Assembly (NCBI GenBank): GCA_963783385.1
Contig: CAWANJ010000009.1
Location: forward strand, 480,001-544,000
From: an uncultured Gemmatimonadales bacterium
GTDB lineage: Bacteria; Gemmatimonadota; Gemmatimonadetes; Palauibacterales; Palauibacteraceae
Direction of reading: 5' to 3'
Length of the DNA: 64,000 nt
Shown here: positions 1-64,000 of the stretch, piece by piece
How positions within the stretch are numbered: position 1 is the first letter of the stretch
Layout: every line of letters starts with the position of its first letter
The notes under the pieces: model-generated
Seen by the model: the letters and a program-made list of their open reading frames with translations, nothing else
Told to the model about the DNA's origin: nothing
The model's database searches: none
Position numbers and translations under genes: made by a program

Positions 1-2
1 CC

Positions 3-1856
3 GTGATCGCGGCCGTACTGCCCATGCTGTTCGTCTCCGGCCTCATGGGACCCTACATGAGTCCCATGCCGATCGGCGCGTCCCTGGCCATGATCTTCTC
101 CCTCATGGTCGCTCTCGTCGGCGCCCCGTGGCTGGCTTATCGACTGCTCGGGCACGAGGACTCCGCGGAGGGGCACGACGAGGTTCCGGGCGGGCCGGCG
201 GCGGCGGTCCAGGACACCCGCATGTACGCCATCTACCGGCGCATCATGGATCCTCTCCTGGCCAGCCGCCGCCGCATCGTGCTGATGCTGGCGGGCGTGG
301 CGGTGCTGCTCGTGGGCGCCGCCGGGCTGTTCCTGGTGCGGCTGGTGTCGGTCAAGATGCTCCCGTTCGACGACAAGAACGAGATGCAGGTCATCGTCGA
401 CATGCCGGAGGGCACCACGCTGGAGACCACGACGGCGCTGGCGGACCGTCTCCAGCGGATCACGCTGACCGTCCCCGAGGTCCAGGACGTCCAGACCTAC
501 GCGGGAACGGCCGCCCCCTTCAACTTCAACGGACTCATCCGTCACTACTACCTGCGGCGCGGGCCCACGGTGGCCGACCTCCAGGTGAACCTGGTGGACA
601 AGTCGAAGCGGAGCGCCGAGAGCCACGACATCGCCCTGCGGCTGCGCCCGCTCGTGGACAGCGTGGCCGCGGCGTCGGGGACCGGCGCGCGGGTCAAGGT
701 CGTCGAGGTCCCACCCGGTCCTCCCGTCCTCTCGACGCTGGTCGCGGAGGTGTACGGCGAGGATTCGGGCGAGCAGGTGGCGGTGGCCCGCCAGGTCCGC
801 GAGCTGTTCGAGAAGCACCCGTCGGTCGTCGACGTGGACTGGTCGCTGCGCGCGCCGCAACGCGAGATCCGCTTCGACGTGGACGGCGAGAAGGCGGCCC
901 TGAGCGGGGTGGCTCGCGGCAGCGTGGCCCGGGATCTCCGCATCGCCCTGTCCGGCGAGCAGGCGACCCGGATCTCCGCGCCCGAATCGCGCGACCCGGT
1001 CCCGGTGCAGGTGCAGGTGGAGGAATCGGCCCGCTCCGGACTCGACCGCCTCACGGGACTGCACATCGCCTCCCGGTCGGGCACCGTGGTGCCGCTCGGG
1101 GAGCTGGTCCGCACCCGCGAGACGACCACGCCGCAGGTGATCGACCGCAAGAACGGACAGCGGGTGGTGTACGTGACGGCCGACGTGGCGGGCGCCGAGG
1201 AGAGCCCGGTCTACGCCATCCTCGACCTCCGAAAGCAGGTCGAGAAGATCCGGCTCCCCTCGGGGGCGCACCTGGGTCAGCTGTACACGCGCGGTCCGCG
1301 CAACGTCGAGCAGCCCGTGGTGAAGTGGGACGGGGAGTGGCAGATCACCTACGAGGTGTTCCGTGACCTCGGGGTGGCCTTCGCGGGCGCCCTCGTGCTG
1401 ATCTATCTGCTGATCGTGGCGTGGTTCGGCTCTCTGACCACGCCGCTGATCATGATGGTGGCCATCCCGCTGACCCTGATCGGCATCGCACCGGGCCACG
1501 TGCTGTTCGGGGCGTTCTTCACGGCCACCTCGATGATCGGCATGATCGCGCTGGCCGGCATCATGGTGCGCAACGGGATCCTGCTGATCGACTACCTGGA
1601 GGCACGAACCGCGGCGGGCGTCCCGCTCCGCGAGGCGATCGTCGAGGCGGGCGCGGTGCGCACGCGTCCCATCGTGCTCACGGCGGCCACGGTGGTGATC
1701 GGGGCCATCGTGATCCTGTTCGATCCGATCTTCCAGGGCCTCGCCGTGGCCCTGATCGCCGGCGCGGTGGCCTCGACCCTCCTCACGCTCGTGGTCGTGC
1801 CGGGCATCTACTATCTCATGCGCCGCTCCGACGAGAGCGGGGAGGAGACCGCGTGA
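3..1856 (+). CDS. RND efflux transporter permease subunit (AcrB/AcrD/AcrF family), 5'-truncated by window edge
   Basis: C-terminal RND motifs (GMIALAGIMVRNGILLID, GAVRTRPIVLT), periplasmic 'DMPEGTTLETT' segment, multiple TM helices. Confidence 0.93.
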   Translation: MIAAVLPMLFVSGLMGPYMSPMPIGASLAMIFSLMVALVGAPWLAYRLLGHEDSAEGHDEVPGGPAAAVQDTRMYAIYRRIMDPLLASRRRIVLMLAGVAVLLVGAAGLFLVRLVSVKMLPFDDKNEMQVIVDMPEGTTLETTTALADRLQRITLTVPEVQDVQTYAGTAAPFNFNGLIRHYYLRRGPTVADLQVNLVDKSKRSAESHDIALRLRPLVDSVAAASGTGARVKVVEVPPGPPVLSTLVAEVYGEDSGEQVAVARQVRELFEKHPSVVDVDWSLRAPQREIRFDVDGEKAALSGVARGSVARDLRIALSGEQATRISAPESRDPVPVQVQVEESARSGLDRLTGLHIASRSGTVVPLGELVRTRETTTPQVIDRKNGQRVVYVTADVAGAEESPVYAILDLRKQVEKIRLPSGAHLGQLYTRGPRNVEQPVVKWDGEWQITYEVFRDLGVAFAGALVLIYLLIVAWFGSLTTPLIMMVAIPLTLIGIAPGHVLFGAFFTATSMIGMIALAGIMVRNGILLIDYLEARTAAGVPLREAIVEAGAVRTRPIVLTAATVVIGAIVILFDPIFQGLAVALIAGAVASTLLTLVVVPGIYYLMRRSDESGEETA

Positions 1857-2176
1857 AGCTCATCGTGTTACTGTACCTGGAAGACGACGAGGCCTGCGTG
1901 AACGACCTGCTCGGGCGGCACGATGTGGCCGTGTTCAGCCGAACCTCCGTGGAGGGGATCGGGCCGGGGGCCCCGGGCTGGTACGGCACCGCGGCACCGT
2001 ATCGCTCCCGCATGGTGATCGCACTGGTCGAGCCCGACCTTGCACGGGAGATCCTCGAGGCGGTCGAGCGCGGTACGGGGCTCCAGGACTCCCGCCACCC
2101 CATTCACGGTCTGCAGCTCGACGTGGAGCGCCAGGCGGTGTGCGGGGGTGGCGCAGGTGAGGCGGAGGGAAGCTGA
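1853..2176 (+). CDS. small P-II-like transporter-associated protein
   Basis: GTG overlaps RND stop (GTGA); MKLIVLLYLEDDE...VEGIG...MVIALVE pattern resembles the P-II/GlnB-like fold. Confidence 0.6.
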   Translation: MKLIVLLYLEDDEACVNDLLGRHDVAVFSRTSVEGIGPGAPGWYGTAAPYRSRMVIALVEPDLAREILEAVERGTGLQDSRHPIHGLQLDVERQAVCGGGAGEAEGS

Positions 2177-2234
2177 GGGTTCGAGCCGACGGAGGTCTCA
2201 TCCACGAAGCCGCTCCGCGCGGCAGGGGGAGCTC

Positions 2235-2447
2235 ATGACGATGGAACGCAAGATCCGGCTGATCGCCGGGACCTTCATCCTGGCCAGCCTGGCGCTGGGC
2301 TGGTGGGTGAGTCCGTGGTGGTTCCTGTTCACGGCCTTCGTGGGCGTGAACCTCGTCCAGTCTTCCATGACGAAGTGGTGCCTCATGGAGGACATCCTGC
2401 GCTGGACCGGACTCCACAGGGAGGGGCCGGCGGCCGCCGGTCGCTGA
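2235..2447 (+). CDS. DUF2892 / YgaP-like membrane protein
   Basis: MERKIRLIAG...FTAFVGVNLVQSSMTKWCLME is typical of DUF2892; GGGGGAG RBS. Confidence 0.85.
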   Translation: MTMERKIRLIAGTFILASLALGWWVSPWWFLFTAFVGVNLVQSSMTKWCLMEDILRWTGLHREGPAAAGR

Positions 2448-2631
2448 AGCCCGCCGCCCCCGGCTCCCGGGGCCCATCGCGGGGCTCCGGGAGATCTCCC
2501 CACACCCGCCGCTTCCTTCTCCCGACGCGCGTCTCAACGCGCCCCCTACAGCCCGGTCGATAGAGTCGTCCTAGCATTCCGGTGCGCCCGCCACGGACGG
2601 GCCTCACGGCAGCCTCGACCCCGGACACCGC

Positions 2632-3132
2632 ATGAGAACGCTCTACCTCCTGAACGTGAGCCTCCACGTGCTGGCCGCGATGCTGTGGCTGGGCGGCATG
2701 TTCTTCCTGGCGGTGGTTGGAGGGCCCGCCCTCAGGAGGATCGACGACCCGGTCCTCCGGGGCCGCCTGTTCGCGGATATCGGTAGGGCCTTTCGCCGGA
2801 CCGGATGGTGGTCCATCCTCGTCATCGTCGTCACGGGGATCGGGAACCTGGGCTTCCGGGGCGTGCTGTCGAACGGGGCGATCGTGTCCCGCGCCTTCTG
2901 GGCGAGCCCTTTCGGTTATACGCTGGCCGCCAAGCTGGTCGCGGTGGCCGCCATGCTGGGCGTCAGCGCGGTGCACGACTTCGTGATCGGGCCGGCCGCC
3001 AGCCGCGCGGCGCGGGACCGGTCGCCGCGGGCCGCGACGCTGCGCTCGCGGGCGGCGTGGCTGGCGCGGATCAATGCGGGGCTCGGCGTGGCCGTGGTCT
3101 TGCTGGCGGTACGGCTGGCGAGAGGCGGCTGA
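2632..3132 (+). CDS. CopD/DUF4149-like 4-TM membrane protein
   Basis: LHVLAAMLWLGGMFF, KLVAV...HDFVIGP, WLARIN motifs. Confidence 0.75.
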   Translation: MRTLYLLNVSLHVLAAMLWLGGMFFLAVVGGPALRRIDDPVLRGRLFADIGRAFRRTGWWSILVIVVTGIGNLGFRGVLSNGAIVSRAFWASPFGYTLAAKLVAVAAMLGVSAVHDFVIGPAASRAARDRSPRAATLRSRAAWLARINAGLGVAVVLLAVRLARGG

Positions 3133-3206
3133 GGGTCCTCCCGGGCCGATCGCGCGTTCGACGCGGCACCCGGGCGGACGGGTCACACAGAGGGAGAGAG
3201 GGAACC

Positions 3207-6026
3207 ATGAGCAAGCGGTCGGCCGCGGGCGCAGGGCCCGCCAGCCTGGACAGCTTCGGAGCCCGCGCCACGCTGAAGATCGAGGGCGAGGGGGTCACCT
3301 ACTACGACCTGCGCGCGCTCGAGCGCGCGGGCATCGCGCGCATCTCCCGCCTGCCTTATTCGATCCGGATCCTGCTCGAGAACCTCCTCCGGCACGAGGA
3401 CGGCGACACGGTCACGGCCGATGACATCCGCGCCGTGGCCACGTGGCCGGACCGCGGCGACGAGGAGCGGGAGATCGCGTTTCGGCCCGCACGCGTCCTC
3501 CTCCAGGACTTCACGGGAGTCCCCGCCGTCGTGGACCTCGCCGCCATGCGGGACGCCATGGCGGACCTGGGGGGCGCCGCGGGCCGCATCAACCCTCTCC
3601 TTCCCTCCGAGCTGGTCATCGACCACTCCGTGCAGGTCGATTCGTTCGGCCGGCCGACGTCCTTCCAGATCAACGCCGAGAAGGAGTTCGAGCGGAACCG
3701 CGAGCGCTACGCCTTCCTGCGCTGGGGCCAGCACGCCTTCGAGAACTTCCGCGTCGTGCCACCGGACACCGGGATCGTCCACCAGGTGAACCTCGAGTAC
3801 CTGGCCCGCGTCGTGTTCGGGATCGGGGACGGCCCCGGGAGGCTGGCCTACCCGGACACCCTGGTGGGCACCGACAGCCACACGACCATGATCAACGGCC
3901 TGGGCGTGCTGGGCTGGGGAGTGGGCGGGATCGAGGCCGAGGCCGCGATGCTCGGCCAGCCCATCAGCCTCCTGTTGCCCGACGTCGTCGGATTTCGTCT
4001 CAGGGGCCATCTCGCCGAAGGCGCCACCGCGACGGACCTCGTGCTCCGGGTGACCGAGATGCTGCGCGAGAAGGGCGTGGTCGGGAAGTTCGTCGAGTTC
4101 TTCGGCCCGGGGCTCGAGACCCTGTCGCTGGCCGACCGGGCCACCCTCGGCAACATGGCTCCCGAGTACGGAGCCACTTGCGCCCTCTCGCCCGTCGACC
4201 GGGAGACGCTCGCCTATCTGGAGTTCACGGCGCGCCCGGAGCGGCGGGTGGCCCTCGTCGAAGCCTATGCCCGAGCGCAGGGGCTCTTCCACGAGCCCGA
4301 CGGAGAGGAGGCTGAGTACACGGACACGCTGGAGCTGGATCTCGGCACGGTCGAGCCCAGCCTGGCCGGTCCGCGGCTGCCCCAGGAGCGTATCCCCCTG
4401 TCGACCGCCGGGGAGGCGTTCGAGCGGGCCCTGGAGGGGCTGACGCCCGAGTCCGCCGAGGCGCACGAGACGCCCGTGTCGTCGTGGGAGTGGGAGGGCG
4501 GCGACGGGCAGCGCGGCGCGGCGGCCACCGCCACGCACCGGGGCGTCCGGGTCCAGATGGACACGAACGGCGGGACGCAGAGCTTCGAGCTGCGGGACGG
4601 GGCCGTCGTGATCGCCGCCATCACGAGCTGCACGAACACGTCCAACCCCTCCGTCATGGTCGGAGCCGGCCTCCTGGCCCGGAACGCGGTGCGGCGCGGA
4701 CTCCGGCGGCGGCCCTGGGTGAAGACGAGCCTGGCGCCAGGATCCAAGGTCGTGACCGAGTACCTGGAGGAGGCGGACCTGATGCGCCCCCTCGAGGACC
4801 TGGGGTTCAACCTGGTGGGGTACGGGTGCACGACCTGCATCGGCAACAGCGGGCCGCTCCCGCCGGAGATCAGCGAGGCCGTGCGCGAGCACGGGCTGGT
4901 GGTGTGCGCGGTTCTGTCCGGGAACCGGAACTTCGAGGGTCGGATCAACCCGGACACGCGGGCCAACTACCTGGCGTCGCCGCCCCTGGTGGTGGCCTAC
5001 GCGCTCGCCGGGCGCATGGACCTGGACCTGACCCGGGACCCGCTCGGGGAGGACGAGGCGGGCGAGCCCGTATACCTGCGGGACATCTGGCCCACGCAGG
5101 AGGAGATCCGGGAGACCATCCGCGCCGCGGTCCGCAGCGACATGTTCCGGGAGAGCTACTCGGATGTGTTCGCCGGAACCGACGCGTGGCGAAAGCTGGA
5201 GGTGCCCGAGGGCGAGCGCTTCGCGTGGGACCCCGACTCCACCTACGTGCGTCAGCCCCCCTTCTTCTTGGGGCTGCCCCCGGAGCCTCCCGAGCCCGCC
5301 GACCTGATCGGCCTGCGTGCGCTGGCCGTGGTGGGCGACTCCGTGACCACGGACCACATCTCGCCGGCCGGCGCCATCGCCAAGGACTCACCGGCCGCCG
5401 ATTACCTGCGCGAGCACGGCGTGCCACTGGCGGAGTTCAACTCGTACGGCTCCCGCCGTGGGAACCACGAAGTCATGATGCGGGGCACCTTCGCCAACAT
5501 CCGGCTCCGCAACCTCATGGTCCCCGGCGTGGAGGGCGGCTGGACCGTGCACGTTCCGAGCGGGGAGCGCATGACGATCTTCGAGGCCTCGGAGCGCTAC
5601 CGCGAGGAAGGCGTGCCCCTGCTGGTGATCGCGGGCGAGCAGTACGGAACCGGCTCCAGCCGCGACTGGGCCGCCAAGGGGCCCGCGCTCCTGGGGGTCC
5701 GGGCGGTGATCGCGCGCAGCTACGAGCGCATCCACCGCAGCAACCTGATCGGCATGGGAGTTCTCCCCATGCAGTTCCTGCCCGGAGAGGGGGCCGAGTC
5801 ACTGGGCCTCGATGGCACGGAGCGCTTCGAGGTGCACGGAATCGAGGGCGGCGTGGAGCCGGGAGCGAGGCTGACCGTGCGGGCGGAGCGGGAGGGCGGT
5901 GACACGACGGAGTTCGAGGCCATCGTGCGGCTCGACACGCGCGTCGAGGTCCAGTACTGGCGCCACGGCGGCATCCTGCAGATGGTGCTGCGGCGGCTGG
6001 TCCGGGGTGACGCCCCCGCGGAGTGA
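3207..6026 (+). CDS. acnA: aconitate hydratase AcnA
   Basis: LQDFTGVPAVVDLAAMRD, GTDSHT, ITSCTNTSNP, GCTTCIGNSG, YGSRRGNH; start set at the ATG after a GAGGG RBS. Confidence 0.97.
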   Translation: MSKRSAAGAGPASLDSFGARATLKIEGEGVTYYDLRALERAGIARISRLPYSIRILLENLLRHEDGDTVTADDIRAVATWPDRGDEEREIAFRPARVLLQDFTGVPAVVDLAAMRDAMADLGGAAGRINPLLPSELVIDHSVQVDSFGRPTSFQINAEKEFERNRERYAFLRWGQHAFENFRVVPPDTGIVHQVNLEYLARVVFGIGDGPGRLAYPDTLVGTDSHTTMINGLGVLGWGVGGIEAEAAMLGQPISLLLPDVVGFRLRGHLAEGATATDLVLRVTEMLREKGVVGKFVEFFGPGLETLSLADRATLGNMAPEYGATCALSPVDRETLAYLEFTARPERRVALVEAYARAQGLFHEPDGEEAEYTDTLELDLGTVEPSLAGPRLPQERIPLSTAGEAFERALEGLTPESAEAHETPVSSWEWEGGDGQRGAAATATHRGVRVQMDTNGGTQSFELRDGAVVIAAITSCTNTSNPSVMVGAGLLARNAVRRGLRRRPWVKTSLAPGSKVVTEYLEEADLMRPLEDLGFNLVGYGCTTCIGNSGPLPPEISEAVREHGLVVCAVLSGNRNFEGRINPDTRANYLASPPLVVAYALAGRMDLDLTRDPLGEDEAGEPVYLRDIWPTQEEIRETIRAAVRSDMFRESYSDVFAGTDAWRKLEVPEGERFAWDPDSTYVRQPPFFLGLPPEPPEPADLIGLRALAVVGDSVTTDHISPAGAIAKDSPAADYLREHGVPLAEFNSYGSRRGNHEVMMRGTFANIRLRNLMVPGVEGGWTVHVPSGERMTIFEASERYREEGVPLLVIAGEQYGTGSSRDWAAKGPALLGVRAVIARSYERIHRSNLIGMGVLPMQFLPGEGAESLGLDGTERFEVHGIEGGVEPGARLTVRAEREGGDTTEFEAIVRLDTRVEVQYWRHGGILQMVLRRLVRGDAPAE

Positions 6027-6087
6027 CGCCCCCCGGGGGCCCCGTGGGAATCCATCGTTTCCCGCGGGCGCGACGGGACGCCGGCCC

Positions 6088-6245
6088 ATGCGAGCTCCTA
6101 GCAGAACCCTCGGGATTTTCGGCGCCCTGGCGGTCGCGAGGGTCGGCTGCGCGTCACCGTGTACGGCAGCCGCCGCGCCCCGACCGTGATCCGGATCTTC
6201 GACGTGGTGACGGGGCGTCTGCTCGAGGAGGAGACCCCGGGCTAG
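6088..6245 (+). pseudogene. possible internally deleted or frameshifted remnant of an exported protein
   Basis: signal-like N-terminus MRAPSRTLGIFGALAVA switches frame into protein-like EGRLRVTVYG...IRIFDVVTGRLLEEETPG*. Confidence 0.3.
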
Positions 6246-7078
6246 CCCGTCGGACCTCGCACCAGTTCCTTCAGGCCGGCCGCGTCCAGCCGCCGGCCCA
6301 CGTAGAAGGGCCCGAAGTCGGCGTATTCGGCGCTGACCTCATCGAACCGCATCTCGGTGACCAGGTGCTTGAAGTCCACCGGGTCGCCGGCGAACAGGGT
6401 GACGCCCCACTCCCAGTCATCCAGCCCCGTGGAACCGCTGATCACCTGGGACACGCGGCCGGCGTAGAGTCGGCCCGTCCCCCCGTGGTCGACCATCATG
6501 TCGTTGCGTGCCTCGAGGCCCAGACCGTACCAGTTCTGTCCGGGTGCCCGTCGCTTGTCCATCGGGTAGAAGCATAGGTAGGGCATCTCCTCGGGCTGAC
6601 TCGGATACAGCCGACCCCGGACGTACCCCTTGTCGCGCTCGGCCTGCACGGCGGCGTGCAGGCGGGCGCGGCCCTCCTGGCCTGCCGGGTCGACGCCCTC
6701 CTCCCTGAGCCTCTCCACCGTCTGGGTCGTGAGTCGGTAGAAGCCGAGCTCGACCACCGAAAGGAATTCGTAGACGGGGTCCAGCGCGTTGGCCAGGTCG
6801 GTCCACGCCACCGCATCCTCGGCGGCGGCGAGACCCTCGAGATCCGAGCGGAAGTGCAGGAGGTGGAGGTCGGCGCCGCCCCCGACGATGCGGTAGGCGC
6901 CCGACCAGCCGTCTTCGCCCAGGTCCTCCCAGTGCGACAGGAGCTCGGACAGCTCGTCGGCCAGGTGGGCACGGTCGGCAGGGGACACGGACTTCAGGGC
7001 GGGCCACGCGACCCGGAAGAACTGATGGAGGACGTACCAGCCCTCCAGCGTGAGCGGCGCGATCTGGGTACCCGGCAT
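6242..7078 (-). CDS. hemQ: coproheme decarboxylase (chlorite dismutase family, ChdC/HemQ)
   Basis: EGWYVLH, CFYPMDKRR..NWY, HG..GR.YAG, GLDDWEWGVTLF, EMRFDEVSA match the Firmicute-type ChdC. Confidence 0.88.
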   Translation of the reverse strand: MPGTQIAPLTLEGWYVLHQFFRVAWPALKSVSPADRAHLADELSELLSHWEDLGEDGWSGAYRIVGGGADLHLLHFRSDLEGLAAAEDAVAWTDLANALDPVYEFLSVVELGFYRLTTQTVERLREEGVDPAGQEGRARLHAAVQAERDKGYVRGRLYPSQPEEMPYLCFYPMDKRRAPGQNWYGLGLEARNDMMVDHGGTGRLYAGRVSQVISGSTGLDDWEWGVTLFAGDPVDFKHLVTEMRFDEVSAEYADFGPFYVGRRLDAAGLKELVRGPTG

Positions 7079-7228
7079 GGGGCTCTCCCTGAGATGGGGC
7101 GCTCGAAGCGGTCGGGAGGAAGGTGAGGCGGAGCCGTGGGTCCGGCAACGTGGTGTGGCCGGGTGGGAGACGCGGCGGCCGAGCGGGCGGAGCGGCGAGG
7201 TTGTCCGTTCGCACGCCTCGCTGGCCGA

Positions 7229-7732
7229 TCAGATCTCCAGGAACCGGTAGACCACCACCCCGGTGTCGGGGGCGTTGTCGACGTCCACGTAGCCGGAGGC
7301 GACCATGTCCCGGAGGATCTCCTCGATCTCGGGGAAGGGGAGTCCGGTGGCCTCGACGCCCTCGGTCACGGTCAGGCAGCCGCCGTGCGTCCTCGCCGCT
7401 GACAGGAGGCGTCGCATGCGCCTCGAGGTCTTGGACTCGGGCGGGTCGGCCGGCACCACCGCAGGAGCGCGAGCCGCCGTCGATATCGGCGCGGCCGGTG
7501 GGGGCATCAAGTGAGCCCACCTCGGGTGGGGCAGGTAACCCTCGCGGACGTTGGAATCCATCACCAGGCTCTTCATCCGGAACAGATCGATGAACTGGCC
7601 GATCCCGAACAGGCCGAAGGTCAGGAGCCACAGGATGCCCGTGCCGTACTTTCCCATGTAGATCCTGTGGAGTCCCGCCAGTCCCACGAAGAACAGGCAC
7701 CACAGGGCGTACGCCGGTCCCTCCCTGTACAT
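7229..7732 (-). CDS. TM2-domain protein with C-terminal winged-helix-like region
   Basis: AYALW...GLAGLHRIYMGKYGTGILWLLTFGLFGIGQFIDLF is the TM2 signature. Confidence 0.85.
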   Translation of the reverse strand: MYREGPAYALWCLFFVGLAGLHRIYMGKYGTGILWLLTFGLFGIGQFIDLFRMKSLVMDSNVREGYLPHPRWAHLMPPPAAPISTAARAPAVVPADPPESKTSRRMRRLLSAARTHGGCLTVTEGVEATGLPFPEIEEILRDMVASGYVDVDNAPDTGVVVYRFLEI

Positions 7733-7835
7733 CCTCGTCCCTCCCTGTCCACGGATCACGCTCCCGGACCACCGCTCCGGGCCCCGACGCGTCTCCGTAC
7801 GTCGGCCCGGCGTCCGGAGTTTCGGCCCGGTCGCC

Positions 7836-8942
7836 TCACACCCCGGAGCGGAACAGCATCACGTCGCCGTCGTGCACCACGTAGTCCTTGCCCTCGGAGC
7901 GCACCAGCCCGCGGTCCCGGGCCTCCTTCATGGAGCCGCAGGTCACGAAGTCTTCGTAGCTCACGGTCTCCGCGCGAATGAAGCCCCGCTCGAAATCCGA
8001 GTGGATCGTGCCCGCCGCCTGTGGGGCCGTCGCCCCGATCGGCACGGTCCAGGCCCGCACCTCCTTCTCTCCCGCCGTGAAGAAGGTATGGAGGCCGAGG
8101 AGCCGGTAGCCGGCCCGCACCAGCCGGTCCAGCCCGCTGCTCTCCATGCCCAGAGCCGCCAGGTACTCCTCGCGCTCGTCGGGGGGGAGCTGCGCCACCT
8201 CCGCCTCCAGCCGGGCGCACAGCGCGAGGACGCGCGCGGCGGGCTCCCGCTCGGCGACGTAGTCCCGTAGGCGCTCGAGCCCCGGCGCTTGTCCGCCGCC
8301 CATCGCTTCCTCCCCGACGTTCGCCACGAACAGGGTGGGCTTCAGCGTGAGCAGTCCGAAGCCCCGAAGCAGGTCGCGCTCCTCTTCCGTCAGGGGCTCG
8401 CGGCGGAGCGGCTCGCCAGCCGCCAGGCGGGCCTCGAGGAGCCGGAGCAGCGCGAGCTCTTCGGCCGCGCCCTTCTCGCCCGAGCGCGCCTTCTTCTCCA
8501 CCTTCTCCAGCCGCCGCGATACCGCCTCCAGGTCCGCCAGGGCCAGCTCGGTCTCGATGATCTCGAGGTCGTGCACGGGGTCGGCGCGCGCCTCCACACG
8601 GGCCACGCGCTCGTCCTCGAAGCAGCGCACCACGTGGGCGATGGCGTCCACTTCGCGGATGTGCTGCAGGAAGCGGTTGCCCAGTCCCTCCCCGCGGGAG
8701 GCCCCCTCTACGAGCCCGGCGATGTCGACGAACTCGACCACGGCCGGCGTGACCTTCCGGGGCTGCACGAGGCGGGCGAGCACGTGGAGCCGGGCGTCGG
8801 GGACCTCGATGACGCCGACGTTGGGGTCGATCGTGCAGAAGGGGTAGTTCTCGGCCGGGACCGAGACGGCGGTCAGGGCCTGGAACAGGGTCGACTTGCC
8901 CACGTTGGGCAGGCCGACAATGCCTACGGATAGCTTGGACAT
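7836..8942 (-). CDS. ychF: redox-regulated ATPase YchF
   Basis: GIVGLPNVGKST, NYPFCTIDPN, DIAGLVEGAS.GEGLGN.FL, C-terminal TGS domain. Confidence 0.97.
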   Translation of the reverse strand: MSKLSVGIVGLPNVGKSTLFQALTAVSVPAENYPFCTIDPNVGVIEVPDARLHVLARLVQPRKVTPAVVEFVDIAGLVEGASRGEGLGNRFLQHIREVDAIAHVVRCFEDERVARVEARADPVHDLEIIETELALADLEAVSRRLEKVEKKARSGEKGAAEELALLRLLEARLAAGEPLRREPLTEEERDLLRGFGLLTLKPTLFVANVGEEAMGGGQAPGLERLRDYVAEREPAARVLALCARLEAEVAQLPPDEREEYLAALGMESSGLDRLVRAGYRLLGLHTFFTAGEKEVRAWTVPIGATAPQAAGTIHSDFERGFIRAETVSYEDFVTCGSMKEARDRGLVRSEGKDYVVHDGDVMLFRSGV

Positions 8943-9103
8943 GGACTCGGGGGTTCGGGGCTCCTGTCGCCGCCGGCGGACCCGGCGCGCGTCGATGCGG
9001 GTACGTTGACCCCGGCGGGCGCCCGCGTGTTCCGGCGAGCTTTGCCGGGACCGCCCGGGCGCGTACATTTGCGGCCGCGTCGGGCGAGTCCCGATGGCAG
9101 CGT

Positions 9104-9178
9104 GGTGGGCGTAGCTCAGCTGGTTAGAGCGCCAGGTTGTGGCCCTGGAGGCCGCGGGTTCGAATCCCGTCGCTCACC
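9104..9178 (+). tRNA. tRNA-His (GTG), G-1 encoded, CCA not encoded
   Basis: acceptor GTGGGCG/CGCTCAC, D arm GCTCAGCTGGTTAGAGC, anticodon arm CCAGG-TTGTGGC-CCTGG, T loop GGTTCGAATCC. Confidence 0.97.
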
Positions 9179-9180
9179 CT
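9137..9180 (+). repeat. attL core (3' part of tRNA-His)
   Basis: 44-bp TTGTGGCCCTGG...CGCTCACCCT identical to 27639-27682. Confidence 0.96.
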
Positions 9181-9184
9181 CTCT

Positions 9185-9207
9185 AAGTCACTGATTGTCA
9201 GTGACTT
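9185..9207. terminator. perfect hairpin just after tRNA-His/attL (terminator or accessory-factor site)
   Basis: AAGTCACTGA-TTG-TCAGTGACTT, 10-bp stem. Confidence 0.55.
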
Positions 9208-9214
9208 CCGGTTC

Positions 9215-9263
9215 ACCGTCACCAGGCCGCCCAGCCTCACGGTGACAGTGGCGGTGACAAGCC
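9215..9263. promoter_or_regulatory. putative integrase arm-type sites (left)
   Basis: CGGTGACA twice at 12-bp period (9240, 9252) plus an inverted partial copy at 9215-9224; same motif near attR. Confidence 0.6.
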
Positions 9264-9284
9264 GCGACCGGGAGAGGGGCTCGG

Positions 9285-10533
9285 ATGCTTGCCGAACGGC
9301 TCTACGAGATCGTCCAGGATACGCTCGCCTACGCCCGAAGATCTGACCTCGCCGACGCCCTATCGGCGCTCGCCAAGGCCACCAGGGATCGAGAGCAAGG
9401 TAGGGCCACCCCAGCAACACCGCCCCCGAATCAGCCTCCCCAGCCGAACCAGAGACGCCAAGAACCGACCGGCCCCAGTGCGGAGCAGCGCTTCCGATCG
9501 GCCCTCGACCACCTGAGCATCGCCCTCACCTCATCGGACGGGATCAATCGACTGGCCCCCTCCGATGCGAATATCCTAAAAGGCGATCGGCGGATGGGAG
9601 TTGACCGGAAAGCGACTCTGGGACCGAATCGAAAGGCGCTTGAACGTCCCGCTTTCGATGAGTCCTCGGCCTCCGACTTACTGGATCGCCTATCTGCCGG
9701 AGGTTCCAGAACAGTTCGTCGAAGCTCTGGAGGGTCTGGCGGAGAGCTTTCGAGTGCTGGGCCTGCATGGCATGGGTCTGCCGGGTGAAGCCCGCAGAGA
9801 TCGGCGTCATTTTCCCGGCCGGAGTTGAGGAGCGAAGCTTCAAGACAACCTCACGATCGGAGCTCGCTGACTTCAACTTAGCCCTCAGGGTGGTGCAGGA
9901 CGGCGGCTGGAAGACCACCCGGCGACATTCGAGTACGATCCCTGTCGAGTGGGAGCTGGTATCCTCGCGCTTCTGGGGAAGCTGGCGGTGGCTCGGGTGT
10001 TTTTGGCCTGCATCGAGGGGGGCGCTTGGCATTATCGATAAGGGGATGAGCATCGGTGCTCGCTATCGTGAACTCCGTGAGGCGGGCGCCCCGAAGAAAT
10101 CTCAGACGACCATATCAACCAGATGGTCGCCGTGGCTATGCGTCAGGAACGGGAGAGAGTTAAGGATGAGATCCTCGAGAGCGACGACGATCCGCGTCCT
10201 CGCGACCACGAAGTAGCGAACCACCTCGGCAGGGCGTTGGATTACTTCGTCCGCAAGATTAACGAAGGGGTGGTCTTTGAGGTCCGGGCTCTGCCACCGG
10301 CCGCCGGCGACGAGGGACTGGATGAGGAGTCCCGAGAATCCCTCGACCGGCTGTACAGTTTCGGCGGCGTAATGGCGGAGGACCATCCACGCCGTCACCT
10401 CCCGCATGAGGCCCTTCGGCTCGCTCGAGGCTATGAAGAAGACGAGCAAGAGGAAGGCGAGGCGGCCGGCGAGCGGGCCGATTACGGAGGACAGCCAAAT
10501 AGCGACGATGCCGCCGCCAAGAACCGGGACTAG
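9285..10533 (+). pseudogene. ~400-aa hypothetical cargo protein split by several frameshifts
   Basis: protein-like segments continue across frames (MLAERLYEIV..., QFVEALEGLAESF..., AEIGVIFP..., IEGALGIIDKG..., LDYFVRKINEGVVFEVRALPP); more AT-rich than the host. Confidence 0.65.
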
Positions 10534-10534
10534 G

Positions 10535-11803
10535 CTAGGGGGCGATCAGGGCGGTGAGCCGCTCGCCGAGCTCCTTCCGGTAGTCCTCCACCCGGAACGC
10601 AACCTCCGGCCGCCGGTCGGGCCGCTGGGCCAGGTGCCCGTAACGCTCCTCGATCAGCCGCGTGGAGCTGTGCCCGAGCTCCCGGGCGACGGTGTAGAGG
10701 CTCACCGGCACCGGGACCTCCTGCGACTCCCCATCCGGACCCGGCCGCTTCACGACGTCGTAGGTCTGGATCCGCGCGGCCGTGTACGTGTGCCGGAGCA
10801 TGTGCCAGCGGATCCGCCCCTCGAGAAACCCCGCCCGCTTTCCGATCGTGTCGAGCTGCCGGCGGCACTCGCGGAGCATCTTCCCTGAGCGCGGGGAGGG
10901 AAAGAGGAGGCCGTCCTTCGGGCCGCTCCCCATGAACACGTAGGCCTGGAGGATCTCCCGGAGCTGGGGCCAGAGGGGGACCGTCCGCCTCGACCGCTTC
11001 GTCTTGAGCCCCCTGAATGCGTTCGGACGCACCCTGAGGAGCCCGGCGTCGAAGGAGAGGTCCTCCACCGTCAGGCCGAGGAGCTCGGACTTCCTGAGGC
11101 CCGTCAGAAGCGCCGTGGCGATCATCTCGTACATGGCCTCGTTCCCCCGGGCGGTGTCCGGCGGTGAGTAGAGCCGGGCCGACTCGAGGAGGAGGGCCGC
11201 CTCGGCCGGCTCCAGCCAGTCCTCTCGCTCCTTCCGCTCCGGCACCGGCTTGTCCAGGAGCGCCGCTACGGGGTTGTAGCCCGGAGGGACGACCTCCTCC
11301 TGCTGGGCGCGGCGGTAGAGGTTGGAGAGGCTGTTCAGGTGGTCCCGAACGGTCTTCTCGGAGAGCGTGCCGCCACGGCCGTTGTCGGTCTTCCGGAGGA
11401 CCGCGATCCACTGGCGCATGTCGGACGGCCGGATCGTCGTGAGCTCGCGGTCCTTCCCGAAGAACTCCACGGCCCGGGCGAGCTGATTCTCGACCGCCAC
11501 GAGCCACTTCGGGGACACGCCGGCCCGCTTCTTCGCCTTCATGTGCTCGGAGCCGAAGGCCTCGAGGCCCTCCACGCGCCGCACGCCCGTCACGACGCGC
11601 CGCTGGCGAAGCTCCTGGAGCTCCTGGAGGCGCTTGGCCGCCAGGGACTCGGCGATCGCCGGGTCCGTAGTGGCCCGCTTCGCCCCGTCGGGGATCAGCG
11701 CCTCCCGGCCGCCGCCCTCGGCGGCGTAGTCCCGAAAGTCCGCGTAGTAGCGGTCCTCGCCGCCGCGATTCCGCGTGTAGAGCCTGCCTCCGTTCTTTGC
11801 CAT
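10535..11803 (-). CDS. tyrosine recombinase / phage integrase
   Basis: TGLRKSEL (R), KT (K), HMLRHTY (HxxR), LGHS and RYGH (Y) catalytic residues; GAGGAG RBS. Confidence 0.95.
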   Translation of the reverse strand: MAKNGGRLYTRNRGGEDRYYADFRDYAAEGGGREALIPDGAKRATTDPAIAESLAAKRLQELQELRQRRVVTGVRRVEGLEAFGSEHMKAKKRAGVSPKWLVAVENQLARAVEFFGKDRELTTIRPSDMRQWIAVLRKTDNGRGGTLSEKTVRDHLNSLSNLYRRAQQEEVVPPGYNPVAALLDKPVPERKEREDWLEPAEAALLLESARLYSPPDTARGNEAMYEMIATALLTGLRKSELLGLTVEDLSFDAGLLRVRPNAFRGLKTKRSRRTVPLWPQLREILQAYVFMGSGPKDGLLFPSPRSGKMLRECRRQLDTIGKRAGFLEGRIRWHMLRHTYTAARIQTYDVVKRPGPDGESQEVPVPVSLYTVARELGHSSTRLIEERYGHLAQRPDRRPEVAFRVEDYRKELGERLTALIAP

Positions 11804-11812
11804 GTCTCCTCC

Positions 11813-12115
11813 TCAGCCGCTTCCGTCCCGCCGTGCCGGGTCGAGCTCTGTCCCGTGCAGGTTGGCTCGCTGCCACTCGGCCAGGAGCTCCTGCCATGCG
11901 TCCTCGACCCAAGTGCCGTCGGGGACCTCCATGACCTCCGCCGCGCCGCCGGTAGGGTCGGGCGTCACGACCAGCCGACAGGCCGGATGTCCGGTCGTGC
12001 TGTGAATCTCCTTCTGTGGGCCGCCCAAGCGCGCGAAGATCATGTAGGTCCCGCAGCACGGACACCGGACACGCACCAGGCGATCGTGAGGTCCGGCGGG
12101 GCCGGACCCTGTCAC
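11813..12115 (-). CDS. small hypothetical protein with CxxC (RCPCCG)
   Basis: GTG overlaps the upstream stop; ends just before the integrase RBS. Confidence 0.55.
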   Translation of the reverse strand: MTGSGPAGPHDRLVRVRCPCCGTYMIFARLGGPQKEIHSTTGHPACRLVVTPDPTGGAAEVMEVPDGTWVEDAWQELLAEWQRANLHGTELDPARRDGSG

Positions 12116-12344
12116 GTCGGGCCGCCCTCGAGCTCGGCCGCGAGGCCGCACAGCTGGCCCCCCCGGCGACGGGCCACACGCGCTGCGGCCGCCTGCCAGC
12201 CCTCCGGCGGAGAGCGGTGCCCGATGCGCTCGGATCGAGGCGCGCCTGGTAAAGAAGGGCGGCGCTCACGCCGAGCTCCTCGGCGATCTCATCCAGGCGG
12301 CATCCCGCCGCGAGGAGCCGATCGGTGACTTGCTTGAAGTCCAT
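12112..12344 (-). CDS. small HTH (Cro/repressor-like) protein, one apparent frameshift
   Basis: MDFKQVTDRL...LDEIAEELGVSAALLYQARLD, then in another frame HRSPPEGWQAAAARVARRRGGQL...*. Confidence 0.6.
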
Positions 12345-12359
12345 GCGTAAAACTCGACC

Positions 12360-12404
12360 TTGACAGGAGCGGTGTCAATAGGCAATTTGACAGCGTGAGG
12401 TCAA
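12360..12404. promoter_or_regulatory. two palindromic operators in a divergent intergenic region
   Basis: TTGACA-N7-TGTCAA (12360-12378) and TTGAC-N8-GTCAA (12387-12404). Confidence 0.65.
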
Positions 12405-12451
12405 CGTAGCCCGGCCGCGGGGCCGGGTCCACCCCGAACGAGGAGCGCCAC

Positions 12452-12787
12452 ATGCCGCCGGCAACACTGGATCGACCCGAGACGAAGGCGCCCGACACCG
12501 TCGCCGATCGCACCTGCCTGGGGATCCCGATCCTCTCGGAGACGTTCAGGGAGACCTACTACGACGCCATCAAGGCGGACCCGGGGAGGGTCGGAAAGCT
12601 GGAGGCGATCGCCGATATGATGCAGGAGCTCCTCTGGAGCGAGTCGGAGGGACTGGAGTCCGGCCATCCGGCCATGCGTCCATTCGAGAACGCGATCGAC
12701 GCCACCAGCGAACTCAAGGACGCGCTCACCAGGGCTCGCGCGGCGCTCCTGGATCTCCAGGGGCCGGACGCGAACGCACAGAGCTAG
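12452..12787 (+). CDS. hypothetical helical protein
   Basis: AGGAG RBS, host-like codon usage, followed by a hairpin. Confidence 0.7.
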   Translation: MPPATLDRPETKAPDTVADRTCLGIPILSETFRETYYDAIKADPGRVGKLEAIADMMQELLWSESEGLESGHPAMRPFENAIDATSELKDALTRARAALLDLQGPDANAQS

Positions 12788-12798
12788 GGGAGGCCTCG

Positions 12799-12831
12799 GG
12801 CCGCAGGGTTCACGCATGGAGCCCTGCGGCC
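12799..12831 (+). terminator. stem-loop after the 12452-12787 gene
   Basis: GGCCGCAGGGTTC-N7-GAGCCCTGCGGCC; no U-tract. Confidence 0.45.
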
Positions 12832-12916
12832 GGTCCAGGTGTCCAGCCCTGCTTCGCACCACCGGGAGAGCCTCGCAGCTCGGCACTGAGCTGGAATTGA
12901 ATTTCGCGCCAAGCTG

Positions 12917-12945
12917 TTGACAGGGGGCTACCGGTGGACTAGCCT
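12917..12945 (+). promoter_or_regulatory. sigma70-like promoter for the rightward operon
   Basis: TTGACA-17bp-TAGCCT with AT-rich upstream sequence. Confidence 0.55.
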
Positions 12946-13006
12946 TATAAGACGCGGCCGGAGGGCCGCCGGGGCACGGCCCCCGATACAGCAGCAAAAT
13001 CGCCGC

Positions 13007-13040
13007 GGGGCGGACCCATCGAGCGCTACCGCCCCTTTTT
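13007..13040 (+). terminator. intrinsic terminator in the leader, before the first gene
   Basis: GGGGCGG-N15-CCGCCCC-TTTTT. Confidence 0.6.
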
Positions 13041-13058
13041 GCATCGCAGGAGGTTCGA

Positions 13059-13258
13059 ATGTCACGCCGCCGCGGCCAGCCGTTCTCCATGTGGCTGAGA
13101 GACGATGAGCGCGAGCGGCTAGAGCCGCGGCCCAGCGGGTCAGTGGCTCCGCCGGATCGCTCGCCCGCCGCGGCGCCCTGGGGCTCGCGGGTCAGCTTCT
13201 AGGGGACGCCCCCGCACCCAACTCGACGCCGCGCGCATGCGACGAGGTCGAGCGGTAG
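13059..13258 (+). CDS. small ribbon-helix-helix-like DNA-binding protein, apparent frameshift
   Basis: AGGAGG RBS; MSRRRGQPFSMWLRDDERERLE / AAQRVSGSAGSLARRGALGLA. Confidence 0.45.
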
Positions 13259-13327
13259 TGCCGGTGAGGCGGCGCTCGACTTCGGCAACTGGAGGACGGC
13301 CTCCCAGCAGCACCGAGGTGGCCAGCC

Positions 13328-13564
13328 ATGTCTCGACGCAAGCCGCTGTACCGACCGCGACGCGGGCGCTTCCTAACGGCCGCCGAGAACTCGCATCTCG
13401 CGCACGGGATCATGGCCGTCCAATGGGTGGCGAGCGCGTGTTCGCGGCCGACCGCTGCTCGAGCCTGGTCGAACGCGGTCCGGGCATCCGGGAGGACGCG
13501 GGACTCGGACTGCGCCGGCGAACGTGAGAGGCACCGGGGCCGGTCGACGGGGCCGGTGGCGTGA
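13328..13564 (+). CDS. hypothetical protein (possibly frameshifted)
   Basis: GAGGTG RBS and ATG; N-terminal half is protein-like. Confidence 0.35.
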   Translation: MSRRKPLYRPRRGRFLTAAENSHLAHGIMAVQWVASACSRPTAARAWSNAVRASGRTRDSDCAGERERHRGRSTGPVA

Positions 13565-13642
13565 CGGCCGACCTACGGCGGTCGAAGCGCCCGCGGGGTG
13601 GTGGCCGCGCCCGGTCGCCCTACTCACGGACCTCTCGGTCCA

Positions 13643-14031
13643 ATGACGCCGGCGTTCCCGAGCCGCCGCTTCGTGGACCTGCTCCGCGAGCTCTACTGGC
13701 TGGGCGACGCGCCGCCGCCGGCCGCGCCGCCTGGCTGGAACGAGGCCGCCGAGCTTCAGGATCTCCGGGCCGCCTGGCGGAACCTTGGTCGAGATGCCGA
13801 GCGCGTCGAGCGCGCCATGCGCGGCTTCCGCGCCCTCGCCGATCGCGGAGAGCTGCCGGGCACCGCGGCGGGCGAGGCCTTCACGGGCGCGCTCCTCAAG
13901 CGCCTGCGGGGCGAAGGCTTCTGGGAACGGGCGGAGCGGGCCGGCCAGGTGTTCGAGCCGGGGCCGCCAGCGAAGGAGCGGCGCCCCCGGACCTGGTCGG
14001 CACGCTCGCCGGTCGGATCGGCCATGGCTAG
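13643..14031 (+). CDS. hypothetical replication-region protein (3' frameshift, or fused to DnaB)
   Basis: MTPAFPSRRFVDLLRELYW...; an alternative frame ends LAGRIGHG* overlapping the DnaB ATG. Confidence 0.45.
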
Positions 14032-15396
14032 CGCGGTCGCCGCGGTCCCGAACTCGGAGCTCGCGGAGCGGGCCGTCCTCGGCGCGTTGATCCTCGATCC
14101 GGAGCGCGCGGACGATCTTCTCGCCGAACTCCGGCCGGAGGACTTCCTCGATCCCGGGCGCCGGGCCGTGTTCGAGGCCTCAAGGTCGCTCTACCGGGAT
14201 GCGCGGACGATCTCGGCGGAGCTCCTCCACGAGCGACTCCTGGCCGACGGCGAACTCGAGCGCGCCGGGGGCGCGAGGGGGCTCGCTGGCCTCCTCGAGA
14301 CCGACGTCGCCGGAAAGCAGGCGCTCGAGCTCGCACGCGAGCTGAGGGGCCACCGGATCCGCCGCGAGCTGCTCCGGGCCGCTGGCGACGTCGCAGCCAT
14401 GGCCCGCCGCCTGGACGTGCCGGCCGGCGAGCTGGCGGGCCGCGCCGAGTCGCGGATCCTCGAAGCTGCCGGCGCCGACGTGCACCAGGACAATGGCCTC
14501 GCGATCGGGGCCGCGGCGCTCCAGGCGCTCGAGAGGATCGAGCGCGTCCGGGAGAAGGGCGGTGCGATGGGGCTTCCCACCGGCCTCGGGGCTCGACCGG
14601 CTCACGGGCGGGCTCCGGGCGGGCCAGCTCTGGATCGGCGGCGGGGACACGAGCTCGGGGAAGACCTCGCTCGCCGTCGGCATCGCCCGGCACCTCGCGC
14701 TCGCCGAGGCCCAGCGGGTCGTGTTCTACAGCTTCGAGATGGGCGGGACGGACATCGGGGAGCGCGTCCTCCTCCAGGAGGCCGGGATCGGACTCGCCCG
14801 GGCGAAGCGCCGGGACCTCGGGCAGGCCGACATCGAAAGCTCCACAGGGCGGCCGCGCGGCTGCAGCGCGCCCGCTCAAGATCGTTCCCGCCTCCGACCT
14901 GAGCGCCACGGAGCTTCGTGCCCGCGCCCGCCGCGAGGTGCGCCGGGGCGGCGCCCGGCTCCTCGTTGTCGACTACCTCCAGCTCGTCCCGGGAGGCGGC
15001 GGCGAGACCCGCGAGCAGGAGGTCTCGGGCGTCACGCGGGAGCTCGGCCGCATGGCGCGCGAGCTCGAGGTCCCCGTCCTCGCCCTGGCCCAGATCAACC
15101 GCTCGCACGCCTTCCGCTCGGGCGACCACCGGCCCCAGCTCTCCGATCTCCGCGAGTCGGGAGCGATCGAGCAGAACGCCGACGTCGTCCTGTTCGTCTA
15201 CCGGCCGGGCCGCTACCGGGACCCCACCGAGCCCGAATACCGGAAGGAGCGGGAGGAGGCGGAACTCATCGTCGCCAAGCAGCGCCAGGGACCGCTCGGG
15301 ACGGTGCGCTGCCGCTTCCGCGGTGAGCTCTACCGCTTCGAGGAGCTCCTGCCGGACGAGCAGGCTTCCTACAGCCGCGGAAGGGTTCGCACATGA
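14024..15396 (+). pseudogene. DnaB-like replicative helicase, frameshifted near ~14590 and ~14850
   Basis: PNSELAERAVLGALIL, GLPTG/LDRLTGGL, GKTS, FSFEM-like YSFEM, LVVDYLQL, QINR, RPQLSDLRESGAIEQNADVV, IVAKQRQGP. Confidence 0.9.
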
Positions 15397-15662
15397 GCGC
15401 GCCGAGGCCGGAAGTCGTGACGATCCGCCGATGGGCGCTCGCGCTCCCGGGCGGCCGGTCGCTCGTGGTCCGGTCATTGGATGATGCCGAAGGACGGACG
15501 CGCACCGTCTGGCTCGGTCTCGGCTGGTCGGAGGACCGGGAAGCTCCCATCTCCACAGAGGGCGGCGTCGCCGTTCCCGGGGACGTGGTGCCCGGGCTGG
15601 TCGGATCCTGGAGGCACTCTCATGAGTCCGGCCAATGCCCGGCTCGGTCCTCCGGGGGCTGA
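15393..15662 (+). CDS. hypothetical protein
   Basis: ATGA overlap with the DnaB stop; beta-rich sequence. Confidence 0.5.
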   Translation: MSAPRPEVVTIRRWALALPGGRSLVVRSLDDAEGRTRTVWLGLGWSEDREAPISTEGGVAVPGDVVPGLVGSWRHSHESGQCPARSSGG

Positions 15663-15910
15663 TCGAGATCCTCCGGGCCGTCGAAGCCCGGGGGGACCAG
15701 GCATGAGGCGCTCCCGGCCCCCCGATTCGTTTGCAGACGTCTGCAACGCCAGGCATGCGGCCATGCGTCGCGGACGCATTCCCCGACCGACCATCCGAGC
15801 CGGGGCCGGCGGCGACGCCGGTGCGGGCGCGCGGCGTTTCACCTCCTCCGCCGCCCCCGGGGGCCGCATCCCCCGCCCGGTCTCCTCTTCGCTCATGCGG
15901 GAGCGACGCG

Positions 15911-16945
15911 GTGTCCGGACCGACTGATGCCTACGCCCGGCTCGCCGACGCCGCCGTCCGCGAGGGCCGCCTCGAGGAGCTCGACCAGCTTGTGCGGGCG
16001 ATCGACCCCGCCTTGGCCCGCCGACTCCAGTCAGCGCTCACCAACGGCCTCAAGGAGCGCAATGCCGAGGAAGCCCGCGGCGACGACGGCCCCCAGATCG
16101 TCCGCCTGGCCGAGATCCTCGCGCGCCCCGATCTCCTCGAGCCGCCGCGGACCGTGGTCCCCCGGCTCGCCTGGTCGGGCCGCGTCACGCTCCTGGCCGG
16201 CCGCGAGAAGGTCGGCAAGTCCACCCTCGCCGCCGGCGCCGAGGCGGCGGTCTCGGCGGGCGCCGGGCTCTTCGGGGCCTCGACGCCCTGCGGGCCGGTC
16301 CTTCTCCTCGCGCTCGAGGAGCACATGGGCGACGTGGCCCGCCGGCTCCAGGCCTTCCGCGCCGACCCCGAGCGCGTCTGGGTCCTCGACCGGATCGAGG
16401 AGCCGCTGGCCGACCTCGCCGGCGCCGTCCAACACGTCGGCCCGGCCCTGGTCGTGGTGGACACCCTCGCGGCCTTCACCGCGCCGCTCGGCCTCGAGCC
16501 GGGCAGCTCGACCGACTGGACCCCGGTCATGGCCGGGATCGCCCGGGTGGCCCGCGACACGGAGACGGCGATCGTGCTTCTCCACCACGCCTCGAAGGCG
16601 GACGGCTCCTACCGGGACTCCACCGCGATCGGCGCGGGGGTCGACGTGATCCTCGAAGCGAAGCGCGGCACCGAGGAGACGGTGCAGGTGAAGGCCCGCG
16701 GCCGGTTCCCCGTCGAGGACTTCACGGTCCGGCTGCTGGGGAGCCCGGCACGGCCCCGGCTCGCCCTGGCCGCCGGGGAGCTCGGCCTCGACGCCCGCGT
16801 GCTGTTCTACGTCGACCGGAACCCGGGGGCCTCGAAGCGGGCGGTCTGCGGGGGGGTCGAGGGCAGGGCGCAGGACATTCTCAACACCGTCGATCAGCTG
16901 CTGGGGCGAGGCCTCGTGGAGGACCGCGGCGACGGACGCGGCTGA
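15911..16945 (+). CDS. AAA_25 / RepA-like helicase
   Basis: LLAGREKVGKST Walker A, LALEE, LVVVDTL Walker B, LLHHASK...RDSTAIGAGVD; C-terminal winged-helix-like segment. Confidence 0.85.
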   Translation: MSGPTDAYARLADAAVREGRLEELDQLVRAIDPALARRLQSALTNGLKERNAEEARGDDGPQIVRLAEILARPDLLEPPRTVVPRLAWSGRVTLLAGREKVGKSTLAAGAEAAVSAGAGLFGASTPCGPVLLLALEEHMGDVARRLQAFRADPERVWVLDRIEEPLADLAGAVQHVGPALVVVDTLAAFTAPLGLEPGSSTDWTPVMAGIARVARDTETAIVLLHHASKADGSYRDSTAIGAGVDVILEAKRGTEETVQVKARGRFPVEDFTVRLLGSPARPRLALAAGELGLDARVLFYVDRNPGASKRAVCGGVEGRAQDILNTVDQLLGRGLVEDRGDGRG

Positions 16946-16974
16946 GCGCTGCACTCGACCGCTCAAAGCACAGG

Positions 16975-17089
16975 CGGAAACGGGGCGGAAGCACCCGGAA
17001 ACGGTTCCGGAAACGCTAGCACGGGCAGGGGAGGGGAGAGCGTTTCCCGAGGGGGGCACACCCCTGAAAGGGGTGCCCCCTCGGAAACG
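16975..17089. repeat. putative replication origin: GGAAACG iterons and long inverted repeat
   Basis: GGAAACG about 5 times in both orientations; CGTTTCCCGAGGGGGGCACACCCCT-GAA-AGGGGTGCCCCCTCGGAAACG at 17041-17089. Confidence 0.6.
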
Positions 17090-17228
17090 CCCCCCGAGCC
17101 CGTGAGAGCGGGAAGCGACCGTCCGAGAGGCCCTGGAGAACTTCCCGTGAGCGGCCGGAGCAGGGGGGCGAGACCCCATCGACAGGCCGCAAAACGGGCC
17201 GCCGGATCGCTCCAGCCCGGTAGGTGCA

Positions 17229-17252
17229 CTGTCACCGCAGCTGTCACCGCAG
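17229..17252 (-). repeat. tandem 12-bp repeat with the arm-site core CGGTGACA
   Basis: CTGTCACCGCAG twice. Confidence 0.7.
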
Positions 17253-17346
17253 GCCGTAAGTCGTTGTCGGGCATGGACCGAACGGCAGGCTGCACGCCCA
17301 ACGACCGGAGGCGGCCGGTAGGCGTAACTAGGCGTGAGGCAAGCAC

Positions 17347-17715
17347 ATGAGTCTTGAGGAGCGCCTAGCACGCATGATCGAGCCGCTCCCGGACGGGGCC
17401 AGCGTGCTGCTGCCGGTCGAGACCGTGCGCCGCTGGCTCGAGCTCGAAGGGCAGGGCGCGGGCTCCCGGCCGCTCTCGGATCTCACGATCGCGGACGTCG
17501 CCGAAGAGCTCGATCGCTCGCCCTCGACGGTGCGCGGATGGCTGATCGCCGGTGACATCCCGGAGGCCTACAAGCTCCAGGGCCGGGAGTGGCGCATCCC
17601 CCGCGGTGCGCTCCGGGCCTTCCTGGACGGCCAGGCGAACGGCGACGGCGGGGTGAGGCGGGGTACCGGCCGGCGATCGAGCGCGAAGCTCTCGGATTGG
17701 AGGAGGCAGGCGTGA
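17347..17715 (+). CDS. excisionase/AlpA-like HTH DNA-binding protein (HTH_17-like)
   Basis: LTIADVAEELDRSPSTVRGWLIAGDIPEAYKLQGREWRIPRGAL. Confidence 0.85.
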   Translation: MSLEERLARMIEPLPDGASVLLPVETVRRWLELEGQGAGSRPLSDLTIADVAEELDRSPSTVRGWLIAGDIPEAYKLQGREWRIPRGALRAFLDGQANGDGGVRRGTGRRSSAKLSDWRRQA

Positions 17716-18134
17716 GCGACCACAAGCGGTGCAGGGCGATCACCGAAGGCGGCACGCGGTGCAAGATCCAGAACAGCCTCTCCGAGGACGGGCTGTGCCT
17801 CTGGCACGACCCCGAGCGCGCCGAGGAGGCGGCCCGTGCCCGCCGCCGCGGCGGGCGGAATGGCGGCCGCGTGCCGAAGATCCGGACGGCCGGCATGGAC
17901 GAGGTCCCCGATCCGCCCCAGAGCGTCGAGGACGTGGTGGCCTGGACGAGCTGGGCTACCTGGGCGGTCGCCACGGGCAAGATCGACAGCCGCACGGCCC
18001 ATGAGATCGGCTACCTCGCCCGGGCGCTCCACGCCGGACTCGAGAAGGTGGATCTCAGCGAGGAGGTCGAGGAGCTCCGGGCGATGATCGAACGCCTGCA
18101 GGCCGGCGGCTCCGCGTCGAGGGCGGCTCTGTGA
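17712..18134 (+). CDS. putative terminase small subunit (N-terminal C..C..C..H motif)
   Basis: RCRAITEGGTRC...GLCLWHDP, helical core, C-terminal coiled coil; overlaps the terL start. Confidence 0.6.
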   Translation: MSDHKRCRAITEGGTRCKIQNSLSEDGLCLWHDPERAEEAARARRRGGRNGGRVPKIRTAGMDEVPDPPQSVEDVVAWTSWATWAVATGKIDSRTAHEIGYLARALHAGLEKVDLSEEVEELRAMIERLQAGGSASRAAL

Positions 18135-19708
18135 CGCTCGCCACCGACCTCCGGCGGCTGCGGGAGGACGTCGGCGAGCTCCTCGCCCGGCACGATCGGG
18201 CGCAGGACATCTCCGAGTTCGAGGCCTACGCCGAGGACCCGATCGGCTTCGTCCGCGACGTGCTCGGCGACACCGACCCCGGCCCCTGGTGGCGGCAGGT
18301 GGAGATCGCCGAGGCTGTCCGGGATCACCCCCTGGTCGCGGTGCGCTCGAACAACTCGGCCGGCAAGGACTGGCTCGCGGCGCGTCTGGCGCTGTGGTGG
18401 GTCTACGCCCGCGGCGGGCTCGCCCTCGTCACCGGCCCCACTGAGCGTCAGGTCGTCGAGGTGGTCATGGGGCAGGTGGCCCGCGCCTTCCGCCGGGCGA
18501 GCTCGCTCCCCGGCGACCTGTACCGCTCGGCGCTCCGGGTCGGCGAGACGGAGGAGGCCGGGATCCTGGCCTTCACGTCGACCGAGGCCTCGAGGCTGAC
18601 GGGGTTCCATGCCGGGCGCGTGTTCTGTGTGCTCACCGAGGCGCAGGCGGTCGAGGATTTCGCCTGGGAGGGGCTCCTGGCCTGCGCGACGGGACCGGAG
18701 GACCGGCTCCTGGCGGTCGGCAACCCGGTGGCCCCCGACGGGCGGTTCTACCGGGCCTCCCGGGCCGGGACGTGGAAGGCGATCCGGGTCTCCGCGAAGG
18801 AGCACCCGAACGTCGTCGAGGGCCGGATGGTGATCCCCGGCGGCGTGTCCCGGGCCTTCGTGGAGCGGATCGCCTCGGAGTACGGGGCGTCGAGCGGCGT
18901 CTACAGGTCCCGCGTCCTCGGCGAGTTCCCCGACCAGGGAGAGGACGCGCTCTGCGCGCTCGAGTGGGTCGTCTCCGCGGCCGAGCGCTGGCAGGACGAG
19001 GAAGAGCACGAGGACCGCCGGCCCCGGGGCCTGCCGATCGTGGCGATCGACCCGGCGCGGTTCGGGCCGGACCAGACCGTCGCAGCCGTCATGCGCGGGA
19101 GCCGCGTCGTCCGGATCCTCGCCTGGCGGGGCGCCTCGACCATGGAGTCCGTCGGCCGGGTCGCGGAGCTGCTCCGCGAGGAGGGCATCCGGCCGAAGCC
19201 CAAGGCCCAGCGCTCGGCGCCCGGCGGCTTCGACGCCTACGGCCGGCCCACGAAGTTCGCGCTGCCCGCGGCGCCCCCGGAAGAGACCGGCCGGATCGTG
19301 GTGGACGAGATCGGCGTCGGGGGCGGCATCGTGGACCGGCTCCGGGAGCGGGGCTTCGAGGTCACGAGCTTCAACGGCGGCGGCCGGCCGCGGGGAAAGG
19401 GCCGGGAGCGGCACCTGAACCTTCGGGCGCAGGGCTACTGGACGCTCCGCCGCGCGCTCGAGCGGGGTGAGATCTCGCTCCCCCCGGACGACGACCTCCG
19501 CCAGGAGCTCGTGTCCATGCGCTGGGGGCCGACCTCCTCCGGCCAGATCCAGATCGAAGCGAAGACCGAACTCAGGGCGCGGCTCGGGCGGAGCCCGGAC
19601 AAGGCCGACGCCGTCTCCATGGCCGTGCTCGAGTGGGCGCGGCTCCGGGCCAGGGCCGCGCGGGACCCGATCGCGCCGAGCCTATCGTTCACTGACACCA
19701 GCATGTGA
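18131..19708 (+). CDS. terminase large subunit
   Basis: DPIGFVRDVLG, VAVRS..GKD Walker A, GNP, RVLGEFP, IDPARFGPDQTV, VVDEIGVGGGIVDRL, GRSPDKADA. Confidence 0.92.
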   Translation: MTLATDLRRLREDVGELLARHDRAQDISEFEAYAEDPIGFVRDVLGDTDPGPWWRQVEIAEAVRDHPLVAVRSNNSAGKDWLAARLALWWVYARGGLALVTGPTERQVVEVVMGQVARAFRRASSLPGDLYRSALRVGETEEAGILAFTSTEASRLTGFHAGRVFCVLTEAQAVEDFAWEGLLACATGPEDRLLAVGNPVAPDGRFYRASRAGTWKAIRVSAKEHPNVVEGRMVIPGGVSRAFVERIASEYGASSGVYRSRVLGEFPDQGEDALCALEWVVSAAERWQDEEEHEDRRPRGLPIVAIDPARFGPDQTVAAVMRGSRVVRILAWRGASTMESVGRVAELLREEGIRPKPKAQRSAPGGFDAYGRPTKFALPAAPPEETGRIVVDEIGVGGGIVDRLRERGFEVTSFNGGGRPRGKGRERHLNLRAQGYWTLRRALERGEISLPPDDDLRQELVSMRWGPTSSGQIQIEAKTELRARLGRSPDKADAVSMAVLEWARLRARAARDPIAPSLSFTDTSM

Positions 19709-19715
19709 GGGCGCC

Positions 19716-20396
19716 ATGACCGCCGTACTCGCCGCATCGATCGAAGACGTCGAGGGCCGCTGCGCCGAGCTCCAGGGGCGCCGGGACGGGCTCCGCGAAG
19801 AGCTCGCCGGCGCGCGGAAGGACGTCGCGGCCGCCCGGGAGGCGCGGGCCGCCGGGACGGGCTCGACCGAGGCCCTCGCCGGGGCGCACAGCCGCGCCGA
19901 GGCGCTCGCCGCCGCGCTCGGGGAAGCGGAGGAGCAGCTGACCGCGGCCCATGCCGAGCTCGCCGACCTCCGGCGGGAATCGGGCCAGGGGGCCAGCCGC
20001 CGCCGCCTCGCCGAGCTGGCCGGCCAGGCGGAGACGCTCTTCGAGGAGTGGTCGGAGGCCTACCGGGCCTTCGGGGCGGCCCTCTCCCGGCTTCCGCGGC
20101 GGATCCTCGACCTCGAGGCGGAGCTCGCGGACCTCCAGCGGGAGTTCACCGAGCGGGCGGAGGCGCTGTGGCCGGGATTCCGCCGGGGCGCGGCCGGAAG
20201 CGTGGACCTCGAGGGCCTCGAGCTCGGGCCGCTCGCCGGCTACCGCGAGCCCGGGATGAACCTCGCCCGGCCGTGGGTCCGCGGCGACACCTCGGAGCTC
20301 GGGCGGCTCGCCCGCCGGCCCGAGCGGCCGGACCTCGGCGCCGTGGACAAGCCGGCGCAGGAGCTCATCGCGATCGAGCGCGAGCGGCGGGCGTAG
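19716..20396 (+). CDS. coiled-coil hypothetical protein
   Basis: GAGGG RBS; heptad-rich sequence dominated by A, E, L and R. Confidence 0.7.
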   Translation: MTAVLAASIEDVEGRCAELQGRRDGLREELAGARKDVAAAREARAAGTGSTEALAGAHSRAEALAAALGEAEEQLTAAHAELADLRRESGQGASRRRLAELAGQAETLFEEWSEAYRAFGAALSRLPRRILDLEAELADLQREFTERAEALWPGFRRGAAGSVDLEGLELGPLAGYREPGMNLARPWVRGDTSELGRLARRPERPDLGAVDKPAQELIAIERERRA

Positions 20397-20415
20397 CCCC
20401 CGAAGGAGGAACGGC

Positions 20416-20799
20416 ATGACTCTCAGCGCACAGCAACTCGACGACCTGCTCGAGCTCCGCTCCCGGCTGATCGAGGGCGGGCTCGACCCGGCGACGGCCC
20501 ACCGGAAGACCGTAGAGGCCGGCCGCCGGCTCGGCACGGGCGGGGCTGCGGTGGACGCGGTGGCCCGGGAGATCCTGGAGGGCGAGGGGGGCCGGCGGCG
20601 GCCGCGGACGGAGGACGTCCGGACCCTCGTGGGCGCCCTCAAGGACTGGGGCCTCAGTGACGACGACGCGCTCGAGGCGGCGATGTCGAACGCCCACCGG
20701 CTCGAGCGCCGGGAGGCCACGGCCGTGGCCCGCGACCTGGTCATCGCCCGGGCGGCCGACCGCAAGCGGGAGGAGGGAAACTACGGTGACCAGTTCTAG
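20416..20799 (+). CDS. hypothetical helical protein
   Basis: AGGAGG RBS; strong host-like codon usage. Confidence 0.7.
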   Translation: MTLSAQQLDDLLELRSRLIEGGLDPATAHRKTVEAGRRLGTGGAAVDAVAREILEGEGGRRRPRTEDVRTLVGALKDWGLSDDDALEAAMSNAHRLERREATAVARDLVIARAADRKREEGNYGDQF

Positions 20800-21094
20800 G
20801 CGGGACGGGCCGGTCCGCCGGCTCTTCCGCGAGCTCGGGGTCCTCCGGGCGCTGGTCTCCGGCAAGGCCCCCGACCCGGACTCGCCTGGCTACGCGGCGG
20901 CCGGTCGGGTCATGGCGACGCAGGCCGGTCGGGTCTGGCAGGTCCGCTACATCGCCTGGCACATGCGGCGGCCGTGGTGCTGGATCCCGGAGGGCTGGGA
21001 CATGGCCACCTTCTGGGCGCTCCACGGCGGGCCGCCGGGGCTCTGGCGAGCGATCCAGGCCGAGCACCGCCGGCGCCAGGCGCCGCTCAACTGA
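20786..21094 (+). CDS. hypothetical Trp-rich protein
   Basis: GGAGG RBS upstream of GTG; overlaps the previous gene. Confidence 0.5.
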   Translation: MTSSRRDGPVRRLFRELGVLRALVSGKAPDPDSPGYAAAGRVMATQAGRVWQVRYIAWHMRRPWCWIPEGWDMATFWALHGGPPGLWRAIQAEHRRRQAPLN

Positions 21095-21109
21095 ACCGAG
21101 GGGGCGGAG

Positions 21110-21291
21110 ATGGGGGACCCAAGGGCCGGCCGGGGGGAGTGTGAGGCCTGCGGCGAGGAGCTCGGACGCCGCGGCGGCCGCGTCTGCGAGCTCTGCAGGG
21201 TCAAGGGCCGCTCTGCGAGGAGTGCTGGGTCGAGGACGGCCACCAGGCCCACGCCGACCAGGCGCTCGACCTGTCGGGAGACCATCAATGA
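21110..21291 (+). CDS. small Cys-rich zinc-finger protein, apparent frameshift
   Basis: CEAC...CELC then CEEC....H in a second frame; stop overlaps the next ATG. Confidence 0.45.
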
Positions 21292-22082
21292 GCACGCGGC
21301 GGCTGCTCTTCCTCGACCTCGAGACGACGGGGCACGGGGGAGCCGGATCCGGACCGCGACTGGATCGTGGAGTTCGCGTTCCAGCGCCTTGACCCGGAGC
21401 TCGGGCGGGCTCGAGCGGTGGGCGGAGCGGGTGAACCCCGGCGAGCCGATCCCGCGGACGGACCGAGGTGCACGGGATCTCTGACGCTGACGTCGCCGGC
21501 GCGCCTCCCTTCGCGGCCTTCGCGCCTGGGGTCCAGGGCCTGGTCGAGGGCTCGCTCCTCGTGGGCTACGGGAGCCGGCGTTACGACGTCCCGATCCTCG
21601 ACCGGGAGCTCCGCGCTGCGGACGAAGCCGGGCTCGAGCGGGACGCTTCGGGCGCGTTCATCGTCCACCCGGAGATCGACCTCTACCTCGCGTGGCAGCT
21701 CCACGAGCCGCGCGACCTGGCGACGGCGGCCCGGCGCTTCGCCGGCCGGGAGCTGGGGAACGACGCACATGGCGCCGAAGCGGACGCGGGCGTGCTCCGC
21801 GAGGTGCTCCGCGGCATGACCGAGAGCTTCGGTCTCCCCGGAGCGGACCGGCCCTCGGAGCTGGCCGCGGCTTGCCTCCAGCCCGGCGCCATGGACCGCG
21901 CCGGCTGCTTCCGCCGGCGCGAGGACGGTGTGGTCGTGTTCGACTTCTCGAAGAACCGCGGCAGGCCCGTCCGGGAGGAGCCGGGCATGCTCGAATGGAT
22001 GCTCAGGAACGACTTCCCGGCCGAGACCCGGCTCCTCGCGGATCGGCTTCTACGGGACGCTACTGGCGGCGGGGAGGACTGA
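21288..22082 (+). pseudogene. DEDDh 3'-5' exonuclease (DnaQ-like), frameshifted
   Basis: FLDLETTG, HGISDADV, GY.SRRYDVPIL, AHGAEADA, F.KNRG.PV...WML. Confidence 0.85.
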
Positions 22083-22085
22083 GCC

Positions 22086-22616
22086 ATGGCTGCGGACGAG
22101 GGCGGCGTGCGGTACGTGGACCTCTCGAGGCCCTGGCTCGGCCGCTTCTCCGTCATGGTGCTCGAGCCGCTGGTCGAGGCGGCCGCGCGCATCGTCCGCG
22201 ACAAGATCATCGAGGTCATGGAGGCGTCCACCCCCTCGGGCAAGCGCTACCCATCCCGTCCACCATCGCGCCCCGCAAGCGCTACAACCCGGAGACGGGC
22301 CAGTGGGAGGAGCTCCCCGGGCAAGTTCTACACGGCCTCCGCGCCGGACGAGCCCCCCGCGATCCGCACCGGCGGCTACCGGGACGCCTGGCTGGCCTCG
22401 GGCGCCTTCGAGGCGCGAGACGGTCATGGCGTGATGGCCGTCGTCTACAACTCGATCTACGTGGGGAAGGGCCGCGTCCCGCTCTGGGACATCCTCCAGC
22501 GGGGGCGGAAGGACGGCACGCTCCAGCCCCGGCCACACATCGACAAGGCGCTCGAGCTCGCGCGGCCCGAGATCGAGGCCCTGATCCGCGGCTTCTCCGG
22601 GCGCGGGGGCCTGTGA
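22086..22616 (+). CDS. HK97 gp10-like (neck/tail-completion) protein
   Basis: SGKRY...TASAPDEPPAIRTG and LQRG...LQPRPHIDKA motifs. Confidence 0.65.
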   Translation: MAADEGGVRYVDLSRPWLGRFSVMVLEPLVEAAARIVRDKIIEVMEASTPSGKRYPSRPPSRPASATTRRRASGRSSPGKFYTASAPDEPPAIRTGGYRDAWLASGAFEARDGHGVMAVVYNSIYVGKGRVPLWDILQRGRKDGTLQPRPHIDKALELARPEIEALIRGFSGRGGL

Positions 22617-22951
22617 GCCGCCGGAACGGCCGGCCGGCTGAGGCGGCCGTCACGGCCCGCGAGGCCCGAGGGGGCACAAAGACCGGCCGGAGCCCGCCCC
22701 GGACGACTCAATGCGTGCGGACGCACTTTCCGGCGATTCGGGAGGGGGCGGCGCGCACTGCGAGTGGTGCGGCAACCGATGGAGCCAAAACGCCGTGGCA
22801 GCGGTTCGACACGACGCGCTGCAGGAGGGAGGCCCACCGGGCGGCGCGAGGCGAGAAGATTGAGACCGCGGTTCGCGAGGCGCTGGACCGCGCGCGGCAG
22901 GACATCATGGACGCGCTCAGGGAAGCGCTCGAGGACGCGGGGCTCCGCTGA
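22613..22951 (+). CDS. small zinc-finger-like protein, apparent frameshifts
   Basis: CEWCGN / PKTPWQRFDTTRCRREAHR followed by an amphipathic helix. Confidence 0.4.
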   Translation: MSRRNGRPAEAAVTAREARGGTKTGRSPPRTTQCVRTHFPAIREGAARTASGAATDGAKTPWQRFDTTRCRREAHRAARGEKIETAVREALDRARQDIMDALREALEDAGLR

Positions 22952-22983
22952 GCGGGCGGAGCCGGAGCAGATAGGAGGCAGGG

Positions 22984-25900
22984 ATGCCGAACGAAAGCGG
23001 TGCACCGCCGGTCGGCGAAGCGGCGGTCGAGTTCTCGCCGAGCACGGGGCAACTCGAGGCGGACATCAACACGAAGGTTCGCCAGGCGTCGGAGGCTGGC
23101 GGGAAGAGGGCGGGCAAGGCTTTCAGTCGGGGCTTCCGGGACACCTCGAAGCCACCGGGCAGCAGGCGGCCGACGCGATCGTGGCTGACGTCAAGCGGCG
23201 CTTCGACGAGCGCTGGCCGAGGTCCGCCACGCGTTCGCCGCCGGCCTCATCAACCGCCAGGAGTTCGAGAAGGCGGGCCGCACGGCCGCCGAGGACTTCA
23301 ACAAGGCGCTCCTGAACTCCATCCGCCGCCTCGAGGAGCGGGACAGATCACGCCGGCTGTCTTTCGGCAGCTGTCCTCTCAGATCAAGCTCGAGGGCGTC
23401 CGGGCCGGGGGACAAACGGGAGCGGGATCCAGCAGGGCCTCGGCGGCCTCACCAAGTGGCTCCGGACGGGCTTCTATGCCGGCACGGCGGGCGCGCTCCT
23501 CTACGTGGCCAGCCGCATCAAGAGCTTCTTCGCCGGCGTGGCGCGCGACGTCGAGAACACGCTGAACCTCGGCGGCCTCCAGGCCCGCCGCCAGTCCCTC
23601 GAGAGCCTCGCCGGCGCGCAGGGCCTCGACCCCGCCCGGCTCCTGGGGAGCTCCGGAAGGGGGCGCGCGGCACGCGTCCGACTTCGAGCTCATGGACCGC
23701 GCCAACAACGCCCTCCAGGCCGGCCTCAAGGGCTCGGCGGACCAGTGGGGCGAGATGGCGACGGCGGCCCGCCGGCTCGGTCAGTCGGTCGGAATCGACG
23801 CCGCGACGGCGTTCGAGCGCATGACGAACGCCATCGTCCATAACCGGCCGATCATCGCCTCGACGCTCGGCCTCGTGGTGAACTGGAAGCAGGCCTACGA
23901 CGATGCGGCCGCCGCCCAGGGGCGGACGGCCAACAGCCTGAGCGCCACCGAGAAGCAGCAGATCCGGCTCTACTCGACGCTCGCGGTGGCCCGGAAGCGG
24001 GTACAGGACCTCGGCGCGGACCAGCTGAACGCCGCCCAGCGCGTGGAGCAGCTCCGGAGCGCTTGGGACAATGCCAAGAACGCTATCGCGCAGGCCATCG
24101 CCACCAACCCGGGCGTCGTATCGTTCCTCGACTCCATCGCCCGGGGCGCCGAGAACGCGTCTGCGCCAATGGAGGTCCTGGTGACGAAGATTCAGGCCGC
24201 CGTGGACACCGCGCTCCAGCTCGGCAAGGGGCTCTTCCAGGGCGGCATCGCCGGCTTCCTCGCGGCCTCGGCGAGCGGTCCAGGCTACCGCGAGAACCTC
24301 CAGCGCCGTCAGCAGCAGATGGCCGTGGAGAACATCGCTACGCGAGTGACACGAACGCCCTCCTCAAGCAGCGCAACGAGCTGGAGCAGGAGGCCGTGAG
24401 CTGGCAGCGCTTCCGGGTCGACGGCGAGGTGAAGGAGGAGGACGCGATCCGGAAGGTGAAGGATCTCCACGAGCAGATCCTCGCCATCAACCAGCGCATC
24501 GCGCAGCTCCGCGCTCAGGGGGACGTCCCCGGCGGCGATCCCACCAAGATCAACCTCGCCGCCCAGGCCGCCACGGCCATGAACGACGCGCTCAAGGAGA
24601 CGGCCGGGCTCCTCGGTCAGATCGAGGGCGAGGCGGCCACCAGTACACCGGGCAGGGCCTCATCGCGCGCTTCTTCCAGCGCGCCTCCGGCCCCTCCCCG
24701 GTCGGCCCCGGCGTGTCCGGGTTCTCCCAGGGCGCCGCCGGACTCCAGGCGGCCGAGGACCTGCGCGCGAAGCTGACCGACCTTCACCACTTCATGGACA
24801 TGCTCTCGAAGGCCGAGGGCACGGCCGGCGAGAAGTCGCTGGCCCTGAACGAGCACCTGAAGGAGCTCGGCCTCACCTGGGACCAGTTCCCCGACACGCT
24901 GAAGCTCCTCGTGAACGGTCTGATCGGCGCGGGGAACGCCGCCCTCATGCTTGGCCAGGGCTCGGATCAGGCCGAACGGAGCGCCTCGAAGCTGATGGAC
25001 CCTGCGGGCATCGAACGGGCGGCCCGCGGCATCCTCTCGCTCGCCGATCGATGGGCGTCCTCGACCACAAGACGCGCCGCGCGCTGCAGGGCATGGTCGA
25101 CATCGCGGGAGGCATCAGGACCTTGCTCCAGGGGGTAAGCTCGGAAATCTCCCCTCGGTGGCCGGCGGCCATTCCAGGGCGTTTCCGGCATCATCGGCAC
25201 GGTCAGCGGCCTGTTCGGCAAGAGTCGAGAAGGACAAGGAGCGCGACCGGCTCCTCGCCGAGAACAATCAGCGGCTCACCGACCTCAGGAACGAGCTCGG
25301 CCGCCAGCTCCAGTTCCTGACCGGGATCTCCGGCGACCAGTTCTCCGCGCTCCTCAAGGTGACTCAGCAGGCGGCGGCCGACCCGAACAGCTTCCTCTCG
25401 GGCTACCACTGGGCCGACCTCAAGAAACAGCTGGAGGCGGCCGGCCTCGGCCTCTCCGACCTCCACGACGCCGCCCAGAAGCTCGGGATCACCTGGGACG
25501 ACGGCCACCTGGCCGAGAGCTTCACGGCGCTCGCCAGGGCGCTCCGCGAGCTCGACCTCAAGAAGGCGCTCGGCACCTTTCAGGGGCAGATGGGGCTCCT
25601 CCAGCACGAGTTCTCGATCTTCAACGTGACCGACCCCGTGCAGAAGCTGGAGAAGTTCCGCCAGCTCCTGCTCAGCTTCACCAGCCTGCCGGGCGGCCTC
25701 CAGCAGCAGCTCTCCGGCCTCGACCTCACCACGGCGGCCGGCCAGACCCAGCTGCAGCAGATCCTCGAGCAGCTGTTCTCGGCCTTCGCCTCCGGCCGTA
25801 TCTCCATCGCGCAGCTCCAGGGCGCCCAGGGCGGCCTGTCGGCCTCCGACTTCCAGGACCTCCTCGACCAGATGGCCCAGCTCCTCCAGCACGCGCAGGG

Positions 25901-26316
25901 CGCCTCGGGGAATGTCGGCGGCCTGCAGGTGTTCAGCGGGATCAGCGAGCTCCAGGCGAACCGCCTCCTCTCGGGCGACGATACCAAGATCGCGCTCCTC
26001 TCGAAGCTCTGAGATCAACGCGGCCGGCTTCCGCGGGCTCGGCGTCGACATCCCGAGCCCGGGCGACCTCGCGCCCCTGGCCCGGCCTGGGGGCGCGGCC
26101 TCCACGACCGTCACCTTCCAGCCCGGCTCGATCGAGATCGGCCCGATCGACCTCGCCGGCGTCTCCGACCCGAAGGCGGCCGGCCAGGCGCTCGGCGACG
26201 CCTTCGTCCGGGAGATCGACCGGCGGCTTACGCGAAGCGGGTCTCCGCCTCGCGCGTCCAGGGGAGGGTCTCTGAGCGGGCTCGTGGTGGACGGGGAGGG
26301 ACTGCCATATGTCTAG
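22984..26316 (+). pseudogene. phage tail tape-measure-like protein (~1,100 codons), many frameshifts
   Basis: N-terminal VGEAAVEF, DFELMDRANNALQAG, YDDAAAAQGRTANSLSATEKQQ; A/Q/L-rich helical; C-terminal beta strand plus GDAFVREIDRRL; 3' end approximate. Confidence 0.78.
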
Positions 26317-26564
26317 TAGGCGGCCTGGACCGAGGCGCGTGGGCGCTCCTCGCCTCGGATACGATCCGGACTAGCGCCGACGGCACCCGTCAGGCGATCC
26401 TCGTCTCCTTTTCGGGCGGCGCGCTCACGCCCTGGAGCGTCCGGGCCTACGGCTCGGCCTCGGCCACCAATGGCGTGACCTACGTCACCTTCGGCTCGCC
26501 GTCGGTCACGGCCATCACCTCCTCGACGGCGAAGGTGCTCCTCCGGACCGCCGAGAGGGCGTAG
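26309..26564 (+). pseudogene. beta-rich gene fragment (possible tail-protein remnant)
   Basis: WALLASDTIRTSADGTRQAILVSFSGG...VTYVTFGSPSVTAITSSTAKVLLRTAERA*; no in-frame start at its 5' end. Confidence 0.35.
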
Positions 26565-26683
26565 GGCAGGCGGGCCAAACGGCCAGCCGCTCAGGTGGGC
26601 CATACCGCAGGGTAGGGGTAGGGCTCAACGGAGGGTCAACGGGCAGGCGGAGAGCCCATGGAGACCCCTCCTGGCCCTTCGGA

Positions 26684-27058
26684 CTACCAGCCGTCTGAGC
26701 CGACCATCCAGCCCTGACCTGTAAGCGAGTCGAGGAGCACCTGTCCCGTCTTCCTGGGCCTCCCAGCGCGGCCGGGCAGGTTGTACTTCCAGAATGCGAC
26801 GCCCGCGTCCACCTCGACCGAGTCCGGAGGTCCGAGATGGGCGAGAAGTTGGCATGCGCTCCAGTCACTCTCCGGCGCATAGTGCTGGCCCTTCGGCAGG
26901 TCCCTGTGCAGCCGGCCGTAGGCCTCCAGGACCGCGTTGTAACTGCAGCCCCACCGCGCGGCGACCTCCTGGGTGATGAGCCTCGGTCGCTGGGCGCAGC
27001 TCGCGGACAGCACCACCACCACCGCGAACAGCGCGGGTCGCAGAGCCTTGGTCGTCAT
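26684..27058 (-). CDS. putative lipoprotein
   Basis: MTTKALRPALFAVVVVLSAS-C lipobox; GGGAGG RBS; LG.PD..WKY resembles SmpA/OmlA-type domains. Confidence 0.7.
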   Translation of the reverse strand: MTTKALRPALFAVVVVLSASCAQRPRLITQEVAARWGCSYNAVLEAYGRLHRDLPKGQHYAPESDWSACQLLAHLGPPDSVEVDAGVAFWKYNLPGRAGRPRKTGQVLLDSLTGQGWMVGSDGW

Positions 27059-27116
27059 GTGCAGCCTCCCGTCGAGTCCATGCGGCGCGCTGACTCCCGC
27101 GGTGCCCGGAGCGGTT

Positions 27117-27383
27117 TCAATGCCCAGCCGCCCCCATTGCTCCGAGGAACAGGCTTCCGAAGGCGAGCCAGACAAGGAACCAGAAGATCGCGAAGAGGAT
27201 GCCGGTGGCGAGCGTGCCGAGGAGCACGCCGCCGGCAATTCTGGCGGCGGACGGTCCTGTTGCCAGGCGCAGTGCCTCGCGCCCCTCGCGGGAGTCGCTC
27301 GGGTTCGGAGCGCCGCAGCTCGGACAGTAGGGTGCGGAGCTGGCGATGTTGACCTGGCATGTGTGGCAGGCAACGAGAGGCAC
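27117..27383 (-). CDS. zinc-ribbon membrane protein
   Basis: CHTC...CPSCGAPN followed by hydrophobic helices; GGAGG RBS. Confidence 0.75.
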   Translation of the reverse strand: MPLVACHTCQVNIASSAPYCPSCGAPNPSDSREGREALRLATGPSAARIAGGVLLGTLATGILFAIFWFLVWLAFGSLFLGAMGAAGH

Positions 27384-27522
27384 GCGGACCTCCAGGTGAG
27401 GGTTCGGTCGGGGGCGCGCAGGCCTCGAATATCTCCCGGTGCGCCCGGCGCCGGCAACGCCGACCCCGCGAGCGCCCGCCTTGCAGGACAGACCTGGCCG
27501 CCCCCAGACTCCTCGGCGCAAG

Positions 27523-27552
27523 CGGTGCCAGTAGCGGTGACAAACGGTGCCG
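27523..27552. promoter_or_regulatory. putative integrase arm-type sites (right)
   Basis: CGGTGCCAGTAG-CGGTGACAAA-CGGTGCCG, similar to 9240-9263. Confidence 0.6.
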
Positions 27553-27638
27553 ATTCTGGCCGACGCGGACCAACGAAGAGAAACCGAAACGCCGCGTGAA
27601 ATGTGGCTCCTGAGCGTTGACTGACGACCGGAACTAGC

Positions 27639-27682
27639 TTGTGGCCCTGGAGGCCGCGGGTTCGAATCCCGTCGCTCACCCT
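27639..27682 (+). repeat. attR core (displaced tRNA-His 3' fragment)
   Basis: identical 44 bp to 9137-9180. Confidence 0.96.
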
Positions 27683-27690
27683 GTACACGC

Positions 27691-27713
27691 CGCCCCCGAA
27701 TCGGGCAGGGGCG
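27691..27713 (+). terminator. probable original tRNA-His downstream hairpin
   Basis: CGCCCC-N11-GGGGCG immediately after attR. Confidence 0.4.
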
Positions 27714-27735
27714 CGAGCCTCCCGGAGGCCGAACG

Positions 27736-28059
27736 GTGACCGGACCATCCACCACCCTCGACCGACTTCACCAGCGCGTGCGGACTTTCGTGGACCTGGC
27801 CGCGCGCGTCGAGGCGGCGTTCGCCACGCCGGACGATGACGCCGGCCCGGCGGCCGAGCGGGTTCGGGAGGTGCGCCGACTGGCGAGCCGGCTCGGGTCG
27901 GAGAGCCGCGAGCTCCTGGACCGCCTGACGAAACTGTGCGGCCGCTCGCGCCTGCGCGTGATGCTCGGCCTCCTGGTGACGCGCGGGCGCCAGCGCCGCG
28001 TCGCGGAGCTGGCCCGCGAGGTGGCCGCCTCGCTGTCCGAGGCGACCGGGAGCGTCTGA
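27736..28059 (+). CDS. hypothetical protein
   Basis: GGAGG RBS, GTG start, helical, host-like codons. Confidence 0.6.
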   Translation: MTGPSTTLDRLHQRVRTFVDLAARVEAAFATPDDDAGPAAERVREVRRLASRLGSESRELLDRLTKLCGRSRLRVMLGLLVTRGRQRRVAELAREVAASLSEATGSV

Positions 28060-28168
28060 GCCGGCCGGGCGGGCCGCAAGAGAGGTGAGCATGGGACGCA
28101 TAGTGGACTTCCTGGGCATGACGGTGGGCGGATGGGTCGGGTGGGCGGTCGGCGACCGGCTGTCGCTG
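28005..28168 (+). repeat. 164-bp direct repeat, copy 1
   Basis: matches 29621-29784 with 2 A/G mismatches. Confidence 0.93.
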
Positions 28169-28232
28169 GCTCCGTCACGGCGGCACAAATGAACGAAGGA
28201 GCGTTGACTCACGGACGAGCTTGAGAGACGAA

Positions 28233-29501
28233 ATGCGCATCACTTATCTGCATCAATACTTCAATACGCACTCGATGGCGGGCGGCACACGGTCTTTCGA
28301 GATGGCGCGCAGACTCGCCGCTAAAGGTCACGATATTACGGTGATCACGGCCCGCCGCGAAGCAGACGGCGCGAAAGCTTGGGTTACGACCCAGGAGTCA
28401 GGCGTCGAAGTGCATTGGTGCGCAGTTCCCTACTCGAATCGGATGAGCTTCTCCCAACGCATGCGCGCGTTCATGCACTTTGCCTGGGCGAGTGCACATC
28501 GCGCCGCTTCGTTACCTGCCAATGTCGTCTTTGCGACGAGCACGCCCCTGACGATCGCCTTGCCCGGCATGTATGCGGCTCGTCGCCGCCATGTGCCAAT
28601 GGTGTTCGAAATCCGCGATCTTTGGCCCGACGTCCCGATCGCGATGGGCATCCTGCAGAACGGTCCCCTTTCCTGGGCTGCCCGTTTCCTGGAAGGGCGG
28701 GCGTATTCGCGCGCGGCCAAAGTCGTCGCGCTGACGCCGACAATGCGGGATTTCCTCTCGGGAAAGGGGGTGCCGCTCGAGAAGATTGCGGTCATTCCCA
28801 ACGGGGCCGATCTCGACCGGTTCGAGTCCGGTGTGTCCCGTGGACGGGAACCGGGGGAGCGCATCACGGCGGCCGATACAGACCCTCGCACTGTCCTTTA
28901 CTGTGGGAGCCTCGGACCAGCGCACGGGCCGGGTTATATCCTGCGCCTCGCCGAGGCGCTGCTGACATCGAGCCCGGACGTTCAGATACTGGTGGTCGGG
29001 GACGGCAGCCTGCGACACAGTCTGCAGAAGCAAGCCGACGCATCCGGCTGCCTTGGTCGAACCATCAAGTTTGTCGGTCAGGTGCCGGCGTCGGAGGTGC
29101 CGAAATATTATGCAAGCAGCCGAGCTTCGCTCATGACGATGGCCGACTGCGAATTGCTGTACCGTCACTCCGTTCAGAACAAGTTCTTCGACAGCCTCGC
29201 GGCAGGGAGGCCGGTGTTTTCGAACTATACGGGTTGGTCGAGCGAGGTCGCGGAGAGGCATGGCGCCGGCGAGGTTCTGCCGCGCGACGATCTGCCGGCT
29301 GCAGCGGCAGCGCTGAGCGCCAGGCTGCACGATCCCGCGTGGTTGCTGCGGGCGGGGAAGGCGGCTCGGCGGCTCGCAGAAGAAGCTTTCAGCTATGACT
29401 TGCTGGTAGACGAGCTGGAAGAGATACTGGAGTCGGCAGTTAGGGATAGGAATTTCAAGCGGCCTCCTGCCTCCGAGGCAGGCGCTTCGATGGCAGAGTA
29501 G
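28233..29501 (+). CDS. glycosyltransferase family 4 (WbuB-like), foreign composition
   Basis: MRITYLHQYF...GGTRSFEMAR, ATSTPL, VFEIRDLWP, VIPNG, NKFFDSLAAG.PV; more AT-ending codons than the host. Confidence 0.92.
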   Translation: MRITYLHQYFNTHSMAGGTRSFEMARRLAAKGHDITVITARREADGAKAWVTTQESGVEVHWCAVPYSNRMSFSQRMRAFMHFAWASAHRAASLPANVVFATSTPLTIALPGMYAARRRHVPMVFEIRDLWPDVPIAMGILQNGPLSWAARFLEGRAYSRAAKVVALTPTMRDFLSGKGVPLEKIAVIPNGADLDRFESGVSRGREPGERITAADTDPRTVLYCGSLGPAHGPGYILRLAEALLTSSPDVQILVVGDGSLRHSLQKQADASGCLGRTIKFVGQVPASEVPKYYASSRASLMTMADCELLYRHSVQNKFFDSLAAGRPVFSNYTGWSSEVAERHGAGEVLPRDDLPAAAAALSARLHDPAWLLRAGKAARRLAEEAFSYDLLVDELEEILESAVRDRNFKRPPASEAGASMAE

Positions 29502-29620
29502 AAGGGCGTGGTCCGCTCCGGCTCGGTGGCGTTCTTCTGGACGGACTGCGCCGGTATCAACCCGCTCGACGAAGCCGACTCGTACTTGACGATTCACTAG
29601 CGGCCTAGGGGTGCTTCGGA

Positions 29621-29784
29621 GGAGCTGGCCCGCGAGGTGGCCGCCTCGCTGTCCGAGGCGACCGGGAGCGTCTGAGCCGGCCGGGCGGGCCGCAAGAGAG
29701 GTGAGCATGGGACGCATGGTGGACTTCCTGGGCGTGACGGTGGGCGGATGGGTCGGGTGGGCGGTCGGCGACCGGCTGTCGCTG
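29621..29784 (+). repeat. 164-bp direct repeat, copy 2
   Basis: matches 28005-28168. Confidence 0.93.
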
Positions 29785-29864
29785 TTCACGGCCATCCTCC
29801 TCTCCATCGTGGGCACGGGCGTCGGGCTGTACGTGGCCGGCGCTGGCTGGGCGACTACTTCTGA
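29707..29864 (+). CDS. small 2-TM membrane protein (apparent 1-nt deletion near the 3' end); truncated copy at 28091
   Basis: MGRMVDFLGVTVGGWVGW...GTGVGLYVA / RRWLGDYF*; GAGGTG RBS. Confidence 0.6.
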
Positions 29865-29957
29865 GCGGCGTCCGGGCGACTTCGGCGGTGAGCCGTCGAC
29901 GCGGCCCGCGGCATCGGCCCCGGGAACGGGCCCCCCGGCCCTGCGGACCGTAGCGCG

Positions 29958-31341
29958 GTGAAGATCACCTTCCTGGGCGCGGCGGGAACGGTCACCGGAT
30001 CGCGACACCTGGTCGAGACGGAGCGGCGCCGGGTACTGGTGGACTGCGGTCTCTTCCAGGGAATCAAGGTCCTCCGGCGCCGGAACCGGACTCCTCTCCC
30101 CGTGGAGCCGGCTTCCCTGGACGCCGTACTCCTGACCCACGCGCACATCGACCACAGTGGCTACCTCCCGGCCCTGGTCCGGGATGGCTTCCAGGGGCCG
30201 ATCTACGCTTCCCCACCGACCATCGACCTGTGCGGCATCCTCCTCCCCGACGCCGGGCGGCTTCAGGAGGAGGATGCGGGTTACGCCAACCGGAAGGGCT
30301 TCAGCCGGCACCGGCCGGCCCTCCCCCTGTACACCGAGGAGGACGCCGAGCGCGTGCTCCCGAGATTCGAGGGCCTGGACCTCGAGAGCCCCATCGACCT
30401 GGACGGGTTTCGCGTCGAAGCCCGGGGGGCCGGGCACATCCTGGGGGCGTGCAGCTACCGGCTGGAGGCCGGCGGGGCGAGCGCGCTGTTCTCCGGGGAC
30501 CTCGGACGCAGCACGGATCCGATCATGCCTCCCCCATCCCCCCCGCTGGCGGCGGACCGGTTCGTGATGGAGTCGACGTACGGCGACCGGCTGCACGACG
30601 GCGGCGACCCCGTGGCGGCCGTGGGCGAAGTCCTGCTCCGTACCGCGGAGCGCGGCGGTACGCTGCTCATCCCCGCCTTCGCGGTCGGCCGCTCGCAGCT
30701 TCTCCTGTTCTGCGTGGTGGAGGCCTTCAGGAGAGGACTGGCGCCGCGTGTGCCCGTGTACATGAACAGCCCGATGGCCACGAACGTCTCGGAGCTATAC
30801 GTGCGTCACGCGGCGTGGCATCGCCTGAGCCGGCGGCAGGTGGTCGAGATGTTCCGGGAGGTGACGTTCGTGCGGGAGGTCGAGGACTCCAAGGCCCTGG
30901 TACGCAGACACGGTCCCATGGTGGTGATCTCGGCGAGTGGGATGCTCACCGGAGGACGGGTGCTACACCATTCTCAAGGTCGTCGGACCCGACCCCGCCA
31001 GTACGATCCTCCTCGTAGGCTACCAGGCGGTAGGAACCCGCGGAGCGGCCATCGAGGCGGGTGCCGAGTCGGTCAAGGTCCACGGAGAATACGTCCCCAT
31101 CCGTTGCGAGGTCGTGTCGCTGGGAATGTTCTCCGCACACGCGGACCGGGACGAGCTCATGGCGTGGCTGGCCGGCGCGCCCGAGCCACCGGCGGAAGTG
31201 TGCCTGGTCCACGGAGAGCCGGCTTCATCCGATGCGCTCCGTCTCCGCATCGAGGAGCGACTCGGGTGGCCGGCGCGCCCGGTGGAGCAGGGTGAGACGG
31301 TCGTGGTCGACCGCTCCAGGCCGTCCGGCGAAGGGGCTTGA
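29958..31341 (+). CDS. MBL-fold beta-CASP RNA-processing hydrolase, apparent frameshift at ~30972
   Basis: GAAGTVTGS, THAHIDHSG, GHILG, MESTYG, ISASGMLTGGRVLHH / LK...GYQAVGTRG, FSAHAD, LVHGE. Confidence 0.9.
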
Positions 31342-31366
31342 CTGGCGAGGATCAAGCCTCTATTTT
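31338..31366 (+). promoter_or_regulatory. rRNA promoter P1
   Basis: TTGACT-17bp-TATTTT. Confidence 0.55.
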
Positions 31367-31430
31367 ACGCGGCTGTTGCAGATACCGCCCTTCACGGGAC
31401 CGGAGCTGCGGCGCCCGCCCGGCCACCGAA

Positions 31431-31459
31431 TTGACAGAGGCCACGCGGGGCGCTATAGT
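31431..31459 (+). promoter_or_regulatory. rRNA promoter P2
   Basis: TTGACA-17bp-TATAGT. Confidence 0.8.
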
Positions 31460-31495
31460 TAGGATCCCTCGCGCGACGGGTTTCCTTCGCGCGAG

Positions 31496-31509
31496 CGTTA
31501 TTTGACAAG
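31496..31509 (+). promoter_or_regulatory. boxA-like antitermination site (second copy at ~33347-33359)
   Basis: CGTTATTTGACAAG in the leader; CGCTTTTTGACAA in the ITS. Confidence 0.6.
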
Positions 31510-31691
31510 GAAGACGTGAGTGGCGTGTGGGACCTCTTAACGGGACGCGGGCACCACTTCCCGTGTCCCCATGAGGAATCAAAGTGGATGTATTCCGAAC
31601 GCGCCCCGGGCCTCGCGGTCCGGGACCATGCGTTCACCAGGATGAAGCGGCTCGTGCCGGTCTGACCGACGCGGACGCTCCAGACTTCTCA

Positions 31692-33256
<1,565 letters not shown>

Positions 33257-33480
33257 GGGAGCAGTTTTTCCCTGCCAACCCGCACGCCACGCACGTTTTC
33301 TTTTATAGATCGAGTGACCTCCGTCCGCTCCGGCGGGTCGGAGGCCGCTTTTTGACAACGAGGCAGGGAAGGGAAGCGAGTCGAGCCGGGCGGGGCTTTT
33401 CCGTCTACGGGTTTTGGATCTGTAGGGGGCGAAGCGTCCGGCACGAGAGCGTCGAGGTTGAGAGTAGAGATAGGAGTAAG

Positions 33481-36538
<3,058 letters not shown>

Positions 36539-36669
36539 CCCTCATCCCCACACTGCTCCGTGCCGGAGCCCCCGCGCTCGGCCCGCTTCCCCTTTCCCCT
36601 GCCTCGCCCTTCGATCCGCGAGGACGCCGCGACCCGCTCCACCGGGGCCGCACGCCCTCGCCCGGACGA

Positions 36670-36789
36670 AGGTCGGTGGCACGAGCGAGGGGGCCACACC
36701 TGGTCCCATCCCGAACCCAGTCGTTAAGCCCCTCAGCGCCGATGGTACTCGGGCGGAGACGCCCCGGGAGAGTAGGTCGCCGCCGGCCT
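36670..36789 (+). rRNA. rrf: 5S rRNA
   Basis: CCCATCCCGAAC, GCGCCGATGGTACT, GAGAGTAGGTCGCCGCC. Confidence 0.96.
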
Positions 36790-36991
36790 CACCTGCGCCC
36801 ACGCCCCGCACTTCCCCCACGGGAAGCCGCGGGGCGTCCGCACGTCTATACCCCCCGCTCGCCTTCCGCCCCGCCCCACGCTTCGGGCCGTCGTCGGAGA
36901 TGGACGGGGACCGGACCGAGGTTTGTCCGCGGCGCACGCGGTGCTAGCTTGGCGCCGGAACGCACACCGCCACGGAGGGAGCCGGACGCGC

Positions 36992-38101
36992 ATGGTCTCG
37001 AGCCCCGAAGCCTCGCAGGGCAGCCAGAGGGATCCTGTGGAACGTCGCCGCATCAAGAAGCGCGGTGTCGTTCTCGCCACGGGAGGGCTCCTGCTCGCGC
37101 TCGGGCTGGTGCTCGGACTCCGGAGCGTGGGCCTCCTGGCCATGGACCTCGGCGCGTGGACCACGGCTCTCCTCGTCACGCTGGGCGCCCAGGCCATCCT
37201 CTGGCTCCTCCCCAGCCTGGACCTCGACGAGCGTCTCACCGGCGACCGCCGGTATCTCTTCCTGCCCATGTTGACCGCGGCCGGACTGCTCTGCCTGTAC
37301 ATCTACATCGCTCCGGGAGCGCGCTATCTCTTGCTGATGGCCTGGTTCGTGGCCCTCCTGTTCATGGCCGGGCTGGCGGGACTGGTCGAGGTCGTCGTGC
37401 TCTCGGCGGGAATGACCGTGGGCTATCTGGGAGCCCTGGGCCTCCGGGAGCTCACACACGCCGGGCTGCGTCTGTCCTTCGCGCAGGAGACGCTGCGCGC
37501 CGGGGTCTTTCTCGCCATCAACGTCTACGCGGGTGTCGTGTTCCAGCGGCTCCGCCGGGAACGACGGGAACGGGGTGATCTGCGCCGGCGCCTGACCGAG
37601 CTGGCACTTACCGATCCTCTGACGGGATTGCGCAACCGACGCTATTTCGAGGACTTCCTCCGCTCGGAGCTGGCCCGGATCGATCGCTACGGAGGCGTCT
37701 GTTCGGTGGCCATACTCGACGTGGACCACTTCAAGAACTACAACGACACCCTGGGCCATCTGGCCGGCGACGCGGTCCTGAGACAGCTGGCCGGGGTCTT
37801 GCGCGAGGAGATGCGGGTCAGCGACGTGGTCTCCCGGATCGGCGGCGAGGAGTTCGGGTTGATCCTGGTGAACACGGACCGTGCGGAGGCCAGGGCGGTG
37901 ATCGAACGCCTCCACGGTCGGATCCACGCTCACCCGTTTCCCCGGGAGGACGTGCAGCCCGGCCGACAGCTCACGGTGAGCACGGGCATCGCGTCCTGTC
38001 CCGCCGACGGTACGGACTACGAGGAGCTGGTCGGGCGTGCCGACCAGGCGCTGTACGCCGCCAAGCAAGCTGGCCGGAACCGGATCCATGTCGCCGCCTG
38101 A
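36992..38101 (+). CDS. membrane-bound diguanylate cyclase
   Basis: N-terminal TM helices; TDPLTGLRNRR, DVDHFK.YND..GH..GD, RIGGEEF; start uncertain. Confidence 0.92.
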   Translation: MVSSPEASQGSQRDPVERRRIKKRGVVLATGGLLLALGLVLGLRSVGLLAMDLGAWTTALLVTLGAQAILWLLPSLDLDERLTGDRRYLFLPMLTAAGLLCLYIYIAPGARYLLLMAWFVALLFMAGLAGLVEVVVLSAGMTVGYLGALGLRELTHAGLRLSFAQETLRAGVFLAINVYAGVVFQRLRRERRERGDLRRRLTELALTDPLTGLRNRRYFEDFLRSELARIDRYGGVCSVAILDVDHFKNYNDTLGHLAGDAVLRQLAGVLREEMRVSDVVSRIGGEEFGLILVNTDRAEARAVIERLHGRIHAHPFPREDVQPGRQLTVSTGIASCPADGTDYEELVGRADQALYAAKQAGRNRIHVAA

Positions 38102-39038
38102 GGGCCGCGAGAACGCCTCCGCGGCGGATGGTGCCGCGCGAGGGACCGGGTTCCGCGCCGGCTTCGTGGCGCTCCTCGGCCTGCCCAACGTGGGCAAGTC
38201 CACCATCCTGAACGCCCTGGTCGGTCGCAAGCTCAGCATCGTGACGCCCAAGGCGCAGACGACGCGGCGGCGGGTGAGCGCCATTCTCACCGATGGGGAG
38301 CACCAGGCCGTGTTCCTCGACACGCCGGGACTCATGGAGCCGCGCTACGCCCTGCACCAGGCCATGCGCGACGATGCCGAACGGGCGGGCCGCGATGCGG
38401 ATGTCGTCCTGTGGGTGGTCGACGCCGGCTTCGAGTCGAGCGTGGAGGACGCCCTGCGACGGGGACCGCCCGACGGCCCGGCCTCCGTATTGTGCCTCAA
38501 CAAGGTGGACCGGGTGGGTCCCGAGGAGTCGGAGGCACGGGCCGAACGGTTGCGACAGGCCGGTTGGGACCCGGTGCTGACCACGACGGCGACCGAGGGT
38601 GCCGGCATCGAGGCGCTCCGCACGGCGCTCCTCGGCCGGCTTCCGCTCTCGCCGCCGCTGTATCCGGTGGACGAGGTTTCCGCCGAGCCGGTGCGGTTCT
38701 TCGTGGAGGAGCTGATCAGGGAGACCTGCTTCGAGACGCTCGACGAGGAGGTTCCGTACGGGACCGAGGTCCGCGTGCGGGAGTTCCGCGAGGACGACGA
38801 CCCCCTGTACATTGGGGTCGACCTCCTCGTGGAACGAGAGTCGCAGAAGGGAATCGTGATTGGCCGGGGCGGCCGCACGATCCGGGCTATCGGCACCGAC
38901 TCCCGGCGGAAGGTCGAGGCGTTCCTGCAGCGGCACGTGTACCTGGACCTCAGGGTCAAGGTGCTGCCGCACTGGAGCCGCCAGGAGCACAAGCTGGCGA
39001 GGCTCGGGTACGGACCGCCGCGCAGCGGAAGGAACTGA
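38088..39038 (+). CDS. era: GTPase Era
   Basis: GLPNVGKSTILN, KAQTTR, DTPG, NKVD, EEVPY, KH domain SQKGIVIG. Confidence 0.96.
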   Translation: MSPPEGRENASAADGAARGTGFRAGFVALLGLPNVGKSTILNALVGRKLSIVTPKAQTTRRRVSAILTDGEHQAVFLDTPGLMEPRYALHQAMRDDAERAGRDADVVLWVVDAGFESSVEDALRRGPPDGPASVLCLNKVDRVGPEESEARAERLRQAGWDPVLTTTATEGAGIEALRTALLGRLPLSPPLYPVDEVSAEPVRFFVEELIRETCFETLDEEVPYGTEVRVREFREDDDPLYIGVDLLVERESQKGIVIGRGGRTIRAIGTDSRRKVEAFLQRHVYLDLRVKVLPHWSRQEHKLARLGYGPPRSGRN

Positions 39039-39065
39039 CCCGGAGACCGGGAAGGAGAGCGACCG

Positions 39066-39239
39066 ATGCCGCTGGACGACGAGCTGCTGGAGATCCTGGT
39101 GTGTCCGAAGTGCAAGGGCGACCTGGAATACAGGAAGGAAGGGGAGAAGGAGGCGCTGCTGTGTCACGCCTGCCATCTCCGATACGCCATCGAGGACGAC
39201 ATTCCGATCATGCTGGTCGACGAGGCCGAGTCGTTCTGA
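39066..39239 (+). CDS. Trm112 family protein
   Basis: LLEILVCPKCKGDL...C..C...Y.IEDDIPIMLVDEA. Confidence 0.92.
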   Translation: MPLDDELLEILVCPKCKGDLEYRKEGEKEALLCHACHLRYAIEDDIPIMLVDEAESF

Positions 39240-39300
39240 CGCTCGTCGCGCCGTACCATCGAACCCGACCCACCGCCAAGCTTCCCGAGAAGGGGCATCC

Positions 39301-41415
39301 GTGACCGAATCCAAGCTCGAGACCCGCATCCTGGAACATCTCCGGGAGGAATCGTCCCACCCCCTCAAGGCCAAGGAGCTGGCGCGGGAGCTGGGCATCG
39401 GTTCCGACGGCTACGAGGAATTCCGCGATACGATCAGGAACCTGGAGGAGCGGGGCCTCGTCTATCGGCAGCGCAAGGGCCGGTACGCGGTCCCCGAGAA
39501 GATCAACCTCGTGATCGGCCGGCTGCAGATCACGCGCGGAGGGGACGGCTTCGTCCTGGTCGAAAAGGAGGGCGAGGAGGACGTCTTCATACCGGAGCGC
39601 CACCTCGGCTCGGCGGTCGAAGGCGACGTGGTGGTGGCCCGGATCGAGAGCCGACCGGCCCACAGGAATCCGCGCGGCCGCATCCTGCGGGTCCACGAGC
39701 GCGCCTGGAAGCAGATCGTGGGCACCTACCGTTCGAAGAAGAACTACGGATTCGTCGGCGTCCGCGAGCCCGATCTGCGCAAAGACGTGTTCGTGCCGCC
39801 CGACATGCAGGGCGAAGCGGGCGACGGCGACGTGGTGGTCGTGGCCATCGACGACTGGGGCGACGAGGAGCCGAGCCCGGTGGGCCACGTCGTGCGCGTG
39901 CTCGGGGCGCCGGATTCGCCGGGCGTCGACATCCTGGCCATCATCCACGGCCACCAGCTCCCGCTCGACTTCCCGCCCGAGGTCCAGCTGGAGGCGGAGG
40001 ACATCGCCGCGCGCGGGCTGGGCGAGAAGGACCTCGAGGCGCGTGAGGACCTGCGCGACGTGCTCACCTTCACGATCGATCCCCCCGACGCCCGTGACCA
40101 CGACGATGCCCTCTCGGTCCGCCTGCTCGAGGACGACCTGCTCGAGGTCGGCGTGCACATCGCGGACGTCGCGCACTACGTGCGCCCGGGCACCGTCCTC
40201 GACGAGGAGGCCCTGGAGCGAGGCACGAGCGTCTACCTGGTGGATCGGGTCGTGCCGATGTTGCCCCACGACCTCTCGAGCGACCTGTGCTCGCTGGTAC
40301 CCGGAGAGGACCGGCTAGCCGTCTCCCTCCTGTTCACCCTGCGCAAGCCCGCCCGGGTCAGCGGAGCGCGGCTGGTTCGCAGCGTGATCCGCAGCGACCA
40401 TCGCCTGGCCTACGACGAGGCGCAGGCGATCATGGATGGGGATCGCACGGACGACGAGGAGCTCACCCAGGCGCTCGACTGGCTTCGATCCGTGAGCCGC
40501 TCCCTCCGCCGGGCACGCTCGGACCGGGGCAGCATCGACTTCGACCTCCCCGAGTCGCGCGTCGTCCTCAATGCGGCTGGAGAGCCCACGGACATCGAGC
40601 GCGTACTGCGTCTCGAGGCCCACCGGCTGATCGAGGACTTCATGATCCTCGCGAACGAGACCGTCGCCGAGCTCGCGCTGCGCGAGGAGGTGCCCGTCCT
40701 GTTCCGCGTGCACGAGTCCCCGGACGAGGAGAAGATGAACCGGCTCCGGGAGCTCGCCTCGACCTTCGGCTTCCACCTTCCGGCCCGGCCCGTCGAGCCG
40801 CGAGACCTGGCCCGCCTGGTCGACGCCATGGAGGGGACCCCCCAGGAGCAGCTCATCTCGACGGCCACCCTCAGGAGCATGAAGCAGGCGCGCTACGCGC
40901 CCGAGAACCTGGGCCACTTCGGGCTGGCCTCCCGGGCGTATGCTCACTTCACCTCGCCGATCCGCCGCTATCCGGACCTCATCGTGCACCGGCAGCTGGG
41001 ACGCTGGCTGCAGGACCCCGCCAGCGCCCGGAAGCTAGAGCTCGACCGGCTCTCGGAGATCGCCCGCCACTGCTCGGAGCGAGAGCGCCGTGCGGTGGAG
41101 GCCGAGCGCGACTCCGTGGACCTCAAGAAGATCGAGTTCATGGAGCGGCACCTCGGAGGGGAGTTCGAGGGTACGATCAGCGGCGTGACGGCGTTCGGCC
41201 TGTTCGTGCTCCTCGACGAGTTCCACGTGGATGGCCTCGTGCACGTGTCGACCCTCGAAGACGACTACTACGTGTACGTAGAGGAGCAGCATGCCCTGCT
41301 CGGACAGCGACGTCGACGCAGATTTCAGCTCGGGGACCGGGTGCGGGTCCAGGTGGCCCGGGTGGACCGGGAGGCCCGACACATCGACTTCGAGCTGCTC
41401 GGCACCGAGGGTTGA
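39301..41415 (+). CDS. rnr: ribonuclease R
   Basis: FTIDPPDARDHDDA, HIADV, HFTSPIRRYPDL, C-terminal S1 domain. Confidence 0.96.
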   Translation: MTESKLETRILEHLREESSHPLKAKELARELGIGSDGYEEFRDTIRNLEERGLVYRQRKGRYAVPEKINLVIGRLQITRGGDGFVLVEKEGEEDVFIPERHLGSAVEGDVVVARIESRPAHRNPRGRILRVHERAWKQIVGTYRSKKNYGFVGVREPDLRKDVFVPPDMQGEAGDGDVVVVAIDDWGDEEPSPVGHVVRVLGAPDSPGVDILAIIHGHQLPLDFPPEVQLEAEDIAARGLGEKDLEAREDLRDVLTFTIDPPDARDHDDALSVRLLEDDLLEVGVHIADVAHYVRPGTVLDEEALERGTSVYLVDRVVPMLPHDLSSDLCSLVPGEDRLAVSLLFTLRKPARVSGARLVRSVIRSDHRLAYDEAQAIMDGDRTDDEELTQALDWLRSVSRSLRRARSDRGSIDFDLPESRVVLNAAGEPTDIERVLRLEAHRLIEDFMILANETVAELALREEVPVLFRVHESPDEEKMNRLRELASTFGFHLPARPVEPRDLARLVDAMEGTPQEQLISTATLRSMKQARYAPENLGHFGLASRAYAHFTSPIRRYPDLIVHRQLGRWLQDPASARKLELDRLSEIARHCSERERRAVEAERDSVDLKKIEFMERHLGGEFEGTISGVTAFGLFVLLDEFHVDGLVHVSTLEDDYYVYVEEQHALLGQRRRRRFQLGDRVRVQVARVDREARHIDFELLGTEG

Positions 41416-41446
41416 CCGTCACCGGAGCCGGGCCTAGACTCGCCGG

Positions 41447-41479
41447 GCGACGGGGCCCCCACCTCGGGGGCCCCGTCGC
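41447..41479. terminator. 14-bp GC hairpin between rnr and prfB
   Basis: GCGACGGGGCCCCC-ACCTC-GGGGGCCCCGTCGC. Confidence 0.55.
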
Positions 41480-41513
41480 GTCGTACCGTACTTCAGGATG
41501 GGACATGTGAGCG

Positions 41514-42627
41514 ATGGCGAACGTTACGGTCCAGCACGACAAGCTCGCGGAGCAGCGCAGGCGGCTCGACGAGCTACGGGGGTACCTTTGACATCCCGGC
41601 CAAGCTGAAGGAGGTCCGGGAGCTGCAGGAGCGCATGGCGCAGCCCGGCTTCTGGGACAACCCCGAGCACGCGCGCGAGATCATCGAGCGCTCCCAGGAT
41701 CTCAAGGAGTGGACGGAGCCCTGGACGGAGCTCTCGGAGCGCGTGGACGACCTCCTGGAGCTCGCCGCCCTGCTCGAGGAGGAGCCCGACGAGGAGCTCG
41801 CCGCCGAGCTCGACGCCGCGGCGGAGGGCACCGCGCGTGGTCTCGGCCGTCTCGAATTCCGCAACATGCTGCGCGACCCCGACGCCAAGCGGGACGCGCT
41901 CCTCACCATCCACCCGGGCGCGGGCGGCACCGAGTCCCAGGACTGGGCGGAGATGCTGCTGCGCATGTACTCGCGGTGGGCCGAAGGGAAGGGGTTCGAG
42001 CTGGAGGTGGTCGACCTGCTGCCCGGGGACGAGGCCGGGATCAAGTCCGCCACGCTCGAGATCAAGGGCGACTACGCATACGGCTACCTGATGGCCGAAC
42101 GGGGCGTGCACCGGCTCGTCCGGATCTCTCCGTTCGACGCCGCCAGCCGCCGCCATACCTCCTTTGCCTCGGTGTTCGTGTACCCGGTCGTCGAGGACGA
42201 CATCGAGGTCGAGATCGACGAAGAGGACCTGCGGATCGACACCTATCGGGCGTCGGGGGCGGGAGGGCAGCACGTCAACAAGACGAGCTCGGCCGTCCGC
42301 ATCACCCACCTGCCCACGGGGATCGTCGTCTCGTGCCAGCAGGAGCGAAGCCAGCACAAGAACAAGTCGCAGGCCATGAAGATGCTGCGGGCGGCCCTCT
42401 ACCAGCGGGCCGTCGAGGAGCGGGAGGCGGAGCGCCAGGAGCTCGAGGACACCAAGAAGGAGATCGCCTGGGGCCACCAGATCCGCTCCTACACGCTACA
42501 GCCCTACACGATGGTGAAGGACCACCGCACCGACATCGAGACGGGCAACGCGCAGGCCGTGCTGGACGGGGACCTGGACCCGTTCATCGAGGGCTACCTG
42601 AGGCAGCAGGGAGCCGAGCCCCGGTGA
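41514..42627 (+). CDS. prfB: peptide chain release factor 2 with programmed +1 frameshift at CTT-TGA-C (41586-41592)
   Basis: GGGGG-TAC-CTT-TGA-C slippery site; SPF and GGQ motifs. Confidence 0.97.
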
Positions 42628-44225
42628 CGGGCGGGGAACGCTGCGCCTCGTGTGGCGCCGAGGTCGGCCACACGCGCGACGGCCTGTGCCCGGAGTGCTG
42701 GTACGCGGCCCCCGAGCGTCCCAAGCCGGTCCGCGACCGGTTCGAGAAGCTTCGCGCCCTGGAGGCGGCCGGGTACGAGCCCTTCGCGTACGGCTTCGAG
42801 GTCACCGACAGCCTGCGGGGCGCCCGGGAGCGGCACGAGACGCGGTCGGCCGGAGCGCTCGACGACGAGCTGCGCGTGCGCGTGGCCGGCCGTCTCCTCT
42901 CGCTGCGCGACCTGGGCGGCAGCGCCTTCGCGCACCTGGGGGACCGGGACGGCAGGCTGCAGGTCTACTTCAAGCGGAACGTGCTGTCCGAACGCGACGT
43001 GGCCCTGCTCGATCTCCTGGACCTGGGCGATTGGATCGGGGTGTCCGGCCCGCTGTTCACGACACGGACCGGGGAGCTCACGGTCCGGGTCGAGGAGCTG
43101 ACCCTCCTCGCCAAGACGCTCCGGCCCCTGCCGCTCGGCAAGGAGGAGGTCACCGGGGAGGGCGAGAGGGTCGTGCACGGCGGATTCTCCGACCGGGAGT
43201 CCCGCTACCGGCAGCGCTACGCGGACCTGGCCGTGAATCCGGAGGTGCGCCGCATCTTCGCGCTCCGCACGCGCATCGTCTCCGGTCTGCGGGCCTTCCT
43301 GGACGCGCGCGGCTTCCTCGAGGTGGAGACGCCCATCCTCCAGCCCCTGTACGGCGGGGCGGCGGCGCGCCCGTTCACCACGCACCACCACGCCCTCGAC
43401 ACGACGCTCTACCTCCGCATCGCCGACGAGCTCTACCTCAAGCGCCTCCTGGTCGGCAACCTCGAGCGCGTCTACGAGATCGGAAAGGACTTCCGAAACG
43501 AGAGCATCGACCGGACCCACAATCCCGAGTTCACGATGCTCGAGCTCTACCAGGCGCTGGCCGACTACCGGACCATGATGGAGCTCACGGAGGAGATGGT
43601 GACCACGGTCGTCGGGGAGGCGTGCGGGACGCTCCGACTGTCCTGGGAGGGCCGCGAGGTGGACCTCACGGCCCCGTGGCGGCGCGTCCCCTACCGGGAG
43701 CTTGTGCTCGAGGAGACGGGGGTGGACATCGCCTCCGCCACCGACGAGGAGCTCCGCCGGGCCGCACGGGAGGCGGGCCGGGACGACGCCGGATCCCTGA
43801 GCCGGCCCGCGCTCGTCGATACGCTGTTCTCGGCGAGGGTCGAGCCCGGGCTGGTGGCGCCGACCATCGTCTACGACTACCCGATCGAGATGAGTCCCTT
43901 CGCCAAGCCCAAGCGGGGGGAGCCGTCCATGGCCGAGCGCTTCGAGGTCGTGGTCGGCGGTCACGAGCTGGTCAACGCGTTCAGCGAGCTCAACGACCCG
44001 GTGGACCAGTGGCGCCGCTTCGCCGATCAGGCCGCCCGCCGGGAGGCCGGCGAGGAGGAGGCGCAGGGGTTCGACGAGGATTACCTGCGTGCCCTGGAGT
44101 ACGGCCTGCCGCCGACCGGCGGACTGGGCATGGGCATCGATCGCCTCGTTATGCTGGCCGCCGGTCAGGATGCCATCCGCGAGGTCATCCTCTACCCGAT
44201 CCTCCGGCCGGGGGAAGGAGCGTGA
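42624..44225 (+). CDS. lysS: lysine--tRNA ligase (class II) with N-terminal CxxC...CxxC extension
   Basis: RYRQRYADL, YGGAAARPF, FRNE..D.THNPEF, YGLPPTGGLGMGIDRL. Confidence 0.96.
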   Translation: MTGGERCASCGAEVGHTRDGLCPECWYAAPERPKPVRDRFEKLRALEAAGYEPFAYGFEVTDSLRGARERHETRSAGALDDELRVRVAGRLLSLRDLGGSAFAHLGDRDGRLQVYFKRNVLSERDVALLDLLDLGDWIGVSGPLFTTRTGELTVRVEELTLLAKTLRPLPLGKEEVTGEGERVVHGGFSDRESRYRQRYADLAVNPEVRRIFALRTRIVSGLRAFLDARGFLEVETPILQPLYGGAAARPFTTHHHALDTTLYLRIADELYLKRLLVGNLERVYEIGKDFRNESIDRTHNPEFTMLELYQALADYRTMMELTEEMVTTVVGEACGTLRLSWEGREVDLTAPWRRVPYRELVLEETGVDIASATDEELRRAAREAGRDDAGSLSRPALVDTLFSARVEPGLVAPTIVYDYPIEMSPFAKPKRGEPSMAERFEVVVGGHELVNAFSELNDPVDQWRRFADQAARREAGEEEAQGFDEDYLRALEYGLPPTGGLGMGIDRLVMLAAGQDAIREVILYPILRPGEGA

Positions 44226-44232
44226 ACGTCTC

Positions 44233-45495
44233 GTGAGCCGCACCCCGCGCGGCTCCCTCGCGCTCGAGTGGTTCGTGGCCGGCCGGTACCTCTCCAGCCG
44301 GAAGGGACGCGGCTTCCTCTCGCTCATCACGCTCATCGCCATCGGGGGCGTCACGGTCGGCGTCATGGCCCTGCTGATCGTCATCGGCGTCATGAGCGGC
44401 CTGCAGCACGATCTGCAGCGCAAGATCCTGGGCTCCAACCCGCACGGCATCGTGCTCCAGATCGGCGAGGACGTGCGCATGGACGACTGGCAGCAAGTGC
44501 TGGAGCGCGTGCGCCGGGATCCCGCCGTCACCGTCGCGGAGCCCTTCATCTACACGGAGGTGGGCCTCAACGCCGGCGGAGACTACAGCGAGGGCGCGGT
44601 CCTGCGGGGCGTTCCGTCGGACTCGGCCGCGACCCGGATCGCGGGGCTCCGCAAGCACCTCGTGTCGGGCACCATGCCGTTCGGCAAGACCGACTCGGGT
44701 CATCCCGGGATCATCGTCGGCCGCCGGCTGGCCGACCGCCTCGGCCTGTACCCGGGCAAGTTGGTGACGGTGGTCTCGTTCCAGAACGCCAAGCTCACGG
44801 CGACCGGGTTCATGCCGCAGCTCCGGCGCTTCGAGGTCACGGGCATCTTCGAGACGGGCCTGTACCAGTACGACACCAAGTTCACCTACACCTCGCTCTC
44901 GGCCGCGCAGAACCTGCTCGGCATGGGCTCGTCCGTCACGGGCGTGGAGTTCAACGTCGCCGATCCGTGGCACGCCGACGTGGTCGCCGCTCGCCTGCAG
45001 AAGGAGCTGGACTACCCATACAAGGTCGACGACTGGCAGGACCAGAACGCCTCCCTGTTCTCGGCCCTCAAGCTCGAGAAGCTGGCCATGGCGGTGATCC
45101 TGCTCCTCATCGTCCTGGTGGCGGCGTTCAACATCGTCTCGACGCTCATCATGGTGGTCACGGACAAGACGAGGGAGATCGGAATCCTGCGCTCCATGGG
45201 GATCACGGGCCGCGGCATCCAGCGCATCTTCATGATGCAGGGGACGGTCATCGGCCTGGTGGGGACGGTGATCGGAGGGAGCCTGGGCGGCCTCCTCTCG
45301 TGGCTCGTGGCCCGCTACCAGTTCATCACCCTGCCGGGCGACGTGTACTTCGTGGACCACCTCCCGGTCGAGCTCACCCTCTGGGACGTGGGCCTCATCC
45401 TGGGCGCCTCGCTCCTCATCTCCTTCCTGGCCACTTTATATCCGGCGCGTCAGGCCGCCCGGCTCACGCCGGTCGAGGCCATCCGCCATGAGTGA
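44233..45495 (+). CDS. lolE: lipoprotein-releasing ABC permease LolC/E
   Basis: RYL..RKG.GFLS.I, LFSALKLEK, AAFNIVSTL, YPARQAARL.PVEAIRHE. Confidence 0.9.
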   Translation: MSRTPRGSLALEWFVAGRYLSSRKGRGFLSLITLIAIGGVTVGVMALLIVIGVMSGLQHDLQRKILGSNPHGIVLQIGEDVRMDDWQQVLERVRRDPAVTVAEPFIYTEVGLNAGGDYSEGAVLRGVPSDSAATRIAGLRKHLVSGTMPFGKTDSGHPGIIVGRRLADRLGLYPGKLVTVVSFQNAKLTATGFMPQLRRFEVTGIFETGLYQYDTKFTYTSLSAAQNLLGMGSSVTGVEFNVADPWHADVVAARLQKELDYPYKVDDWQDQNASLFSALKLEKLAMAVILLLIVLVAAFNIVSTLIMVVTDKTREIGILRSMGITGRGIQRIFMMQGTVIGLVGTVIGGSLGGLLSWLVARYQFITLPGDVYFVDHLPVELTLWDVGLILGASLLISFLATLYPARQAARLTPVEAIRHE

Positions 45496-46228
45496 GGGGA
45501 CGGGGCGGCCGGGAACCCGGGCCGCGAAGCCGACCGGTTCCGTCGTCGAGGCCCGGGACCTCTACAGGACCTTCAGCGACGTCGAGGACCGCGAGATCCA
45601 CGTGCTCCGGGGCCTCGACCTGACGCTCGCGCCCGGCGAGACTGTGGCGATCGTCGGACCCAGCGGGGCGGGAAAGTCGACCCTCCTGCACCTGCTTGGG
45701 GGGCTGGACCGACCCACCTCCGGCTCCATTGTCCTGCGAGGCCGACCCATCGAGGGTCTGCCGGATGAGGAGATGGCGGAGCTGCGGAATCAGTTCGTAG
45801 GATTCGTCTTCCAGTTCCACCACCTCCTGCGGGACTTCACGGCCCTCGAGAACGTCATGGTCCCCCAGCTCATCGCGGGCGCCAGCCGCGCGGCCGCGGC
45901 GGACCGTGCACGGGAGCTGCTCGGCCAGGTGGGTCTCGAGGAGCGCACGGGCCACCGGCCGGCCGAGCTCTCCGGCGGGGAACAGCAGCGCGTGGCGGTC
46001 GCCCGGGCACTGGCCAACGAACCTCCGCTCTTGCTGGCCGATGAGCCCTCGGGTAACCTGGACGTGTCCACGAGTGAACGCCTGCACGATCTCCTGTTCA
46101 GCCTCGTCGAGCGGCACGGGAGCGCGTTCGCGGTGGTGACCCACAACCGTCGTCTCGCCGAGCGCGCGTCCCACACGCTCGAGCTGGCGGATGGCAGGTT
46201 GCGCCCGGTGGACGGGGACGGCGGCTGA
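45488..46228 (+). CDS. lolD: lipoprotein-releasing ABC ATPase LolD
   Basis: GPSGAGKST, GFVFQFHHLL, LSGGEQQRVA, DEPSGNLD. Confidence 0.92.
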   Translation: MSEGTGRPGTRAAKPTGSVVEARDLYRTFSDVEDREIHVLRGLDLTLAPGETVAIVGPSGAGKSTLLHLLGGLDRPTSGSIVLRGRPIEGLPDEEMAELRNQFVGFVFQFHHLLRDFTALENVMVPQLIAGASRAAAADRARELLGQVGLEERTGHRPAELSGGEQQRVAVARALANEPPLLLADEPSGNLDVSTSERLHDLLFSLVERHGSAFAVVTHNRRLAERASHTLELADGRLRPVDGDGG

Positions 46229-46372
46229 GGCCGGCCACTGCCGGCGGGGTCAGGGGGAGGAGGACGGGCGGATCCGCGGGGCCGCGCCTGCGTATCAACG
46301 GGCGGGAGCAGATGAGGGTGGGCGAGATCGCTTGGCCCCATTCTCCGGAGCGGGTCCTGAAGCGGAGACGGC

Positions 46373-46879
46373 ATGCGCTGCGACAACTGCGGCGAGCGCG
46401 AGGCGGAGATCCACCTCACGCAGATCGTGGACAGTGAGCTCACCACGCTGCATCTGTGCAGCGAGTGCGCCGGAGAGAAGGGCGTGCCGATGCAGGTGGG
46501 CCTCGGATCGGCGCCCCTGACCGACTTCCTCGCCCAGATGGAGAAGGGCGCCGCCGACTCGGCGCTCGCCGTCGAGAGCGAGGCGTGCCCCTACTGCGGC
46601 ACCACCGCGGCGGACTTTCGGCGCACGGGTCGCCTCGGCTGCTCCCAGTGCTGGGTCCACTTCGAGCCCAAGCTGCGTTCGCTCCTCCGCCGCATCCACG
46701 GATCCACGCAGCACGTCGGCAAGCTCTACCTCGGCGCGGGCGAAGAGGAGGTCGGCGTGGACGCCGACGCCCGGATCGGCACCCTGCGCCGGCGACTCGA
46801 GCGGGCCATCGAGCTCGAGGACTTCGAGACAGCCGCGGACCTTCGGGACCGCATCCACGAGCTGGAGTCGGTGGAGTGA
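46373..46879 (+). CDS. mcsA: McsA, protein-arginine kinase activator
   Basis: four CxxC motifs, GRLGCSQC, HVGK, C-terminal UVR domain. Confidence 0.93.
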   Translation: MRCDNCGEREAEIHLTQIVDSELTTLHLCSECAGEKGVPMQVGLGSAPLTDFLAQMEKGAADSALAVESEACPYCGTTAADFRRTGRLGCSQCWVHFEPKLRSLLRRIHGSTQHVGKLYLGAGEEEVGVDADARIGTLRRRLERAIELEDFETAADLRDRIHELESVE

Positions 46880-48018
46880 TGGAAGACGCCGACGCGGTTC
46901 GGGATCGCGGCATCGACTGGCTGGCCGGCGGCGGGCCCGATCACGAGGTCGTGCTCTCCACGCGTGTGCGGGTGGCGCGCAACCTCCAGGGATTTCCCTT
47001 CTCGATCCGGGCCGGCGTGGACGACCGCCGCCGTGTGCTCGCCCGGGTGCGGAGCGCGCTCGAGGGCGGAACGAGCCTCGTCGAGCCCGAGCTGCTCGAG
47101 ATGGAGAGCCTCGACTCCGGTCAGCGCCGTCTCCTGCTCGAGCGCCACCTGGTCAGCCGCGACCTCATCGGCAACCCCGATGAGGTCGCACCGCCCGGCG
47201 CGGCGCTCGTCCTCGAGGGCCGGCGCGCCCTGGGTCTCATGATCAACGAGGAGGACCACCTCCGGGCCCAGACGCTGCTGAACGGCCTGCAGCTCGTGCA
47301 GGCCTGGCAGGAGGTGAGCCGCCTGGACGAGGAGCTCGGGGGACGTCTGCCGTACGCCTTCCATCACGAGTTCGGGTTCCTCACCTCCTGTCCGACCAAC
47401 GTCGGCACGGGACTGCGGGCGTCCGTGCTCATCCACCTGCCCGGTCTCGTCCTCACCAAGGAGATCCGCAAGGTCCTGCAGGGCATTTCGCAGGTGGGCC
47501 TGACCTACCGGGGGCTGTACGGCGAAGGCTCCGAGGTCGTGGGGAATTTCTTCCAGATCTCCAACCAGACCACGCTGGGGAAGAGCGAGGAGGAGCTCAT
47601 CGACCACCTGGCCCGGATCGTGGGCCAGGTGATTCAGTACGAGAAGCAGGCCCGGGCCATCCTGCTCCGCGAGGCCCCGACCGTGCTCGAAGACAAGGTG
47701 GGGCGCGCCTACGGCATCCTGAGCCACGCCTATACCCTGCCGTTCGACGAGATGATGAACCTGATCTCCGGCCTGCGGCTGGGCCTCACGCTGAAACTTC
47801 TCCGAACACCTCGGGTAGAGACGCTCAACAGGGTCATGATCTTCGGCCAGACCGCCCACCTCGAGCGCATGGCGGGTCGGTCGCTCGATGACGCGGACGC
47901 GGACGTGCACCGGGCCGCGTTCGTCCGAAGGGCCCTGGCGGAGGACGAGGAGGCCGCCCGGAGCGCGGGTCCCGAACGGGACCTTCCGGCGGGGACGGAT
48001 GGCGACGATGAGCGGTGA
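46879..48018 (+). CDS. mcsB: protein-arginine kinase McsB
   Basis: STRVRVARN, MINEEDHLR, TSCPTNVGTGLRAS, FQISNQTTLG. Confidence 0.95.
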   Translation: MEDADAVRDRGIDWLAGGGPDHEVVLSTRVRVARNLQGFPFSIRAGVDDRRRVLARVRSALEGGTSLVEPELLEMESLDSGQRRLLLERHLVSRDLIGNPDEVAPPGAALVLEGRRALGLMINEEDHLRAQTLLNGLQLVQAWQEVSRLDEELGGRLPYAFHHEFGFLTSCPTNVGTGLRASVLIHLPGLVLTKEIRKVLQGISQVGLTYRGLYGEGSEVVGNFFQISNQTTLGKSEEELIDHLARIVGQVIQYEKQARAILLREAPTVLEDKVGRAYGILSHAYTLPFDEMMNLISGLRLGLTLKLLRTPRVETLNRVMIFGQTAHLERMAGRSLDDADADVHRAAFVRRALAEDEEAARSAGPERDLPAGTDGDDER

Positions 48019-48054
48019 GGCGGTCGGCTCGACACTTCCCTTGCTGAGGCCCGC

Positions 48055-50529
48055 ATGAACTACAATTTCACGGACCGGGTGCGGAAGGTCCTCGCCATGG
48101 CGCGGGAGGAGGCCATCCGCCTGCAGCACGACTACGTCGGGACGGAGCACGTCCTCCTGGGACTCATCCGCGAGGGGGAGGGCGTGGCCGCGGCCGTGCT
48201 CACGAACCTGGCCGCGGACCTCGACGAGATCCAGCGGCTGGTCGAGCAGCACGTGCGCAAGGGCAAGTCGACGGCCACGATCGGCGAACTCCCCTATACG
48301 TCGCGGGCCAAGAAGGTCCTCGAGTACGCCATGGCCGAGGCCCGCGAGCTCAACCACAGCTACGTCGGGACCGAGCACCTGCTGCTCGGCCTCCTCCGGG
48401 AGGAGAAGGGGCTGGCGGCCAAGGTGCTGGGCGAGCTCGGCATCGGGCTCGAAGACGCGCGCTCCGAAACCCTGAAGCTCCTCGGTACCGAGATGCCCAG
48501 CTCAGGCTCCAGCAGTCCATCGTCGGGTGCGAATCCCGCCAAGGGGGAGAAGAAGTCCAAGACGCCGGCGCTGGACCACTTCTGCCGCGACCTCACGCAG
48601 CTCGCGGACGAGGGCAAGCTCGACCCGACCATCGGCCGCGAAGCCGAGATCGAGCGGGTGATGGAGGTCCTCTCCCGGCGAAAGAAGAACAACCCCGTGC
48701 TCATCGGGGAGCCGGGCGTCGGGAAGACGGCCATCGTGGAGGGCCTCGCCCAGCGCATCGTGCGCGGCGACGTTCCGGACAGCCTCAAGGACCACCGGGT
48801 CCTCGCGCTCGACATGGCCGCCGTGATCGCGGGTACCAAGTACCGCGGGCAGTTCGAGGAGCGCCTCAAGGCCATCGTGAACGAGATCTCCCAGAACGAC
48901 GGGATCATCCTGTTCATCGACGAGCTCCACACGCTGGTCGGCGCGGGAGCCGCCGAGGGAGCCATCGATGCGTCCAACATGCTCAAGCCCGCCCTGGCGA
49001 GGGGAGAGCTCCAGTGCGTGGGCGCCTCGACCCTGAACGAGTATCGCAAGCACATTGAGAAGGACGGCGCGCTCGAGCGGCGCTTCCAGACCGTGATCGT
49101 CGAGGCGCCGACGGTCGACGAGACGATCGAGATCCTAAAGGGGCTCCGGAAGCACTACGAGGAGCACCACCGGGTGGTGATCCCCGACGAGTCGCTGGTG
49201 GCTTCGAGCCGGCTGTCCGAGCGCTACATCACCGACAGGTTCCTGCCCGACAAGGCCATCGACGTGGTCGACGAGGCCGGAGCGCGCGCGCGGCTCGGGG
49301 CGCAGGTGCCGCCTCCCGAGGTGCAGCAGCTCCAGGAGGAGGTCGACGCGCTGGCGGATCGCAAGGACGAGGCGATCCGGGACCAGGACTTCGAGCGAGC
49401 CGCCGAGCTGCGCGACCGCGAGAAGGAGATCCAGGAGGAGATCAAGCGACGCCGCGAGGAGTGGGAGAAGCAGCGGCGCGAGCATCGGCCCGTGGTGGAC
49501 GAGGAGGATATCGCGTTCATCGTCTCCCGGTGGACGGGGATTCCCGTCATGCGCCTGCGCGAGACGGAGACCGAGAGACTCCTCCGCATGGAGGAGGAGC
49601 TGCACGAGACGGTCGTGGGCCAGGACGAGGCCATCAACGCGATCAGCCGGGCCATCCGCCGCAGCCGCGCCGGCCTCAAGGACCCGCGCCGCCCGATCGG
49701 CAGCTTCGTGTTCTGCGGCCCCACCGGGGTCGGGAAGACGGAGCTGGCGCGCTCGCTCGCGCGCTTCCTGTTCGCCGATGAGCAGGCGCTCATCCGCGTG
49801 GACATGTCCGAGTACATGGAGAAGTTCTCGGTCAGCCGCCTGATCGGGGCTCCCCCGGGTTACGTGGGTTACGAGGACAGCGGCGTCCTCACCAAGGCCG
49901 TGCGTCGCCGTCCTTACAGCGTGGTGCTGCTCGACGAGATCGAGAAGGCGCACCCGGACGTGTTCAACATCCTCCTCCAGGTGCTGGACGACGGGCAGCT
50001 CACGGACAACTACGGTCGGATCATCGACTTCAAGAACACCGTCATCATCATGACCTCGAACGTCGGAGCCCGGGACATCACCTCCACTTCCAGCCTCGGC
50101 TTCCACGCCGAGGAGGGGATGGGGTACGAGCGCATCAAGGAGCGCGTGCAGGAGGAGATCGAGCGCACCTTCGCCCCCGAGTTCCTCAACCGGCTCGACG
50201 AGGTGATCGTGTTCCATCCGCTCGACCGCGAGCAGATCGGCAAGATCGTCCACATCCAGCTCCGCGACGTCGAGAAGCGACTGGCCGAGGAGAAGCTGTC
50301 GCTGAAGCTCACCGACGCCGCGGTGCGGTTCCTGGTCGATCACGGCTACGACGAGAAGTTCGGTGCGCGGCCGCTGAAGCGGACGATCCAGCGCTACATC
50401 GAGGATCCGCTCTCGGAGAAGATCCTCATGGCCGAGTTCGCCCCTGGGGACGATATCCAGGTCGAGGTCTCGGAGGAGGACCCGGAGTTGCTGGCGTTCG
50501 GGGCCGCGTCCCCGTCATCGGCCACGTGA
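48055..50529 (+). CDS. clpC: ATP-dependent Clp protease ATPase ClpC
   Basis: Clp-N repeats, two AAA modules, UVR middle domain, LGF ClpP-binding loop. Confidence 0.96.
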
Positions 50530-52928
50530 TTCGGCGGCTCCTAGTCGCGATCCTCGCGGTCGCAGCCCTGGCCGGAGCGCCCCGGAGCCTCTTCGCTCAG
50601 CAGGACACGGCGGCGAGCAACGTCGTCGTCGACAGCATCATCGTCCATGGGAACCATCGGGTCAGCGACACCCGGGTCATCGAGCTCAGCCACCTTCGCA
50701 AGGGTGAGTCGGTCTCCTTTCCCACCATCCAGGGCGCGATCCATCGCCTGTACGCCTCGGGGCAGTTCTCCAACGTCTCGATCAGCGTGACCCCGGGCAG
50801 CCCGGCCATCTTCTTCATCGACGTCGTGGAGCGGCCCGTGGTGGCCGAATACGCCTTCGAGGGCCTGCAGCACGTGTCCCCCGGCACGGTCCGCGACACC
50901 GCCGGTCTCGTGAACGGCGAGCCGCTGGATCCGGCCAGGATCTCGCGTGCCGAGGAGATGCTCGGTCATCTGCTCTCCAAAGCGGGGTTTCCAAGGCCCC
51001 GCATCGACACGGCCATGGTCGTGGCTCCAGGCGGCTACCGCCTCGTGTTCAGGGTGGACGAGGGCCCCCGGCTGGCGATCACGAGCATCTCCTTCGAGGG
51101 CGATTCCTCCTTCAGCGACGCGCAGCTCCGGAGCGCGATGTCGACCGGCCAGGAGGGTTTCCTGTGGCTCCACACGGGAGAGTTCCGCCACGACGAGTTC
51201 GAGAAGGACCTGCGCGAGCGCCTCCCCGCCTTCTATGCCGAGCACGGCTACATCGACATGAGCGTCGCGGGCGACACGGTCATCGTGGACCCGCGCACCG
51301 GCAAGGGCCGCATCGTCGTCAAGGTGGACGAGGGTCCGCAGTACCGGCTGGCCGAGTTCGACGTGCACGGCAACCGGCGCTTCCCGACCGGAGCGCTCAT
51401 GAGCCGCTTCCGGCCGGCCGACGCCACACCGCTCGACAGCCTGCCCAGAGACGAGCTGCCGCCGTTCGATCAGAGCGCCTTCAATGACGCCACCGGCAAG
51501 ATCGGAGACCTGTACCGAAACACGGGCTACCTGCGGGCGGAGGTGCAGCCCTCCGTGCAGCGCATTCCCCCGTCCAGGTCCGGAGGGGCCCACCTGGTGA
51601 AGGCGGTGTGGAACATCACCGAGGGCGAGCCGGCCTACGTGCACAAGGTGACGATCACCGGCAACACCTACACCCACGATTACGTCATCCGGCAGCGGCT
51701 CGGCTTGCTCCCGGGAGACATCTACTCGCAGGAACGGCTGATCCAGAGCGTCAAGAACATCCAGTCGATGGGATTCTTCGAGGCGCTTCCGCCCCAGCAG
51801 GCCGTGAACATCCAGCCGCTGGACAACGGAGACGTCGACATCACGCTCAAGGTCAAGGAGAAGCAGACCGGGAACCTGAACTTCGGAGCGTCGGCGTCGG
51901 CCGTCACCGGGCTGGCCGGCTTCATCGGCTACGACCAGCCGAACCTGTTCGGGGAGGCCAAGAGCGGGCACTTCCGCTGGCTGTTCGGCGGGCGCACACA
52001 GGATCTGGAGCTCGGATACCAGGACCCATCCGTGAGGGGCTCCAGGTATTCGGCTTCGGTCCAGCTACGCCATTCGCGGGACATCTATACGACCTACAAC
52101 CTGGGCCAGCGTCGCCAGACCGGAGGTTCGCTCGAGGTCGGCCTTCCGGTGCTGGGACTCCGGGGCACGCGCCTGTTCGCGGGCTACTCGCTGTTCCGGG
52201 ACGAGACCCGGGACCTGCAGCTCGTGGGACTGACGCCGCAGCAGGCGAACATCCTGCTCAACGGTACTCGCAGCACGATCAGCCTCCGGCTGGTGCGGGA
52301 CACGCGTCAGGGAGGCCTGTTCCCCGTGGCGGGCAGCCGCAACGAGATCGACGCCGCGTTCACCGGCGGGCCCCTCGGGGGCGCTGGCCGGTACGGCAAG
52401 TATACGGTGGAGAGCTCGTGGTTCGTGCCGGTCGCGGCAATCGGTGGCGGGCTCAACTCCCAGCCGATCCAGTTCACGGCCGGCCTCATCTTCCGGGGCG
52501 GGGTCATCCTCGGTGACAACCCCTTCTTCCGGGAGCGCTTCCTGATGGGAGGGGTGCAGGTCGGCGAGCAGCTGCGCGGCTACTCGGAGGGAACCGTCAC
52601 ACCCTACGGCCACGTGCCGCAGAACTCCACGAGCTTTGCGACCATCGACCGGGCCGGCGAGTCGTTCTTCGGCAGCACGGCACAGTTCGGCGTCAAGCTG
52701 TCCGGGAGCCTGTTCGCCAATGCCTTCGTGGACGCGGGCAACGTCTGGAAGTCCGCCGCGGACATCAACCCGACCGACCTGCTCGTGGGAGCGGGCGTGG
52801 GGGTGAGCCTCGTGACGCCCTTCGGACCGCTCGGGATCGACTACGCCTACGGCTTCGATCGACGTGACGTGCTCGGACGGCCGAATCCGGGCTGGAAGCT
52901 CCATTTCAAGTTCGGCCGCATCTTCTGA
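50526..52928 (+). CDS. bamA: outer membrane protein assembly factor BamA
   Basis: signal peptide, POTRA repeats, LRGY motif, C-terminal F. Confidence 0.93.
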
Positions 52929-52959
52929 ACTCGAATCCGACGACCTGAGGAGTACGTTC

Positions 52960-53571
52960 ATGGAAGCAATGCATCGTGGACCGGCCCTGGCGCTGACCCT
53001 CGCTCTGGTCACCGTCGCTCCGCTCGCGGCGCAGTCCGGTGCCCCCGGGAAGGACTCCTCTTCGGCACCGCCTCCGGGGACCCAGTTCGTCTACATCAAC
53101 TCCCAGCAGCTCCTGCAGGCCACGCCGGGCGCGGACAAGGCACAGCAGCAGTGGAACCAGGAGCTCGGTAAGTACCGCTCCGAGGTGCAGTCTCTCGCCG
53201 CCCAGGTCGACTCGCTCGATCAGGCCTACCAGCGCCAGGAAGCCATGCTCAGCGACGCTGCCAAGACGAGAAAACAGCAGGAGATCCAGCAGAAGCGGCA
53301 GCAGCTTCAGCAGCGCACCCAGCAGCTGGAGCAGCAAGCCTCCCAGCGCCAGCAGCAGCTCCTGCAGCCCATCCTGAACAAGGTGCGGGGCGTCATCGAG
53401 CAGATCCGCAAAGAGCGGGGCTACACCATGGTGTTCGACGCGGCCGGCTCGGGACTCCTGGCCGCCGATCCGAAGCTGGACATCACGAACATGGTGATTC
53501 AGCGCCTGAAGGCCAGCGGCGACGCCGCGACGGGCGACTCGACCGCGTCGGGTGGAAGCGGCGGGCGCTGA
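52960..53571 (+). CDS. skp: Skp/OmpH chaperone
   Basis: signal peptide, Q-rich coiled coil, GYTMVFD...DIT..V. Confidence 0.88.
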   Translation: MEAMHRGPALALTLALVTVAPLAAQSGAPGKDSSSAPPPGTQFVYINSQQLLQATPGADKAQQQWNQELGKYRSEVQSLAAQVDSLDQAYQRQEAMLSDAAKTRKQQEIQQKRQQLQQRTQQLEQQASQRQQQLLQPILNKVRGVIEQIRKERGYTMVFDAAGSGLLAADPKLDITNMVIQRLKASGDAATGDSTASGGSGGR

Positions 53572-53640
53572 AGGCGGCCGCGTCCCGACTCGGTCCGGCT
53601 GGATGAAGGACCGCCGAGCACCCTGGCTCCGGAGGATCCT

Positions 53641-54692
53641 GTGAGCCGATACACGGTCGAGGAGCTGGCCGCCCGGGTCGACGGTCGAGTGGAGGGCGAT
53701 CCTTCCGCGGTCGTGACGGCCATCGCGCCCGTGGACGAGGCGGGCCCCGGCGACCTCACCTTCGTGAGCGACCGGCGCTACCGGCGCGCGCTGGCATCCA
53801 GCCGTCCCACGGCCGTCCTCGTCCCGGACGACCTGACCACCGACGGAGCGACGTCGGCGACCCTGATCCGCGTCCGAGACCCCCACGTCGCCCTCGGGCG
53901 CCTTCTCCCGCTGTTCTTTCCCGATCGCGTGGAGGCCGCGTCCGTCCCCGGCGTGCATGCGACGGCCGTCCTCGGCCGTGACGTGGAGCTCGGCGAGAGC
54001 GTGAGGATCGGTCCCCACGCCGTCCTCGAGGCGGGGTGCCACGTGGGACGCGACACCGTCGTCGAAGCCCAGGTGCACGTCGGTTCCGGAGCGATGATCG
54101 GGGAGGCATGCCGACTGGGACAGGGATGCTCGGTCCTCGGGGCCGTCCGCATGGGGGACCGCGTCCACGTCCACCCGGGAGCGCGGCTGGGCACCGAAGG
54201 CTACGGATTCGGGGTGGACGGGGGCCGTCCGGTGAAGATCCCCCAGGTGGGCCAATGCCTCGTCGGGGACGACGTCGAGATCGGTGCCAACACCACGGTC
54301 GACCGGGGCGCCCTCGGCGACACGGTCATCGGCGCCGGGACCAAGATCGACAACCTGGTCCATATCGGACACAACGTCCGGATTGGAGAGAACTGCATGA
54401 TCGTGGCGCAGGTGGGCGTGGCCGGCAGCGTGGAGATCGGGACGGGCGTCCAGCTGGCCGGCCAGGCCGGCATCGCGGGGCACCTCTCCATCGGTGACGG
54501 GGCGAGGATCGCGGCGCAGGCGGGCGTGATCGGCGATGTTCCTCCCGGCGCCACGTACTCCGGCTACCCCGCCCGCCCCCACCACGAAGCCATGCGTGCG
54601 AGCGCGGCGCTCTTCCGGCTTCCCGATCTCCTGCAGCGAATGCGCAGACTCGGAGAGGACCGCGGCACGGACTCGAAGGAGGCGGAGGACGC

Positions 54693-54696
<4 letters not shown>
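53641..54696 (+). CDS. lpxD: UDP-3-O-acylglucosamine N-acyltransferase
   Basis: hexapeptide repeats, GYGF, EIGANTTVDRG, KIDNLVHIGHN. Confidence 0.95.
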
Positions 54697-55999
<1,303 letters not shown>

Positions 56000-56003
<4 letters not shown>

Positions 56004-56800
56004 GCGAGTCCCCCGTGGGGGTCGAGCCGGGCACGCGGCACTCCACGGCCGTCATCTCGCCGGAGGCCGAACTCGCCGAGTCGGTGGCGGTGGGCCCCTA
56101 CGCCGTGATCGGTCCGGGCGTGCGGCTGGCCGAGCGCGTGCGGATCGGACCGCACGCCTACCTCGAGCGCGATACGCGAGTCGGGGAAGACACGCACATT
56201 CACGCCGGAGCCGTGCTCGGTACCGACCCCCAGGACATGAAGTACGACGGAGAGGCGTCAGTGCTCGAGGTCGGGAGTCGTACCACGATCCGGGAGTACG
56301 CCACCCTGAACCGTGGCACCGCGGCATCGGGGCGAACCAGCGTGGGCGACGACTGTCTGATCATGGCGTACGCCCACGTGGCGCACGATTGCCACCTGGG
56401 AGACCACGTCATCCTGGCCAACGCGGTGAACATGGGCGGCCACGTGGAGATCGGCGACTGGGCCATCGTGGGCGGCGTGACGGCGATCCACCAGTTCGTC
56501 CGCATCGGCCGCCACGCCTTCGTGGGCGGCGGCTCACGGGTGCCCCAGGACGTGGCTCCGTACGTGACCGTGGCGGGCAACCCTTGCGCGGCCTATGGGA
56601 TCAACGCGGAGGGCCTGCGCCGGCGCGGGTTCGGACGGGAGACACTGGCGGCGCTCCGCCACGCCTACCGGGTGCTGTTCCGCTCCAATCGAAACGTGGG
56701 CGATGCGCTCGAAGCCCTCGAGTCGGAGGGCGGGCTCGGCGAGGAGGTCTCCGAGCTCATCGCGTTCATCCGCTCCAGCGAACGCGGCGTGACCACGTGA
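56000..56800 (+). CDS. lpxA: UDP-N-acetylglucosamine acyltransferase
   Basis: PQDMKY, IREY, HVAHDC, HQFVRIG. Confidence 0.95.
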
Positions 56801-57792
56801 CCCGGATACGGGCGGGCGTCGCGGGCGTCGGACGGCTCGGGCGCGAGCATGCCCGCATCCTGTCCGAGCTCGACGAGGTCCACCTCGCGGGCGTGCACGA
56901 TGTGGACGGAGAGCGGGCCACTCGCGTCGCCGCACAGTTTGGCGTCCGCAGCTACCCGGACCTGACCGCGTTGCTCGACGACGTCCAGGCTCTGGTGGTG
57001 GCGGTGCCGACGGCCCTCCATCACGACGTGGCCCGGCGGGCCCTGGTCGCGGGTCGACACGTGCTGGTGGAGAAGCCCCTCACCCGGACGCTCGACGAGG
57101 CCGACGACCTGATCGCCCTCGCCGAACAGCGCGACCTGCGGCTCGCCGTCGGGCACGTGGAGCGCTTCAACGGGGCCATCCGCAGCAGCGAGCCCTACCT
57201 GCACGGGGCGCGCTTCGTCGAGTCTCTGCGCCTGGCTCCGTTCCAACCGCGGGGCACGGACGTCAACGTGGTCCTCGATCTGATGATCCACGACATCGAC
57301 CTCGTCCTCGGCCTGGTGCGCTCCCCGGTCGAGAGCCTGCACGCGGTCGGCACGCCCGTGCTCACCGGCTCGGTGGACATCGCCAACGCCCGGCTCGTAT
57401 TCGAGAACGGGACCGTGGCCGAGATCACGGCGAGCCGGGTGTCCGAGGAGCGGGTCAGGGTGCTGCGCCTCTTCCAGCCCGATGGCTACCTCAAGCTCGA
57501 CCTGGCAGCCGGCCGGGGAGAGTTCCTCCGCAGGCGTGCCGGAATCGGTTCGCTGGAGGGGGGGAAGGGCGAGGTCCCGCTTCACGCGCTCTCCGAGCTG
57601 GTCGAGCGCATTCCCCTGCAGGGCGATGGCCGGGAGCCCCTGCGCCTGGAGCTCGAGGCCTTTCTGGCGGCGGTGCGGGGCGAGAGCTCGCCCGTCGTCT
57701 CGGCCCGGGAAGGTCGCGCCGCCCTCGAGGTGGCGTTTCGAATCGGTCGTTCCATACAACGGTTCGCCGATGTCGCTCTGGAAGCTTCGTGA
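56797..57792 (+). CDS. Gfo/Idh/MocA oxidoreductase (GnnA-like position)
   Basis: GVGRLG..HAR, VEKP, GHVERFN, DLMIHDID. Confidence 0.9.
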   Translation: MTRIRAGVAGVGRLGREHARILSELDEVHLAGVHDVDGERATRVAAQFGVRSYPDLTALLDDVQALVVAVPTALHHDVARRALVAGRHVLVEKPLTRTLDEADDLIALAEQRDLRLAVGHVERFNGAIRSSEPYLHGARFVESLRLAPFQPRGTDVNVVLDLMIHDIDLVLGLVRSPVESLHAVGTPVLTGSVDIANARLVFENGTVAEITASRVSEERVRVLRLFQPDGYLKLDLAAGRGEFLRRRAGIGSLEGGKGEVPLHALSELVERIPLQGDGREPLRLELEAFLAAVRGESSPVVSAREGRAALEVAFRIGRSIQRFADVALEAS

Positions 57793-57904
57793 GGAGAGAA
57801 AGAGGCTCGGTGGCTCCACGCGGCGGGGACCCGGGACCCGAACCCTGGTCTTCCTGCTCGTCCTGGTGCTGCTCCTGATCCTGTACCTCGGCAGCCTGGG
57901 ATAG
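57770..57904 (+). CDS. small single-TM protein (44 aa)
   Basis: basic N-terminus plus LVFLLVLVLLLILYL; overlaps the previous gene and fills the gap to lpxB. Confidence 0.5.
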   Translation: MSLWKLREERKRLGGSTRRGPGTRTLVFLLVLVLLLILYLGSLG

Positions 57905-57912
57905 CCCGGGCC

Positions 57913-59052
57913 GTGCCCTCGGCCTCGATCCGAGGCCCCCGTCGCCGTCGGACGATCTTCCTCTCCGCCGGAGAGGTGTCCGGAGACGAGCACGGGTCGC
58001 GCCTCGCCAGGGAGCTGCGCTCGCGCGCCCCGGACCTGCGCCTGGTCGGGTTGGGCGGCAGCCTCATGGCCGATGCGGGCGTCGAGCTCCTCGCCGACCT
58101 GGACCTGCTGGCGGTGATGGGCGTGGCCGAGGTGCTCACGCGCCTCCCGCGGCTCCTCGGCCTGCGGCGGCGGGTGCGCCGCTTCCTGCTGCGCGAGGGC
58201 GTAGACCTCTTCCTGCCGATCGACTATCCCGGCTTCAACGTCCCGCTGGCGGGCTGGGCCCGGCGCCGTGGGTTGCCCGTGCTCTACTACATCGCTCCCC
58301 AGGTGTGGGCGTGGCGGCCGGGCCGGACCCGCCACCTGGCCCGGGCCACGGACCTGGTGTGCACGGTCCTGCCGTTCGAGAGGGACTTCCTAGAGCGCTA
58401 CGGCGTCCGGGCCCGCTTCGTGGGCCATCCCCTCCTGGACGTGGCGCGCGCGAGGTCGCAGCGCCCCCGGCCCCGGGGGGCTCCGCCGACGCTGGGTCTG
58501 TTTCCGGGCTCCCGGGTCCAGGAGGTGCGGCGGATGCTCCCCTTGTTCCTGGAGACGGCCGGCCGGTTGGTACTCCACGCCTCCGGACTCCGGGTCCTGG
58601 TGGCGCGTGCGCACGATTTGCCGGACGCGGCATTCGAGCCCGCGGATGCGTCGAGCGTCCTGCCGGCCGAGGAGGTGCTGAACCGGGCCACCGTGGCGCT
58701 CACCAAGTCCGGCACGATCACCCTCCAGCTCGCCCTGGCCGGCGTGCCCATGGTCGTGGCACACCGCGTGAACCCGCTCACCTACGCGATCGCCCGGCGG
58801 CTTGTGACCGTCGATCACCTGGCGCTGGTGAACCTGGTCCTGGGAGAGCGTCTGGTGCCCGAGCTCGTGCAGGACGAGGCGGAGCCCGGTCGGCTGGTCC
58901 GGACCCTCCTCCCCCTGCTCGATCCGCACAACGAGGAGCGCGCGCGCATGCTGGACGGCCTCGCCAGGGTCCGCGATCGTCTGGGCGAGCCGGGCGGCTC
59001 GGCGCGCGTGGCGGAGGCCGCCTTCGAGCTCATGGACGGGCGTCGGCCATGA
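57913..59052 (+). CDS. lpxB: lipid-A-disaccharide synthase
   Basis: AGEVSGD, IDYPGFN, APQVWAWR, FVGHPL, PGSR..E, SGTITL. Confidence 0.95.
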   Translation: MPSASIRGPRRRRTIFLSAGEVSGDEHGSRLARELRSRAPDLRLVGLGGSLMADAGVELLADLDLLAVMGVAEVLTRLPRLLGLRRRVRRFLLREGVDLFLPIDYPGFNVPLAGWARRRGLPVLYYIAPQVWAWRPGRTRHLARATDLVCTVLPFERDFLERYGVRARFVGHPLLDVARARSQRPRPRGAPPTLGLFPGSRVQEVRRMLPLFLETAGRLVLHASGLRVLVARAHDLPDAAFEPADASSVLPAEEVLNRATVALTKSGTITLQLALAGVPMVVAHRVNPLTYAIARRLVTVDHLALVNLVLGERLVPELVQDEAEPGRLVRTLLPLLDPHNEERARMLDGLARVRDRLGEPGGSARVAEAAFELMDGRRP

Positions 59053-59705
59053 AGCTCTCGCCGACCGTGGTGGCTCCGGCGGTGGGACTCGTGGCCCGGT
59101 TCCTGTGCGGGTCGTGGCGCTTCCGGGACGAGGCCAGCGGCCGGACCCTGCGCGGTCCCCAGCCGCTGCGGCCGGCCCTGTACGCCCTGTGGCACGAGCA
59201 CCTGCTGCCTCTGGCGTACCTGCACCGCGGGCAGGGAGCGGTGGCCCTGGTCAGCCGGCACCGGGACGGCGAGATCCTGGCCCGCGTCCTCACCGGACTC
59301 GGCTACGACGTCGCGCGCGGCTCCACGACGCGCGGGGGCGCCGCCGCCTACCGGGCGCTGGTCCGGGCCGGGAGAGAAGGCCGGCCGTTGGCGGTGACGC
59401 CCGACGGGCCGAGGGGCCCGCGACGCCGGGCCGACCCGGGCGCCGTTCGGGCCGCCGCGGCCGCCGGAGTCCCGATCGTACCCGCGGCCGCCGCAGCCGA
59501 GCGCGGGTGGAGGCTGCGGAGCTGGGACCGGTTCCTGGTGCCGGCCCCGGGCACGCGGGTGTGGGTGGCTCACGGCGAGGCGCTGGACCCGGGGGCGACC
59601 GATGCGCTCGGGCGTCTCGAGGAGGCCCTGGAAGCCCTCTCGGAGCGGTGCCTGATCGCTGCGGGCCGTGCGGCCCCCGGGTCCGCGCAGGACCATGGGG
59701 TCTGA
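59049..59705 (+). CDS. DUF374 / lysophospholipid acyltransferase family protein
   Basis: WHE, VS.HRDGE, RGSTTRGG, TPDGPRGP, SWDRF. Confidence 0.88.
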   Translation: MKLSPTVVAPAVGLVARFLCGSWRFRDEASGRTLRGPQPLRPALYALWHEHLLPLAYLHRGQGAVALVSRHRDGEILARVLTGLGYDVARGSTTRGGAAAYRALVRAGREGRPLAVTPDGPRGPRRRADPGAVRAAAAAGVPIVPAAAAAERGWRLRSWDRFLVPAPGTRVWVAHGEALDPGATDALGRLEEALEALSERCLIAAGRAAPGSAQDHGV

Positions 59706-60753
59706 GCGCCGCGACGTGCGCAGCGCGGCCGAACGTCGCGCTCGGCGAGCGTGGCGGGAGGGATCCGGGTCGTGGCTCCGGGCGGCCGGCGTCCTGTACG
59801 GGACGGCGACCCACGCGTGGAGCTTCGCGTACGAGGTGGGGCTGCTGCGGCCGCGCCAGCCGGCCCTGCCGACGATCTCGGTCGGGGGCGTCACCGTCGG
59901 CGGGAGCGGCAAGACGCCGGTCGCCGCGGAGGTCGCGCGGATGGTGACGGCGGCGGGCCATCGTCCGATCGTCGTCACCCGCGGCTTCCCCGACGAGCTG
60001 GCCCTGCACGCGCGGATGAGCCGGGGGTGGCCGGTGGTCGGGCATCCCGACCGACGGCTGGCCGTCGCGGAGGCCGCCCGATCGGCCGAGGTGGCCGTGC
60101 TCGATGACGGCTTCCAGCACCGACGATTGGCTCGGGACCTCGACCTCGTCCTGCTCGACGCGGACGTGGTCGGCCGCGTCCCGTGGCGTCTCCTCCCATC
60201 CGGGCCGTTTCGGGAGCCCCCGTCCGCCCTCGGCCGTGCGGACGCGATCGTGGTGACGCGTCGCTCCCTCGGGGCGGCCGCCGGGCGGGCGCTGGCGGCG
60301 TGGGCCCGGCGTCACACGGACGTCCCGCTCATCGCCCGGTGCGCGCTCGAGCCGGGGGAGCTGCGCTGCGTGGCTCGGGCGGCGCATGGGCGCGAGCCGG
60401 ACGCCGGGGCCGGCCCCCGGGTGGCCGTGGCGGGGATCATGAAGCCCGAGGCCTTCCTGGCCGCCGTGCGGGCGCGGGGACTCGACCCCGAGCTCGAAGT
60501 CATCCTGCCCGACCACGGCACGCTCCCGCGCGAGCTGGTCGGCGAGATCGTGGAGGCGGCACGGGACTCCGGAGTCGTCACCACCGGCAAGGACCTCGCC
60601 CGGCTGTCGCCGGCCCTTCCCGCCGGGCTCCCTCTGTGGTGCCTGGAGGAGCGGTTGACGTGGGAGGAGGGGGTCGACGAGCTTCGTCAGCGCATCGAAG
60701 CGGTCTGCGCCGGAAGGCGCGCCGCACCCAATCAGCGACGGGGAACGGGGTGA
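59695..60753 (+). CDS. lpxK: tetraacyldisaccharide 4'-kinase
   Basis: ISVG...GGSGKTP, DDGFQH..L.RD, LLPSGPFRE, TTGKD. Confidence 0.93.
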   Translation: MGSERRDVRSAAERRARRAWREGSGSWLRAAGVLYGTATHAWSFAYEVGLLRPRQPALPTISVGGVTVGGSGKTPVAAEVARMVTAAGHRPIVVTRGFPDELALHARMSRGWPVVGHPDRRLAVAEAARSAEVAVLDDGFQHRRLARDLDLVLLDADVVGRVPWRLLPSGPFREPPSALGRADAIVVTRRSLGAAAGRALAAWARRHTDVPLIARCALEPGELRCVARAAHGREPDAGAGPRVAVAGIMKPEAFLAAVRARGLDPELEVILPDHGTLPRELVGEIVEAARDSGVVTTGKDLARLSPALPAGLPLWCLEERLTWEEGVDELRQRIEAVCAGRRAAPNQRRGTG

Positions 60754-62330
60754 GCGACGTGGAGGTCCTGGAGACGGACGTGCTCGTGGTGGGTAGCGGC
60801 ATCGCCGGCCTCACCTTCGCGCTCAAGGCGGCCGAGGAAGCCGAAGTCCTCCTCCTCACCAAGAAGGGGAGGGTGGAGACGAACACGAATTACGCTCAGG
60901 GCGGGGTGGCAGCGGCGGTCGCCCCCGACGACTCGCCGGCCCTCCACCGGCGCGACACGCTGCTGGCCGGGGCTGGCCTGTGCCACGCGCGTGCGGTCGA
61001 GGAACTCGTCCGCGAGGGACCGGACCGCGTGCACGAGCTGGCGGACTGGGGGGTTCGATTCTCCCGCGATCACGGCAGCTTCGCGCTGGGGCGGGAAGCG
61101 GGCCACAGCCGCCGTCGCATCCTCCACGCCGCCGACCTCACCGGCCACGAGATCGAGCGCGCCCTCCTGGCGGCGGTGGCGGATCACGCCAGGATCCAGG
61201 TGCTCGAGGACCACTTCGTGTGGGAGCTGCGGACCGGGCTCGATCCCGGGAGCTGGCGATCCCGTTGCACGGGCGCCCTCACCCTGGACGTGGACGGCGG
61301 GAGCTTCCGGGCCATAGACGCCCGCGCCGTCCTCCTGGCCACCGGGGGCTCCGGCCGGCTGTACCGCCACACCACGAATCCGCCCATCGCCACCGGCGAC
61401 GGGCTCGCTCTCGGCTACGAAGCCGGCGCCGCGGTGGCCAACCTGGAGTTCGTGCAGTTCCATCCCACGGCGATGTATCCGGCCGGCTCCCAGGCCTTCC
61501 TGGTTTCCGAGGCGGTGCGGGGAGAGGGTGCGGTACTGCGCACGAGGGATGGGAGGGACTTCCTGAAGGGCATCCACCCCTCGGGCTCCCTGGCGCCGCG
61601 GGACGTGGTGGCCCGGGCCATCGACGACGAGCTCCGCCGCAGCGGGGAGCCGTACGTCGTGCTCGACGTCTCGTCCGTCTCGGCCGCGCGGGTGAACGAG
61701 CGCTTTCCCACCATCGCCGCAGCCTGTGCCGAACGGGGCATCGAGCTACCGGCACAGCCGATCCCGGTGGTGCCGGCCGCCCATTACCAGTGCGGCGGCC
61801 TGCTGACCGACTGGGACGGGCGCACGTCGCTGCGTGGTCTGTTCGCGGCCGGGGAAGTCGCCTGCACGGGCGTTCACGGAGCCAACCGCCTGGCCTCCAA
61901 CTCTCTCCTCGAGGCCGTCGTCTACGCCCATAGGGCCGCCCGCCGCACCCTTCAGGAGCTGCACGACCTCGAGATCGTGCCCTCCTCGGCCACGGTGGTC
62001 CCATCGCTCGACGACGCCGGCGCCGATCCCGATGAAGTGGAGAATCGGCTCCGGGATCTCATGTGGGAGAAGGTGGGGATCGTCCGTTCGGACGAGCGCC
62101 TGGCCTCGGCCCGCGAGGAGGTCTCCCGCCTGACCGCCACGCCGCTGCGGCACGGTGGGGACGGCCCCGGCGCGATGCGCGCCCGGGAAGTGGCCTTCAT
62201 GACGCGCCTCGCATCCCTGGTGGTGCGCTGCGCGCTCCGGCGGAGGGAGAGCCGGGGCCTCCACTACACGGAGAGCCACCCCCACCGCGACAGCGAGCGC
62301 TACTTGCGCGACACGGTCCTCGCGGCGTGA
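60750..62330 (+). CDS. nadB: L-aspartate oxidase
   Basis: GSGIAGL, NTNYAQGG, EFVQFHPT, GVHGANRLASNSLLE, ESRGLHY. Confidence 0.95.
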   Translation: MSDVEVLETDVLVVGSGIAGLTFALKAAEEAEVLLLTKKGRVETNTNYAQGGVAAAVAPDDSPALHRRDTLLAGAGLCHARAVEELVREGPDRVHELADWGVRFSRDHGSFALGREAGHSRRRILHAADLTGHEIERALLAAVADHARIQVLEDHFVWELRTGLDPGSWRSRCTGALTLDVDGGSFRAIDARAVLLATGGSGRLYRHTTNPPIATGDGLALGYEAGAAVANLEFVQFHPTAMYPAGSQAFLVSEAVRGEGAVLRTRDGRDFLKGIHPSGSLAPRDVVARAIDDELRRSGEPYVVLDVSSVSAARVNERFPTIAAACAERGIELPAQPIPVVPAAHYQCGGLLTDWDGRTSLRGLFAAGEVACTGVHGANRLASNSLLEAVVYAHRAARRTLQELHDLEIVPSSATVVPSLDDAGADPDEVENRLRDLMWEKVGIVRSDERLASAREEVSRLTATPLRHGGDGPGAMRAREVAFMTRLASLVVRCALRRRESRGLHYTESHPHRDSERYLRDTVLAA

Positions 62331-62797
62331 AGCTCGTGGTGGCCGTAGTGGGCTCGCCGGGACACCCGGACGTGACCGCGGCCATCGCGGACTACGAGTC
62401 GCGCACCCGCCACTACTTCGATCTCGAGGTGGTCGAGCTCCCCGCCGGCCCGGGCTCCCTGCCCGCCGCGGAGCGCATGGAGCGGGAGGCGGAGGCGCTC
62501 CGTCGCCGCGTCCCGGCGGAACTGGAGCGCTTCGTCCTCACCCGGCGCGGCAAGGGCCTCACCTCGGCCGGTCTGGCGCGTTACCTGGGCGACCGAGCGG
62601 CGCACGGGGCGGCGGGCGCCGCCTTCGTCGTGGGCGGCAGCTTCGGCCTGGCGCCCTCGTATGTGGTCGAGGCGGACCACCGGCTGGCCCTCTCGGCCAT
62701 GACTCTGCCCCACGGGCTGGCGCGGCTCGTGCTCGTGGAGCAACTGTACCGGGCCGGCACGATCCTGAGGGGCGAGCCCTACCACAAGGGAGGGTGA
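62327..62797 (+). CDS. rlmH: 23S rRNA pseudouridine1915 methyltransferase
   Basis: FVVGGSFG, LSAMTLPH, EQLYRA.TILRGEPYHK. Confidence 0.93.
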   Translation: MKLVVAVVGSPGHPDVTAAIADYESRTRHYFDLEVVELPAGPGSLPAAERMEREAEALRRRVPAELERFVLTRRGKGLTSAGLARYLGDRAAHGAAGAAFVVGGSFGLAPSYVVEADHRLALSAMTLPHGLARLVLVEQLYRAGTILRGEPYHKGG

Positions 62798-62822
62798 GAT
62801 CGACGAGCGGGGCGGAGGTGGG

Positions 62823-63587
62823 GTGGGCACGACGCGATCGGGACGCAGCGAGGGCGGCCCCTGGTTCCGAGACTGGTTCGGGGCCGAGTATCTGGCCCTC
62901 TACCCCCATCGGGATCAGGAGGAAGCCAGGCGAGCCGTCGAGCTGCTGGTGGACGCCCTGAGGCCCGAGCCCGGGGCACGCGTCCTGGACCTCGCCTGCG
63001 GGGCGGGACGGCACCAGGGACCGCTGGTCGAGGCCGGCCTGCGCCCGGTGGGCCTCGACCTGTCCGCGGACCTCCTGCACCGCGCCGCCTCGCGGACGGG
63101 CGCTCGGGGCCGCCTCGTCCGGGGTGACATGCGGCGGCTCCCCTTCGGAAGCGGGACGTTCGGGGCGGTGGCCAGCTTCTTCACGTCCTTCGGCTACTTC
63201 GCGACGGTTGGCGAGGACATCCAGGTGCTGGAGGAGGTACGGCGCGTCCTGCTGCCGAGCGGAGGATTCCTGCTGGACTTCCTGAACGCGCGTCACGTGC
63301 GGGACACCCTGGTGCCGGTGGATCGCCGCCGGGTCGGAGATCGCCTCGTGATCCAGCGGCGGCGGATCGAGGCGAGCACCGTGGTCAAGGAGATCGAGAT
63401 TCACCACGAGGATCCGGGGATGAAGGACGAGATGTTCGAGGAGCGGGTCCGCCTGTACGAGTCGGCCGAGCTCGAGACGCTCCTCCGGAGCGCCGGGCTC
63501 CGCGTGGAGTCCCGGTTCGGGGGCTACGACAGACAGCCGTCGGGGCCGGACTCGGAGAGGACCCTGCTGGCCGGAAGAGCGGCCTGA
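62823..63587 (+). CDS. class I SAM-dependent methyltransferase
   Basis: WFRDWF...Y..LYPHRD, VLDLACGAGRH, GDMR, FTSFGYF. Confidence 0.9.
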   Translation: MGTTRSGRSEGGPWFRDWFGAEYLALYPHRDQEEARRAVELLVDALRPEPGARVLDLACGAGRHQGPLVEAGLRPVGLDLSADLLHRAASRTGARGRLVRGDMRRLPFGSGTFGAVASFFTSFGYFATVGEDIQVLEEVRRVLLPSGGFLLDFLNARHVRDTLVPVDRRRVGDRLVIQRRRIEASTVVKEIEIHHEDPGMKDEMFEERVRLYESAELETLLRSAGLRVESRFGGYDRQPSGPDSERTLLAGRAA

Positions 63588-64000
63588 TGGCGGCTCTCGG
63601 GTTCGCGGCCCGGGCGCTGGCCGCCGCCGGCACCCCGGCCGGGGACATGCTCCGCGAAACGGGCCCGGTCCACGCCCTCCTGCCGGGGTTCCCGGCCGGG
63701 GCGGAGGGCGTCCTGCGGCGTGGGGGCGGCGGTTCACCGGCCCGACTGGCCGCTTCGGCATTTCGGACGACCCGAGCCGCCGACGCCGACAAGCTGGACG
63801 GAATACTGCACGGAGGCGGAGTCCTCGTATCGACGGGCCAGCAGCCGGACCTGTTCGGCGGGCCGCTCTACGTCCTCTACAAGGCCCTTGGAGCCTGTGT
63901 CGTGGCCGCCGCGATCGAGGAGACCCACGGCGTTCCCGCGCTCCCCATGTTCTGGGTGGCCTCGGACGACCACGACTGGGACGAGGTGGGACGGGTCGAC
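63587..64000 (+). CDS. bshC: bacillithiol biosynthesis protein BshC, truncated by window edge
   Basis: TGQQPDLFGGPLYVLYKA, FWVASDDHDWDEV. Confidence 0.9.
   Translation, partial: MAALGFAARALAAAGTPAGDMLRETGPVHALLPGFPAGAEGVLRRGGGGSPARLAASAFRTTRAADADKLDGILHGGGVLVSTGQQPDLFGGPLYVLYKALGACVVAAAIEETHGVPALPMFWVASDDHDWDEVGRVD

What the first reader, a model, noticed from the sequence alone, without database searches (positions are those of the whole stretch)
9137..27682. Capsid-less, portal-less integrated element with its own terminase and tape-measure gene: candidate new type of phage satellite
Seen: an 18.5-kb element with an intact 44-bp att pair. Gene order is int - HTH switch - helicases - ori - xis - terS - terL - small genes - gp10-like - tape measure. 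No recognisable portal, protease, major capsid, tail tube, baseplate, holin or endolysin. Known: PICIs usually carry at most TerS; cf-PICIs carry terminase plus portal and capsid and borrow tails; P4-like satellites carry no terminase. Inference: this element may supply its own packaging motor and tail-length/neck parts while taking heads and tubes from a helper phage, roughly the reverse of cf-PICIs. Unrelated genes directly follow terL where head genes would be, with tight spacing and no visible head-gene debris, which favours a designed layout over random deletion.
Basis: partly seen in the sequence, partly recalled or inferred. Interest (0 to 1): 0.82.

Follow-up and report, generated by a model that had tools for sequence, protein, structure and literature searches.

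The report
Capsid-less satellite carrying its own terminase
An 18.5-kb mobile element inserted in a tRNA gene of a Gemmatimonadota bacterium carries a DNA-packaging motor, a neck protein and a tail tape-measure gene but no head genes, and its motor gene belongs to a whole lineage of small head-less islands, so it is probably a new kind of phage parasite.

Summary
A 46/47-nt repeat at the 3' end of tRNA-His bounds an 18,502-bp insert, and three of three same-genus genomes have the empty site. The insert encodes a tyrosine integrase, a DnaB-like helicase, an AAA_25 helicase, an HTH_17 protein, a TerS-like protein, an intact TerL, a DnaQ-like exonuclease, an HK97-gp10-like neck protein (fold-confirmed) and a tape-measure-like gene of about 1,100 aa. 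No portal, capsid, protease, tube, baseplate or lysis family was found. An almost identical copy on an 18,588-bp contig has DnaB intact. Host DNA shows none, so the breaks are local consensus errors or decay of this copy. The closest TerL relatives (38-69% identity) sit in small integrase-bearing islands with only TerS and TerL in common and no portal. They form one strongly supported clade, and outgroup TerLs are followed by portals. Best reading (0.55): a phage satellite that brings its own terminase. No helper, particle or excision was shown. A satellite tape measure already has one precedent (EPIPs).

The parts
9105..9179 (+). tRNA-His(GTG), integration target; its 3' end is attL
   Evidence: ARAGORN; Rfam tRNA 67.7 bits
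9134..9180 (.). attL copy of the 47-nt direct repeat
   Evidence: family D4; junction matches the empty site of G050
9544..10449 (-). two ORFs of unknown function (169 and 115 aa) between attL and int; weak coding signal
   Evidence: no family hit; not in the protein collection under these starts
10535..11803 (-). tyrosine integrase, 422 aa
   Evidence: PF00589 3e-15, phrog_1 2.9e-45
11813..12043 (-). small ORF (76 aa) upstream of int, unknown
   Evidence: no family hit
12452..12787 (+). 111-aa ORF, unknown; the identical protein is on a second contig
   Evidence: no family hit
14024..15396 (+). DnaB-like replicative helicase, read in three frames in this copy (breaks near 14588, 14838, 14867); intact 458-aa form on the sibling contig
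   Evidence: PF00772 and PF03796 on the pieces; sibling P0012 PF03796 1.4e-76; 455/458 identical, 0 substitutions, 3 frameshifts
15911..16945 (+). AAA_25 (RepA/primase-associated type) helicase, 344 aa
   Evidence: PF13481 1.2e-22; phrog_906 1e-15
16946..17346 (.). spacer with nested inverted repeats (17002-17087) and a 12-nt tandem pair (17229-17252); candidate ori, pac site or regulatory site, untested
17347..17715 (+). HTH_17 (excisionase/AlpA-type) DNA-binding protein, 122 aa
   Evidence: PF12728 3.2e-13; phrog_66 1.1e-7
17589..18134 (+). TerS-like protein: CCCH zinc motif plus helical hairpin; always just upstream of terL in the clade
   Evidence: tblastn hits in 24 loci; cluster of 29 loci; alignment A3. 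No family or fold support
18131..19708 (+). large terminase subunit TerL, 525 aa, intact
   Evidence: phrog_2 3.9e-26; about 30% identity to annotated Streptomyces phage terminases; ATPase and nuclease motif columns invariant in A1
19716..20396 (+). 226-aa coiled-coil protein where a portal would be expected; function unknown
   Evidence: weak coiled-coil family hits; Atlas neighbours are unnamed phage proteins of about 200 aa
20416..21094 (+). two small ORFs (127 and 102 aa), unknown; possibly neck parts, by position only
   Evidence: strong codon signal; no family hit; 127-aa protein has no relatives
21288..22082 (+). DnaQ-like 3'-5' exonuclease; the N-terminal ExoI motif is in other frames in this copy. 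The 21110-21484 'ORF' is not a gene
   Evidence: phrog_192 8e-15, PF00929; frames; frameshift at 21458
22086..22616 (+). HK97-gp10-like neck protein, 176 aa; a compensated pair of frame breaks at 22254 and 22316 in this copy
22715..22951 (+). 78-aa ORF just upstream of the tape measure, unknown
   Evidence: no significant family hit
22984..26316 (+). tape-measure-like gene of about 1,100 aa, broken by at least 11 frameshifts in this copy
   Evidence: sibling P0008 (693 aa) and P0002 (306 aa) map here; phrog_1535 3.8e-6 on one piece; Atlas TMP families 0.94-0.96; tblastn to annotated tape measures of T5-like phages
26684..27058 (-). 124-aa ORF, unknown; also present on the sibling contig
27636..27682 (.). 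attR copy of the 47-nt repeat

Best explanation
This is an integrative phage satellite of a Gemmatimonadota host. It sits in tRNA-His and moves by a tyrosine integrase, probably with the HTH_17 protein as excisionase or activator. It replicates with its own DnaB-like helicase, AAA_25 helicase and DnaQ-like exonuclease. On infection by a still unknown helper siphovirus, its TerS-like protein would recognise the satellite's own pac/cos site, perhaps in the repeat-rich spacer at 16946-17346. Its own TerL would dock on the helper's portal and fill helper procapsids with satellite DNA. Its gp10-like neck protein and tape measure would take part in finishing the neck and setting tail length on helper-made tubes and tips.

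Shown: the boundaries, the empty sites, the gene identities (int, DnaB, AAA_25, HTH_17, TerL, exonuclease, neck fold, tape-measure likeness), the lack of recognisable head genes, and the portal-less TerL lineage.

Inferred: helper dependence, TerS function, docking on a foreign portal, any effect on tails, and that the frame breaks of this copy are consensus errors rather than decay.
For: Mobility:
- Precise insertion with a 46/47-nt att pair.
- Three of three same-genus genomes have the empty site.
- No near-identical element in the other 113 family genomes.

Gene content:
- TerL is full length with invariant motif columns.
- No head, tube, baseplate or lysis family among 41 ORFs. No ORF after terL exceeds 226 aa apart from the tape measure.
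- Tape measure: (weak), (487 phage records; the features listed under the matches are mostly tape measure protein).

Lineage:
- terS-like and terL are the only genes shared across clade loci (terL in 44 loci, terS-like in 29).
- PHROG portal, capsid or tail hits: 0 of 23 downstream ORFs in 11 clade loci, 0 of 78 ORFs in 14 clade loci, 0 of 61 ORFs of the complete 15,435-bp G066 element.
- By contrast, 10 of 13 outgroup loci have a portal after terL.
- Clade loci show satellite-like layouts: L077 int-repressor-D5 primase-terS-terL; L066 int-helicase-terS-terL.
- In the TerL tree, a clade of 26 rows (SH-aLRT 100) holds the window, 10 other 'no portal' rows, 15 uninformative short rows and 0 'portal or big ORF' rows. 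The other side holds all 28 such rows.

Intactness elsewhere:
- The sibling contig has intact DnaB (P0012, 458 aa).
- DnaB differs from the window by 3 frameshifts and 0 substitutions.
- Host genes show 0 net frameshifts over 24.5 kb compared with G050.
Against: - No helper phage, excised circle, empty-site read or particle was seen. The only read data were low-depth contigs that settle nothing.
- The own genome (92% complete) has no PF05065, PF04860 or PF10145 match, so no resident helper.
- This copy has at least 17 frame breaks. The exonuclease N-terminus also looks cut short on the sibling (P0017 lacks the first 41 profile positions). The sibling's tape measure is still called as two overlapping ORFs. 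Some decay is therefore possible.
- A replication-type exonuclease gene between terL and the neck gene, and the lack of anything after the tape measure, also fit a deleted prophage.
- TerS identity has no family or fold support.
- The three ORFs right after terL were not folded.
- 'No portal' rests on PHROGs, BLAST and ORF size. In most clade loci only 0.8-3 kb downstream of terL was available.
- Tape measure and gp10-like genes were not found in other clade loci.
Confidence: 0.55

Rival explanations
1. Decaying remnant of an ordinary temperate siphovirus. Internal deletions removed the portal-to-capsid block, the tube and everything after the tape measure. The remaining genes are rotting, and the element no longer moves.
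For: - At least 17 frame breaks in DnaB, exonuclease, neck gene and tape measure, while 24.5 kb of host DNA shows none.
- Large stretches with a poor coding signal.
- An exonuclease gene sits inside the late region.
- The tape measure is the last late gene, with nothing after it.
Against: - The sibling copy has intact DnaB.
- DnaB shows 3 indels and 0 substitutions, and the identical TerL protein is on two contigs. That pattern fits consensus errors better than neutral decay.
- The insertion is absent from three of three congeners, and the att copies differ at 1 of 47 positions.
- The whole TerL clade lacks a portal, which independent deletions would not give.
Confidence: 0.2
2. An integrative island whose TerS-TerL pair does not serve its own transfer. 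Instead it acts as a packaging decoy or interference module against infecting phages (a defence island), with the tape measure and neck gene as inert passengers.
For: - Only terS-like and terL are conserved in the clade, while the neighbouring genes vary like cargo.
- No helper is known.
- Satellites and prophages are known to interfere with terminases (titles and abstracts listed).
Against: The nuclease and ATPase motif columns of TerL are invariant. Clade loci carry int, repressor and primase/helicase in satellite order. A defence role would not exclude satellite transfer.
Confidence: 0.1
3. A small autonomous virus or virus-like agent whose capsid and portal are too divergent to recognise.
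For: Several ORFs have no relatives or family. The 226-aa, 127-aa and 102-aa proteins were not folded.
Against: Between terL and the tape measure no open frame with a coding signal exceeds 226 aa. Portals found next to outgroup TerLs are 390-655 aa. The coiled-coil signal of the 226-aa protein does not fit an HK97 fold.
Confidence: 0.05

Closest known systems
Capsid-forming PICIs (cf-PICIs)
   Same: Integrative satellite. It has its own TerS and TerL, which the SatelliteFinder paper names as the mark that separates cfPICI from PICI (PMC10085698, passages). It has its own head-tail joining protein.
   Different: No major capsid protein, portal, protease or HNH. It carries a tape measure, which cf-PICIs borrow together with the tail. 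The dependence is on heads as well as on most of the tail.
Classical PICIs / SaPIs
   Same: int, then a regulator, then a replication module, then a packaging gene; tRNA-type integration; small size.
   Different: [quoted passage not shown] Here TerL, a neck protein and a tape measure are present, and no capsid-size redirection gene was recognised. At 18.5 kb it is about twice the median PICI (9.5 kb, same passages).
EPIPs of Mycolicibacterium (preprint PMC12822802, whole text read)
   Same: A small satellite that carries a tape measure plus head-to-tail adaptor/stopper genes and a TerS, and lacks tail and lysis genes.
   Different: EPIPs are 11 kb and have a serine integrase and a scaffold. 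The text also lists a 'major capsid protein' among their genes while saying they lack capsid proteins. No TerL or replication helicases are listed. No sequence relation was tested here.
VEIMEs, marine virion-encapsidated integrative elements (PMC9618062, passages)
   Same: Environmental tRNA-type integrative satellites with integrase, primase/helicase, AlpA and sometimes TerS.
   Different: In the passages read, the large terminase is presumed to come from the helper. No TerL, neck or tape-measure genes are described there. Supplements could not be opened.
Temperate HK97-like siphovirus prophage
   Same: TerL, a gp10-like neck protein and a tape measure in the usual order; tyrosine integrase at a tRNA.
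   Different: Portal, protease, capsid, tube, distal tail and lysis genes are all missing, and the size is 18.5 kb.

Membership tests
PICI (as defined in PMC10085698) | integrase | tested here: met
   PF00589 3e-15, phrog_1 2.9e-45
PICI (as defined in PMC10085698) | regulator homologous to alpA, merR or stl next to int | tested here: inconclusive
   An HTH_17 protein exists (PF12728 3.2e-13), but it lies beside terS, not beside int. The ORFs near int have no family hit.
PICI (as defined in PMC10085698) | primase-replicase module | tested here: inconclusive
   DnaB-like and AAA_25 helicases are present. No primase domain was found. SatelliteFinder's own profiles were not available.
PICI (as defined in PMC10085698) | no phage structural genes other than capsid-morphogenesis and terS | tested here: not met
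   TerL, neck protein, tape measure
cf-PICI | large terminase gene | tested here: met
   phrog_2 3.9e-26
cf-PICI | major capsid protein, portal and head maturation protease | tested here: not met
   0 such families among 41 ORFs at E<=0.01; no tblastn hit with 10 portals; no sufficiently long coding frame
cf-PICI | head-tail adaptor and connector | tested here: inconclusive
   One gp10-like neck protein is confirmed by fold. The 127-aa and 102-aa ORFs are unassigned.
P4-like satellites | psu, delta, sid and alpha primase genes | tested here: inconclusive
   No such family appeared in Pfam or PHROGs. The only trace is an Atlas neighbour carrying PF07455 Psu at 0.89, with low recognition, for the 226-aa protein; a lead only.
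EPIP satellites | serine integrase, terS, adaptor, stopper, tape measure, about 11 kb | tested here: not met
   The integrase is a tyrosine recombinase and the size is 18.5 kb. A tape measure and a neck protein are shared in kind. No EPIP sequence was at hand to compare.
Tailed temperate phage (autonomous) | complete head, tail and lysis modules | tested here: not met
HK97 gp10-like neck proteins (PF04883) | profile match and fold | tested here: met
Tail tape measure proteins | long helical protein upstream of distal tail genes, matching TMP profiles | tested here: inconclusive
   For: phrog_1535 3.8e-6 on a 235-aa piece; Atlas TMP_2, TMP_3 and PhageMin_Tail clusters at 0.94-0.96; tblastn E 4e-5 to 1e-3 against annotated tape measures. 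Against: the 693-aa sibling protein hits no PHROG or Pfam family at E<=0.01, and no distal tail genes follow.

The most novel reading that the evidence does not exclude
A lineage of phage satellites, so far seen in Gemmatimonadota genomes and sediment and soil metagenomes, has kept a complete terminase (a zinc-finger TerS-like protein plus TerL) while owning no portal or capsid. Its motor must therefore work on the portal of an unrelated helper phage. This 'motor-bringing' parasitism is not covered by P4-like, PICI, cf-PICI or PLE satellites. The window's member goes further and also brings a neck protein and a tape measure of about 1,100 aa, so it could re-measure or re-fit the helper's tails for its own particles.
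Probability: 0.4. Interest if true: 0.82.

Novelty: new variant of a known kind. Interest (0 to 1): 0.7.

Why it matters
Satellites are sorted by what they steal. Described families either borrow the helper's TerL (P4, PICI, PLE) or bring a TerL together with their own portal and capsid (cf-PICI).

A stable lineage with TerS and TerL but no portal would mean a terminase can be matched to a foreign portal. That would blur the supposed co-evolution of motor and portal and give packaging specificity without capsid genes. It would also extend satellites to Gemmatimonadota; my one literature search for that pairing found nothing.

There is a practical point for prophage and satellite finders. TerL inside a small island should not be scored as a degraded prophage by default.

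The finding also shows a trap. Frame breaks confined to a mobile element in an otherwise clean long assembly can mimic pseudogenisation.

Tried and rejected
- Read evidence. Only three sediment runs hold small shares of the element (0.15, 0.11, 0.03), kept as short low-depth contigs about 98% alike. No contig gave a clean attB or attP joint. The listed 'joints' have 20-37-nt sides and look like cross-matches, so nothing can be said about excision. Two indels against the window (+C at 22249, +G at 24631) appear in contigs of two runs and agree with the sibling reading.
- An exact 40-mer of terL in IMG/VR gave 0 hits. TerL relatives in IMG/VR are only 29-31% identical.
- The genome-contig scan gave only 3 loci.
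- NCBIfam at E<=1 and Pfam at E<=1 on the unknown ORFs gave nothing usable.
- The profile of the neck family against PDB sequences gave nothing. Foldseek against PDB gave nothing at E<=0.001. VIA and BFVD then found the neck fold.
- I first read 22086-22616 plus the -1 frame behind it as a G/GT tail-chaperone pair. I rejected this after the fold search showed a gp10-like neck protein, and no slippery site lies at the ORF end.
- The ORF at 21110-21484 was rejected as a gene. It is the out-of-frame N-terminus of the exonuclease.
- A uniformly error-prone assembly was rejected as the cause of the frame breaks: 0 net frameshifts in host genes over 24.5 kb compared with G050.
- tblastn of the 226-aa protein, the neck protein and a 497-aa clade ORF against phages gave no match. 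A 346-aa clade ORF matched only unannotated records.
- Complex prediction (TerL with the TerS-like protein) was never accepted because the queue was full. No result.
- The careful tree search did not finish, so the quick IQ-TREE tree was used.
- Literature searches for a TerL-bearing capsid-less satellite found none. Supplements were closed, so gene tables of SatelliteFinder, VEIMEs and EPIPs could not be checked.

Full report
**What is in the sequence.**
The window is G000:C9:480001-544000 of a 3.54-Mb, 9-contig genome. Record titles of its relatives name Gemmatimonadota, and a flank protein's cluster-mates are named Candidatus Palauibacterales.

A 47-nt direct repeat, 46/47 identical, lies at 9134-9180 and 27636-27682, 18,502 nt apart. 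The left copy is the 3' end of tRNA-His, 9105-9179.

In same-genus genome G050 the tRNA side ends at C41:53567 and the window's right flank begins at 53568. At that junction 80/80 bases match the attL side and 71/80 match the right flank, while the element's first 80 bases match at only 23/80. G052 and G051 also have the two flanks adjacent.

No near-identical copy exists in the other 113 genomes of the family. Only the terL stretch and conserved dnaB/dnaQ-like segments match at the DNA level.

**Gene content.**
The DNA is 72% G+C, so I called genes by GC3 and a codon model. I scanned 41 candidate ORFs against Pfam and PHROGs at E<=0.01. The result, in order:
- attL
- two unknown minus-strand ORFs
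- tyrosine integrase, 10535-11803 (phrog_1 2.9e-45)
- small unknown ORFs
- DnaB-like helicase, 14024-15396
- AAA_25 helicase, 15911-16945 (1.2e-22)
- a 400-nt spacer with nested inverted repeats and a 12-nt tandem pair
- HTH_17 protein, 17347-17715 (3.2e-13)
- a TerS-like ORF, 17589-18134
- TerL, 18131-19708 (phrog_2 3.9e-26; about 30% identity to annotated Streptomyces phage terminases)
- a 226-aa coiled-coil protein
- ORFs of 127 and 102 aa
- a DnaQ-like exonuclease, 21288-22082 (phrog_192 8e-15)
- a 176-aa protein, 22086-22616
- a 78-aa ORF
- a long helical gene, 22984-26316
- minus-strand unknown ORFs
- attR

No portal, protease, capsid, tube, baseplate, holin or endolysin family appeared. 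Ten portals taken from outgroup loci gave no tblastn hit on the window. After terL, no frame with a coding signal exceeds 226 aa except the long helical gene.

**The neck protein and the tape measure.**
The sibling version (P0024) has 120 relatives at E<=0.001 among 1.84 billion representatives. Two of the 70 I aligned (out of those 120) hit PF04883 HK97-gp10_like.

The long gene is tape-measure-like, on weaker evidence:
- One 235-aa piece hits phrog_1535 at 3.8e-6.
- The 693-aa sibling protein P0008 gets Atlas neighbours carrying TMP_2, TMP_3 and PhageMin_Tail at 0.94-0.96.
- P0008 gives tblastn matches in 487 phage records, at E 4e-5 to 1e-3 and 28-30% identity over about 38% of its length. 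The features listed under the matches are mostly tape measure proteins of T5-like phages.
- Against this, P0008 hits no PHROG or Pfam family at E<=0.01.

**Frame breaks and the sibling copy.**
DnaB is read in three frames in the window. Look-ups in the protein collection showed that an 18,588-bp contig carries the same element:
- an intact 458-aa DnaB (P0012);
- a 344-aa AAA_25 protein, a 102-aa protein, the 176-aa neck protein and the 124-aa right-end protein;
- a 217-aa exonuclease;
- tape-measure ORFs of 693 and 306 aa.

The TerL, 226-aa, 127-aa, HTH_17 and 111-aa proteins each occur, identical, on two contigs, presumably including this one. No host-flank protein clusters with that contig. 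Its length is the att-to-att unit plus 86 bp. That fits a contig made of the element alone, either a circle or an assembly bubble, but I could not fetch it.

A frameshift-aware alignment of the sibling proteins to the window gives:
- DnaB: 455/458 identical, 0 substitutions, 3 frameshifts
- exonuclease: 1 frameshift, plus an ExoI motif stranded in other frames upstream
- neck gene: 2 compensating frameshifts
- tape measure: 9 + 2 frameshifts, with 33/693 and 5/306 substitutions

That makes at least 17 breaks, mostly single missing bases. In 24.5 kb of host DNA aligned to G050 at 94-95% identity, every gap inside a gene is compensated within 6 nt. The assembly is therefore not generally error-prone.

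Indels without substitutions in DnaB point to local consensus errors. An example would be low depth over an insertion carried by only part of the population. Real decay of this copy cannot be excluded. The exonuclease also looks N-terminally cut on the sibling, and the sibling's tape measure is still split.

TerL homologues at E<=1e-20 occur in 12 of 114 family genomes, counting the window's own. The closest full-length ones are 54-58% identical by tblastn; partial matches reach 64-69%.

In G066 the homologue lies in a complete island bounded by a 43-bp repeat at tRNA-Arg, 15,435 bp long. Its genes are a DNA-binding protein, terS-like, terL, cargo including a sulfatase-like gene, a repressor, an excisionase and an integrase. 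None of its 61 ORFs has a portal, capsid or tail hit in PHROGs. In G048 and G070 an integrase and a tRNA lie 5-10 kb downstream of terL.

A scan of metagenome contigs with a TerL alignment returned 161 relatives, of which 80 loci were kept. What follows terL splits by identity to the window's TerL:
- In 11 loci at 38% identity or more, 0 of 23 downstream plus-strand ORFs hit a portal.
- In 13 loci at 36% or less, 10 have a portal after terL. The exceptions are L094, L095 and L124.
- A wider scan of 78 ORFs from 14 clade loci at E<=1e-4 again found no structural family. It did find integrases, a repressor, a D5-type primase and a helicase, in the order int-repressor-primase-terS-terL (L077) and int-helicase-terS-terL (L066).

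All-against-all clustering shows that only terL (44 loci) and the terS-like gene (29 loci, the window included) are shared widely. Setting aside clusters that are antisense shadows of terL, the next are integrase (4 loci) and a small excisionase-like ORF (3 loci).

In the 12 clade loci with at least 1.5 kb downstream of terL, the largest plus-strand open frame starting within 2.5 kb is 146-382 codons, and none has a portal BLAST hit.

**TerL tree.**
I built a quick IQ-TREE tree of 75 TerL rows. Rows with HSPs under 400 aa or with stops were dropped beforehand, as listed, and five near-duplicates were also dropped. The tree places the window in a clade of 26 rows with SH-aLRT 100. That clade holds 11 'no portal' rows (the window included), 15 rows too short to judge, and none with a portal or an ORF of 400 codons or more. 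The other 48 rows include all 28 'portal or big ORF' rows, 17 short rows and 3 'no portal' rows.

Caveats:
- The root is at the midpoint.
- The label is a proxy. In L095 the 'big ORF' is a tape measure, not a portal.
- The careful tree search did not finish.

**How it most likely works.**
The simplest reading is a satellite. It integrates and excises with the integrase and the HTH_17 protein. It replicates with DnaB, the AAA_25 helicase and the exonuclease. It packages its own DNA with its own TerS-like protein and TerL into procapsids made by a helper, and it contributes a neck protein and a tape measure to particle completion. Only the gene identities and the lineage pattern are shown; every step that involves a helper is inferred.

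The own genome (92% complete) has no match to PF05065, PF04860 or PF10145, so a helper would be an infecting phage.

The TerS assignment rests on position and co-conservation. The family has a CCCH motif and a helical hairpin. Its model has no informative structural neighbour, and the complex prediction with TerL could not be run.

**Comparison with what is known.**
In the passages I read of the SatelliteFinder paper (PMC10085698):
- PICIs have an integrase, a regulator, a primase-replicase, a capsid-morphogenesis gene and terS.
- terL and head-tail adaptor/connector genes are what set cf-PICIs apart, and cf-PICIs also carry capsid genes.

The window element fails the cf-PICI test on capsid, portal and protease. 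It fails the PICI test by having TerL, a neck protein and a tape measure.

A satellite tape measure is no longer unheard of. The EPIP preprint (PMC12822802, whole text) describes 11-kb Mycolicibacterium satellites with a TerS, an adaptor, a stopper, a serine integrase, a scaffold and a tape measure. It states that tape measures were otherwise not known in satellites.

VEIME passages (PMC9618062) mention TerS and 'motor-like ATPases' and presume that the helper supplies TerL.

Six literature searches found no description of TerL-bearing, capsid-less satellites. Supplements were closed, so rare variants listed only there could have been missed.

**Verdict.**
The strongest new result is the portal-less TerS-TerL lineage of small integrative islands, not the single element. 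I rate it a new variant of a known kind (phage satellites), interest 0.70, and give the satellite reading a confidence of 0.55. The main rival is a decaying prophage remnant (0.20).

Noticed in passing
window 28005-29784: A GT4-family glycosyltransferase gene (28221-29501, lower G+C) sits between two 164-nt direct repeats (28005-28168 and 29621-29784, 99% alike). G050 has a single copy of the repeat and no insert. The insert splits a beta-CASP / RNase J-like gene, whose downstream part also carries a frameshift near 30972.
   Followed up: partly
window 31692-36788: A complete rRNA operon (16S, 23S, 5S) lies 4 kb downstream of attR. It explains the low-G+C, strongly G-skewed stretch.
   Followed up: yes
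G066:C39, L019:14944 to L020:14421: A complete 15,435-bp island at tRNA-Arg with a 43-bp att pair. It holds terS-like, terL, repressor, excisionase and integrase genes plus a sulfatase-like cargo gene, and no head genes.
   Followed up: partly
L095:7851-14431: A 20.5-kb metagenome contig has a TerL (32% identical to the window's), then a 350-aa ORF, a 553-aa tape measure with strong hits (phrog_991 1.9e-28) and an integrase, with no portal hit. This is a second, unrelated 'terL plus tape measure plus int' arrangement.
   Followed up: no
window 17589-18134 and 19 aligned loci (alignment A3): The protein always found upstream of this TerL clade has an invariant or near-invariant C-x9-C...C-x2-H motif followed by a long helical hairpin. 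No known TerS family or fold matched it.
   Followed up: partly
window 14024-26316: Frame breaks (at least 17, mostly single missing bases) are confined to the element, plus the already disrupted RNase J-like gene. 24.5 kb of host genes have none. DnaB has 3 breaks and 0 substitutions against the sibling copy.
   Followed up: partly
L026 (G108:C3) and L027 (G047:C46): Two further family genomes carry more distant TerL genes (32-34% identity) with no large ORF and no portal BLAST hit downstream. L027 is sister to the portal-less clade in the tree.
   Followed up: no
window 14940-15305 and 21425-21646: The element's DnaB C-terminal part and its exonuclease match chromosomal genes across the host family at about 70% DNA identity, including the host's own dnaB at C9:638363-638628.
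   Followed up: no
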